In this document: piece after piece, positions 1 to 64,000 of the stretch
Layout: each line of letters opens with the position of its first letter
Position numbering within the stretch: position 1 is the stretch's first letter
NCBI GenBank assembly: GCA_052426225.1
Contig: JBNJNM010000014.1
Span: forward strand, 186,001-250,000
Direction: 5' to 3'
Origin: Zancudomyces culisetae HAW-14-8
Taxonomy: Eukaryota; Fungi; Kickxellomycota
DNA: 64,000 nt
The notes under the pieces: model-generated
Database searches by the model: none
The model's input: the letters and a program-made list of their open reading frames with translations, nothing else
What the model was told of the DNA's origin: nothing
Translations under genes and position numbers: made by a program

Positions 1-1613
1 GCGGGCTGTCCATGCTTATTTTTTTTAACAGAATAATTGGCATGCACCTCGTATTTTCTAATTATCATTGCCAACATCAGCTTCATAAGTGCAGCTGCAT
101 ACACCCTTGCTAGACAGACCCGATTGCCAGCACCCCACATTAAATTAGCCAACGAAGCATCAGTTAGTTTGAGACCAAGACGAATGTGTCGCTTGTAGTC
201 GAATTCATCCGCATTTGGCCCAAATATCCTAGAATCCCTATTATGCGCTTGAATGTTAAAACTCACATATTGATGTTTAGAAATAGTCACTCCATTAGAC
301 ATCACTACTTCCTGGGTTGTGCAACGTGGCATGAATAAATCTGATCCTGAAAGCCTGATTGTTTCTTTAATGAATGCATCCAAGTACACCATTTCGTCCA
401 GCATCTCGAATGGAATATGCTTTTTACCATCATTCTTTTCAATAAGTTCATTTTGCTCCTGCAGCAACTCTTTGTAGACATCAGGCCTCAAACTAAGTTC
501 TACTAACAGGTTGAATACCCGCCTTGATGCCACCTCCGCACCAAGTGATACAGCCATCTGTATGCAATACGCTACATTCGCTGTTTCTGACTGAAAGATG
601 CTAAAATTGTCTGTAAAAAACTGTATTATATCCTTTGGTTTACTATATTCGGGAAGATATTTTCTGCGGCTCGATTCAAGTTCAAAATATTCAAAAATGT
701 AGTTATTGCCTAAATATCCTGCAGTAAACAGTGCCGAAAAAAACTCTTGATCACTGACGTCTCCAAGAGCGGCCGATTTCGTGGCTTTTTTTAAGCTTCC
801 AATCAAATCCTTGTCCCTTATTGCGTATGGGCCAAAAAATCTAAATACTATAGCAAATCTAACCATATTTTTTACTGTTTCGTACAAGTTGTTAACCACA
901 ACCTCATTTCCATTATACATGCTTCCAGAGGATATAACCTCTTTCCTGATTACACGTTCCAGAGTTGGTTGGATTGCTTCCATAGATTCTTTCAAATCAA
1001 CATATGAAAGAAAATATAACAAGTATCTTCTGTATAGGATATCGCTCATATCCATTCCTCTGGTTAGTACTGTATATTTGTGGTGGTTTCTTAGAAAAGC
1101 CCGATTCTTATTGAATATTGTGTCTGGATGATTTACATATTCTGATGAAAACCGCCCACCGATCAAAACACTTCTTCCTTTGTCCAAATTAACCGTATAC
1201 AGAGTTTGATTCATGTGTTTTCCGTAAATTACACCTTCGTCTTTGCTCTCCTTGGAAGAGTTACGGTTAATACTAGCCTCTATACATTTTACTTTTTTTA
1301 AACCATAGGGTACTGCTATTTCCTTCACCGTTATTTTTATTTTTTCTGACATTTGATAACAGCAAAGAAGAAGCAAGGTAATGTTCTTAATAAAAACTAG
1401 TACTTCCTGTAGCCATTGGTCCGAGGCAATGAATTTTAATATCCATTTTATATCGCATGCCAACAATGGTAGGTAGATAAGATTTGTCAGTATGTGTCTA
1501 TATTCACTCTCTGTTGCAAATAACACAAGGTCATCAACCAATTGTATTGAAAATAATATTCGCAGAATATAGTCGTGTACGTAAAAACTCAAACCCAGAA
1601 TTGACCTTTCCAT
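1..1613 (-). CDS. Cytochrome P450, 3' end beyond the window edge (absent from the ORF track because no stop codon is in the window)
   Basis: Hand translation gives an uninterrupted frame from ATG 1613 (MERSILGLSF...) to position 1. It has a hydrophobic N-terminus, K-helix ExxR (YLDAFIKETIRL), a meander region (IFGPNADEFDYKRH) and the heme motif LMWGAGNRVCLAR at ~110-145. Confidence 0.9.
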   Translation of the reverse strand, partial: MERSILGLSFYVHDYILRILFSIQLVDDLVLFATESEYRHILTNLIYLPLLACDIKWILKFIASDQWLQEVLVFIKNITLLLLCCYQMSEKIKITVKEIAVPYGLKKVKCIEASINRNSSKESKDEGVIYGKHMNQTLYTVNLDKGRSVLIGGRFSSEYVNHPDTIFNKNRAFLRNHHKYTVLTRGMDMSDILYRRYLLYFLSYVDLKESMEAIQPTLERVIRKEVISSGSMYNGNEVVVNNLYETVKNMVRFAIVFRFFGPYAIRDKDLIGSLKKATKSAALGDVSDQEFFSALFTAGYLGNNYIFEYFELESSRRKYLPEYSKPKDIIQFFTDNFSIFQSETANVAYCIQMAVSLGAEVASRRVFNLLVELSLRPDVYKELLQEQNELIEKNDGKKHIPFEMLDEMVYLDAFIKETIRLSGSDLFMPRCTTQEVVMSNGVTISKHQYVSFNIQAHNRDSRIFGPNADEFDYKRHIRLGLKLTDASLANLMWGAGNRVCLARVYAAALMKLMLAMIIRKYEVHANYSVKKNKHGQP

Positions 1614-4600
1614 TATACACACTATTCCGATTTAATTGTTTATGTCCATATACCCTCTTGAAAGCTTTGTAGAAAAAAAAACTCTCGTTAATTTAAAAAA
1701 ATATCTCTCGTTTGAAGTCTAGAAATAGTAGAATACCTTTTTTTGAAATGCAGACTTGAGAATTCCCATTTTGACTGTTATATACTATTTTTATTTTTCT
1801 ATTTTTTTATATTTCTGATTTACTCTTTAGATTTAAAGGATAATTAAAAGGAATTTATTGATATTATCTCCCCCAAATTCTCCAAGTGGTTGTGTGGAAT
1901 TTTTAGTTTATTTTCAGTAAAATTATCCAATTTTCAATTTCATTTTTTTTAGCATTCTACACAATCCTCATTAAATTTGACAGCTACTTAAAGGCGCAGA
2001 ATCCTTCATCTTAATCAAAAAATTACGGAATAAGCTGTAATTTTTTCACTTCTAAATTAGCCCAATTACAAAACCCTAGAATACTTTTCGACCAAATCAT
2101 TAAGCAGTTTAATATTGTCTTTAATTGATAACCGTTATCATTTGACAGCTAACAATAGTTTGTCTCGTGTTTGGCTTCATTATTCTTTAGTTTCAATCCC
2201 TTTATTGAATATTTTCTAGAAAATGCCACCTTTTTAAAAAATGTAGCAGTGTGAAAAAAAATGTACAAGTGTGAAAAATCTAGACACATTTGTAATAAGC
2301 TGACCTGCTTGAATCTTTTGAGTTGCTCACTGAAATAGACTAATTAAATAAATGAAAAATAATATACTACCTAATTATCCCATGTGCTTTATATTGCTGT
2401 TCGCCACCTATATCGAGAAAATTTACTCGGAATATCTAGAAAATAAGATACAATGTGCATTAAAGTGTAATATACGTGATCTGTAATTATTCTGTACAAT
2501 TTCCATTGTCCACTTATCGTCAATGATATTGATAACTCCTGTTTCAAAGTTTTTACGCTAGCTGACCAGTGATGTCGCTTAAAGGCTAACGATGCGTCTA
2601 CATTTGCATTAATACTTTTATTGCCAGGTTTTAATGTTTTTTGTTTACTTTGTTGGAAAATAGTAATGAGCATAAAGCTTAGTAACTATCAAATGACGCC
2701 ATTAGATAAGTTGCAAAATTAAAACAATTTACAGACGAATTCATCTATAGGTGCTCTTTTTTGTAAAGAAAAAAAACAAAGAAGACACAAAGAGGTGAAG
2801 GGGTGAAGGGGTGAAGGGGTGTGTTCAAATTCAGCGTAAACTTGAGCCCAAACTGGGGAGTAAACAGTATACACATATTGAGAAAATCCTTTACGAAAAA
2901 TGTATGAGTGGTTCGAAAATAAATCTACAAAGAATAAAGACAATTCTCAAAACTCACCTCAGGTGAAATAAATCCAATTTCTGTGGACCTAAACTCAGTA
3001 ATAAAAGAACCTTTTTTTTCATTTCAGCCGGATCGGCTAGTAAAATGAGTATTGAAGAAAAAACCATAGCCCTATTTCTCAATTACAGAGACAAAAACTG
3101 ACTCAGCTTGGTCGAAAAGAACCAGATTTATTATTGATTCGATGGCTAATTTTATAAAAATTATTGAAATTGATGACATCTATTGCAATCTAGAACATAG
3201 TCCGATTAAAAATTAATATAGCCTAATTCATAGATTTTTCGCTAGAATTTTTAAATTAATCTAAACAAATCAATGCTTGGAAATAAATCACATCGGACTG
3301 GGATAAAAATAAATTCACTTGTAATTAATTATCACAAAGAAATTTGCAAAAATAAATGGTATCGGTAATTTGTAACATTTTTTGGGCGCCGCGAAAGCGG
3401 AACAATCAATTTGTCGCTAGATTTTAAACTTGTGATGTGAACTTTCAAGTTAATATTTTCATTCGTAAATGGCAAAATTCACTAACGAATACTAAAAACT
3501 ACTATGAATTATAGATGTAATTAATAAAATGCTATTACATCTTTACAACTCTCAGTTTAGAATGTGATGTGACAAAGCTCATAATTTTCTATGTTTTTTA
3601 ATACCTTCAAGAAGATCAGATGCTTTGTTTCCTTTATAAAAACTTTGTACTAGATATAATTAATAATTAAACATCGTACATTATTTCAACATGAAGAGGG
3701 GGAGACACCCGTTTGACGGGTGCGTTCATTAAAATCTTGTCGAGCTACATCTTTTATAGATGGATTGAAAAAATTGCGTACAAATACCCAAACAAAAAGA
3801 ACTCCCCAGAAAGATAATTGGTATTATTTATGACTTTGTTAGTCAGTTTAAGCTTGAAATTTTAAACATTTAATGTTTTACTTCATTTAAGCAGTAACTA
3901 AAACAATGTGCTAATAAAATGCTAATCAGAGTTTAACGAAAGATTTCGGTTCCCAAAACGCGTTTCACTTTCTTAGGCACCATCGCGAGTCATACATGAA
4001 AGTGTAATAAACTAAAGACTGTAGAATAAAGCTTCTTCTAGAAATGTAAAAACCTAATACAATCCTGTAAACTAATAGAGTAATTGAAAAATAATAAAAT
4101 AAAGAGCTGAAAATTTAATTTTGCAGATCACTGAAATTCTCCTGGACAAGTACGTGACGTAAGCTGTAAAAGGTGGTAAACCTGAATTTAACAAACATGT
4201 GATATTACAAGAATAGGAACCACTATCATGATATTGTTTTTAGATACAAAAATTAAATTAACCTTTATATTTATTCTTATAATTTTTATTACTATGAGCG
4301 GATCCCTCTTTATATCTTGCAATGAGGGCTATGAATGATGATTCATCCAAGGTGTTAAATGTTGAATCAATGAATGTAATCATTTTCTAAATATAAGACA
4401 GAGTTACAGTAAACCCTAGGCTAAATTACATCATACTCAGTGGGGAATAATCAAGCGCAGAGCTTTTAGGATCGTTACTGTAAATTCAATTTTGTATTCT
4501 CATTTGAATGCGAGGTAGTGACAGAATCGTTAAAAATTTGAAGAGTTTGGAAATGAGTTATAGCAAAAAGAATAATAATTTTATCAATGATAATAGTACA

Positions 4601-5771
4601 GATACTCACACAACTTTCACTCATACTCACATTTGTCATCAGAAGCATTATACTCCTTTTTTTATGCTGCTACTTTTATTGACAATGATACGGTTTCTGT
4701 TCCCAGTTTTAAAATATTTGCTATTTCTTAGTGAACTTTTAGACAATTAATTTTGTCTAACTTTAAAATAATATTATTTTATATGGGATGAGAATTATGA
4801 GCCTTGTCTACAACGAATCCAAATGACTGTAACAGGAAAATTCAGTCTTATCCACAATAACAAACAAAAACAGCGGTGGGGAAAAACGATAAATGATATA
4901 CAACCTTCCCTAAACATTTTCTTCGATATCTAAGGCTTTGCGGCTGTTAACAAATACCGCATAATAGTACTATTTTGGGAACACGTAAACTCGTGATTTC
5001 TATTGTTATTCAATTCAAAATTAGTTTAAATACATTTTGTGAGATTCACCAGACCAAAATAATAGCAATTTTTATGGAATATGTATGACTTCATTTTTGT
5101 TAGTTCGGGGGATATTTAATGTGAAGCAATCGACAATCATCAACTATTGTTAAATCTGGACCTGCACTATGTTGATTATGCAACTTGGTCCGTATTTTGA
5201 ATAAATGTGCATAACTACGATAATCAAAATACAAGTGTATCTTGTGTAATTTTTCTCTAGTTTGAAAAAAGTAAAATATAAGTAAAATATAAGTAACACA
5301 TAAATAAAAGATTGAATCAAATGACATTAAAGTTAATTATAAACACACTCGTATGGAACCCCTTATGGACAAAAAATAAAAAATTATACTCCTTAAATCT
5401 CAGTTCACTTATCATCAAGTTATAGGCTTAGTTGTACAAATCAGTGATTGTCAACTCAGCTGTTGCTTTTGTGCATTTTTGAATCAGATAGAATATATTA
5501 TGTGTGATTAAGACATTAAAAAACAAATAGACGGTTTCGTACCAGATCTCAAGGTGGAAATTTAATCCCACTAAGCTGTTAACATAATATAGCATAATAA
5601 TCTAGAGAAATAAATGTCTACATATATACAAGTAATACTATTGTGAGTAATACGTAACTTTTATTCTGATTATGAGAAAACTAAGTAGAGTTATAGACAC
5701 TGCATTTTACTAGTTTTAAAACGGTTAATCATAAAGGATGTAGTACCTGAATGCGATATTTAAAAAAAAAG

Positions 5772-5778
5772 TATAAAT
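5772..5778 (+). promoter_or_regulatory. Candidate TATA box of the 5921 gene
   Basis: TATAAAT ~150 bp upstream of the ATG at 5921; motif match only. Confidence 0.35.
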
Positions 5779-5920
5779 ACCCGCATCTCCAGCTCCTCGT
5801 TGAAAGTAAAACCATCTTCATCTGCTTTATAAAGCTAAAAAAATTTGTAATAGTCTATTATTGTATTTTTAACCTTTGTACAAACAAATTTAACGAGTAT
5901 AATACAAGAAACTAAAGAAA

Positions 5921-6619
5921 ATGACAGCGCTTAAGTTGACAATCGGAAGGCTGGTAATGACCACACTGCTTTACACTGCTTGTGCAAACAGTGTGCATCC
6001 AATGGGTATGGTGAGCGAGGCTCATAACTCTGGTATGCCACTCAAAAAACGTGGAGATTTCAGATATAACGACTACAGTGATTTTGATTACAGAAACTAT
6101 GATTACGGCTTTCAGATGCGGCCATCATATGCCGAAAATACAAACTATGGAAACTGGGACAGAGCGGAATATGACATGTATACACCAGTGAGATCACCAC
6201 TAGCCCACATAAAATTTGGTGCCACAACAATTGGTGGTGTAGGTGTAGATGGATACAGATATGGTCACAGAGATCATGGAAGAGATAGTGATAGAGATAG
6301 TTACAGAGACAATTACAGAGATATTGAAAGGTATTATAGAGGAGACGGTTACAGAGATAATGGAAGAGATAGCTACAGAGATTATGGAAGAGGTGATTAC
6401 AGGGATGATCGAAGAGATGATAGACGAGATGAATACAGAGATGATCGAAGGGGCAGTTATAGGGATAATGGAAGAGATAGTTACAGAGACAATAGAAGAG
6501 ATGAATACAGAGACAATAGAAGAGATGACTACAGAGATGATCGAAGAGTAGGTGGCGACTATCATTTTGCAATGGGCAGACCAAATTACCCAAATCCATT
6601 GATGCGTTCGAATGACTAA
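5921..6619 (+). CDS. Secreted Arg/Asp/Tyr-rich repeat protein
   Basis: Signal-peptide-like N-terminus (MTALKLTIGRLVMTTLLYTACANS), KKR dibasic site, then a Tyr-rich segment and tetrapeptide repeats RDSY/RDNG/RDDR/RDEY. Confidence 0.8.
   Translation: MTALKLTIGRLVMTTLLYTACANSVHPMGMVSEAHNSGMPLKKRGDFRYNDYSDFDYRNYDYGFQMRPSYAENTNYGNWDRAEYDMYTPVRSPLAHIKFGATTIGGVGVDGYRYGHRDHGRDSDRDSYRDNYRDIERYYRGDGYRDNGRDSYRDYGRGDYRDDRRDDRRDEYRDDRRGSYRDNGRDSYRDNRRDEYRDNRRDDYRDDRRVGGDYHFAMGRPNYPNPLMRSND
6250..6546 (+). repeat. Coding tandem repeat, ~12-nt unit (AGAGAY-NNN-NNN) encoding R-D-x-x
   Basis: Recurrent agagat/agagac hexamers at about 12-nt spacing are visible in the sequence. Confidence 0.85.
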
Positions 6620-8067
6620 GCCATACATAGATTATTCTTGGTGCTGTACCAACATATACAATGGTGTTATTTGTACACGTTTCATTTTGCGCAAACAACC
6701 AAAAAATAATTGATTCCGACAATCAGCTTTCGTACTCCTGATTTTTCTGGTTTCTCAATACCCCATCTGCTACATTTTCTCATTCATCGATTGGGAGTAC
6801 GTATATTCTCCAAAACCACCATACACTAAAACTATGTGTCATATCATGTACTTCAACTATTTCAAACTCGAAACTCTCTAAATGTTTTAACAATACACAA
6901 TGCTGTTCTAACCCATCATGAAACACTCACAATCTGTATTTTGTAAATAAGAATATTTTATTTTATTTCTGATTTTTGTTTTGAATTGGATCCGTTTTAC
7001 AAAAAATGTTGTTAACACACTTGTGTTTTTGATCTCTCGATGTTAGGACTTTTTTCAAAGTATACCGTTTACTAGCGTCGTTTTGTGTAAGGATTAAATA
7101 TATTTTGTACTATTTGTTTTGAAATTGGTCGTGCAAGGTTACTATCGATCCATAGATTCATTCATGTTTTGTTGAGGCGTTAACTTGTTTTAACTCTGAA
7201 TGGTTATTGGTACACAGCATACTGCTAGTTTCCACAGTATTATTTCTGATAAAATGATTATCCATACTTTTAAATACTGTATACCTGGTGCGATTCGAGA
7301 TAAAATCATCCTAGTTTCGAAGAACATTATATTTATACTTTAGTCATCCTAAGCGTCGGTAGTAGATAAAACTCATTGCACCATAGATTAAAGGATTTTC
7401 AGCGCAATCTAAATTATACCCAGGGAAGTTTATACTCTTGCGCATCAGCATCATTTGATTGAATTGAACCCAAGTATCGACAAAAATTATTCAATGTGAA
7501 TTTATTTGATCCGAATATTAACAAGTTCCAGATAGTTCGAGTCGTAAATATACCCATTCGACCATTCATGTTTTGTCTTAACCGCATAAACTGGATATCT
7601 ATGAGTACCAGCTCAACAGCGGTCAACTACCTACCCGTATGGTCAAGACTCGATACTAATTCTCATCTAATTTTGACCTGTTTATTAAAGATGTTATCAC
7701 AAGTAATGTTGCTGGATTTTTTTATTCCTTGTGTGGATAAATTCGGCCCATCCAAGGCTTAACCATCAAACCTTGTTTCTATGATATTTACATTAACTGT
7801 AGAACTGAAACTATCACAGGTCTATTATAAATATTATCTAAAGGTTATTAGCCTAAGTGCTTTTTTATAGCTATTTTCTATTGAATGGATAGTATATTTG
7901 CTTGTCTTTACTTTGAACTCTTTTTGAATATATACTGATCACAGTCGATTATTAAAATGTTTTTATTTTAAATTACCTTTCTACTTTTTTTAAAAGAATG
8001 AAAGTTGAAATAAGAGTCTATGCAGTTAATATTCTATTTTATAGGATGAAAATCTAAAACCTAGAAA

Positions 8068-8622
8068 TTAGGTTCTCTTGACCTTGAGCCAAGCGTATGA
8101 AACTGCATTTCCACCAAGAACATCAGCTACATTGGCAATGGTCTTGGATGATGATCTACGGACCACTTGGCATTTTCCAGTACAATCCTTTGCTGCACAT
8201 ACCACAATAACACCCTTTCCTGGCTTGGTCAATCCACTCTTCTTTCCGAGCTTGATTGATGCAAATTCATCAGTGTTGTAGCACTTTCCGCGTCTGACGC
8301 TGCGCTTGCTGATTTTTTGACCAAAGTTAGCAGTCTTGTACAATCTAACACTTGTTCTCTTGGCCTTGCGTCCACCACTGGCACGACCACGCATATCATT
8401 GAATTCACAACCAGACATATCGTTATTGTATTCATAATCAGCTAGGTAGTTGTCGTATTCGGAATCAGCAAGATCGTTGTTGTATTCAGCATTAGCAAGA
8501 TCGTTGTTGTATTCAGAATCGGCAAGACCATTGTTATATTCCTTTTGAGTACTGTTGAGGTTCAATGCACTGGTCAAGGCTGAACCGAAAAGCAAGGCGC
8601 TGACTAAAGTTGGCTTGAACAT
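8068..8622 (-). CDS. Small secreted precursor: signal peptide, acidic repeat propeptide, cationic Cys-containing domain (family member 1)
   Basis: MFKPTLVSALLFGSALTSA signal; (EYNNDLADS)-like 9-aa repeat x4-5; RKAKR basic site; basic C-terminal domain containing CY...PGKG.I..C....C.G.C...VLGG.A.S..W. Confidence 0.85.
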   Translation of the reverse strand: MFKPTLVSALLFGSALTSALNLNSTQKEYNNGLADSEYNNDLANAEYNNDLADSEYDNYLADYEYNNDMSGCEFNDMRGRASGGRKAKRTSVRLYKTANFGQKISKRSVRRGKCYNTDEFASIKLGKKSGLTKPGKGVIVVCAAKDCTGKCQVVRRSSSKTIANVADVLGGNAVSYAWLKVKRT

Positions 8623-11442
8623 TTTGGCTATTTGTGGTTTCTGTTGGTTTCTGTTGGTTTGGTTTGTTTTGTTTTTGATCTATTTGCTTTATTTCCTGTC
8701 GAAATGATGTTGTGTTTTATTTAAATTATGTGGTAAAAACCCTACTCTTATATACTTTTGAGGGAGTTGAGCTAGTTATACTATTCACATTGTTAATACA
8801 CTAATACACAAGATAATGTGAATACCACTCAATAGCCTGTATAAGCTGTAATACACTCGCAAATTATTTGTTGGAGAAGGCTTTGTATATCAATATTGTG
8901 GTCTAGAATAGTATCAATAGCACATAGGTATCTTCAAGTATATCTTTTTCTTGCAATTATATTGTATTTCCAAATATATTCATACATCTAGTTTATTTGA
9001 ATAAACCCGCCTTTAAATTCTAGCAATTGTACATCTTTGTTGCTATGTGGGCAATTAAAAGTCACACTACTCTAGACTTGGCTCTTATTTGAAGCTGGTT
9101 TAGTTGAATAGATCGGCGCTTATCAGTTTTGTTTTTTGGAGAGACATCAGCTGAATTATCACTGGTAGTAAATAAAAAATAAAAAATAGAGAAACAATAA
9201 CAGTATTTATAGTGTAAGTAGTCGTTGTAGAAGATAATAATTGTAATTCCATTTGCCAGAGTTGTATCCATTCTGTTGTAGCTATTTAATGGAACAGCGA
9301 ATTTGTAGATCAAGAAATATATTAATTTTGAAATCGACAACAGTCTCGCCAATTAATGCTATTTTTTTAAAAAAAAAGTCTACTGGTTTATAATACGATC
9401 AACTAAAAGAACCAAGAACACTTTTGATAATGAGAAGGATCTAGTATTTTGGTGATCAAATTCGTTAAACTTGATTGCTGCCATTAGTTTCAAAAGTTTG
9501 GGTATATAGTTGAAACTTAATAATGATTTTAAGGAAAAAAAAAGTCAAAATGGAAATTAGAGTAAGTCGAGATTTGGGCACGTTTTCAACTAACAGTTCA
9601 TAAATATGAAGTCCTTAGATATACAGAGTGAGATTGGTTATATTGGTATTTATTTATTCACTCTTCTTTTACCAAGTTTAGAAATGTACATTGGCGATAC
9701 AACACCAACTCTTGTTAATTTCCAAGTTATCTTGTTTTATACTTACTTTTATATACTGGAAATTGTAAAAAAAAAAAACAAATGCAATAAGGCTTGGTTG
9801 TTGGATTAAAAGCAGTAAAAGATTGAAATACTGTGAATGTATTTTGGGCTGAATGTTCGTTTTGGCAAGTGTTTACTTGAAATACTAATTCTACTCGAAT
9901 ATAAAAAATGAAATGAAAAGGATGGTAAGTTTCATTACTACTGGAGATGGCGGAGGAAGGGAGGTGAGAATACATTTAATTTTTAAAACAGGGACGATAC
10001 AGAATTCGGCTAGTTTGATTTAAAAGGTTTATATTGTCGAAACTGAAGAATTTTGTAAAAGGTCATAATTAATTGTATGTTTGATTGCAAATTTTATGCA
10101 AGAGGAAATAGTAAATATGTTTGGGAGGGAGGGATGGAGGGGTATGAGGAAGTGGTTTGGAGGGTTGCATTAAAAACCTATTGATAGGCAATCTATAAAA
10201 TTAAAAAATAAAAGTAAAGTTGAAAATTTCAAGCAATGTACAACTATGGGCTGTCACAAGTTATAGTGAGGGTTGGAGAGGAGGATGAATGGTTGTAATT
10301 GGTATTCATTTTTATATATCAATGCATTTGATTAAATAAACAAAAGCTAAGCCACTATCTTCCTCCCCCACTCCCCTCCACAAAACAAAAAAAGAGAGGT
10401 AAAAACCTATGTTTGTAAACTTAATTGGGGTGAAAATACTTGCAAGAAGCAAATGAATCAAAACTACAAAATAAAAGCTCTATTTAACACTTAGGATACC
10501 TGTTTACATGGATTTTCATAAATTGCCATTTAATTTTCTCAAAACTGAATAATTGATTGGGATAAAGATAATTAACCGAGCCATTTCTTGGCTATGGGAA
10601 AATGATTCGTGTTTTAAATGAGAGCAGTAGCAGCACAATCTAATAAATGTCTTGTACTAATTATAAACTACTAGTTTAATTTTTTTAAATTTTTTTAAAA
10701 GCTTTGAGATGGAATATATCAAACTCAACTATAAAAGAGAACAATAATATCATGAAGAAGCCGCGAATTATTCAGCTTTGAAACTTGTGTTGAATGTAGA
10801 ACCTTTTAATACTCTACATATTTTCTCACGCAACTATACTTGATTTGCCAAAAATATATATTTTAATTTATTTTCTGCTATTAATTGAAATTAACCAAAA
10901 AGTAAAATTGTAAAATGTCTACAAGAAACGGATTTTTGGCACCACTAGAATAATACAAGTCGAATTACCATAAAACAAAACAAAACAAAAATGAATAAAA
11001 AAATGAATAAAATTAAAAAATCAATTATAGCAAATAAAATTGATTTGATCAAACAAATCATCGTTTATTTTTTTTTCCTGGGTAATTTTTTTGCATATCA
11101 GCCAATTTTTTAGTATATTTATTTGCTTTTGTGGCAGAGTAGCTTTACAATTTAAAATATAAGCAAAAAATATTTTTTTTTGTTTATACATTTTAATAAA
11201 ATTATTAAAGTTTGGAAAAATCGTTTTTGGCCAACCAAAGTTATCATATTGTCATTTCTGAACGCCTTGTTTTAACACTGTACAGAATTAGATTGAACAA
11301 AAAAATTGATAAAAAGTAAAAATGATAATCAAAGACTAGAATCGATACTCAAAAAACAAACAAAACAAAACAAAACAAAAGAAATACCTAATATATTATC
11401 AGTTGAACTAGCATAGAATAGATAGGATAGATATATAGACAA

Positions 11443-12324
11443 ATGGCGTGTACACAATTACCAAAGCGGCTGTTGAGAGGCCTACCAGCCGTAGCTCTGG
11501 TTTTAGGCGTTTTTGTAATAATAGTAGTATACATGTTTGAAGTACGAGTCGTGTTGGTTACAAAGCAATACACGCCCATAATATCAAAGCAAGAAAAACA
11601 CGATCCACCAACGTTTGAAAATCCGACGCTTAGCGATGACGAATTTGCGTCACTCGCAAAGGTAACGCAGTGGAAGTCGGCGAGTGTTATAGACCGGCTA
11701 CCAAGACACAATACAACATATCACCAGCTGACCCACGAATATGCAGTGCTTACACCTATTGGCCCCGATGACGATATTTTTTGGACCAAGAATCTATACT
11801 CCGACTTCAACCTTTTCCTAGTCTGCGACCACGACGACAGCCGCGCCGAGTGCGACTACCGGCTGCCCGACAACTATGTATACAAAACACTTCCGAAAAA
11901 GACGTTCGATATGCTCCAGATTTTTTGCTTAGGCTCGCACAACTACAAGGCAATCTTCAAGCTCGATTTTGACGTGCTCCTAGACAAGAGATATTTTCTC
12001 GATGTTCTCGAGTTCATGATCGCCAATCACCAACGCCGACTGTACTACGGCTCAGCCCTCCAGTGTGCTGATAGCTGTGAATTTTACATGGATGGTCCTG
12101 TATACGGCCTCTCCAGATCCCTCCTCGACGACTACTGTGCGTGCGATGTTGAGCGTCCGGATAGTGTCCACGAGGATGTCTGGGTCGCCATTACGCTCAC
12201 GGAATGTCTTTTGAAATCCGGTACCTTCAACAGTGAAAACCTTACCCTTATCGCGAGTAATGACCGCGGAGTTTTCCACAAAAAGTTTGCTGGAAAAAGA
12301 GTGAAACTGTATATTGGTTCTTGA
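11443..12324 (+). CDS. Type II membrane glycosyltransferase, GT31 (beta-1,3-galactosyltransferase/fringe)-like
   Basis: N-terminal TM anchor; motifs YKTLPKKT, IFKLDFDV (KxDxD), YMDGPVYGLSR and HEDVWV in the order expected for GT31. Confidence 0.75.
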   Translation: MACTQLPKRLLRGLPAVALVLGVFVIIVVYMFEVRVVLVTKQYTPIISKQEKHDPPTFENPTLSDDEFASLAKVTQWKSASVIDRLPRHNTTYHQLTHEYAVLTPIGPDDDIFWTKNLYSDFNLFLVCDHDDSRAECDYRLPDNYVYKTLPKKTFDMLQIFCLGSHNYKAIFKLDFDVLLDKRYFLDVLEFMIANHQRRLYYGSALQCADSCEFYMDGPVYGLSRSLLDDYCACDVERPDSVHEDVWVAITLTECLLKSGTFNSENLTLIASNDRGVFHKKFAGKRVKLYIGS

Positions 12325-12599
12325 TAAAGAGTAAACCTCTTTATTATTATTATTATTTTTTTTTTTTGCATGATTGAATTGTAAACTATTCAAAACAAAG
12401 CAAAGGAAGGAAAGTCAAGAAGAAAAAAAGTGTTTACAAGATAAATATAAACTTGATGATATATTATATTTTCAATAGTTTATTTAGTGTAATAATAATC
12501 AAAACCGTAAAATAAATGCAAAAATAAGATTAAAAGAAAGAAAAAGTGGTAAAAAAAGTATGTATAAATATAAAAAAGTGTAAAAAAACTCGGTTTGAT

Positions 12600-14921
12600 T
12601 TATTTGCCCTCAATAGAGGCTAGGTAGTCATTATGAATCTTTGTATGGTTGTCATAGAGCTTTTGGAGTTTTTTTACCTTGCTTTTTGACAAAGGCTTTC
12701 CTTCTAAATCAGTCAATGGAAACCCGTTCAGGTCAAAAGAGGAAAACTCGACACCACGACCACCAGTGGTAAAGTATTGGTGTGGTGGAATCTTGGCCAG
12801 CTCAAGCTTATCGACCTTGCGCTGCTGAGCAAGCTGTTTGGCGGCCTTTTTTTGGTCTTCAGCCTGTAGCTGCTGCTGCTGTTGTTGTTTGAGGTATGCA
12901 GGGTCGACGAGTTTGATAAGGGCGGGGCCAGATTCCTGGTCATCAAGAACCACACCGTATTTGGTCAGTTCGGTATCACGGAAAGTATCACAGAGCCCCA
13001 AAATATCAGAGTTTTTAGCGATCTTTGCAGCTTGGCGGACCTGGTCACGGAAAGTAGAAAAGGTAGTAAGATATGGAAGCAGCAGAGAAGAGTGGTCGAT
13101 TGCAGCAGTAGAATCAGGAGCTGATGAAGAAGTCGAGGTAGAAGTAGAAGTAGAGGTAAAAGATACACCAAAGACATCAAAGATAAAAGTAAGGTATTTG
13201 GAGATGGAGAGGAGAGGAGAAGGAGAGAACGACGTGGAGGACAAGTAGATGTTGGCCTTGTTGATAAGAGAAAGAAGCAGTTTCAGAACCGAGGGAGTAT
13301 CGAAACTGTCGCAGAGAGCAGAGTGTACAGCCTGCTGAGTGTTAAACAGGTCAGCGATGAGATCAGCCTCGGCAGAATTGTGGTCATGAGAGGTAGAAGA
13401 GGCGGAGGGAGGAGCAAACGAGCGGATTTTGGCATCGAGATTGGTGAAAAAGTTGAGGACAAACGACTCGGCAGAAATGGCTTCGTGCAGCGACGAGGGC
13501 TTGAAGTCGCAAGGAGCATCCCAGCGCTGGTTGAGAAAATAGAGACGCAGCTGGCGAGGAGAATACAGGTTGAGAGCTTCTTTGATGGTGATGAAATTTT
13601 TAAGAGACTTAGACATCTTGAACCCTTGGATGTGCAAGTGGCCGGTGTGCAAAAAGTAGTTTACCCACTGCTGGCTCTCAAAATGCGCCTCTGCCTGAGC
13701 AAGCTCGTTGTCGTGGTGAGGAAAAGCCAGATCGATTCCTCCTGAATGGATGTCCAACTGCTCGCCCAACACGTGACTGGCCATTACGCTACATTCAATG
13801 TGCCATCCTGGCCGTCCCTTGCCAAACTTGCTATCCCAGTATGGCTCGCCCGGCTTCGATGCCTTCCACAGCGCAAAGTCTGCCTTGCTGCGCTTACCTT
13901 CCAGCTTGCTTCCCAAACTACCTTCTCCCTCTTCAAGCAGCCCGCTGTTGTCCTTGCTCTTTGGCTCTAGCTTGGCGTAGGTGTGGCTATTTTTGCCGTC
14001 GAACTCTCCTACTGCAAAGTATACCGATCCGTTGGCCTCGTATGCATATCCGTTTTTGATGATTCGGTCAATATACTGCTCAATCTCTGGAATAAACTCT
14101 GTCACCCGTGTTAATACGTCTGGTCTGGCTACGTGCAGGCTATCCATATCTGCCATAAAATCTGCCTCCCAATACTCTGTAAATCTTTTGAAGATTTGTG
14201 GCTCCAACTCCATGTTTGCGTATTTCTTATCCACCCCCTTGGCCACTATATCTTCTCCAATCGCCCTCACCACCTCCTTTGTTTCTTTGCCTCTGCTTTT
14301 TAAAAGTTCCTCCCATCCCTTTAGCACTTTTTCCATTTCTTTATTGTCTGAATTAATCTTGAACAGCTCCTCAACCTGCTTTACAAGTTCCTGAACCTCC
14401 CTGAATTGCTCCACCTCCTTGATCTTATCCCGTGCATATTCCCCCAACATCCCCTTCAATTCCTCCTCCACTTGCTCGTTCACCTCTCCATGCTCGCTGA
14501 TGTATTTCTCAACCAGATGTCTTTGTCTCCCCCGAACAATAATCTTATCATCAATGTCTGTAATATTCATCACCATGTATACCTGGTATCCGAAATACTT
14601 CTCCATTACTCGTCGCAGGATATCTGTTGAAACATAGTTTCTTGCATGTCCCAGATGTGAACTGTCGTATACTGTGGGCCCACACACGTACCATTTTATC
14701 AAATTCCCATTAATCGCTACAAACTCATCCTTTCGTTTCGTCAAACTGTTGAACACCTTGAGCTTTTGTTGCTCTCCATCTTTTGTTCTTGGCGAGGGTT
14801 TGATCCAATAGTTTCTCTCACCCATCCTGTGTATCCCTGTGTAATTATTTGAAATGCCCTTGTATATGCTTCTTATTCCGATTACCTTACTCAATACTCT
14901 CCCGCGCTGGATATTGAGCAT
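12600..14921 (-). CDS. CRS1: Cysteinyl-tRNA synthetase, intronless, probably with a mitochondrial presequence
   Basis: WYVCGPTVYDSSHLGHAR (HIGH motif), MNITDIDDKII, DFALWK, GRPGWHIECS, DIHSGGIDLAFPHHDNE, KMSKS. Confidence 0.97.
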   Translation of the reverse strand: MLNIQRGRVLSKVIGIRSIYKGISNNYTGIHRMGERNYWIKPSPRTKDGEQQKLKVFNSLTKRKDEFVAINGNLIKWYVCGPTVYDSSHLGHARNYVSTDILRRVMEKYFGYQVYMVMNITDIDDKIIVRGRQRHLVEKYISEHGEVNEQVEEELKGMLGEYARDKIKEVEQFREVQELVKQVEELFKINSDNKEMEKVLKGWEELLKSRGKETKEVVRAIGEDIVAKGVDKKYANMELEPQIFKRFTEYWEADFMADMDSLHVARPDVLTRVTEFIPEIEQYIDRIIKNGYAYEANGSVYFAVGEFDGKNSHTYAKLEPKSKDNSGLLEEGEGSLGSKLEGKRSKADFALWKASKPGEPYWDSKFGKGRPGWHIECSVMASHVLGEQLDIHSGGIDLAFPHHDNELAQAEAHFESQQWVNYFLHTGHLHIQGFKMSKSLKNFITIKEALNLYSPRQLRLYFLNQRWDAPCDFKPSSLHEAISAESFVLNFFTNLDAKIRSFAPPSASSTSHDHNSAEADLIADLFNTQQAVHSALCDSFDTPSVLKLLLSLINKANIYLSSTSFSPSPLLSISKYLTFIFDVFGVSFTSTSTSTSTSSSAPDSTAAIDHSSLLLPYLTTFSTFRDQVRQAAKIAKNSDILGLCDTFRDTELTKYGVVLDDQESGPALIKLVDPAYLKQQQQQQLQAEDQKKAAKQLAQQRKVDKLELAKIPPHQYFTTGGRGVEFSSFDLNGFPLTDLEGKPLSKSKVKKLQKLYDNHTKIHNDYLASIEGK

Positions 14922-15473
14922 TAATTTCGATGTTTGACAATCCCTTTTTTCCTTTTAATTGAATATTACTTTTTTTCAATTTTCAATTTTTTTCGTCCTA
15001 CAATTATTTTATTTATTTATTTATTTATTTGTTTAGTTTAGTTTAGTTTAATGATTTTTTTTTTTTCCAAATCTCCAAAATCATAATGACAAATAATTTA
15101 AAAAGTTTACTGGAGTTTAATTCGCTCGCACATTAAGCGCAAAATTTTTTATATACATAATATATATATATTTTTTTCGCTTATTTTTCAATAACTCTTC
15201 TCCAGTTTCAAATGAGCTGGATTCAATCAATCATTCAATAATTCAATATTAGCAAAAAAAAATCAAAATTAAAAGAATTTTTATTTTTTTTTACATTTTT
15301 ATTTTATTTTATTTTTGATCTAGTAAATACAACATTGTTAACCAGAAAAATCAAAAGTAAACTTGTGGAAAAAGACAAAACTTTTGTTTCTCGAATTTTA
15401 AAGACTTTTTTTGTTTTTTTTTAATAACGTGCTTGGTTATTTTTTCTTAATATTTAATACTTAATACTGAAAA

Positions 15474-18400
15474 ATGCCGAAATCTAGCAAAAAGAAAAGA
15501 CAGGCCAAAGTTGCCGATTTCCAAAAAGTCAAATTGAAATTGGGTAAAAAAAAGCCCATGACCAACAACTATACCGACACATCTTTTACTTCCAAATGTA
15601 AGTACAATTCTTCTCTTTTTTTCTTGTCTCTTTTTTTTCTTATCTCTCCCTCTCTCCCTCTCTATTTGATTACATATTTTGTAAGCTCAAGAAAACACTT
15701 GTTGATTTAATAATCTAATCGTGTTATTTTACCCCCTCCCCCCTCCCTCTCGCTCTTGATTTCATTAGCTATTCACCTGCCAACTCAAAACATTAAAGAG
15801 GTTACTGACGATGACATACTCCGAAACAAACAAAATCTTACCCTTGACGAGGTGCTTACCAGAATAAAACATTACAATGCTGGTGTTAGAAAAGGTATCT
15901 TTAACTTTATCTTGTTTTATCTCCATGGTGTTTTTCTCTTGAAAATATCTACCTTTTACGCTGTTATAAAAAAAAAAGTAGTTTTCTGTGGTACCAAGTT
16001 TTCGAACCTTATATAGACTCCAACTAATATCAAAAAATAATTTTATTTTGTATGTAGAGGGAGTACATGGCCTTATTGATATAATCAAAAGACATCCTAT
16101 AGTTTTAAAAAGAGAACTGGAGAAAATCATCCAGGGAACAGCCAAACTAATTATCGATACCGAATACGAAGTCAGGAAAGCAAACGGTGAATTTGTGGCC
16201 GCGTTGTACGAAAGCACTTTGAATACAGACATCCAGGTATTTGTAAAAATACACATGGCTTACGTATTACTTGGGATGTCTCATATTTCTGAAGATATTA
16301 GAGAGGAATCGTTGAAGATTATGAATGTGATGATTAAATACCAACCCGATGCAATGGCCAGCTTCTCTGAAAAGGTTAGTTGTGTATAATTTACTCTTAC
16401 GAATTGTATTTTCTCCTGTTTAAATTAGCTATTAACCAAATATTCTAGTAGTATTATACACTACCATGCTTGTCAACTATCCAATTTAACTAACCTGAAC
16501 CGACTAATTACTAAAATAGATTCTTCCGAATTTCTACACTTTACTCTCAACACAATCTAAAAGTGCCAATCCAAATAGTGGTAAGTATATTGATTTTCAT
16601 TCCCCCCCCTCTCCCTTCCTCTCTCTTTCAATTAAATATTAAATAATCAATGTATTCTCTTTTTGTATGTATCTGAAATGCTTTACTTGACTCTTTTTTT
16701 TAATTTTTTTTTTACTGTTAGATAAAAAAATGGCGGTCAATACAAATATAACTTCGATAAGTGTAAGATACATTTAATTTTGTATATTTTAAAAGACCAA
16801 TGTATTTTTATATGTTTTATTTTTTATGTTCATAACCCAGCACCCCTTCCTCCTCCTCCACCTTTTCCCCCATAAATGCAAATTTACTTGAATTTAGCTT
16901 TTTTATTTGTAGACTAAGGCCGAAATATTGAACAGTTTTTATAAATACCTGCGACTTATTTTAAAAGATGACAAGTAAGAAGAATTATATTAATTTATCA
17001 AAATGAAAAAAAAGGAAAAAAGAAAAAGTGAAAAAAGAGTTTAGAAAATACCAATAATATCTTTGTGTTTTTAAAGTAGGAAAAATCATAAACAAAACAT
17101 ATTCCAAGAGAACCGCACATATACATGGATGTACACTCAAAAGGACAGCTATAATGTTGAAGCTAACCAAACGGACTACTCTGAACTAAACTTGTTTGGT
17201 GAAAAAATGAACAACCAAGAGCTTCTGTCTAGCAGCAAGTCCCTGATGAAGAGCAGTGAAGACATGAACAAGGAGGTTGCGTCGTCGATTTTAACCAACA
17301 TATTCCCGTCGTTACAGGCAATATGGATTGAAACTGCCAGTCTATCCTTTGGAATTAGCGGTGACGAAGCTCATCGCAACGCTGCGGTCAATGTCATTGA
17401 AATTATGGAGCTTCTACTAAGGTTTTCACGCGCCGATTTTATTACCCAAATCTACCAATATTTGAGTTCTCCTGGCCCGGTGTCAAAACCCGTTGCCACT
17501 CTTGGCTCGTACCAAATCTTTTTGTTGCTGCGTTCGTTTTTCTTGTATTTCCCGTTTTCTAAAACGGGCTCTCAACCAAACTCACTGGTTCGCGCCGACA
17601 TCTCACTTATTTCTATAACTTCCACGCTTGCCACTCAACTCACCTCCTTTGCTCCTATCAATTCGGATGTTTTTACTGACCTTATGTCCGAAATTCGGAG
17701 CTGGTTCGATCTGGTTTCATTCCATGTCTCTGAATCATTTGACTCGTTAATTGTAAGTCTTTTTCTTTTTCTTTTCTCTTTTTCTTTATCTTTTTCTTTA
17801 TCTTTTTCTTTATCTTTTTCTTTATCTTACCTTAACGGCTCAATTATATCCCCCATACCCTTGTAGAAATCTTATTCAAATTCTCTTTCTGGTGATACTC
17901 TGCAACTTTCTTCGTCGAATTTGCTAACTCGGCTGCTAACTTCCATCAACTCGATTCTTTTCTTTTCGCCCTCTTCCTCTACCAGAAAAATCAACACTAA
18001 ACTCTTGAACGTAAGTTATTTTTCATTTTTCATTTTTATTTCTACTGGGATTCATCATTTAAAGCAGAATTAATTCTAACACTTTAATCAAACTACATCT
18101 ATTCTTTCAAAAAGGCTATTACCACCTCGTGCATGAAGCTCCCCAGCTCATTGTTTATCAAATCCGATCTGATATTTTTTATCAACTCGGTTGTCACGGT
18201 AAAGTTTATTTTCGCACTTTTTTTTTTCTTTTTTTTTTTTCCAACATATATTTCTAACTTTGATCTTTTACATTTTAAACGCTAGAAATGGATCTCGATC
18301 AGCTTTAAACCCCCATTTCTTGCTTGCTCCACTGATACCGTAGTAAAAAGTTGGATTTTATCTCTTCCAAAGCTGTTATGGCAATACAAAACTTCAGACT

Positions 18401-18880
18401 TGGCGCTAACTGAGGTATGTCAATAAATTTTGGCGCTCCTTTGTATTCTATTTTTTCATTTCCAAACTATTTAATACATGTATTTATGCATTTATTGTCA
18501 TTTAGGATATCTTGTCAGTGTTGAGCCAGTGCTGTAAATATTCAAAGCTACTCTTTGTTACTGATTCGGACCTTGGCCTATTCCAAAAATCATTGGTTCC
18601 CTTCTTCCACGTTTATTTACCCCGCGACAATAACCGTAAGCTTCTCTTTATTTTGATGTATTCATTGGTAAAATTAGTATTCCACACCTTTTCTGCTGGT
18701 CTGCTGGACATAATAAGTTGCCTTCAGTTTCATGAGATATTTGTACTTTGTTTAGGTTCTATATTTGGCCCATATATCAATTTGCCAACCTCCTTGCAAC
18801 TTAAATCAACAGATATGCTGAGCTACCTGAATCCTCTTGACAATAACTTATCCAAGGCTGTGGAACTCTGTACAAGATGA
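15474..18880 (+). CDS. IPI1: Pre-rRNA processing factor Ipi1/TEX10 (Rix1 complex), ~12 exons
   Basis: N-terminus KKKRQAKVADFQKVKLKLGKKK...NYTDTSFTSK/SIHLPTQNI matches the Ipi1 N-terminal signature. In-frame GT-AG introns include 15598-15768, 15895-16057, 16375-16519 and 16581-16721; stop at 18880. Later exon boundaries are approximate. Confidence 0.8.
17777..17824 (+). repeat. Intronic 12-bp tandem repeat (TCTTTTTCTTTA)x4
   Basis: Visible directly; follows the GTAAGT donor at ~17753. Confidence 0.8.
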
Positions 18881-20681
18881 TTTATTGTTACTTTTTGTTT
18901 GTTCTCTTGTAAATAGTATATGTTGCTTTATTCTTACTCAAACCACCAAAAAAAAAACGATATAACCTTCCCAAATCTGTCCATACATTTATTTTTTTTA
19001 AAGTTGGGTGAGTTTAGCAAGGTACAGGACTTTATGTTGAGGTATAAAATTTTATGAAACAGATTGAATTAGATCAGACAGAATAAATACCGACATACCA
19101 TACCATACCATTACCATACATTATAGAGCACTCAACTCGGTCAAAATAAAAAAAAACAAAACAAAAAAAAAACACTTGGATTAACACCAATAAACAGTGG
19201 AAGCGGATGCTATTAGCTCAACTGTTCATTGTTTTTCCACTGATCACTTTGTATCACTAGGCACAGTACTCAAAAGCTGTCATTAACTTTTTTTTTTAAA
19301 TACCAGGTTCCGCAATTACCATTGAAATATAGTTTGTTTGTTTGTTTTTATTCTTTGTCAACGATGAGAATAATCTTTCATAAAACGTTGATATTTTTGA
19401 TAAAGTAATACCACATAATACCATGGTTTACTGCGCGGAGGGGGGAGGGGGGGTTTGTGTACTCTTGCTGTGTACATTAACACTAATTACAATTCAAGAT
19501 ATTCGGCTCATTTTTGAGTTTGTATGAATATACCCCATCCACCCTGTTCCAAAAATCTGCGTTTCGACTAGATGTTGATCTTTTCAGCAGTAACTGCTTT
19601 TTTATTTCCACTGTTTTGCTCCAACTTTTGTCTTTATTTTTGTTTTTGCCCTTTTTTTTTTTACTCCTTGTTAATAGCAGCTGTTTTACAATTCATTTAG
19701 CACTTTTATGCAATCTATTTCCATTTACCACTTGAAATCCCTACTTTAATTTATTTAAAACTAAAAATTATCGAGTTATGTAATCAATATTATTTCTTCA
19801 AATAGATTTATTCCCTTTGCTAAATTGAGAAATAAACTATTTATAGAACCAAGTAATGTAGCCCGTTTTATCCGACAATTATTTTTAGCGACAAAAACGT
19901 GATATCCCACCTCCCCCCCTCCGACTCCCACTTCCACTCCCACTTCTCTCCCCCCCGTTCAGAAGCAACACAGAAATCAATCACTTCTTTTACTTGACCC
20001 GTCAAGTACATATAGCTGTATTTTTTTTTAGAAGCAGAAATTATTAATTCAAAATCCATCCGCTTTCAAGTTGGGACGTTGATTTACGTAACATTGTGAA
20101 TATTCTGGGATCACACAGGCTAATATTGCCCTATATTTGTGTACGGTCTATTTTTGTCCTCTTGAATTACCTTTATTCAGATCATTTTTTTGAAAAAAAA
20201 TAAGAAAAAAAAAAAGCTCAGTGACTTTGAATTGGTAGCTCGAATTTCAAAACATGGGATAAGCTTTAATCCTTAAACTGACTTATTTATGCTTGTTACT
20301 TTTTTTAACGTTATCTTGTTTTATAATTACATGATTAACTAGTAAACTTCTACTTTAGTGTAATAAAACATTTAATACTCATAAACGGAAAGATATTTGA
20401 TTTCAACAAAGCGTATTCCCACCTACACGAACAACTATTTAGCTGAAAACAGCAAAATATAGAAATACAGAAATATACTTTTCTATCATTTTTGTTTGGG
20501 CGCATCAATCAAAGAGAAACACGGTTCGCTATTAATATAAGGGACAATCTTAATTACTCTGTGGTACTATCTAGGTAGAATTTAAAAACGACTAGACTCT
20601 CTTGTTTGTAAATATCTACCCAAAACAAAAGGTTCAATATAAAGGAAAAAGAAACCCGTTGCAATCTTGCAGAAATAATTC

Positions 20682-23030
20682 ATGAGTGCTCAAATAAGTA
20701 GCCCAGAAAACGTTCGAGTAGAAAGAGGGCGTAGAGGCTCAACAAGGAATAAAGGTGAGGTTATTAGTATTTTTCTAGTTTGCTTTTTCTGCAATTGAGC
20801 ATCTTTATCTGCTCAATTGTAGCGAAACTTTCATCTGATTCTGCCAGGTTTGAACAATGCTAAAATATTGGCACAACCATTTAATAGACCTTGCCGAAGG
20901 TAGGGATGGGTCTCAGAGTATAGATTTACATTCTGGCGTGTCCAAGCTCGGTGAAAGTTCACACCCAATGATGAACAATAATCGTAATTAGCTTAAGCCC
21001 TTTTTGTTCCCCTTTACCTTCAAGAATCGCTACTAGAAGACTTCCAACCTAACTTTATGAATTTTATTTAAAATAGACACATCGGATACTCTAGTTGGCC
21101 ATAATAAAGAGTACCTCGATAAAAGCATACTCGATGATAGTAGCTATCATAACACAGAATATGACAATATCAATCTTAAAAAGTTGGGTGGTGGTGTTCC
21201 CGCAAGATTTTCACCTTTTGATGATTCTGAAATGAATACAGGAGCGTATAAGAATAGCAATTCTGGAGTTGTAATGGAAAGCGATTCAGTTGGGAATTCA
21301 GGAAACACAATCAGACTTCAAAAATCCAAGCGGCTATCAAAACTTAAGGATATAATAAACGATAACAATTTTGATAAAAAGAACGATGATTACAGAGAAC
21401 TTGATAATGCAGGAAGAGTATCTGAAGAAAGTACCGATTTTGTTGATGATCAAGAGTTTTTTTTCAACGATGGACAGCAATATATATCGCCTGCCAAAGC
21501 ACCGCTTTCCACATACTCTACTGTTTTGTTGTACATGTAAGTAATACGCTTATATTCAATCTCTAGCTCTTCCTCTCTTATTTTTTTTTTAATTCAGTCC
21601 AAAATCGTATAGGGTCTCAAAATAACAAAAAAATTTTTTTTGTAAAACTAGATGTGTAGGAATGACTTCAGGAGCCTTGCAACTTCCCTTTGCCTTTTCC
21701 ACTGGCGGCTGGTTTACTATTTTTATAATATTTTTCACTGGAATAGTCTCGATTATTTCCGGTGCTATGGTGTTTCAATGTGTTCAATTCAACCAGTAAG
21801 TCTTTTGACTAACAATTTTGTTAAATAATAAGTATTTAACAGGCTATTGTTTCTCGCCTTTTAGTTTATATATGTTTATGGTTTATTTAAATCCGCCATA
21901 CTAATCTGTACCCATAACACGTACCAACAAAAAATAGAGGTCCTAGTGCTAGAAACTTACACGATGTAGCCAAGCTAGCGTTTGGGAGATCAGGGTATAT
22001 TTTTACCCTTTTCATAGACAACATCTACATTATCTCATCGTGCGTCTCATTCTTGAATGTAATCGGTGCCATATCTACCAAATTATTTTCGGTGAACCAC
22101 GAAAGCTTGGATGTTAGGCTTTGGATGCTTATATTTTCTACTGGTGTCTTGTTTCTCTTTGTGGTGTTCAAGCGATTTATAAACTTTGCCAAGATAGGAG
22201 TACTGGGCGGAATATTTGCTGTTATAGCGATGATTATGTTGGCGATAATGGGTTTTACTATTAGAGGCAATTTTGACTTTACTTCGGTGCTTGAGGCTTA
22301 TTATGACCAGTCACGGATCAGAATTAGCAGCACAAATAGTCCGATTCCCAACACCACCTTTATTTCAATCAGATTTCCGGTAACCCTAGGATGTGCAGCA
22401 TATGCATTTGGTGGCACCCCGATACACCCAATCATTCAACAAAACATGTTGTTCCCTAAAAGCTGGCCCGTAGTTCTACTGTTTGGATCGCTGGCAATGT
22501 CGGTGGTTTATGCTCTCTTTGGTTCTGGCATTTACTACTACATTGGGGATGGAGGGTCAATAGCCAATGTTCCCTACCAACACCCATACAATCCTCTAAC
22601 AATAGCTACGTATCCATTTATTCTCTTCCACGCAATCATAATGGTGCCAATATATTTCTATGTTATTTCATTTGATTGGGAAACGGCATTTAACATGCAC
22701 CGAATAGTCGTTGCTCGACGAGCAGTTTCACTCAAAATTCTCCGCATTGCACTCAGATCCTGCTTGTGGCTTGGAGTTCTTTTTTGCGCTGTTGTAATAC
22801 CTCGCTCGTTTGCTGTATTCAACACGCTATCCATATTCAGCTCCAGCTTTGCACTGTATATCATCCCAGCAGCTTGCTATCTTCATTTATATGGTTGGAG
22901 ATCCTGCAACATTGTTGAGAAAATTGGCTCCGTAGTTGTGATATTCGTAGGAATATCAACTCTAATTTTTGGAACGTTGGGCTCCTTGCTTTATGTGCTT
23001 TATGGTTCTAGATCTAACCCACAATTTTAA
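20682..23030 (+). CDS. Amino acid transporter, AAAP/Aa_trans (Avt-like) family, multi-exon
   Basis: Hydrophilic N-terminal exons, then STYSTVLL..CVGMTSGALQLPFAFSTGGWF (TM1 signature), a TLHDVAKLAFG segment and multiple TM helices in 22053-23030 (AYAFGGTPIHPIIQQNM). The start at 20682 is tentative. Confidence 0.8.
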
Positions 23031-23488
23031 GCTTATTTATATTAACATTATTTATTGCTTTATATGTAACTTTTTTTTTAAATAAAATCAACAAAGTGAA
23101 TTTTGACTAGATTTTTCTTGGTGAAAGTCTGATTTTCATTATGGCTTTGGTAAAATGATGAGGGTTCGTTGGAAGATGTAGAAAGTTATAATATGTGTAA
23201 AGCTTGCTATATTAGTATTAGCACATCCGTGAGTACAAGTAGCTTGATTAAAACAACTCGCCTAGAGGCTATAAACCTGACAAAGTAAGTATCAATAGAA
23301 ATACTCGGTAGTATGTGTTTACCTAGTTCAAATTACAATGAGATTTGAGTTTACAGCTGAAACCACGTATGTTACTTTTCCGCATGTAAATTGAGTTTAG
23401 CCACTAACGGCAAATTGTTGTATTTATTTGCGATTAGCTTCAGTAAATGTAGTTTAAAAAAATGTATAAAGCAAATGCAAAAATAAAC

Positions 23489-26400
23489 TTATAAAAGTGC
23501 AAATAGTTCATTTCTTATCGTTTCATCTAGACTATCATTATAATCAAATATCAACTGTAGTAGAGATTTATTTTTATGTGCGATCGCAGCCATAATACAC
23601 TGATTTAGTACACCATCCAAACTACAATCACATTTCAGTAAGAGTTCTGCAATATCTTTTCTATTTTCTTGGAATGTTTCCAATAGAATAAAGGACTCGA
23701 CAAGTATCATAGTGCTCCCTTCATCTGAATTGTTAGTTTTATCAAAAGTTATGGTTTTTATAGCCCTATCAAAAACAAATTTTGTAATATTCCTTGTCAG
23801 ACCAGCGTCACCAAACACAGGAGATAGGACTGTCGATGTTTTTTTGAGAATATGTGTATATGGAACTAGTTCAGGTATCCACGCACCATTATTTATCAAA
23901 ATTTCAAAGCTACCAAACTTTTTGTTTTCGAGTGATTCTCTAAGCCCGTTGTACGTTGTATTCTCAACTTTCGCACCATGTTCTAGAAGTAATTCGATGA
24001 TCTCGACATTTCCGTGACTGGCTGCTTCAGGTATTCCGGTATATTCTTCATTATCTAGTTTAGCGCCATGTTTTATCAGCAATCTAACCATTTCAAGATT
24101 ATTATTTTGGCATGCTTCTTTTATCCCATTCTGTTTGTATGTTCTAAGATTCAACTCTTTACTTAGGAGCCATTTGAGCATACACATATTGTTAACTTCA
24201 CAGATATTTCGAAGTATTATACCACGTCTATCATCGTGATAGTAGTAGTCATTTCTGTTCAATATTCCATTCATTATTTCTCTATTATCATTCTTTGCAA
24301 TAGCCTTATAGTAGCTTTCAGTATGAACACATAATTTTGAGTCTACGCTCAAAATAAGCTTGGCGATATATGTATCATTTGCAACACACGCTTCATAAAA
24401 CCCACTTTTACAACAATTTATCGGTTTGACGCGGTAGTCTAGCAGTGCTATAATCAGCTCTCTGTTTTTTGTTCTAAACAATTCAGAATAGTCAGTGGAA
24501 GCATAACGAAGCTTATCATAAGTTTTCGTGTTTATAATTCTCAACATTTCAATATTCTGGTTGGAAACCACTTTTTTAATTGCCTCGTTATCAATACACG
24601 AGTGGTTTGCATCATTAGTAGACAAGAGTTTAAATAGTTCAGTGTTATTGTTGTTTACTGTATCCAATAACCCATTAAAATCAGGTTTGACCGATGAGGG
24701 CCATATATCCCTACGAATAAGAGTCTGTACTAACTCAGTATTTCCAGCGTTAGAAGCATACTGGAACCCACGGAATGTTTCATAATTTATATTCACACCC
24801 TTTTCAAGTAAAAAGTTGACAATTTCAAGACTGTTGTTTTTACAGGCAATTTTCAGACCGTTGAACAAATCTTGCTTAATATCGAAACCAAGGCGAAGTA
24901 GCGTGGAAATTAAGTTTATACTATTAAGTTCACAAGCCATATCAGCCAATTCTGTCGAATTGTACGAAACGCCTATCCCATTATCAAGAAGTAAAGCTAC
25001 CAGCTCACAGTTCTTGTGTTCAACTGCATGTACAAATCCACATTCGTTAGCATTAAAGGAATCACTCTTGCTAAGCAACAGTTTTGCAATTTCCAAATTA
25101 TTGTTTTTACATGCTATCTTGATACAATCAGATACATCTTTGAAACCAACTCTTGCAAACGACAAATATTTCAAGTGCGCAATATCATTGAATTCACATG
25201 CTATTGTAATCATCTTGTCACAATGTTTTTCAAAATTTCCACCATTTTCAATAAATGGCTGCAAATTACAGATAGTTTTGGGTACATGTCGTAATACCAC
25301 GCTTGTACCGTCGTGTTTTGCTCCAAGCCCATGATTTATGAGTATTTTTAGTATATTCTGCCTCAAAACATCTATTTCTTCTATTATTTGTTGATAATAC
25401 TCATCGTTCACATTATTAGACTGATTTACTTTATTGATAATTGCTAATATTCTAACTTTCTGATCCGTTTCTGCTTGAGCAATAGCAGGTGTATTGTTTA
25501 TAATCGAAACTAAAAGTTCTCTCAATATGACCAAATAGCTATAATGTTCTTTATATTCCTTATTGTAGAATAACAGTTTCAACTCAATATCAATTTTCTC
25601 AAGCATATCATTAATCTCGCCATTGGAAAGTAGGTCAACTATTGTCTTGTAACCTATACAGTTTTTTTCAAAAGTAAAAAACTCGCAATGGTCACATAGG
25701 AATGTTAGTATCTGTTTGAAATTGCTAATATCTGCCTTATCGTCCGGTGATATAGTTATTTGTTTTCCTGGAAACAATCGATTCAGGATCTGGTAGCCTT
25801 TGTCTCTCACAACTTCAGTTAAACAACAATTCTCATTTCCCTCCAATGTAGCACTCATTTCAAATAACCTTTCTACCAGTTTCAGCTCAAGGTTACTACA
25901 TGCAATTCGTAGAGCATAGTTTTTTGGTTCAATAACGTTCACACCAGCATTCAATAGCTTTATCAACAGAACTATATCATCTGATAAATATATTCTTGAT
26001 AACAGGGTGCTTATTTTGTCTTTAGAATACTCCAACTTCAAATATACGTTAGTGAGAAGATCAATATCGTGAGTTATTGCAACCACATCAAACACCAGTT
26101 CCTTATTGGTCTCAAATAACTTGTGGCTGATCAAAGCTCTTGTTAATCCTGGCCGATTTTCTATAATCGAAATGTAAATAGAAAAGAGATACACCTGGTT
26201 CAAACCCAAGTCGACCTCTTTTGTCAGTACATTAAACTTTTGGAGTTTCATTTTCATGAAATCGTTGGTACCAAGTTCGGTGACTATATATTCAAAATCG
26301 AATTTATACTCAATGTCTATCATGTACAACATAATGTCAAGTCGATTGAGTGAAATGGAATTGTAGATTTTGTGCACCAGATAATATCCCATAATGAGAT

Positions 26401-27256
26401 TGTCAGACAACCTTAGACTTTCTAGTTGATTTTTGAGATTTTTATCCTTTTTCTCGATATGTGAGGTATCAATAGGTATGTTGTACAGCTTTAGAACTTG
26501 CTTGATTTCATCTAATCCTTCGGCTTCAGAATTCACGGAATTGCTGTAATAGTAAAACAGCACACTGAAACCACTACCTTTGCTAAAACATCGTTTGAAA
26601 GTTTTCACATTGTCAGAGAAATGCCAAGTCAAGGATTTTTTGTGATTCGGTTCAAAATGAGCATAGAACAGAGGAACTACCAAGTAATCTTTCGTCTGGA
26701 TAGCTATACTTTGAAAATAATCATCCTCTGTGTTGTACCAATCATATTCTATCACAAATTTGTACCCCTCAAGCAAATTTGTGTTCTCAAATAGAATTTT
26801 GTTGCCATTTTTATCGTATACTAAATAAAATGAGGTAAGTTTTTCAACAGTTTTATTCCATTTCTGTGATGTTGCAAAATCTAACAACCTTGAGTACGGG
26901 ATTCTGTTAAAATGTGACAGTAAGCCTATAGATATTAACTCGTGCTTCGCAATTGATGGATATCTTTTGAGAAAAATTAGATAATTTTTATACATATCTA
27001 GGTCTTTGGAATATCGATCTTGTACATAGGATTCATAATAATCATATCTATAGTAGTTATTACATATTTTTTCATGGTCTTTTTTGTATTTCTTAAAAGT
27101 CTCCTGAATTAAGAGCCCTAACAAATTTGAATTATCCACAGCATTATAAAAATTCCTGGTAAGTGTTGATAAACAAGGATCGCCAGAGTATGAAAGTATT
27201 CGGAACGCAATTTCTTCAGTGAGTTGGTTAAAGGTTATTTTCGTTTGTTTACTCAT
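23489..27256 (-). CDS. F-box-like N-terminus plus long ankyrin-repeat protein (1255 aa, intronless)
   Basis: N-terminal FNQLTEEIAFRILSY resembles the F-box L..LP.EI...I..Y. Many ankyrin repeats follow (IACKNNSLEIVNFLLEKG, EAASHGNVEIIELLLEHGA). Confidence 0.85.
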   Translation of the reverse strand: MSKQTKITFNQLTEEIAFRILSYSGDPCLSTLTRNFYNAVDNSNLLGLLIQETFKKYKKDHEKICNNYYRYDYYESYVQDRYSKDLDMYKNYLIFLKRYPSIAKHELISIGLLSHFNRIPYSRLLDFATSQKWNKTVEKLTSFYLVYDKNGNKILFENTNLLEGYKFVIEYDWYNTEDDYFQSIAIQTKDYLVVPLFYAHFEPNHKKSLTWHFSDNVKTFKRCFSKGSGFSVLFYYYSNSVNSEAEGLDEIKQVLKLYNIPIDTSHIEKKDKNLKNQLESLRLSDNLIMGYYLVHKIYNSISLNRLDIMLYMIDIEYKFDFEYIVTELGTNDFMKMKLQKFNVLTKEVDLGLNQVYLFSIYISIIENRPGLTRALISHKLFETNKELVFDVVAITHDIDLLTNVYLKLEYSKDKISTLLSRIYLSDDIVLLIKLLNAGVNVIEPKNYALRIACSNLELKLVERLFEMSATLEGNENCCLTEVVRDKGYQILNRLFPGKQITISPDDKADISNFKQILTFLCDHCEFFTFEKNCIGYKTIVDLLSNGEINDMLEKIDIELKLLFYNKEYKEHYSYLVILRELLVSIINNTPAIAQAETDQKVRILAIINKVNQSNNVNDEYYQQIIEEIDVLRQNILKILINHGLGAKHDGTSVVLRHVPKTICNLQPFIENGGNFEKHCDKMITIACEFNDIAHLKYLSFARVGFKDVSDCIKIACKNNNLEIAKLLLSKSDSFNANECGFVHAVEHKNCELVALLLDNGIGVSYNSTELADMACELNSINLISTLLRLGFDIKQDLFNGLKIACKNNSLEIVNFLLEKGVNINYETFRGFQYASNAGNTELVQTLIRRDIWPSSVKPDFNGLLDTVNNNNTELFKLLSTNDANHSCIDNEAIKKVVSNQNIEMLRIINTKTYDKLRYASTDYSELFRTKNRELIIALLDYRVKPINCCKSGFYEACVANDTYIAKLILSVDSKLCVHTESYYKAIAKNDNREIMNGILNRNDYYYHDDRRGIILRNICEVNNMCMLKWLLSKELNLRTYKQNGIKEACQNNNLEMVRLLIKHGAKLDNEEYTGIPEAASHGNVEIIELLLEHGAKVENTTYNGLRESLENKKFGSFEILINNGAWIPELVPYTHILKKTSTVLSPVFGDAGLTRNITKFVFDRAIKTITFDKTNNSDEGSTMILVESFILLETFQENRKDIAELLLKCDCSLDGVLNQCIMAAIAHKNKSLLQLIFDYNDSLDETIRNELFALL

Positions 27257-28172
27257 TGTAACTATAAAAAAACTTGTGAGATTTTTGAGATATTGTAGTT
27301 GAGATGAACACGAGGTTTAAATATATACAATATAAATAACTTATTGTTAAGTTTAAAAAGTATATAAGGTTGGTTTTTAAATTGGGAGGGAAACTATGGG
27401 ATTATATATCAAAACATATCGGTATGTCAAAAGTATAAGGAAAGCTATAGGAATATTGGTTAAATGTACTTCCATATCTAAGTGTAAGAGTATATTACGA
27501 ACACGAAGTTGGGGTGGATAAAAGTTGAAATTGGTTTATAGAAGGTACATTTTCTTTCCAAAACTTTCTTTTTTCTAGAAAGAATGAGCTTGCCCAATGA
27601 AAAAATAATTGCGCTGTATTTTGCAAGCTGATATAAAAAAACCCAAAATGGTATCTGCAAAGAGTAGAGTGTGTATCTTTTGCATATTATGTACAAACTG
27701 CATAAGCTACTGAATCAGCTTTGGTCTATTATTTGTGGAAAATTAATCAATTTTGATATTTTAGTGTGATGACAGGGGTAGCGGAGTCTAAGAATACGCT
27801 GATGGATGATACACGTTTCAGTTGACTATCCACAGTAATAGAATTCTTGGGGAATAGTATTGCAAAACATTCAACTAGTATCTACATACTGTGCTATTGT
27901 TAAATTTTAGGGTTGTACTCTGTTTTTCTTATTGTTTGATACCAACAACAGCCATGTCGCATCAATTTCACTACAAATCAAAACTGGAAGCACATCTTTG
28001 TTGGATTGACGCTTTTCTATATTATTAACAGCATGCAGTATTCAAACTAGCCTTACAATAATGAACTCTATACAATACAAAATAAATACCATGCTCTTAA
28101 ATGCAGGCTTGTTTACTAACATCCTCAAAAATGCAAAGATTGAAACACAAAATGGGTAAAAATAAAAAATCA

Positions 28173-29849
28173 TCACAAAAGATGACACGCCAATTTGGCT
28201 AACTGAACCTCTAACCCCTTGTAATCAGGATCGCCAGAGGTGGAGAATTGAGTCAATAGCTCAGAGATTGATGACAAAGTACGAGGGACATCCTCGATAA
28301 TACAGCGAGGTGCAAACGTTGGTGTAGAGGGATGTGCATGGTTGCAGGAAGACAGAAACTCTGTTAGTTCTGAATCAGTTGAACATACTTGCGAGTGTGA
28401 CGAGTGGTTTGAGGATGGTGACTGAAATGGTTGCTGAGTGTGTTCAGGAGATACCAGTGCTGATAGATCGGAAACACCAAACTCGGGAAAATCGACTTTT
28501 TTCCGTGGAGTGGATCGTGAAGTTGGTGATGATGTGGGGTTGAGGCAGTCCAAAGCAGCAGAAACAAATTCAAACGCACCCTTTGATAGTTCGTTTGACT
28601 TCTTTGAAAAAAAGGTATCCAGAATGGGCGGGAGAGCATCACCAGAGTTGCCTAGAAAATATCTAAGCGAAATAAGGTATTGAAGCCCCAAATCATCACC
28701 AACAATTGATAGTAGGGGATTTGAAAGTGTAGAGCTGTGTTTAGGACCCAGATCAATATGAGGTGTGGTTGTATTATTTCGGTTAGAATCGTGTTTGCTA
28801 TTATAGAACTTTGAGAGTGGATCCACAAAAAAGTTGTTGTACATATAGTGGTTTGGGTGTTTGGAGGGAAAATCTATAGATGAAGGATCCAAAGATCCAT
28901 CTGGTAGCACTGTGGGTTTGGTACTTGGCCCATCTGCCACTTTCTTGCTTGAAATTGATGCTTTTTGTTTACTATGCTCTGTAAATGAATAATCTTTATA
29001 AATCTTGTTGACATGAGGCGTATCAGCAACCAGGGCTTCATTCTTCAGCACATCAATAGGCTCAGTCGTGTGATCATTGTCCAACACCCATAGTTTTTGC
29101 TTTTCTACTTCCTTTTTTATCAGTTTGCGCCCAAACTCCAGCATTCTTTGTATGTGTTCGTAATATTTACGATTAGGGTGGCTCTGTCTTTTTGAGTTTT
29201 TACACATTAACACAAAATCTGCCTTAAACTGCTCGATCTGCTTGTATTTCCCCCTCTCAACCCTTTTTTTCATTATTTCTAAACTGATAGGGTTTTTGCT
29301 GATCTTTGGGTGGTGTTGAGTTTGTTTAGAGCTCATAGGCGTTTGAAACATCGTGTATTCATCCTTTTTATTGAGCTTTCGCAGAATCTTCAGCATTGCT
29401 TTATTAGTATCCCGCGATTTCTCTACACACTCTTCTCGGTTCTTCGGAGCTTCGTATGTTAGTTTCAGTCTCTTACCACGTGGAGCATATCCATTTTGGT
29501 TTACATCCATACGTTTCCTTGTGGCAGGAATAGAGTTTGTGAGTTTATTGTAGCTTTCCCTGATATTTTTGCTCAAGGAAAACTCAGGATATAGCCTCTT
29601 CACTGCTGATAGGTTTATTTTTATTTTTATCCCACTACTCTTTTCAGTTACTGCCATACTGGTTTGATCAAGAGAACTGGGCTCGATTGAGTTTCCTAGA
29701 TTTTCTTGATCTCTTTTTTCAAAGCCCTGTTTACTTCTGAACTTGATTGTTATCCTTTTGACCTTTACTGGCTTCTTGGTTGTCCGTACCTCGTTATCGG
29801 CTATCCTGGATGGCGTGTTGTTGAGTATCAGATGGCATCCTACTCACAT
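28173..29849 (-). CDS. Bromodomain protein, BRD7/BRD9-like with a degenerate pocket
   Basis: LNKKDEYTMF..P.....ISKNPISLEIMKKRVERGKYKQIEQFKADFVLMCKN resembles the BRD7/9 bromodomain. The frame stays open upstream of 29657 to 29805; the start at 29849 is tentative and needs a 42-nt intron. Confidence 0.75.
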
Positions 29850-31049
29850 AGTATTACAAAACATTAACAGATCCACAAAGTAGCCTGAACCGAAAATAGA
29901 TTATTAGAGTTGATTTCAATATAGCTTGAAAGGAATTAACAAAAACACAAAAAATGGGTGTATAACCCATTTTTCAACGTATCTAGTATATCTGTGTTTC
30001 ATGGAATATTAGTCCAAGTATATGAAAAGCCATACATGGGCCACACAAGAAGTATGTGATAAAAGTGAGTTATTGGCTGCTCACAGTTTGTTAGACATAA
30101 TAAAAAGAAAAAAGGAAATATCTTTTTTGTTCATTTAGTCTCATGATCATAAAAGTCCTTAGCCATCATATAACAAAACATAAAGTAAAACAGTAAGAAA
30201 TGGATTAATACCAGGCAGCCATACTACCAACCTGGGGTTATGAATTAGCCAATTGAAAAATCCAGCTATTCGATTCCCACAGGTTGGTACCCATCCCACT
30301 CACGAATTCAATTAAATCTGCCTTACAAAGCAATAAACCGCAACAGCAGTCTTTAATAAAGAAAAAAAAAGATTTCTGGTTTTACCTTTCGACTCTTCCA
30401 CCTCGCCCTTTTCTCCTTTGTCCATATTTTATTTCCTTTTTGCTCGTTTTTTTTTGCGTTGAAGAACCAGTATGAAGTTTTTGGTTTTTTTAACCACTAA
30501 AATCAATCTTTAACAATTGAGCGTTTTTTCTCCTAAAAAATTTTTTTTAGTGAAATTTTGTCAGAATCAACTCGCTAATAAAAATATCAATGGTATATAA
30601 TATAAGGTGAAATAATAGTGAAAAAGTAGAAATGGCCATATACTCATTTGAATGAACATATATGTGGATGTAAATGATGAGTATACCTATTTTCAGATAG
30701 TTGGCAAGACTGAAAACACATGACCACCTTCCATCTTGAAATGTTGGTATTCATTATATATATCCTGTATTTGAATGAAGAAGCTAGATGGATTTTCATA
30801 CATCTAATGTCCCTAGCAATCTGGTATTAATAAAGTTGATCTACATCAAAATACCCTTCCAATCTATGTAAATACAATCAACTCAAAATATTGATCTGAA
30901 GCAGGTTTAAAACAAAGTATTGTTAAACAAGCAATTCAAAGGCACCATACGCTTATCAATCATAACCAAAACAGGTGCCAAAACACTCAAGGAAAGAAAA
31001 GACAAGCTCATCCATTTAAAAAAGATGAGAAAAAAAACCAGAAAAAAGG

Positions 31050-31057
31050 AAAAAAAA
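31050..31057 (-). terminator. Pol III oligo-T terminator after tRNA-Glu
   Basis: T8 run on the minus strand 3 nt after the tRNA-Glu discriminator base. Confidence 0.75.
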
Positions 31058-31060
31058 GAT

Positions 31061-31132
31061 CTCCGATACGGGGAATCGAACCCCGGCCGTCTCGGTGAAA
31101 GCGAGAAATCCTAGCCACTGGACCATATCGGA
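31061..31132 (-). tRNA. tRNA-Glu(TTC)
   Basis: TCCGATA...TATCGGAG acceptor stem; anticodon arm TCTCG-CT-TTC-AC-CGAGA; GGTTCGATTCCC T-arm; 72 nt, no intron. Confidence 0.97.
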
Positions 31133-31141
31133 ATATCAGAA

Positions 31142-31213
31142 CTCTCGGACCGGGAATTGAACCCGGGTCTCCAATGTGACAGACTGGGATACTGACCACT
31201 ATACTATCCGAGA
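31142..31213 (-). tRNA. tRNA-Asp(GTC)
   Basis: TCTCGGA...TCCGAGAG acceptor stem; anticodon arm CCAGT-CT-GTC-AC-ATTGG; GGTTCAATTCCC T-arm; 72 nt. Confidence 0.97.
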
Positions 31214-32365
31214 ATTTTTTTGTTAAGCGTTTTGTATGTATCTGTTTGTAATGTATATATTGAGCAGTTTAGTTTTGTTTTTGATTTGGTTTTTCTTGAT
31301 TTTGGGTTAGTTGTTGTGGATTTAGAAGCGTTCAGGTTTAACTCTGTATGTTGGCTTTAATTATTATACTGATAATACCTAAAATACTTTTATTTTCATT
31401 AGTTGGGGATGGTTCAGAATTGATGATTTAATTGTGGGTTTTTGCTTTATTTAGAGTAGATTGAAAATTGCAAATAAAATTATAAATATCTAGTCTTACT
31501 GGCTTTAACTCATTGAATGTGCAACTTTAATTGACATTTTGAACTTTTTGAACCTTAATTGATATTTTTATTTTTATGCAGAAATTGTCTGTTATCTAAC
31601 TCTACAGATACTAATTGAAATATTTCATTTCAATATCTTTACTCGTTATGTTTGTATGATAGAGTGTTTGTAATTCCAAGTGTTTTATTTAATTAACATG
31701 TTTATTATCGCTTGATATTTTTTTAATAGTAGTTAATCTGTTTAACACTTTTGCATATTATTGTTTAGTTTAACTTTATCCATTCATTTTTATGGATAAA
31801 GTAAAATTGATTAATGCTAGCCACACCAATAACTTAATACCAATATTATCATTTCCTACGATTCTTTATAGGGCGGATATTACGTCTGATATATTGTTTT
31901 CTTTTTTTTAAATGTCATAAACCACTATTAAACAATTAAATTAACATTTAAAATAATATCATACATTATTTAGATGAATCAGACTATGAATATTAAACTT
32001 AGTCAACACTGAAACAACACAACTGCAATGTTTACTTAAAATAGGTCATTACTTTTAACTACATTTTATTTATGTAGTATTTTAGCCTTTAGTATTAAAT
32101 TTTTATTTTACAAACAAAACGTATAAATATCTGTCTTTATTCCTTTCTGAAATACTTATCTGACAACAAGTGTCAAAAATAAATATAACTTTAGTAGTAC
32201 TTAATAATCTCAGAAATTTCAACAAATAAACAAGTTCATGACAATGTTATCAAATTCCTTTAATAACATAGTATTAGCAACAATATAAGAGTTGGTACTA
32301 TAAAAAACTACAAGTCTGCTATCATCGATATTAATGCTGAATGGCGAACATATAGCAGCGATATT

Positions 32366-33070
32366 TTGATGATTAATTATTTAAAACAGCTCGATTCAAC
32401 TTCAGTTCGATCTTTTAACAACCCTAACTACGATATTAATCCGATTATCGAACATATTAAAAAATTTGGTTCAAACTTTAAAATGAGCAAGCAAAATTTA
32501 ACAATTAAATTTTGTTGGTTACTAGCAATTTGTGGATATTTGAGACCTTCTGACATTGAACGAATTGACAATTCAAAGACGGAAATCAATAAAGATTATC
32601 TTAAATTTGTTATTGTTGGACCAAAAGAAAAGCGAAGTGGAAATCCGTTTGAAAAGATCAGTATAATCCACGCACATAGCGACTATAAATTATGTCCTGT
32701 AGTAACATACAGAGCATATAAAAAACGCATTGCAACTTTTCCGAGTGTTGCAAACCATCCGATCCTCGATGGAGTACAATTGCACTACCTTATCCGCAAC
32801 TTAAAGTATAACGACAAACACATTGGGGCACAACGAATCAGTAAACATATTAATTCATTGATGTCACTCTTGCAGTTGCCAGAAAGCGCAAAGTTACCAA
32901 AAGCTCGAGCATTAGGATCTACTAGAGCTACAAAGCTAGGTGCGACATACGACGATGTTATTGCACAAGGATTTTGGGCAAGTAAAGGTATATTTGATAC
33001 TTATTATCAATTATCACGTAGAACTCGTGAAAATTTAACTCAATTTATCTTGAACTCTGAAGCTACATAA
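32366..33070 (+). CDS. DIRS tyrosine recombinase catalytic domain (5'-truncated)
   Basis: LRPSD (catalytic R), PKEK, LCPV, KARALG, GFWAS, FDTYY (catalytic Y). Confidence 0.85.
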   Translation: MMINYLKQLDSTSVRSFNNPNYDINPIIEHIKKFGSNFKMSKQNLTIKFCWLLAICGYLRPSDIERIDNSKTEINKDYLKFVIVGPKEKRSGNPFEKISIIHAHSDYKLCPVVTYRAYKKRIATFPSVANHPILDGVQLHYLIRNLKYNDKHIGAQRISKHINSLMSLLQLPESAKLPKARALGSTRATKLGATYDDVIAQGFWASKGIFDTYYQLSRRTRENLTQFILNSEAT

Positions 33071-33161
33071 TTGTATCTGGATAAGTGAAGCATAATAATA
33101 TGTTTAGTTGAATGAAATGAAAACTTATTATTATTATGCGAACATCCAGATACAATTATGT
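33065..33161 (+). repeat. DIRS internal complementary region (ICR)
   Basis: First part ACATAATTGTATCTGGATAAGTGAAGCATAAT matches the left terminus at ~42884-42914. Second part AATATGTTTAGTTGAATG...CCAGATACAATTATGT is the reverse complement of 33452-33517. Confidence 0.9.
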
Positions 33162-33193
33162 CCCACCCAATTCCCACCCATACCTAGCTCAAC

Positions 33194-33517
33194 GATGGTA
33201 AAGATTCATCAGGAAACAGGGGACATCAGTTTATATATGGTTTAAATTTATTTTATTTAGTTAGTTTTACTTATTTTATAAAAATTATACAGTGATGTCT
33301 GTCATTACACACATCATTACGTATAAAGTTTCTAAATTGAAACACTCTTTTTATCGATTTAATTATTTACCAAATTTTAAGGTAATGGATTAATCGATAA
33401 AAATAGTATCTAGGAAAGAATTTTCGATTTATAATAAAGATTGGTACACACACATAATTGTATCTGGATGTTCGCATAATAATAATAAGTTTTCATTTCA
33501 TTCAACTAAACATATTA
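33194..33517 (+). repeat. DIRS right terminal repeat plus right extension
   Basis: 33194-33469 is near-identical to 42625-42900; the extension ends ...TTCAACTAAACATATTA. Confidence 0.9.
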
Positions 33518-33990
33518 AATTCTAACCTACTTCATAGTACATGTTATTCGTGACCAATTGTTTAAAGGATAATCCTCAAAGCGTACCATATTAGTATATC
33601 ATAAATTAGCAATAAATGTATAGACATAGAGAATGTAGCTATATTATATTTGTATAGTCACATACACACATTAGAGATATGCACCATGGAAACTACTACT
33701 ATTTTAAACTAGTAATATCTCAAAATTAGCCAAAAGTTGTATGACTGTTTTAAAATGCAGTGGATTGTACTTTTTTTTTTACAAAACTAGCAAAATAACC
33801 TATACATTTACTTTTGTAGCACTTTTTCCAACACGTTATACTTGATTTATACTCTAGGCTTATTCAAAACAAATATGTATATAATCCCAGCTGGTTTGAA
33901 GATGTATTATGAATTAAAAAATAAATAACGATTGAAAGATATACCTGTTTACCAATAAAAAAAATCAAAAAAATCAAAAAAATCAAAAAA

Positions 33991-34387
33991 ATTATAGCTG
34001 GAACTACTGCTTTGAGACTAACCTTGGCAAATAGCATGGGAGACTCGATTTATGCCATCATAACAGAAACTCAATCAGACAAAACAGACTTTATTCTAGC
34101 CGAAATCACAGCACTTGGATGAAAATCGAAGTGTTCCGAGAGCAGTATTTCCGCAATCCAGCTGATACCATAAACATAAGGCCTAACAGGTGTGTTTCTT
34201 TACCAAGTATCCAATCACTTCAGTTTGATAGCGGATATCCAGTACGCGGATGGCTGCACTGTGTAGCAGCAGTGATTATAGCGGATAGTGTGTAACTGAA
34301 CGTAGAAAAACCTGGCTTTACCCACAAAGCAATGATGCTGACAAGGTTGAAGGACCCGCCAGCTTTATGACCTTGTTCTTAGCATAA
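33991..34387 (+). pseudogene. Pseudogene of the small secreted Cys-protein family (member 2)
   Basis: From 34119: MKIEVFREQYFRNPADTINIRPNRCVSLPSIQSLQFDSGYPVRG, then a frameshift into AALCSSSDYSG*CVTERRKTWLYPQSNDADKVEGPASFMTLFLA*. This aligns with the 46352 ORF. A signal-peptide-like remnant IIAGTTALRLTLANS lies upstream in another frame; TAG at 34286. Confidence 0.7.
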
Positions 34388-35513
34388 TTCGAATCCTGGT
34401 TCAATTATTTTTAATGCGTGGATGTTTAAGTAGAGATAGAAAATCTTTTAGATACTAGAGTCGGAAATTGCCAAATAAACGTGTTTAGTGAAGTATGTCA
34501 GAATTAAATGATAATGTTTGGAGCAGATTTGAAAAGTGGTTTTGCTAGGAATAACTATTAAATCGGTACAACCTAGATATTATTGTAGCATCCAGTAGAT
34601 TTTACAGTTTGAAAGAACGTATATTCAAAAAATGCTATGGGTTCCGTGTGACATCTTTTATCATTCTATATAATTTAATTTACATTAATATTTTTATTTA
34701 TACATTCTAACTTCAAATATAACGATTTTCAGAGCTAATTAATGGTGTAAATATGTGTCACACAGTTGTCGTTAATAAGTAAATAGCCTAATATGAAAAT
34801 TTAAAGTACGAAAATTCTCTCAACATGCGAGAATTATTTGTCTTTTAAACCGAATGGATAAACTCATTTCCATGTGTCAATAACAGATTTTGATATACCT
34901 AGCTGTTATAAACTCATCCCCTAAATGATAAATCACTTTGAGATTTGGTCTCCTCGGATTTATTCTGTATCTTGGTATTCTTCAATAATTTTTATCATTA
35001 TACCAATTCTGATGGTCATTGTTGGAATTATCTCTAAACGGATTAGTTATTTAAATCAAGAGGTTTGACCGAATAATATCATTTGAGGTGTAATCTATAA
35101 TCACGAATATTTGTAATATTATAATTAGCATATATAAAATATTATAATAATTGGTCAAGAAACATATGATATTAATAAATGCTTTGATAAAATTTTAATA
35201 CCGAATTGGATAATTATAACTAATAAGCTTATTGAAAAAAATATATAAGAAAATTCGGTATTTACATATGTTTTTGATTTTTAAAATAATTTACATAATC
35301 AGTTTTTTCAAAGTCCATAGCAAAAGAATATTTCAACTTAGTAATATGTAGTTTGATTAATAGACGAGAGGTTTGTTTATGAATACATTGTGAAATTCTA
35401 ATTCACAAATCTTGGATATATTCATAGATATATATAGCTGGTTGGGTATGACTATTATTTTTATCTAACTCAGTTTCCACTAGGCCACTGATAATTTTAA
35501 TTGTATTACTATA

Positions 35514-37898
35514 ATGCTTCGATCAGAATTCGGAAACAGTAACTGTACGACGAGTAATGAGAAGGAAAAACCACATAAATCGTATGAGGACAAGTCCTAC
35601 AAAAGGCACGTAATAAGTTTTAGGATTAATCAAAAAAAGAGCTTACGGAAGAGGCCAGTAGATCAGCTTTTACATGAGCTTGTCGGAAGTATCGAAAAAA
35701 AAGTTGAACTATTGCAAAAGAAAACTAAAAGAAAAAATGCCACATCCACGGGAAATTTCTATCGAAACATAAAAAAACACACAAGAAATTTGTTGACAAA
35801 TGTCTGCCTTATTGATTTGAACACTGAAAACACTGTTGGTGGGAGTTCAGAGGAAATTTTACTGTCAAGGCTTTTAAAGGACGTGATAGAAGATTTGATG
35901 AGTAGGTTTGTAAATAGCTATCCTATTTCTGCAAACGTTCTTCGAATCCCTCATTTTATACAAAATGTAAAGAGTTTCCAAGTGCCAAAATACGTTATTT
36001 ACACACTTTTGTTGGTAGGATCGTCTATACTAAAGGATAAAAAGTTTTTTGATGTATTTACAAAGGAAAGGCGCAAAAGGGTATTGAAATATGTGACTGA
36101 ATATATGAAAAGTGTACTCAGACACCCAGATTGTTTAGGCATATGGACAATGATAGTGTTGGCTAGACATTACGCCACCATTGGGATTGTATCACAATGC
36201 ACTAAATATACCAACTTAGCAGCTAGATTAGGAATTTCAATGAAGTTACACATGGTGGATGCATACTGTATTAGTACCCCTGAGATTGAGTGTGAGGATT
36301 TAGTTGTAGAAAAAGAGCTTAAAAGGCGACTTTGGTGGTGCTTATATATGTACTCTGTAGGCGCCTCCGAGGGGTTAACTTTTATTCCTGCCATACAGCT
36401 TAAAGATGTGTTTGTAAACCTGCCTAGAAATGATTATTTATGGCATAGCAAGGCAAATTTTACCATTTCAGGTACAAAACCGATAAACAAACACGATGTA
36501 ATTCTGGACAGTCAAGGAGGTTTCAAGCTTGATACATATGCTTTATACACAATGCTGTTCAAGATAAGATATGAAATTGTGATTTTTGTTAACCGAAGGG
36601 AAATTGCTATTTCAAAAGATACAGGAGTGGATTACAGACGCTATTTGAAACTGTTCACAGATGCTAGAAATTTTCAAAAAAGTACAGTAGTGAGGTTTCA
36701 CAATGAACTGGAAAAGATATTGACGTTCTCAATAAGAAACCAAGGCATAGTAAACACAATGAATATCGAGTATTTTATAATACAGCACTGTATATTGATT
36801 TTGAACACTTGTGTGACGAATATGTATATCGTCAGTTCAGAGGTAGCTCATTATGAAAATGTGGATATCCATCCACAGCGTGTAAAATCAGCCAAATTTA
36901 CTTTAATAGATAATACTCTATATCTTATAGAGGTTTTCTACTGGCTAATGTCAAATTTTTGTTCTGATAAGCTCAATCTAAGTCTTATACTGTTGGCATT
37001 AAATACCTACAAGTTTCTTATCAACTTGGAGTATATCAGAAATTTGGCCAGACACAATGCAATTGTAAATGGGAAGAGAGTAATAATCACATACTTTGAA
37101 AGACTTAAATCAACATCTCTATTATCTGAAACATTTATTTATCTGGCTAACAACATGTCTGATCTTAAAAAAAGTTACGACAAGGCCAATATAAAATTCA
37201 GAAATATTCCATATACATTTAAAATGAAGATGATCTCACCTTACGACTACAACCCATGGATGCTTCCAAATGGAAGTAGTTACCGTAGGAGGGAATGCTG
37301 CCACAATTCAACCAATACAAAGGTACATGATCCATTTCTGTTAAGTAGACTCGCTGAAAAAGAATGTCAGGATAAAAGCAGGGGATTTTCCTATTTTTCA
37401 ATAAATGGTGCTTGTTTAAAAAGAATCATAATGGAAACTGACTTGAAACCAACAATCAAGGAAGCAGAAAAACTTATGTTGTTATTGGAAGACCTAGAAA
37501 TATCGAAACAGAAACCAAAAAATTACAAGCGCAATCTCAATAGTGATCCAAATCTTGATGATGACCCAAAGAATTTTTATGTAAAAAATGTCGATTTCCA
37601 CACAGCTCCGCAAAATATTGTGATGCTTGAAAAATGTAAAAAAATGATTGAACGTACTTTTTATTCTATTTTGATGGCGAACCACAACTATACGAGTACA
37701 GATCATCCCCCAGTATTTGGCAATTATTTTTCCAACTTTGGGCACAAAGACACTACGCCGAATCTTGACTTTACTGAACTATTCTATAACCCCATAGAAC
37801 AAGGAAGGTATGGATTCACTGATGGGTGTGATTTTATCAACGTCAACAACACGCACTCTAACTTCAATTCCACTCTTAATTCTATGGATGATGTTTGA
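35514..37898 (+). CDS. Fungal-specific transcription-factor-domain (Fungal_trans/MHR) protein without a visible Zn2Cys6 cluster
   Basis: YTNLAARLGISMKLH...EKELKRRLWWCLYMY...LPRND motif typical of the middle homology region; 794-aa intronless ORF. Confidence 0.7.
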   Translation: MLRSEFGNSNCTTSNEKEKPHKSYEDKSYKRHVISFRINQKKSLRKRPVDQLLHELVGSIEKKVELLQKKTKRKNATSTGNFYRNIKKHTRNLLTNVCLIDLNTENTVGGSSEEILLSRLLKDVIEDLMSRFVNSYPISANVLRIPHFIQNVKSFQVPKYVIYTLLLVGSSILKDKKFFDVFTKERRKRVLKYVTEYMKSVLRHPDCLGIWTMIVLARHYATIGIVSQCTKYTNLAARLGISMKLHMVDAYCISTPEIECEDLVVEKELKRRLWWCLYMYSVGASEGLTFIPAIQLKDVFVNLPRNDYLWHSKANFTISGTKPINKHDVILDSQGGFKLDTYALYTMLFKIRYEIVIFVNRREIAISKDTGVDYRRYLKLFTDARNFQKSTVVRFHNELEKILTFSIRNQGIVNTMNIEYFIIQHCILILNTCVTNMYIVSSEVAHYENVDIHPQRVKSAKFTLIDNTLYLIEVFYWLMSNFCSDKLNLSLILLALNTYKFLINLEYIRNLARHNAIVNGKRVIITYFERLKSTSLLSETFIYLANNMSDLKKSYDKANIKFRNIPYTFKMKMISPYDYNPWMLPNGSSYRRRECCHNSTNTKVHDPFLLSRLAEKECQDKSRGFSYFSINGACLKRIIMETDLKPTIKEAEKLMLLLEDLEISKQKPKNYKRNLNSDPNLDDDPKNFYVKNVDFHTAPQNIVMLEKCKKMIERTFYSILMANHNYTSTDHPPVFGNYFSNFGHKDTTPNLDFTELFYNPIEQGRYGFTDGCDFINVNNTHSNFNSTLNSMDDV

Positions 37899-39786
37899 TA
37901 TTATTGAGTTGTAGTAAACCCTGACATGAACCTTTGAACTCTACTCTTGTTAAAAACTTCATCAAACATATCTCGATATATTATAAATTATTGTATCTTT
38001 GAACTCACAATACCTGACTTGGCTTTGTAGGTTGTCTAGTTGGGCTTTTTAACTTTTAGTATTACAATTCGTCAATAAATTACATGTTCTGATTATTTGT
38101 GGAAACCTAAAAAATATATAGATAAAAAAACCAATTCTTTAATTAAAACAAAAACTGACCAACCCTGGTGGAAGTGAGGCGAGTTGTAGTTGATTTAGTT
38201 TTACTAGTGAGCTATATACTTGTACTAACTTCTGGTTTTTTTTTAGCTCATTGAATGCAAAATCGGATAATATTCGTGGTATTTGTTGATATTGTATAGT
38301 CATTGTCCAAGAGCTGTTGATACAATGCTTATCACCATTCGATTTCATTACTTTAATACCCAATTGGTTGGCTGTACATAAATATCGAAAGTACAAAAAT
38401 ATCAGACTGTGGTATACTAATATCACAGTACTTTAGTGAGTAATGTAGCTGGTTATGCATATGACGATAGTCGATTTAGATTATATTTTTATTCGTTGTT
38501 GAAACATCTTTATTATTTTAGAGTTTAGTTATAATAATATAACTATCTGTAAGGGTGTAATAATGAAAAATTAACAATATAGCCAGCTATATCATACATG
38601 GGTGTTTATAAGGATAAAATCACTGCAAACAACAGTAAGACTATAGTCGGTGCTAATCCCACTAAAACCAGTATACAAAACAGTTTAATACTACCCATAT
38701 ATGAGTAGATATGTGCATAAAAAGGATCCTCCAATCCTTTTTTCTTTAAAACTGTCCTGATAGCTGCATTATGACTCAATAATAGACATATGCAATAAAC
38801 ATAAAAGTAGGTATTAAAAAGGTTATTCAGATTAGATGTTGAAAAAGTTTATCCTTGCCGAATACCTAACAGATGACAAGATTACGAGAATAGTGAAAGC
38901 ATAACTCGCGACTACCATCAGAAAGGCGAGAATTATAAAGACTTTAAAAGTTGTGATAACCGATTTTTTTAACTTGCTATCGTTGGTATTTGCAACTCGG
39001 CTTTCTACCTGTGCAAGGTTCCATTTTCTTTTGATTGAAATTGGATGTTGATCGTTAATCGTTGACTACTAAGTTCGAGCTATTAAGTTTGAGTAGAGAT
39101 ATAGGTTATATAGCGACTATTGCTTTATATTTTAGTACACCATATATATTAAGTTTGCTAGATTAAATTGATGATAAAAAGTTATTCTCTTCACGTTTTC
39201 CGATTTTAGATGAAAGACCCACGGTCCTTTTTACTACATAGGTACTTTTTCAAAAGTGCATATTATTTCATTTTTAATTCTTAATTTGATATTTTTGGTT
39301 GAAGGTTGTCTATGTGTAAGGATTATTATTCTTAATTGTTCTCTGCGCATTTCCAACTAGAAAAAAACCTAATGGCATGATCAATACCTAGTTGTTAGAT
39401 TATGCTTGCTCATTTTAAAATTTGAACCAAATTTTTTAATATGTTCGATAATCGGATTAATATCGTAGTTTGGGTTGTTAAAAGATCGAACTATAGTTGA
39501 ATCGAGCTGTTTTAAATAATTAATCATCAAAATGTCGCTGCTATATGTTCGCCATTCAGCATTAATATCGATGATAGCAGACTTGTAGTTTTTTATAGTA
39601 CCAACTTTTTAATTGTTACTAATACGATGTTCATCAAGGAAATTGATAACATCAACAACTGAAACGTTATTAATATTAAGTTTTGCAGACTCTAACCACT
39701 CAATAAACTTTACCTTGAGTTGTAATATTGTTTTAGTCTTGCCATATTTCGTTTACCAATTGTCATTAACGTGATATCTGAATCTT

Positions 39787-41651
39787 TTAAACCCGTTTTT
39801 TCAAGGCGTGCGCGCTTAATTTCCAAGCCGTAAGCGACCATGTTTTGTTTATCTGTGTCACTTGCTTTCCGCTTTTTGGATCCGGAATTATATGTGGAGC
39901 TAATATCTTGATCGGTGGAGCTATTAGCATGCTCTTGAGGTCTGGATACCATGGTGCTGACCTCCAAAACGGTGTTATCAATGTCGCTGATACTTTGTCC
40001 TGTCTGATCTTCTGTAGTGTTTTCTGTATCAGATTCCATGGTGGACAAAGGTATGGATTCGTCCAAATGCTCCAATGATGATTGAATGCATTCGTTTTCG
40101 CTGCTCCTGGTGTCCATTTCCAACTCACAAATGTTGGTAGTTTGTGGTTGTTGTTGTTGGCAAACATGTCCACATCGTGTGGACCAAACTGTTTCTGTAT
40201 CTTCTGAAACATCTTGTCTGATAGTGACCACTCTGTTTGAGCTGTTAAACGTGATGGTGCATCCGCTGGATTCAGTATTGATGGCACATACTGAATCTGA
40301 ACCCGAGTGCCACTGCTGATGCAATGTTTCCAAATTGCTTCCGAAATGTCCATCAGATTCACTGATTTGGTTCCCCCATGCTTCTTGATGTAGCTGATTG
40401 AAGTGTTGTTGTCGCAATATACAACAACACTCTTTCCCTGGACCTGTGGCAGCTTCACTGCATACTGGATTGCTAATAATTCCTTCGCATTGATAGGGAG
40501 CTTCATCTGTTGTCGTGTCCATGTCCCCGTATACTGATTGCTGTCTATCACTATCCCCCAGTGATTGTCGCTCGCATCCGTATATACTTCTATCTCTGGG
40601 ATCTCCGGAAGGAAGCATAGACCATTCCATTGCTTCAGATGGTCCCTCCACCACGTCAGATTGTCCAGTGCGGGCTGATTCAGTGTTACTTGTGAACTCC
40701 AATCCGTGGTGCGTTTCAGAGTGTTGTTTTTGGGCTCTAACAACCTCCTGCTCATCAGTCGTCCCGGTCTGAGTGCTATATTCACTGCCTGCGTTTTGCC
40801 AATGAATGATACCAGATTCTTCAGCGTTGTACGCCCTTTGTTTATCAACCTGGATGCCTCTCTCGCTAAATCTTTGAGTTTCTGTTTGGGTATTTTGAAA
40901 CTCATTTGACGGCTGTTGATGTTCATCCCAAGATGCGTAATACATTGTTTGGGATGTATTGATGACTTTTCCTGGTTGATCAGGAATCCCAGTTTCACCA
41001 GTTTCTTGGATACCATGTTTGTGAACTTTAGACACTCTGTTTTTGTTGATCCTAAGATTAACAAATTGTCTAAGTAGCTTGACATTCGTATCCCGCGAGC
41101 TCTGGCCCATTTCAGTACTGGTTTTAGTATTTTTGTGAATACTAGTGGGCTTAAAGATAGACCAAATGGGAGCACCCTGTACTGGTAGGTGCGACCGCCC
41201 CATGTAAATCTGAGATACTTTCTGGACGTTTGTTGATCAATACGTGTAGAAAAGCATCGCTGAGGTCTATGCTGGTCATATAATCCCCTTTGCGGATCAT
41301 TCTGGAGATAGTTGTGAGCGACTCCATCTTGAAATGTCGCTGTGGGATGTACTGATTTAACGGTCTTAAATTCAGTACCATCCGCGTGCCTCCGTTCTTC
41401 TTTGGGATTGTAAACGGATTTGAGTAGAACCCTGGCTGCGCGGATGAAGCTTCCTCTATTGCTTTCTTTGACAAGAGGTTTGTTATCTCCTGTTCGACCA
41501 CTTTTTCTGGAAGCTTTTTCAAGTTGTAACCGAACGGTTTTTTCTGCTTGACCGTCGGTGGATGCGTTTTGAAGGGGATTCTGAACCCTTCTGAAGTCAC
41601 TTGGAGTATCCATTTGTGATATGTGAGGCGCATCCAAGCCTTCTGGAACAT
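39787..41651 (-). pseudogene. DIRS pol: reverse transcriptase, RNase H, adenine-methyltransferase-like domain; frameshifted
   Basis: IPKKNGGTRMVLNLRPLN, SIDLSDAFLH, frameshift at ~41233, LPFGLSLSPLVF, YLDN (canonical YxDD), YTDAS, INAKELLA, CDN, NPADAPSR, DVDMFA...PPW. Confidence 0.9.
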
Positions 41652-41665
41652 CCTCAGTCTCCCTC

Positions 41666-42547
41666 CTACTTTCGGTGTTTGCTGCTGTTTGCAAACCGAA
41701 AATTACCGCCAGTAGCAGCGGATTTGTGTTGTCGTTGTTGCTGGATCTGTTGCGGCTCTGCTTGAACATTCTGGTTAACTGATGGCTGAAACGGGATGCT
41801 TGGGAAGGTCCTGGTTGCGTTGAATCTTGGTCTTCTCTGCTGCACATTTTTTGTTGCACGCTGCAATGTATTTGCAGCTGCTTTAACTTCGAGCATCTGC
41901 TGTATGTCCACGAGAGGCTTCTTTGATGATGAAGCCATTTCTGGAGGATCTGATGGTACTCCTGAGGCTTTGTATGACAGTTTGATTCTTTGTTGCGTGA
42001 TATTGGATGCAACATCCGCAAGTAAAACTCTGATTGAGTTGATAAAAACTGCAAGTTTTTCGGCACTGACTGCACCTCCGTCACGGATTGCTTCGTGCAT
42101 AAAGTAATCCAAAGGTCTTGTACCGGCTGATAAACGGTACTGGATGTCATATAACATCGCATCAGTACGTTTATTGTCACCTGATAACTTGATGTTTTCC
42201 TCTGGTGGTTCATAATCCATGCCAGAGTTTCTTGGGATGGCTGCGTAAAACTTCTTGCGTTCGACATCTGCCAGTGGTGTCCAAAAGAAATCCTGTTCAA
42301 CTGTTGGTAGCGCCTTTTGCAGTTTTGGATACATGACCAGGTCTGATGGTGATGGTCTGGCAACCACGAAGTTTTCAACTGAATCATCGTCTACTGCATC
42401 AACGATTGATGGAGCAGTGATGTTTGCTGAATCACTGATTTCTGATACGGACATGTTATCATTTGGTGCGGTTTGTTTTTCAAGAGCTGATAATCTCTCC
42501 AAAATCTGTTGCAAAACTTCAACTGTAACGTTTGCATTTTGACTCAT
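41666..42547 (-). CDS. DIRS ORF1 (gag-like)
   Basis: 293-aa ORF between the left ITR and the RT ORF, with an N-terminal coiled coil (LQQILERLSALEKQ). Confidence 0.75.
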   Translation of the reverse strand: MSQNANVTVEVLQQILERLSALEKQTAPNDNMSVSEISDSANITAPSIVDAVDDDSVENFVVARPSPSDLVMYPKLQKALPTVEQDFFWTPLADVERKKFYAAIPRNSGMDYEPPEENIKLSGDNKRTDAMLYDIQYRLSAGTRPLDYFMHEAIRDGGAVSAEKLAVFINSIRVLLADVASNITQQRIKLSYKASGVPSDPPEMASSSKKPLVDIQQMLEVKAAANTLQRATKNVQQRRPRFNATRTFPSIPFQPSVNQNVQAEPQQIQQQRQHKSAATGGNFRFANSSKHRK

Positions 42548-42624
42548 TATTGAAAATTTAACTAATGACTTTTATAAATACTATGTATTTTTTATAAGCT
42601 GGTTGAGTACCTAGCGAAAGAAAA

Positions 42625-42914
42625 GATGGTAAAGATTCATCAGGAAACAGGGGACATCAGTTTATATATGGTTTAAATTTATTATATTTAGTTAGTTTTA
42701 CTTATTTTATAAAAATTATACAGTGATGTCTGTCATTACACACATCATTACGTATAAAGTTTCTAAATTTAAACACTCTTTTTATTGATTTAATTATTTA
42801 CCAAATTTTAAGGTAATGGATTAATCGATAAAAATAGTATCTAGGAAAGAATTTTCGATTTATAAAAAGATTGGTACACACACACATATTGTATCTGGAT
42901 AAGTGAAGCATAAT
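42625..42914 (-). repeat. DIRS left terminal repeat
   Basis: Near-identical to 33194-33469; its outer end matches the first part of the ICR. Confidence 0.9.
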
Positions 42915-45900
42915 TACATATAGTTGGCTAAATAATCAATAACTTAATCATAGAAATAAATATTTATAATAAAATAACTTCAGATTTTTCATCGTATACT
43001 CGCTATACGACATAATTAGTTTTATGTGTAATATATTTACTGGAATATTGCATATTAATATATGATTAATTATCATGCTCAAATAGGCTATTGTTATACT
43101 ACGTTTATACTTAGGTTTAATGACATTAATTCTAAAATATTATAATACTTTTGATAAATTTTAAAGTTATAATTTAATTAGTTTGGTTTTGCCATTTCAC
43201 TTTAATCTATCAATGTTCCTAAATAAATTTAAACGATTCCACAGCAAACTAAACTTGAATATTTGTAATACGTCTTATTTGATGAATTATTTATAGTTTA
43301 TTTATTAGCAGCTTGCCTAATGCAACCCGTTTAATTGAAAGTAGCGGTGTCGGGAGGTCCAAATAGAAGTCCCAGAGACTAGTATTTAATAATTTGGTGT
43401 TTGAGTACATTCACCATAACAGCTTTTTTCTAACACATCAGTAGTCTTCTTTTCTATCAGTGGTGTTAAAGTATTGCCCTGATCTGCCTGGATTTTGTTG
43501 AACACTCATATTTTATTATTTGGAGTTCTTCCATGACTGCACCAGAGAAACGATAATTCGAAAATATTTTGGTGTGCAAGATTTAAAATTTAGCATTTAC
43601 TGGAAACGTGGCAACTACGGCCTCAAGAAGTGCTAGTGTTGACTTTACCGTATTTGATACTTGATTTTAAATATAATTTTTACAAGCTAATATACTGATA
43701 GAGTATGAACATGACTATGACAATGACAATGACCAGTTATGCTTTTTTATGGAATTCAACTGTTGATGTATATTTTCGAAGTCAGTAGATATGTTGGGCA
43801 ACTTACACCTCCCCCTATCCGACTTTTTTGTATAGTAGCCTTCAAATCGTATTAATGGTATCCACCTGTATTATTCTCATCTATTTTTTAGTAGTATTCT
43901 AATTTTAGAAGCTCAAGAATTCATTTTGACTTCAAAGTATTAGGCTGAATCAAAGTGTATTGAAATTTGATAGTTTAGGTGTTATGTATTAAACATTTTC
44001 TATTTTAATCTTTGACAGTTTTTCAATAACTTTTAGTCACACCCAGAAAATGGTAGTGTACTAGAACAAGTGTACTTTCTATGATACCTTAGTAAATTTT
44101 TCTCCTAATAGATATATCCTATCGTAACTGGAAGTTTAAAAAAAATTTGTAACTAGTTCCTAATAAAGTACTAACTCTGAACCTTTAAAACATTAGTCCC
44201 ATCATGTAAAAAAAGTTATTAATTAAATTAAATTATACAAATCGATTTAGTATTTTAGAATGTTGATCTAGATCGATATTATTAATTACTCTAAAAATAA
44301 CACAATTGCACAACATTCCCATTAAACAGAGAAAACAGACCCACATACCATTAGATGTTCTTGAAAAAGTGTAAAACAGAAAAAATAATCTGTTCCTGCA
44401 ATTTTAAGGAATACTATTCCCTATTTCCATTCTTCCCGACAAGAGCCAGTCATTGAGTCTAATTATTAGATTGGTAATAATTACAAATCTGTTATAAACC
44501 TAGAATTACGTTTTTAAACCTCTCACCAAGGAGTACACCACGTACCTAACAAGGCCTAGGGGTATTCTAAAAGTCGAGTAGCAACTTCAAGTTACCAGTC
44601 TCTAGGAAGGCAGCACTTACACTCATGGGTAATTCAAAAGTGTATTACTATTAATTAACTGAGTAGTAATAGACCCATTTCTAAATCAAAGTGTACTATC
44701 ATAGTCTTTTATAACCCGATAACAAGCTATATGAAAGCTAAATTTCGTGTAAAACAACATTCAAAGTAGAATTAAACATAATCATATTATTTTGAATGTC
44801 TAAATAAAAGCTATATGAACAAATATCTACAAGTTTCCACCAAAAAATTTACTTCTGGCTTATAATTATAAACAAACAAACCCATAGAAAATTATTTAAT
44901 TATTAGTATCATAGTATGGTCAACCAGGAGACAACACTATTATCATATTTTTTATACTCTGTTTATTTAATATGTAGATAATAGGTGTTTCCATAATAAT
45001 AGCTCGAATTTATTGATTCGATAAGTCGTAAAATTGCGAGTTTTTAGTTTTTTTATGCTTTATCCTCAAACACCTAAAAATAATGTAAAAAAAATTAATT
45101 CTAAATTTGAGTTGAAGATTTAACTCATTATTGTTCAAGATATTACATGAGAGCTTATAAATTTTATATGATATATTACCATAATTGGAACCATGAGCCT
45201 CCTAGTCTTGAAATGAACGGATAGAATCGCATAATTGTTATGTCAATGATCTCCAAAGGCTAAATGACAAATTTGTAAATTAATCCCGAAGTGAGTTTAA
45301 TAACCTTACTAGCTTAAAATCAGCCAATAAATTTATGTTTTAAAACTTGAATGATACTTCCAATCAATAAGGGATTAGACACCTCATAAGTTAATAAACC
45401 TTTGTATCACAATTACGTTGGTGTATGTAATATGTTGAACAAATTATATTGCTGATTACATTATAATTTAAAATAGAATTAACAAATTAGCAAAACTGGT
45501 GCACTTCGGGTCATTTTGTCCATTTTGAAATTATTTACGAAACTTGAATGCCACCGGTATCATCTATGCTGTGATATCGATTGCTTTTTTTTACTAGATA
45601 TTGTGCTTGTTGTGCGATAAAACTACTACTTAGCCTCATCAAAACATTACTATTATTATAATTCACGTGTCTCTCAAAAAACTGATATAGAATTACTAAA
45701 AATAATATTTTTTCTGTTTCTTTCACATGCAAAAGACCAGAAATATTCATTCTCTGGGTAGAAGCTTTAATTTTTCTAACCTTAGAGAAAATACTAGAGA
45801 AAGATTATTAAATTAGGAATCATAAAACAAGTTAAAACCCATTACATATTAACTCTTATACTTATTAATCAACTTATAAATAGCTTGAACTAAATATAGG

Positions 45901-46180
45901 TCTAATAATTTGAGTGAGCTATTGGAGAATTGGGTTTGCAAGTATATCGGATATATTGAAAATAGTTCTAGTGTTCATGGTATATTAGTTATCTGACTAT
46001 TTTGACTAGTAACTTTTAATTCGATAAACCATTTAACCTTATGATCAAAACAGTAACTACAAAAAAAAGTATACAATGTCCAAGTTTTTTTCAGAATCCC
46101 ATTCTCTACAATTCAAAATCGTTTAGAATTTTATCCTAGTTAAAAGGTGTATAGCTTGAATAGTTAAAAACTAAAGTAAA

Positions 46181-46603
46181 ATGGTAAGCATTTTGTTGAC
46201 AACCGCAGTTTTGATTGCCTCAAAGTTTGTAGCTGGTGCTAGCATCCCAGACACCCAGACGACCATTGCAAAAAGACAAGATGACGATAATCGCAATATC
46301 TGCTATTGAGACAATAAAAAGCAATACCCTGACAAATTTCTAAATATTGAAATGTTTGCACAAAGATCAAGGAAAAATAGAATCGGTACAAAGGTGATTA
46401 ATCCAAATCGTTGTTACATCATACCAACTACTGGTTCTTGCTTGCTTAATGGTGGCACGCCTGGTGAAGGCACAATAATGTTTTGCACTGGAACTAATTG
46501 CGATGGTTACTGCCGGGCTGGGCCAAGACAAGTCTGGTATACCCCCGGAGATATGCAGAAAGTTATTGGAGGGCTTGCAAATTCAGTTTATTGGACAATT
46601 TGA
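46181..46603 (+). CDS. Small secreted Cys-protein family member 3, with one in-frame TGA at 46307-46309 (pseudogene or recoding)
   Basis: MVSILLTTAVLIASKFVAGASIPDTQTTIAKRQDDDNRNICY*DNKKQYPDKFLNIEMFAQ... is in frame with the 46352 ORF. It has a signal peptide and KR site, and the domain is homologous to 8068-8622. Confidence 0.75.
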
Positions 46604-49527
46604 TAAGCTGATGAAAGTGCATTACTTCACGAGCCGTCTAAAAAATGAACTTAAATTTGCATAGTTACTCTTATTTTCATTATATCAATCCTATTTAATT
46701 TAGCTACTATTTTTTAGCTTGGTAAAAAAAGCCAGCTTTGGGATAATAAATTCTATTGGTTATTATTTTTATTTATGTTATCAACAACATATGTTTATAA
46801 TATATTAAAACATGATATAAAGATATTTGCAGCACAGGTTGAATTTTGTGAGCTATATTCTGAAAATGTTAAAATATACTCAAAATAGCTATGGAAACTG
46901 CAAAACGCAGGTTTTTTAGAACTGAAGTGACAAAAAATAAATTTAAGTGTACTCGACATCATTACGTCAATTTTCATCTTTTCAACTTTCAATTAGTTGT
47001 ATATTCTTGCAATTGTCGTGTATTCTAGGTTATAAGATCTGAATGTTTTAATTTCTTAGTAAACTTGAAGCAATTATTAGAAAGCATAATATTTCAAATC
47101 TGAAACTTATACTATTCATAATATTAGCAAGAAAGTTTTGAATCTTATTTCCGATCACAAAATTAATTTAATTCTCGGATCAAAAAATACAAAAGCAAAA
47201 TTACAAAGCGAAATAAGAACAGAGAAAGAATTTATAACTTATATTTAATCAAGTTAAAATGTATTTAATCGACTATGAAAAATGAGATAGAATATGAAGA
47301 TGATGGTAAGCTTGTATAAAGTATTAACTGCTATAATAATTATTAACCTGATAAGTATTATATTAGTTTTAACAGAGCTATAACACATTTAAACGCAAAG
47401 CAATCTTTTTATGAGTATATTTAGCTCTTTTAGTAGTTTTAATGTATATTGTAAACAATGAGACTGTTTGAATTAAGATTTTTTAATAGTACAAGTCATA
47501 CGAATAGTTCTAAGGCTAGTTTTCAAAGTTAAAAACAATATTTTAGAAAAACTAAAATCTCAATGTCAGGTTTATAAATCAACTTTGTTAGGCAATCATT
47601 CAACAGTTCCGGGATTATGACCGCTACTCTTGTGATAGTGACATATCAGACGTCTCGTCTATAATGTAAAACCCGAATCGGCACGTGACCCATTTAAAAA
47701 TTGAAAAATGATAAATCAGGTGTTTCTATCCGTCAGAAACTCGACCAACGAACGTTAAATACCCGGTCACGTCCGACAATATGTTAATTACTGTATCCAT
47801 TTGTTGTACACCACATACACAAAAAATTCTACCTCTGAAAATGCTTCCTGCAATTTTTCTCAAGCTCAAACCAACTTGTCGAAATTTGATAAACAATCGA
47901 GTGAGAGTTTGAGTATAAATAAGCTAAGAAGGTTAAACAGAATTTGTTTGAATTGTGTATTTATTTCAAATAATTTCAAATAAACTGTAAAATTTCTAAA
48001 GAATGGAGATTATACTATGTATCAAAGTATTATGATCTTGATACCTCAATACTTAGTGGCTAAAATCTCAATCTTGATCTCTGAAAGATTTATCAAATGA
48101 ATCCAAAGACTTAATTATATCCAATCCTCTTGATGACACATCCGCTATATCAAAAGTATAGAAAATAGATTCTTAGTACTAGCACAAACATAATTTCTTT
48201 TTCTTGAAACTATCGATTGATTTTATAAATGTTTCAATTCCTACTGTTTACTTACACTAATATCAGAATATTCTAATTTTTAAAACTGCAAATCTCCAAG
48301 TATTCAAAACTAAATATCTTCTATACTTGGTAATTGAAGTTGATACTTCTGGGGATTTACAATTATTAATCTGTGAAGCACTACTTTTGTCTCTACTACA
48401 ATGCTACGTCTGAAAATCCAAAGATCATTATCCTGCCCTTATAAACATTCTTGTTTTAATTTGCTGTTTATTCCTCTATACTCATTAATTATCTTATTCA
48501 CTAAATTAATTTATATATCTTTTTATCAAATACACTTACAATTCAATAAATTAGCAATAAATCCCACAACTTTAGCACTTTATCATTATTTAACCCAGCT
48601 ACTATAAATAAATACCCCTTTCTCACCCGCGCACATAACATGTTGTTATGCTCCATAACCCAATTATTATAGATATTATTCATAATCCTTTATTTAAACA
48701 ATAGATTTCCCGTAGTTTTGATACCCTAAGTTTTCTAACCTGTTTAATAAATCACGTATTATCCTAGCCTTAACACACACTCACTAAAATCAATAGGTAT
48801 AAATATCGAGTATGGGTAATTGGATCTAAATAATTTTTTAAAATCTATACGCTAAAGCTGAGACTTATTGCTATAGGAAAATTAAAAACAGATCAGTTCT
48901 AGTCAGTAGATAGGCTAGTAAATATGGGACTGATGTATAGAAAAGTCGAAACCCCGAGTTTATTTTACAATAAGAGCAGAATAGTGACCATTACACATAT
49001 TTTTTTGAACTCAAATACTGCGCCTCAGTTCAGAATCGTTTCTAAGACGTACATCACATTTATTTAATTCAGGGAGCGATGAGAAATTAAGAGAGATGTG
49101 TGGATAAATTCTTTTTTAGGTAGATTCCGTGACAGGGAGTCGCAAGATTGGTTTCTCTATTCGTATAGTGGAGGGAAACCAGTGTAATATTCTGGCTTGC
49201 ACTGGAAACAGAAAATTTTTTAAACATTGTCTGTCAAACGAAGATAATAATCTTAGATTGACACAGAGCAGAAAAGACCTCTTTGAACCAACGAACGGTA
49301 GGTATGAGGTCTCTACAATATGGAGTGGAATTGGTTATGTATATAATATGTAGGTTTATTCTTTTAGTTATTTTATGCGATGTTTATTTAATAAGCTAGT
49401 TAACTTAAAACGAACTATTTTACTAAATAGAGGATAAAATTAAGACTGTAATATCAATACAGCTGAAGAAGGGAAAATGATTATATCAAGAACACACTTT
49501 TGGCTTAGGTTCACTTGAGCCTAGCAA

Positions 49528-50286
49528 TTATTTTCCACCAGCAGCTGGCTTTGGGGCGGCTACTGGGGCTGCTGCAGCGGCTGGTGCTGGTGCTGGTGTT
49601 GCAGCAGCTGGTGGTGTAGATTCCTTAATTGCTTTTCTCAATTCTTTGTAGCTTTCCAAAGTACCTCTACTTTTAAGGTTGGCAAATGCCTTCTTGAGTT
49701 CATCAAATACTGGATCGCTGAAAAGCTTGTTTACACGTGCTCTCTTGGACTCAAGGCATTTGCTGCACTTCTTGCATGCCTTGAAGCATCTCAATGGTCT
49801 GGTGCGTTTCCAGAACGTCTTAGCAGTCATCTTTCTGCATTTAACTTGGCACTCATTAGTGCACTTCTCATACTCAGGACCTTCAAATTCAGAGCACTTT
49901 CTTTCACATTTTATCATGCATCTTCTTCTGGCTACTCTGAACAAGCACTTTCTGAATTTTCTCTTGCATCTTCTAACTCTTCTTGATCCTCTGCGTTTTC
50001 CGGCAGCCAACTCATTTCCCAAGGTTCCATCGCAGGACTCGTTTGAATACTCACCATTGTTCTCAGCGTAGGTTAGGTCACCCAGGTTTTGGATCCAGTC
50101 CCCATTATTGTTGTTGGTGTTTTCGTTTTGGTTGAAAGCAATACCTTCATTTCCAGATTCATAAATTTGGTTATCATTTTGGTGTACTGAGTTTTGATAC
50201 ACATTGCTTTGTGCCGATTGTGAAGAAGCGGATACGCTCAAGGCGTTTAAAGCGAGGGTCAGTAAACTAAGGGTAAAGGTTTTCAT
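49528..50286 (-). CDS. Secreted precursor: signal peptide, Asn/acidic propeptide, cationic CX3C-rich domain, Pro/Ala tail
   Basis: MKTFTLSLLTLALNALSVSA; GKRR site; RRCKRKFRKCL...RRCMIKCERKC...KCTNECQVKCRK...RCFKACKKCSKC; C-terminal PAAATPAPAPAAAAAP. Confidence 0.85.
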   Translation of the reverse strand: MKTFTLSLLTLALNALSVSASSQSAQSNVYQNSVHQNDNQIYESGNEGIAFNQNENTNNNNGDWIQNLGDLTYAENNGEYSNESCDGTLGNELAAGKRRGSRRVRRCKRKFRKCLFRVARRRCMIKCERKCSEFEGPEYEKCTNECQVKCRKMTAKTFWKRTRPLRCFKACKKCSKCLESKRARVNKLFSDPVFDELKKAFANLKSRGTLESYKELRKAIKESTPPAAATPAPAPAAAAAPVAAPKPAAGGK

Positions 50287-51539
50287 CTTTAGTGTATTTT
50301 CTAACAAGGTTTTTTTTAGTGAAGTCTAGCTAAAGGGTTGAATGATTATAGTTTTTCTTCTATTAGAGTGCGATGATGATATAGAAAACTCAGAATATGG
50401 CCGAATTTGAAGGTATTTATACTTTTTTTATGCTGATAAAACTACTCTCGCTTGAGTAAACACTTTCTATATTAAACTGTTTTGAATTAAGGCAAAGAAA
50501 AATTTGATACTAGGTATGTTTTTGATATGTGTGCGTGTGTGTGTATGTGTATATTATACAAATATAGTGTGGTCATATTAGATTTTATCGAGATTTATGT
50601 CAAATCCATACCTTATAGCGAATCAAAAACGCGACTGCGTGATTACAGCAACATATCAGGATGTGTAGTATTTACTCCGGAGAATAAATTTATATTAGTG
50701 AGCACTTTCCTTATAAAAAATATATATCTTATAAAGTGGAATATCACTTTCTATTGGTATATTCATTTAAAAAATGGTGAAATGAAATGAAATCCTGAAC
50801 AAAAAATAAGCACTAATAAGAAAAAAAATTAATACTGAAAATAAAGTTCCAGAATACTTGGGGGTGCAAGGTTCTAGAATTTTAATAATACTATTACAAA
50901 TGTGTTATATTTAATTTATACCAGAAGACTAGTCAACAAGAACAATCTCCACTATGAAATAAAAACTTTTTTCCAAATTAACCAATCAGGTTATAGTTAT
51001 TTAAAGGTATTGAACAGTCTTTTAAGAAAAGAACCTGCAACAGTTGAGAGGATGAAAAAACAACAGTTGAGGAAGCCAATACCAGAAGCGTCGACTAACA
51101 ACTACTGATAGATTACCGCCAAGTTTCAAAGCGGAATGTGAGCAATCATCAATTTTATGGGCCCAACCATGAGTGACCCTTTACTGCCGAAACAGGCAGG
51201 CGCAAAAAGTCCTACAAATCTATTCAATAAATGACGCAATAAGTTCGCAAAAAGATCTACTTTTCACATACTCAGAATTGGAGACAAAAAAACCTGTTTG
51301 AAAACTGACTAAGAGACGATCTGATTACACTCTCAGTGTAACTTGAGCTCAATTCGGGAATTACCACCGCCAAGACGTTTTAAAACTTTTCAGCCATATG
51401 AAGGGCTACCTCAAATTTGTGGAACATAATAAAGGACAGAATAGCTTATTTTACTTTCTAATAAGGAAACAACTAAGTTGGTATACAAGCCATTTTTATT
51501 GCTTATTAAAAAGTAGAGTTTTTTAAATCAATGAATATG

Positions 51540-53100
51540 ACAGGGAAGTGACAGTGATGAACATTTCCAGTTTCTGAGAAGCAGTACTCTTTCTGTTGAT
51601 TCCCAATATAATTAAAAAGTGGGAAAAAACGAAGTGACACTAATGTAAAAGACTCTTTTGTGGAAAAAACACTTATAATGGATCAGAACGACATAAAGAT
51701 AATATTCGTGAATAAAAACATAGGGTTCCCTAGAACGTTATTTGTTGAAGTACTGATGACTATTTTCTGGGAAGGCTGCAACCAGATATATAATTTCAGC
51801 AAACAAAAATAACACAGAAAAAATGTTTGTCACGAGCTTGAGGAGAGTTAGGGGGACAGCTGCGACTAAAACCCGAGAGGATAGGGGGAAAAAAATTCAT
51901 CAAGGAGTATAAAACTAAGATAAAGGTACGAATCAACGTCTGAAAAACCAAGGGTGGATATCATAAAGGGAGCATGATGTAACCCATTAGAAAACTGACG
52001 AACATCACAAGACCATGGATAAGGAACCGGTATAAATGCACTAGCCACGACAGTAGAACAACATCAACAACAACATGGGGGAGAGGGGGCTGTCCCCAAT
52101 CTAAGCTCAGATCCCTTTGATGTTTGTATCATCGGTTTTAATGCTACTATAAATAATAAACCAACTGTGGTTTTGAAGTAAACATAGTTTATGAACAAAT
52201 TACTGCCAAGAGTGAAATTGAAAGGATGAACAGCAAAGAACTTGAGACACACATTGCACACATTGGGTGGGGTCGGGTCCAATTAAATCTAGTAAAACAA
52301 GAAAAATTGAAAAAAATAAACAGAAAAGTTCTTAAACAAAACCACATAGTCACATGATCAGGACACCAACTCAGCCAAATTTCAGATCTGAATCTCGAAA
52401 CGACGAGAAGACAATAAGCACGAGTGTAAAGGTATCCATACCTAAACACGCTAGAGCTACCAATTTTGACCCAGCTAACTGGGGGGAGCATCAAGACGCT
52501 GGTGGCAACTCCATAACGAATTATAAAAAAAGTGGTCAGGAGGGGAATAAAACTCACGATCACACTCAGCCAAAACTCTGGTACGCTGACTTGATACACT
52601 GAGACTAGCGATGACAATGTGTCGTGCAAATAAATAATGTTCAGAAGTCGGTACATCGATCGTATCTTTTACTCTGTAGAATCTTTTATACATTATTGAA
52701 TAGTTTTAGTATGTAAACATTTATCTAGGTATATGTGTATTAACAAAACTTTCTATAGTTAGATTAGGCTTTATTAGGATAAAAAGTCAATGGATGAACA
52801 TAGGGTATATTAAAAATAAAAGTTATAAAGATAATAGTTTGGAAATAATTTTCAGTAGAATAATTATAAATAAATAATACAATTATATTTATGCGTAAGA
52901 ATTAACATTGGAAGGTTCTTGCGACAGATGAAAGTGGTGTTGGGAGCATTTAACTACCAAATTTTGATTCAACATGAAGAATTGACTCACAAATGAACAC
53001 TTGGTAACTTTCAAACATATTTCTAGAGTACATCGAAAGAAGTAATACTGGCTCTAGCTACAAGAAAATAAACCTAGTATTAGTTAAATATTTCTACTTA
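51540..53100 (+). mobile_element. Heavily decayed LINE-like (non-LTR) retrotransposon relic: ORF1 knuckle and AP-endonuclease motifs
   Basis: FWEGCNQI-Y-NF-S-KQK*-H-RKNV-C at 51789-51830 keeps CX2CX4HX4C spacing, with TAT and AGC each one base from a Cys codon. Downstream NYIYA (~52881) and VVLGAFN (~52934) resemble APE 'IYAP' and 'GDFN'. Many stops; boundaries are approximate. Confidence 0.45.
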
Positions 53101-54213
53101 GTAATACCAATGAGATGGGCTCAAGTCAATGAAGCAGACAATATTGTGTCAAGTAGGAACCAGTCCCTAATCCTTGCTAATAACAGAGAGAAATCATCTA
53201 AACAAGCAATGAAGGTACGAAAATGATGTAAAAGATATAATCTGGAGATTAGTTACGTCAGAATAAACCAACCGACAATGGCATTGAAGATTAATAGAGA
53301 GGTAGAATTTAACTGTAGAAATGAATACAGATTCAGGCCTAGAAAACATATGTTAAACGGTGGATAAAAACCGAGTATAAAGATCTATAACGTAAGCGGT
53401 ATAAACTGGTTTAAGGCAAACTATATTATAAATAATTCATGCCATTATCGCCAGGCATATTGAAGGTAAATATTTTAACATTTTATTATATTCGTTGCAC
53501 ATATTACCATATGTAAATAGATTTAATTACTAGTACTAAAAACATTAAAAAAGGTTAAATAGATCTTTTTACTATATTTGTAATAAATTTTTACTGATAT
53601 TATTGAAAATATAGTAATAGATTGTGTAGAAATATACTACTGATACCCACCCATTGCACCCATATTCCTATTCAAAATTACTTTGAAGTAAATAGAAATT
53701 CGCGTAGAACAGTAGTGGGGCTCAGCATGGTAATCATTCAGAATTCAGTACTCTAAGCGATCATTTTAAAAAAATTTAGTTGATTTGATTGAATTATTTC
53801 AAAAGTTTGAAAATAGCATTCACACATCTAGCGTATTAATCTACTCAGACGTTTGTAGTTTTATGTGATATTTATTTAAAATATTCTAAATCTCAAAAGC
53901 TAGTTCACTTGGCCAAACTATCTCATTAAGAAACTTGGAAGTGTAGAAATAGTTATGAGAATTTAGGTCGTGAAATTAGTAATATGAACTGAAGAGGTTG
54001 TAAGTTCTTATTTATAATATAAAGGAAGGTAAATTTAAATTTAGAAAAATGTTCAATTATAAGATTTAGCTATTAATACAATGATGTATACTTTTAATTA
54101 AAAGTTGTTGTATATGTACATATGATATTAATGCCATGACAGAGAAAGAGAAAATTCAATAACGATAAATTTAAATAGTTCTTTTAATTTAAAAAGGTAC
54201 TAATTAACTTTTA

Positions 54214-54612
54214 AATATGTTTAGTTGAATAGAATGTAACTTATTATTATTATCGAATATTCAGAGACAAGTATGTTCCACTCAATTCCCACTCAACTCC
54301 CACCCATGTCTAGCTCAAACTGTGGTAAAGATTTAACAGAAAGCAGGGAACATCAATTTATATTCGGTTTAAATTCATTTATAAGAATTATATTGTAATG
54401 TCTGTCATAAAATACAACATTCAGTATAAAGTTTCTGAATTTAAACGCTTTATATTTATATAACTACTACCAAATTTAATTCCAATAGGTTCGATAACAA
54501 TCTTTGTCTAGGAAAAAATTTTCGATTTATATATAGATTGGTACACACATAATTGTATCTGGATGTTCCCATAATAATAATAAGTTTTCATTTCATTCAA
54601 CTAAACATATTA
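54214..54612 (+). mobile_element. Solo ~400-bp DIRS-end derivative (second half of ICR through right terminus)
   Basis: Diverged colinear match to 33097-33517; begins AATATGTTTAGTTGAAT and ends ATTCAACTAAACATATTA. Confidence 0.85.
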
Positions 54613-54621
54613 TTAACAACA

Positions 54622-55722
54622 CTAAAATAGTAAAACTAACATTGAAGATAATAGCATCACTAGTGTAAACCCAGTACTCTGCAAAATAGTTGAGGCGGAA
54701 GTGGAAGTACTATGATCCCCACCAGTGTTTTTATCGGTATCTGTGTTGGTATCTGTATCTGTGTTTGTATTATTACTTTTTGAGTAGTCAGGTGAGGGTC
54801 GTGCAGTTGTATCCAATAGGTACGATTTCTCAATTCCTGTAACTTTTACAATCCAGTCAACGTAGCTGTATACATGGGTATAATAATTCGTTTTAGCATC
54901 TTCCGGAAGAACAATTGCACCACTGCTAGATCTACCTGTATTACTCGCAATACCAACAAGTAAATTAGCCCCATTATTTATGTATACCAAGGGACTTCCA
55001 CCATCTCCATTTGCCAAACCTTTGCCGTCCTTTACTAGTGTACAAACAATATCTTTGTTATTATCTGACCAAATGGTATTAGTGTCTTTACAAACATCCG
55101 AAGAAGAAGGTGAATGTGCAATTTTCTTTAGTGTTTTATTCTCTAAATCCGATAGTCCAGTTGAAGCGAGATCCCAACCTGCTGTAACCAGCTTCATATC
55201 ATCCGTTACATTTCCACTGTAAATCGCTACTGGCGTGGTAAAATTTTTTGGAATTGTAGTGTTTAACTCGATAGCTGCTATGTCATTTTCTAATGTCACG
55301 GGTGAAAAATTGGGATGGTAATGAACTTCACGTATCTTTATAAAAGCCATGGGGCCGAATTTTGATTCTCCAACGCCAATAAAAGCTCCTGTATAGTTAA
55401 GATATTGCGTGAACTCATTGTTCTCATCTAAGAAACAGCTAGCTGCAGTTACTGCTACTTGGTCAGATATTAGTGAAATATGACACTTTCTGTTACTGAC
55501 CGGCCCTAAGATTGCGTACAAGATTTGAACATATGGAAAATCCTCTCTCTTTGCTGATTCCCCATTTAGTATTCTCGCATAGTTAAGATCGCCTGACCCG
55601 TTTTGTGGCATGATTGCATTGGAATCTGCATTATTAATTGAGGTGGCATGTGCAACAGCAATACCTCCAAGTGATAATGTTGTAACGATATGTTTACGGA
55701 AAAATTTATTGTTTAATTTCAT
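54622..55722 (-). CDS. Trypsin-family (S1A) protease homologue, catalytically inactive, probably GPI-anchored
   Basis: Signal peptide; activation site R|ILNG; TAASC (His replaced by Ser); NDIA (Asp kept); GDGGSP (Ser replaced by Gly); TDTN/Ser-Thr stalk and hydrophobic C-terminus. Confidence 0.85.
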   Translation of the reverse strand: MKLNNKFFRKHIVTTLSLGGIAVAHATSINNADSNAIMPQNGSGDLNYARILNGESAKREDFPYVQILYAILGPVSNRKCHISLISDQVAVTAASCFLDENNEFTQYLNYTGAFIGVGESKFGPMAFIKIREVHYHPNFSPVTLENDIAAIELNTTIPKNFTTPVAIYSGNVTDDMKLVTAGWDLASTGLSDLENKTLKKIAHSPSSSDVCKDTNTIWSDNNKDIVCTLVKDGKGLANGDGGSPLVYINNGANLLVGIASNTGRSSSGAIVLPEDAKTNYYTHVYSYVDWIVKVTGIEKSYLLDTTARPSPDYSKSNNTNTDTDTNTDTDKNTGGDHSTSTSASTILQSTGFTLVMLLSSMLVLLF

Positions 55723-57050
55723 TATTATTATATATCTAGCCTTGTATTTGTCTTTTGTTAAAACCAATTATGAACAAGTATAATTAGATGTTTTAATACG
55801 GAATAACGTGGAATTCAAAAAGAAACACACAGATTTGTTCGGCTTATATAGTATTTCCTACATAATTACAAATGAAATCCATCTTGATCTTACAACTGAT
55901 TAGAGTCAGAAAAGAATAAAACTTTATGAAACCATTAGTATAGATGAAAATCAGATTATTTGCTGGAATTGCTAAATCATGTTTACCATCTTTGTTTCAT
56001 GCAATCAGGCATACTGGACGCGTATTTTTCTTTGTAATTTCGAGCAATCAAATCTCAATTTCTAGCAGAATTCGTAGATTATAAAATACCCATCTTTGCA
56101 GATTGATTGCGAGTAATCTACGTAAATTATACTGAATATCTGTTGGCCAAACACACATCTGGCCAATAATATATGCCAAGTGATGAGAAAAATATGTTTT
56201 GAGAAACACCAAAGCTCAAAACCATGTAATATCCGTACCTCAGAGCAAATAAAAATCACCCAAAAACGGATAGATCTACTGAATAAGTGCACTGGCATCA
56301 TAAAACTTATGTCGTGTTGATACCAATGTTGTACTTTATTTTAGCTAACTTGCTATTTCACTCTTCTCATATACAAAGAATTTCTTCCTCTTTACCTTTT
56401 ATCTTTGTTTTCTGGTACTTTTTCAATTTGCGCTAATTATAACTATCGTGAATTACTACTATAGGCTAAGACATCATTTGATGCTCTTTGATAGGCTATT
56501 ATAGGAAAATTATAGTTTGGTTGAATACTATGAAGATCTATAATATTTTATGTGTAGAAAAATACTATTGAAGTGTGTAATCCAGTTTACTATCTTTCAA
56601 AAATATTCAAAGTACACATTTCTGAATCTTTATCATACTACGTCCCACTGTACTTACCATCAATTTCTATTATTATATGTTTTAGTTTGAGTGAGTAATT
56701 AGGTGTATGTTGGGTATCAAGCGATTTTTATACTCATACAGTTCTTATAGTTTTTCTTAATACAACCAAAATATAACTGCATTTTTAATACATGAAGATA
56801 TATATTAAGCGACTCTTAAATTACAAGACACTTATATTTTATATTGAAAATTGTATACAACCTCATAAAATATTTTTGCCTAACTATTTCTATAAAAAAA
56901 TACGATAAGAATCATATGCTGAAACCACGTATGTTACTTTTCCGCATGTAAATTGAGTTTAGCCACTAACGGTAAATTGTTGTATTTATTTGCGATTAGC
57001 TTCAGTAAATGTAGTTTAAAAAAATGTATAAAGCAAATGCAAAAATAAAC

Positions 57051-60000
57051 TTATAAAAGTGCAAATAGTTCATTTCTTATCGTTTCATCTAGACTGTCAT
57101 CATACGCAAATATCAACTGTAGCAGCAGTCTATTTTTATGTGCGATTGCAGCCATAATACACTGATTTAGTACACCATCCAAACTACAATCACATTTCAG
57201 TAAGAGTTCTGCAATATCTTTTCTATTTTCTTGGAATGTTTCCAATAGAATAAAGGACTCGACAAGTATCATAGTGCTCCCTTCATCTGAATTGTTAGTT
57301 TTATCAAAAGTTATGGTTTTTATAGCCCTATCAAAAACAAATTTTGTAATATTCCTTGTCAGACCAGCGTCACCAAACACAGGAGATAGGACTGTCGATG
57401 TTTTTTTGAGAATATGTGTATATGGAACTAGTTCAGGTATCCACGCACCATTATTTATCAAAATTTCAAAGCTACCAAACTTTTTGTTTTCGAGTGATTC
57501 TCTAAGCCCGTTGTACGTTGTATTCTCAACTTTCGCACCATGTTCTAGAAGTAATTCGATGATCTCGACATTTCCGTGACTGGCTGCTTCAGGTATTCCG
57601 GTATATTCTTCATTATCTAGTTTAGCGCCATGTTTTATCAGCAATCTAACCATTTCAAGATTATTATTTTGGCATGCTTCTTTTATCCCATTCTGTTTGT
57701 ATGTTCTAAGATTCAACTCTTTACTTAGGAGCCATTTGAGCATACACATATTGTTAACTTCACAGATATTTCGAAGTATTATACCACGTCTATCATCGTG
57801 ATAGTAGTAGTCATTTCTGTTCAATATTCCATTCATTATTTCTCTATTATCATTCTTTGCAATAGCCTTATAGTAGCTTTCAGTATGAACACATAATCTT
57901 GAGTCTACGCTCAAAATAAGCTTGGCGATATGTGTATCATTTGCAACACACGCTTCATAAAACCCGTTCTTGCAACAACTTATCAGTCTAACGCGAAATT
58001 CTAACAGTGCATCAATGAGTTCCCTTTTTTTTGTGGTAAATATTTCGGAATAATCAGCGATAACAGAAAGAAACCATAGTTTGACTTTTGAGTGTATAAT
58101 TCTCAACATTTCAATATTCTGGTTGGAAACCACTTTTTTAATTGCCTCGTTATCAATACACGAGTGGTTTGCACCATTAGTAGACAAGAGTTTAAATAGT
58201 TCAGTGTTATTGTTGTTTACTGTATCCAATAACCCATTAAAATCAGGTTTGACCGATGAGGGCCATATATCCCTACGAATAAGAGTCTGTACTAACTCAG
58301 TATTTCCAGCGTTAGAAGCATACTGGAACCCACGGAATGTTTCATAATTTATATTCACACCCTTTTCAAGTAAAAAGTTGACAATTTCAAGACTGTTGTT
58401 TTTACAGGCAATTTTCAGACCGTTGAACAAATCTTGCTTTATATCGAAACCAAGGCGAAGTAGCGTGGAAATTAAGTTTATACTATTAAGTTCACAAGCC
58501 ATTTCAGCTAATTTTGGTGAGATGTACGAAACTCCTATCCCATTATCAAGAAGTAAAGCTATCAGCTCACAGTTCTTGTATTTGGCTGCATGTATAAATC
58601 CACATTCGTTAGCATTAAAGGAATCACCCTTGCTAAGCAACAGTTTTGCAATTTCCAAATTATTGTTTCTACATGCTATCTTGATACAGTCAGATATATC
58701 TTTGAAATGAATCCCAGTAAGAAAAATGTATTCCAAGTGCGCAATATCATTGAATTCACATGCTATTGCAGTCATCTTGTCACAATGTTCTTCAAAATTT
58801 CCACCATTTTTAATAAATGGCTGCAAATTACGGATTTTTTGGGTACATGTTGTAGTACCACACTTGTACCGTCGTGTTTTGCTTCAAGCCCATGATTTAC
58901 GAGTATTTTTAGTATATTCTGCCTCAAAACATCTATTTCTTCTATTGTTTGTTGATAATACTCGTCGTTCACATTATTAGACTGATTTCCTTTATTGATA
59001 ATTGCTAATATTCTAACTTTCTGATCCGTTTCTGCTTGAGCAATAGCAGGTGGATTGTTTATAATCGAAACTAAAAGTTCTCTCAATATGACCAAATAGC
59101 TATAATGTTTTTTATATTCCTTATTGTAGAATAACAGTTTCAACTCAATATCAATTTTCTCAAGTAAATCATTAGTCTCGCCATTGGAAAGTAGGTCAAC
59201 TATTGTCTTGTAACTTAGACGCTTTTTTTCAAAAGTAAAAAACTCGCAATGGTCACATAGGAATGTTAGTATCTGTTTGAAATTGCTAATATCTGCCTTA
59301 TCGTCCGGTGATAAAGTTATTTGTTTTCCTGGAAACAATCGATCCAAGATCTGGTAGCCTTTGTCTCTCACAACTTCAGTTAAACAACAATTCTCATTTC
59401 CCTCCAATGTAGCACCCATTTCAAATAACCTTTCTACCAGTTTTATCTCAAGGTTACTACATGCAATTCGTAGAGCATAGTTTTCTGGTTCAATAACATT
59501 CACACCAGCATTCAATAGCTTTATCAACAGAACTATATCATCTGATAAATATATTCTTGATAACAGGGTGCTTATTTTGTCTTTAGAATACTCCAATCTC
59601 AAATATACGCTAGCGAGAAGATCAATATCGTGAGTTATTGCAACCACATCAAACACCAGTTCCTTATTGGTCTCAAATAACTTGTGGCTGATCAAAGCTC
59701 TTGTTAATCCTGGCCGATTTTCTATAATCGAAATGTAAATAGAAAAGAGATACACCTGGTTCAAACCCAAGTCGACCTCTTTTGTCAGTACATTAACCTT
59801 TTGGAGTTTCATTTTCATAAAATCGTTGGTACCAAGTTCGGTGACTATATATTCAAAATCGAATTTATACTCAATGTCTATCATGTACAACATAATGTCA
59901 AGTCGATTGAGTGAAATGGAATTGTAGATTTTGTGCACCAGATAATATCCCATAATGAGATTGTCAGACAACCTTAGACTTTCTAGTTGATTTTTGAGAT

Positions 60001-60867
60001 TTTTATCCTTTTCCTCGATATATGAGGTATCAATAGGTATGTTGTACAGCTTTAGAACTTGCTTGATTTTATCCAATTATTTGACTTTTGAATCCACAAC
60101 ATGAATGGAATAGCAAAACAGCTCACTGAAACCACTACCTTTGCTAAAACATCGTTTGAAGTTTTCACATTGTCAGAGAAATGCCAAGTCAAGGATTTTT
60201 TGTAATTCGGTTGAAAATGGGCATAGAACAGAGGAACTGCTAAGTAATCTTTCGTCTGGATAGCTATACTTTGAAAATAATCATCCTCTGTGTTGTACCG
60301 ATCATATTCTATCACAAATTTGTACCCCTCAAGCAAACATGTGTTCTCAAATAGAATTTTGTTGCCATTTTTATCGTATACTACATAAAATGAGGTAAGT
60401 TTTTCAACAGTTTTATTCCATTTCTGTGATATTGCTAACTCACAAAATTCTGAGTATGGAATTTCATCAAATAGTGACAGCAACCCAACAGATATTCTTT
60501 CGTGCTTCGCAATTAATGGATATTTTTTGAGAAACACTAGATAGTTTTTATAATCTTCCAATTTTTCAAAATATAGTGCTTGTACATTGCAGGGTTCAAT
60601 AATACTATCATAGCCGAGTATTTCACAGGTCCGATACACTCTTTCGCAATATAAGCCGTATACATACATATCACGATAACACTTGTAATCAGCTATATAT
60701 TTTTTGCAAGCATTCCTAATTAAGAGACGTCTCAACTTTAAATTATTCGAAGCATTATAGAAATTATTGGTAAGTGTTGATAAACAAGGATCGCCAGAGT
60801 ATGAAAGTATTCTAAAGGCAATTTCTTCAGTGAGTTGGTTAAAGGCTATTTTCGTTTGTTTACTCAT
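57051..60867 (-). pseudogene. F-box/ankyrin paralog, pseudogene
   Basis: Relative to copy 1: 1-bp deletions at ~60160 and ~58835, and an in-frame TAA at 60077-60079. These split it into three ORF-track pieces. Confidence 0.85.
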
Positions 60868-61785
60868 TGTAACTATAAAAAAACTTGTGAGATTTTTGAG
60901 ATATTGTAGTTGAGATGAACACGAGGTTTTAATATATACAATATAAATAGCTTATTGTTAAGTTTAAAAAATGTATAAGGTTGGTTTTTAAATTGGGAAG
61001 GAAGCTAAGGGGTTATATATCAAAACATATTGGTATGTCAAAAGTATAATGAATTACTGAAAACTATCGGAATATTGGTAAATGTACATACCAGAGCACA
61101 AGAGTATATTATGAGCACGAAAATGGGTGGGGGTGAATTAACTAATAATTAATTTAAAGGTCTGGTTTTTATTAAAAATATTCTTTATTCATAAAAAAGT
61201 AAATTGGTCAGAAGATTAACTGTTGATATATTTTCAAAGCTTTAAATTGAATTAAAGCCTAAAGTGGTACTTGCAAACAAAATGTGCATTTTTTACCTAT
61301 TTTGTGCAAGCTGATAAATTACTATACCCAGTTTGGCTCAATTATTTGTGGAAAATTAATCAATTTTGATATTTTAGTGTGATGGCAAGGATAGCGGAGT
61401 CTAAGAATACGCTGATGAATAATACACATTTGAGTTGACTATCCACAGTAATAGAATTCTTGGGGAATAGTATTGCAAAACATTCAACTAGTATCTACAT
61501 ACTGTGCTATTGTTAAATTTTAGGGTTGTACTCTGTTTTTCTTATTGTTTGATACCAACAACAGCCATGTCGCACCAATTTCACTACAAATCAAAACCGG
61601 AAGCACATCTTTGTTGGATTGACGCTTTTCTATATTATTAACAGCATACAGTATTCAAACTAGCCTTACAATAATGAACTCTATACAATACAAAATAAAT
61701 ACCATGCTCTTAAATGCAGGTTTGTTTACTAACATCCTCAAAAATGCAAAGATTGAAACACAAAATGGGTAAAAATAAAAAATCA

Positions 61786-63462
61786 TCACAAAAGATGACA
61801 CGCCAATTTGGCTAACTGAACCTCTAACCCCTTGTAATCAGGATCGCTAGAGGTGGAGAATTGAGTCAATAGCTCAGAGATTGATGACAAAGTACGAGGG
61901 ACATCCTCGATAACACAGCGAGGTGCAGACTTTGGTGTAGAGGGATGTGCATGGTTGCAGGAAGACAGAAACTCTGTTAGTTCTGAATCAGTTGAACATA
62001 CTTGCGAGTGTGACGAGTGGTTTGAGGATGGTGACTGAAATGGTTGCTGAGTGTGTTCAGGAGATACCAGTGCTGGTAGATCGGAAACACCAAACTCGGG
62101 AAAATCGACTTTTTTCCGTGGAGTGGATCGTGAAGTTGGTGATGATGTGGGATTGAGGCAGTCCAAAGCAGCAGAAACAAATTCAAACGCACCCTTTGAT
62201 AGTTCGTTTGACTTCTTTGAAAAAAAGGTATCCAGAGTGGGCGGGAGGGCATCACCAGAGTTGCCTAGAAAATATCTAAGCGAAATAAGGTATTGAAGCC
62301 CCAAATCATCACCAACAATTGATAGTAGGGGATTTGAAAGTGTAGAGCTGTGTTTAGGACCCAGATCAATATGAAGTGTGGTTGTATTATTTCGGTTAGA
62401 ATCGTGTTTGCTATTATAGAACTTTGAGAGTGGATCCACAAAAAAGTTGTTGTACATATAGTGGTTTGGGTGTTTGGAGGGAAAATCTATAGATGAAGGA
62501 TCCAAAGATCCATCTGGTAGCACTGTGGGTTTGGTACTTGGCCCATCTGCCACTTTCTTGCTTGAAATTGATGCTTTTTGTTTACTATGCTCTGTAAATG
62601 AATAATCTTTATAAATCTTGTTGACATGAGGCGTATCAGCAACCAGGGCTTCATTCTTCAGCACGTCAATAGGCTCAGTCGTGTGATCATTGTCCAACAC
62701 CCATAGTTTTTGCTTTTCTACTTCCTTTTTTATCAGTTTGCGCCCAAACTCCAGCATTCTTTGTATGTGTTCGTAATATTTACGATTAGGGTGGCTCTGT
62801 CTTTTTGAGTTTTTACACATTAACACAAAATCTGCCTTAAACTGCTCGATCTGCTTGTATTTCCCCCTCTCAACCCTTTTTTTCATTATTTCTAAACTGA
62901 TAGGGTTTTTGCTGATCTTTGGGTGGTGTTGAGTTTGTTTAGAGCTCATAGGCGTTTGAAACATCGTGTATTCATCCTTTTTATTGAGCTTTCGCAGAAT
63001 CTTCAGCATTGCTTTATTAGTATCCCGCGATTTCTCTACACACTCTTCTCGGTTCTTCGGAGCTTCGTATGTTAGTTTCAGTCTCTTACCACGTGGAGCA
63101 TATCCATTTTGGTTTACATCCATACGTTTCCTTGTGGCAGGAATAGAGTTTGTGAGTTTATTGTAGCTTTCCCTGATATTTTTGCTCAAGGAAAACTCAG
63201 GATATAGCCTCTTCACTGCTGATAGGTTTATTTTTATTTTTATCCCACTACTCTTTTCAGTTACTGCCATACTGGTTTGATCAAGAGAACTGGGCTCGAT
63301 TGAGTTTCCTAGATTTTCTTGATCTCTTTTTTCAAAGCCCTGTTTACTTCTGAACTTGATTGTTATCCTTTTGACCTTTACTGGCTTCTTGGTTGTCCGT
63401 ACCTCGTTATCGGCTATCCTGGATGGCGTGTTGTTGAGTATCAGATGGCATCCTACTCACAT
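61786..63462 (-). CDS. Bromodomain protein (BRD7/9-like), second copy, intact
   Basis: Differs from copy 1 by about 7 residues, all C-terminal of the bromodomain; same putative split start codon (63462). Confidence 0.75.
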
Positions 63463-64000
63463 AGTATTACAAAACATTAACAGATCCACAAAGTAGCCTG
63501 AACCGAAAATAGATTATTAGAGTTGATTTCAATATAGCTTGAAAGGAATTAACAAAAACACAAAAAATGGGTGTATAACCCATTTTTCAACGTATCTAGT
63601 ATATCTGTGTTTCATGGAATATTAGTCCAAGTATATGAAAAGCCATACATGGGCCACACAAGAAGTATGTGATAAAAGTGAGTTATTGGCTGCTCACAGT
63701 TTGTTAGACATAATAAAAAGAAAAAAGGAAATATCTTTTTTGTTCATTTAGTCTCATGATCATAAAAGTCCTTAGCCATCATATAACAAAACATAAAGTA
63801 AAACAGTAAGAAATGGATTAATACCAGGCAGCCATACTACCAACCTGGGGTTATGAATTAGCCAATTGAAAAATCCAGCTATTCGATTCCCACAGGTTGG
63901 TACCCATCCCACTCACGAATTCAATTAAATCTGCCTTACAAAGCAATAAACCGCAACAGCAGTCTTTAATAAAGAAAAAAAAGATTTCTGGTTTTACCTT

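Follow-up and report, generated by a model that had tools for sequence, protein, structure and literature searches.

Three dispersed loci in a fungal DNA stretch of 64,000 nucleotides (positions 186,001 to 250,000 of contig JBNJNM010000014.1 of Zancudomyces culisetae HAW-14-8, hereafter the window) appear to share a small Cys-patterned domain, which raises the question of whether they belong to one protein family and, if so, what its products might do in the insect gut. To our knowledge, almost nothing is known of the molecules that Harpellales release into the larval gut of mosquitoes, black flies and midges, where they live. Comparative genomics found few secreted proteins in Harpellales (PMC5954228), and the long-read genome paper of Z. 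culisetae makes no mention of the family described here (PMC12611240). The evidence below makes it very probable that all three are members of a family, specific to Harpellales and massively expanded in Z. culisetae, whose small secreted proteins carry a β/γ-crystallin-type domain; what these proteins do can be stated only with less confidence.

Family members in the window

We searched the six-frame translation of the window with a family HMM, and exactly three members were found, referred to here as the 8068 gene, the 34k copy and the 46k copy (Table 1). A first-pass annotation had held that these loci share a domain of about 90 residues. The resemblance is not due to chance, since a match persists when the query's own clade is left out of the HMM: the 8068 domain scores 58 bits (E 3.5e-20) with superclade II, as does the 46k domain with superclade I, and the two pieces of the 34k copy score 30-50 and 6-22 bits.

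The 8068 gene is intact, as had been annotated. The computed net charge of its mature domain is about +16 and the pI of its propeptide 4.2. Copies at 84-100% protein identity were found elsewhere in the genome by tblastn, and the gene shares 96-98% CDS identity with its three nearest C14 copies, with flanks at about 93%. Exact-sequence look-ups of the 8068 protein for transcript or assembly evidence returned nothing.

In the 46k copy a single in-frame TGA, also as annotated, lies between the signal peptide/linker and the domain. The codon at this site is an ordinary sense codon in the intact 140-aa paralogues. Contig 21 carries a copy of the region over at least 3.2 kb, 97.6% identical and with the TGA in common, and this twin has also lost the invariant first Cys. 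Judged by these features, the 46k copy is most likely a young pseudogene. Selenocysteine insertion or readthrough at the TGA was considered because the fungus possesses Sec machinery (PMC12611240), and it was rejected as unlikely because no SECIS-like match was seen up to about 1 kb away, because the paralogues use a sense codon and because the twin lacks the invariant Cys.

The 34k copy, which had been described as frameshifted, is more broken than that: besides the lesions in Table 1, it has lost one invariant Cys and the invariant Trp. Identity is about 77-78% across about 1 kb including flanks. Intact members of its clade are the telomere-nearest genes of a subtelomeric cassette described below.

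Table 1. Features of the three family members, in window coordinates.
Feature	Position	Strand	Basis
8068 gene: intact single-exon gene, 184 aa	8068-8622	-	ORF
8068 gene: predicted signal peptide	about residues 1-19, 8566-8622	-	rule of thumb
8068 gene: propeptide, acidic 9-aa repeats, KR at end	residues 20-89, 8356-8565	-	
8068 gene: cationic mature domain, predicted β/γ-crystallin fold	residues 90-184, 8071-8355	-	
8068 gene: domain match	8083-8352	-	family HMM, E 2.5e-28
34k copy: decayed pseudogene, third clade	33982-34387	+	DNA alignment with three intact 135-aa paralogues
34k copy: start codon lost	33982-33984	+	
34k copy: two 1-bp deletions	after 34047, after 34251	+	
34k copy: in-frame TAG	34286-34288	+	
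34k copy: domain match, first part	34119-34259	+	family HMM, E 2.8e-12
34k copy: domain match, other frame	34256-34360	+	family HMM, E 0.0026
46k copy: member of 140-aa type	46181-46603	+	HMM, ORFs
46k copy: domain match	46340-46600	+	family HMM, E 4e-32
46k copy: in-frame TGA	46307-46309	+	

Family size, genomic distribution and selection

The family is far larger than the three members first proposed. Whole-genome tblastn gave 148 and 123 matches, which merge into at least 144 loci. Sequences were read for all but about 45 of the loci, and the per-sequence counts reported here refer to sets of 119, 85, 62 or 49. About 90% of the loci are open and about 10% contain stops or frameshifts. The intact genes, about 130, would account for some 1.5% of the 8,484 annotated genes, and the family would make up a large share of the signal-peptide proteins, of which Harpellales have about 730 on average (PMC5954228).

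Almost half of the loci (55 of 119, 46%) are found no farther than 50 kb from a contig end, where 4.6% would be expected (p = 5e-41), and TTAGGG arrays are present at contig ends. At five or more ends the same cassette of four genes is seen, spaced by about 4.4, 5.6 and 10.9 kb. With this concentration at the ends and these shared blocks, the loci form a subtelomeric multigene family. Recent paralogue pairs (dS below 0.3) have a dN/dS of 0.11-0.12, and conservation of the CDS exceeds that of the flanks. Pairwise dN/dS gives no sign of pervasive positive selection, which an arms race might leave. The sequences make it very probable that the family gains and loses members through segmental duplication and through exchange among chromosome ends, that purifying selection keeps the intact copies, and that dispersed internal copies decay, as the two broken copies in the window have done.

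It is scarcely credible that the genes are functionless passengers of subtelomeric repeats whose common pattern reflects only the shared descent of junk DNA. The broken tenth of the loci, and the death of two of the three window copies, would suit such passengers, but the other loci are open, recent pairs have a dN/dS of 0.11, the CDS is better conserved than its surroundings, relatives are kept in other Harpellales genera, and Cys, Gly, Ser and Trp residues are invariant among sequences that are just 20-30% identical.

Domain architecture and conserved residues

In a typical member the signal peptide is followed by a variable stretch of linker or propeptide (His-rich, Gly-rich or built of acidic 9-aa repeats), in many cases by a dibasic site, and then by the domain of about 90 residues. 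The signal peptides and dibasic sites of the first-pass annotation are borne out across the family: 75 of 85 members have a hydrophobic N-terminus, and 51 of 85 have [KR]R within the 12 aa that precede the domain. As called by rule-of-thumb sequence heuristics for signal peptides and Kex2 cleavage, the members are predicted to be secreted preproproteins processed by Kex2. Each gene is a single exon in which a fast-changing, low-complexity linker or propeptide, usually with a predicted Kex2-type site, separates the predicted signal peptide from the domain.

The cysteine pattern first noticed in the window recurs in the family alignment as C-x27-C-x4-C-x-G-x-C. Of 62 sequences, 52 have Cys at both position 53 and position 62 and the other 10 have it at neither; mixed pairs do not occur. 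In 9 of the 10 that lack the two cysteines, Tyr or Phe occupies position 53. This covariation indicates the disulfides C25-C58 and C53-C62, of which the first would join the two Greek keys and the second would stand in for the canonical aromatic corner. The Greek-key serines are retained as Ser33 (53 of 62) and Ser86 (61 of 62). Motif 2 reads [C/Y/F]-x4-C-x-G in 48 of 49 members, with Gly60 in 59 of 62 and Cys in place of both aromatics in most; in motif 1, which has no conserved Gly, 47 of 49 members carry an aromatic residue at position 6 and 32 of 49 carry one at position 11. Strands are slightly more conserved than loops, a difference that is not significant. The mature domains have a median pI of 9.1, above 8.5 in 36 of 49 representatives; several clades, the 46k clade among them, are weakly basic or even acidic. 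None of the 49 members has the Ca2+ motif N/D-N/D-x-x-S/T-S at either of the two sites. We picture the domain as one without a Ca2+ site, pinned by its two putative disulfides.

The absence of the Ca2+ motif bears on a second reading, in which the products are part of the thallus, the holdfast or the spore wall and have a structural, adhesive or stress role. Models for such proteins are Myxococcus Protein S, Physarum spherulin 3a, the Neurospora abundant perithecial protein and Dictyostelium DdCAD-1. The closest microbial structural matches are of this sort (Z 7-7.9), and a few members (L099, 313 aa; L100, 218 aa) have long Ala/Thr/Ser/Pro-rich spacers resembling those of wall-linked proteins. 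However, these proteins depend on the very motif that is missing at both sites in all 49 members, a structural protein would not usually exist in over 140 deeply diverged copies, and a propeptide with a dibasic site is typical of released products. We thus regard this role as quite unlikely.

Structure prediction and sequence searches

The domains of the 8068 gene and the 46k copy, which represent distant clades, were modeled using AlphaFold2 with pLDDT values of 87.3 and 96.8, respectively. For both models the top 50 Foldseek matches are all crystallins. With VIA-align, the best 25-30 or so matches belong nearly all to the crystallin superfamily (Z 8.3-4.3), whereas unrelated folds reach at most Z 4.1. 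At the fold level, membership of the β/γ-crystallin superfamily, whose domains are β-sandwiches of about 90 residues made of two four-stranded Greek keys and which the first-pass annotation had suspected from short motifs, is supported by these models. An independent language-model feature search also led to Crystall/Inhibitor_I36 clusters (score 0.91).

Sequence searches gave a different picture. No crystallin-type Pfam family was matched among 49 members even at E up to 10, and the two proteins of the window likewise gave none. A profile run against PDB sequences turned up chance matches to antibody CDRs and similar, and no crystallin. Given the family alignment, a word-based protein search yielded four proteins only, all from Z. 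culisetae, and one NCBI protein of this species is 100% identical. An exact look-up of P0001 in transcripts and assemblies found only the old NCBI draft genome. In a profile search of 1.84 billion proteins, small relatives were restricted to Harpellales, where they are conserved in other genera, so that the family is indeed lineage-specific at the sequence level. Eight further hits (P0030-P0035, P0039 and P0044), multi-repeat proteins with fn3, Ig-like or unrelated domains, were taken as compositional artefacts. The sequence family is new; the kind of fold is already known.

The sole sequence match outside Harpellales with a real crystallin domain is P0043, a metagenomic multi-crystallin protein of borderline E (2.6e-4) that matches I36 and Crystall_3; it was rejected as a sequence-level member at an hhalign probability of just 13%. 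This protein and the feature search, which reaches the Inhibitor_I36 clusters, together with the protease-rich habitat, could point to SMPI-type (MEROPS I36) protease inhibitors that shield the fungus from larval digestive proteases. That role seems very unlikely, as no member matches PF03995 (Pfam I36) at E up to 10, SMPI lies outside the top 50 structural matches, and the link through P0043 is as weak as stated.

Proposed function

By analogy, the domains may serve as toxins, antimicrobials or effectors. In the explanation that we favor, the processed domains would act extracellularly in the lumen of the larval hindgut, as stable, mostly cationic proteins of an antimicrobial or killer type directed against competing gut microbes. 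The 8068 clade would be the clearest case, in which an acidic propeptide might mask the strongly positive mature domain. We give this explanation as a whole a probability of roughly 0.45. The antimicrobial function, taken by itself, is plausible but tentative.

Several observations run against an antimicrobial role. A shared fold is no proof of a shared function, and the structures that score best are non-toxic crystallins, ahead of WmKT, MiAMP1 and SKLP. Some clades are weakly basic or acidic, and pervasive positive selection was not seen.

The products might instead be effectors directed at the host, acting on the hindgut epithelium, the cuticle lining, or immune or developmental signalling, with the subtelomeric repertoire providing variation between hosts. 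Host-associated eukaryotes typically have subtelomeric multigene families, which counts in favor of such effectors. So does the presence among the better structural matches (Z 7.2-7.7, 8-12% identity) of Schistosoma mansoni IPSE/alpha-1 (4EL6), a secreted crystallin-fold protein of a host-associated eukaryote, which is released by schistosome eggs and acts on the host, and so does the very wide host range of Z. culisetae (PMC5026252, PMC12611240). Yet Harpellales live outside host cells on the cuticle-lined hindgut, and insects are without adaptive immunity, the usual driver of variant repertoires. Selection on recent paralogues is purifying rather than diversifying, and no host-targeting motif was identified in the family. 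A host-directed role is thus unlikely in our view. Should either role prove right, the products would be the obvious first candidates for the means by which this fungus competes in, or changes, the guts of disease vectors.

Comparison with known systems

The best structural matches are the Neurospora APP (5Z6E), spherulin 3a (1HDF), Protein S (1NPS), a Ciona crystallin (2BV2) and lens crystallins, with Z 7-8.3, rmsd 2.3-2.8 Å over 75-81 residues and TM 0.55-0.65. Both Greek-key serines are common to the family and these canonical crystallins, and motif 2, with Cys in place of both aromatics in most members, may correspond to their hairpin signature (x4-C/aromatic-x-G). The family differs from them in matching no Pfam Crystall entry, in its lack of the Ca2+ motif (49 of 49), in being made as predicted secreted preproproteins, and in the putative disulfide that replaces the second-motif aromatic in most members. 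If sequence and models are read correctly, it is a clear case from nature of a crystallin fold with a disulfide in place of the aromatic corner.

WmKT and MiAMP1 are β/γ-crystallin-fold antimicrobials, and the WmKT/HM-1 family is marked by five disulfides and by inhibition of β-1,3-glucan synthase. WmKT/HM-1 of Williopsis mrakii (1WKT), SKLP of Streptomyces (1F53) and MiAMP1 of Macadamia (1C01) are likewise single-domain double Greek keys, basic, disulfide-rich and secreted, and WmKT is also made from a processed precursor; the family may, by analogy, work like them. The particular likeness to WmKT or MiAMP1 that was first suggested did not hold up, since the family models score Z 5.4-5.7 with WmKT, 3.9-4.8 with SKLP and 6.2-6.9 with MiAMP1, so that canonical crystallins are nearer. 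None of the three shows a sequence or Pfam match to the family, and their disulfides differ from its own in number and placement. WmKT has five against two conserved here, and the C-x27-C-x4-C-x3-C spacing is the family's own.

Pneumocystis MSG, Candida glabrata EPA and Plasmodium var are subtelomeric contingency families. The family resembles them in its large paralogous repertoire, which is concentrated at chromosome ends, its shared blocks and its many pseudogenes, and differs in that those are large surface proteins whereas the domains here are predicted to be small, soluble and secreted. We give little weight to the idea that its 144 or more genes are themselves a contingency repertoire, a subtelomeric library reshuffled between ends with subsets expressed per host or microbial community; were it true, the fungus would have a programmable secreted arsenal shaping the mosquito gut microbiota or host physiology.

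Also close to the family are the crystallin-fold small secreted proteins Ecp4, Ecp7, CfCE44 and CfCE72 of Cladosporium fulvum (10.1101/127746), and a 'Crystallin' fold family of orphan candidate effectors is known in plant-pathogenic fungi (PMC10462633). Like the C. fulvum proteins, suspected antimicrobials or effectors of which one has a kexin site ahead of the domain, the Z. culisetae products are small, Cys-stabilised, predicted secreted single crystallin-type domains without a Ca2+ motif. The two sets have no detectable sequence similarity, and the cysteines differ, with MiAMP1-like spacing there and two putative disulfides here, one in the place of the aromatic corner. Finally, C. fulvum has a handful of such proteins, whereas this insect-gut commensal of Zoopagomycota has at least 144 copies, concentrated at chromosome ends.

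Homology and state of the three loci

We searched all six translated frames of the window with a family HMM made from 49 non-redundant domains, taking broken copies piecewise or with stops masked as X, and detected exactly three family members. Because this HMM includes close relatives of the queries, HMMs were rebuilt without the clade, or the whole superclade (one of the two major branches, I and II), of each query. The domain of the 8k gene scored 58 bits (E 3.5e-20) with superclade II alone, and that of the 46k copy 58 bits with superclade I alone. With their clade or superclade left out, the two pieces of the 34k copy scored 30-50 and 6-22 bits. The three loci are therefore truly homologous, and their likeness exceeds that of shuffled alignments.

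The first-pass annotation had described one intact gene, one copy with a single TGA and one frameshifted copy. ORF listing and sequence reading bear out the first two descriptions, the TGA being the sole interruption of the 46k copy. The frameshift in the third is real, but the damage is greater than noted: alignment with three intact 135-aa paralogues revealed an absent start codon, the loss of one base each after 34047 and 34251, an in-frame TAG, and replacement of one invariant Cys and the invariant Trp. This 34k copy, ~77-78% identical to its relatives over ~1 kb including flanks, is an old pseudogene.

At the TGA position of the 46k copy, the intact 140-aa paralogues (contigs 8, 9, 13, 21 and 23) have an ordinary sense codon. 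A twin on contig 21, 97.6% identical across all 3.2 kb compared, carries the same TGA and has also lost the family's invariant first Cys. The stop is therefore older than the segmental duplication, and drift has followed. Zancudomyces culisetae uses selenocysteine, according to a passage of PMC12611240 citing Mariotti 2019; since no SECIS-like element was detectable within ~1 kb, we nevertheless read the 46k copy as a young pseudogene.

Within contig 14 the window spans 186-250 kb. Its three copies count among the dispersed, internal members of the family and are surrounded by segmental duplications and a DIRS-type retroelement. A duplication within the window comprises an ankyrin-repeat gene, split into several ORFs in the second copy, and a 494-aa bromodomain gene that is intact in both. 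On short contig C5, 650-bp pieces of the retroelement or its flank adjoin family members. The stretch that holds the family members, two ORFs lacking a Pfam match and a trypsin-family homologue may be an island of secreted-protein genes.

Coordinates of family loci and other features (window positions unless a contig of the genome assembly is named)
Feature	Position	Strand	Remark
8k gene	8068-8622	-	open, 184 aa
8k domain	8083-8352	-	family HMM, E 2.5e-28
46k copy	46181-46603	+	one reading frame
46k TGA	46307-46309	+	
46k domain	46340-46600	+	family HMM, E 4e-32
34k copy	33982-34387	+	
34k absent start codon	33982-33984	+	
34k domain, piece one	34119-34259		family HMM, E 2.8e-12
34k domain, piece two	34256-34360		other frame; family HMM, E 0.0026
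34k TAG	34286-34288	+	in frame
Segmental duplication, first copy	23489-29657		
Segmental duplication, second copy	57051-63270		
Ankyrin ORFs, second copy	57051-58826, 58772-60076, 60052-60867		
866-aa ORF	39787-42387	-	reverse transcriptase, RNase H, Dam-like methyltransferase domains (DIRS-type set)
tRNA-Glu(TTC) and tRNA-Asp(GTC)	31060-31214	-	7 bp between genes
ORF, 232 aa	5921-6619	+	no Pfam match; near family members
ORF, 259 aa	49528-50307	-	no Pfam match; near family members
Trypsin-family homologue ORF	54622-55767	-	near family members
Cassette copy	C13:17469-38806		
Cassette copy	C11:22321-43620		
Cassette copy	C7:1080293-1101428		
Cassette copy	C14:600674-621898		
Cassette copy	C21:3383304-3404611		
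Atypical member L099	L099:692-1630 (G000:C6:1594889-1595830)	-	313 aa
Atypical member L100	L100:299-952	+	218 aa

Family size, location and selection

We searched the whole assembly (27.1 Mb, 25 contigs; the published HiFi assembly has 27.2 Mb, 26 contigs and 8,484 genes, PMC12611240) with the two window proteins using tblastn. The 148 and 123 matches merge to at least 144 loci, so that the supposed three-member family is a large one. Stops or frameshifts occur in ~14 loci, and the remainder are open frames of 135-215 aa, including one intact paralogue that matches an NCBI "hypothetical protein" of Z. culisetae with 100% identity. Of the 119 loci on contigs whose length is known, 55 are found no more than 50 kb from a contig end, where 4.6% are expected (p = 5e-41). 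Among the matches listed, a TTAGGG array stands at the end of contig 6; genome-wide there are ~2,400 matches per strand. A four-member cassette, drawn from different clades and always in one order, is repeated at a minimum of five chromosome ends, with spacings of ~4.4, 5.6 and 10.9 kb that are constant to within ~250 bp; chromosome ends thus have whole subtelomeric blocks exceeding 35 kb in common. In the cassette, the member nearest the telomere falls in the same clade as the 34k pseudogene.

Pairwise Nei-Gojobori comparison of the domain gave a median dN/dS of 0.37, and 0.11-0.12 for recent pairs (dS below 0.3), with no signal of blanket positive selection. The 8k gene is 96-98% identical to its three nearest contig 14 copies in the coding region and ~93% in the flanks. 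These low recent values and the greater conservation of coding sequence indicate that intact genes are maintained by selection. It is very improbable, and the least probable of the readings considered, that the loci are junk ORFs: ~10% are broken, but ~90% are open and dN/dS is low. It follows from the sequences that about 130 copies are maintained and that turnover proceeds by subtelomeric and segmental duplication and then decay.

Fold of the domain

AlphaFold2, run with the paralogue alignment, gave confident models for two clades, one per superclade (8k domain, pLDDT 87.3, pTM 0.78; 46k domain, pLDDT 96.8, pTM 0.87). Both have an identical eight-strand layout; predicted folds thus do not differ between these members. 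In Foldseek searches of the PDB, the best 50 rows for both models were all β/γ-crystallin domains (TM 0.5-0.65, probability 1.0, E only 3e-3 to 5e-2). VIA-align, independent of Foldseek, compared 48,161 chains and placed lens β/γ-crystallins, Ciona crystallin, geodin, spherulin 3a, Protein S, Neurospora APP and IPSE/alpha-1 at Z 8.3-7.0; taken by itself, a Z of ~8 would be middling. Nearly all of the best 25-30 rows belong to the β/γ-crystallin superfamily, interspersed with a few accessory domains of crystallin-like form from larger enzymes (4NI3, 3UJZ, 9GSM) and the viral protein 3RJ2; folds that are plainly unrelated, viral jelly rolls for example, start only at Z ~4. Because the match list is exclusive, the two models agree, and the serines and, in the second Greek key, the hairpin signature are conserved, assignment of the modelled domain to the β/γ-crystallin fold is firm. 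The WmKT/MiAMP1-like crystallin fold first proposed therefore holds as to superfamily, but MiAMP1 (6.2-6.9) and WmKT (5.4-5.7) score below canonical crystallins, as does SKLP (3.9-4.8).

At the sequence level the family stands alone: no Pfam family matched any of the 49 members at E <= 10, a PDB profile search found no crystallin, and none of the 49 members has the Ca2+-binding motif at either site. A language-model feature search independently reached clusters with Crystall and Inhibitor_I36. Protease inhibition of the I36 type is nonetheless improbable, fourth by odds, as these neighbours exist at feature level only, Pfam I36 does not match and SMPI is missing from the structural matches. 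A structural, adhesive or stress protein, the kind to which the closest microbial structures belong, ranks slightly higher and is also improbable given the missing Ca2+ motif and too much diversity. The IPSE-like fold, together with the subtelomeric repertoire, would fit a host-directed effector; this reading comes second and is unlikely, since the fungus lives extracellularly on cuticle and selection is purifying.

Protein organization and possible function

From 100 fetched loci of the at least 144, 98 ORFs (91 distinct) were taken. By heuristic calls, 75 of the 85 sequences of sufficient length have a hydrophobic N-terminus, and in 51/85 a [KR]R site lies no more than 12 residues from the ~90-aa domain, the last element of the common plan. 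The linker is very variable, with 9-aa acidic repeats, whose number varies even among near-identical copies, or His-rich, Gly-rich or Ala/Pro-rich sequence. Several subtelomeric members, among them L045, L055, L041 and L076, carry long His runs or His-Gly/His-Asn repeats directly before the domain; such linkers could be metal-binding or pH-sensitive propeptides. The atypical members L099 and L100 have long spacers rich in Ala/Thr/Ser/Val or Pro/Ala/Arg and look like wall-linked or mucin-like variants; L099 retains Tyr in place of the C53-C62 pair.

Across 62 sequences, many only 20-30% identical, Cys25, Cys58, Gly48, Gly60, Ser33, Ser86, Ala84 and Trp89 (domain alignment numbering) show little or no variation. 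Perfect covariation links positions 53 and 62: Cys occupies both in 52 sequences and neither in 10, which implies putative disulfides C53-C62 and C25-C58. Position 53 is Tyr or Phe in nine of the ten sequences without the pair; the putative extra disulfide has thus replaced the aromatic residue that is canonical in the second Greek key. Relatives from Smittium culicis and Furculomyces have the Tyr form. The predicted product is a single crystallin domain that is secreted, locked by disulfides and probably processed by Kex2.

We favor, tentatively and with a probability of about 40%, the reading that the processed domains would act as antimicrobial or killer-type proteins in the hindgut lumen. 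The domains are small, stable and mostly cationic (median pI 9.1; 36 of 49 above 8.5), and in the 8k clade an acidic propeptide (pI 4.2) and a dibasic site precede a domain of net charge ~+16. WmKT and MiAMP1 are crystallin-fold antimicrobials, crystallin-like proteins of C. fulvum are suspected ones (10.1101/127746), and the habitat is dense in microbes. Against this antimicrobial reading, the nearest structures are non-toxic crystallins.

Relatives and comparison with known families

Searching 1.84 billion representative proteins with a profile gave 47 matches at E <= 1e-3. All small matches looked up are from Harpellales (Z. culisetae, Smittium mucronatum, Smittium culicis, Furculomyces boomerangus), in agreement with the lineage-specific family first proposed. 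They are "hypothetical protein" at NCBI, a few with an automatic UniProt name. The only multi-domain architecture seen is that of P0005 (Smittium mucronatum OLY84601.1), a secreted 296-aa protein with three tandem domains. Large matches were rejected as repeat proteins carrying unrelated Pfam domains; one exception, a metagenomic multi-crystallin protein, has true crystallin domains, but its link to the family is too weak to carry a claim of sequence-level membership. In a maximum-likelihood tree, Z. culisetae genes fall into two well-supported superclades (98/98): one contains the 8k gene, and the other contains the 46k and 34k copies, each in a clade of its own. In this tree, rooted only at the midpoint, Smittium and Furculomyces sequences form the sister group of the second superclade. 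A large part of the expansion is therefore particular to the Zancudomyces lineage.

The fungus was earlier described as poor in secreted proteins (PMC5954228), and its genome paper (PMC12611240) has nothing on secreted proteins or gene families. Full-text searches retrieved no paper connecting crystallins with Harpellales or Smittium with subtelomeres. Among fungal orphan candidate effectors, secreted proteins with a β/γ-crystallin fold already form an established structural class (PMC10462633; 10.1101/127746). As far as these searches show, what is new is the sequence family itself, the disulfide-for-aromatic variant of the fold, the restriction to insect-gut Harpellales, and the scale and subtelomeric organization of the family.
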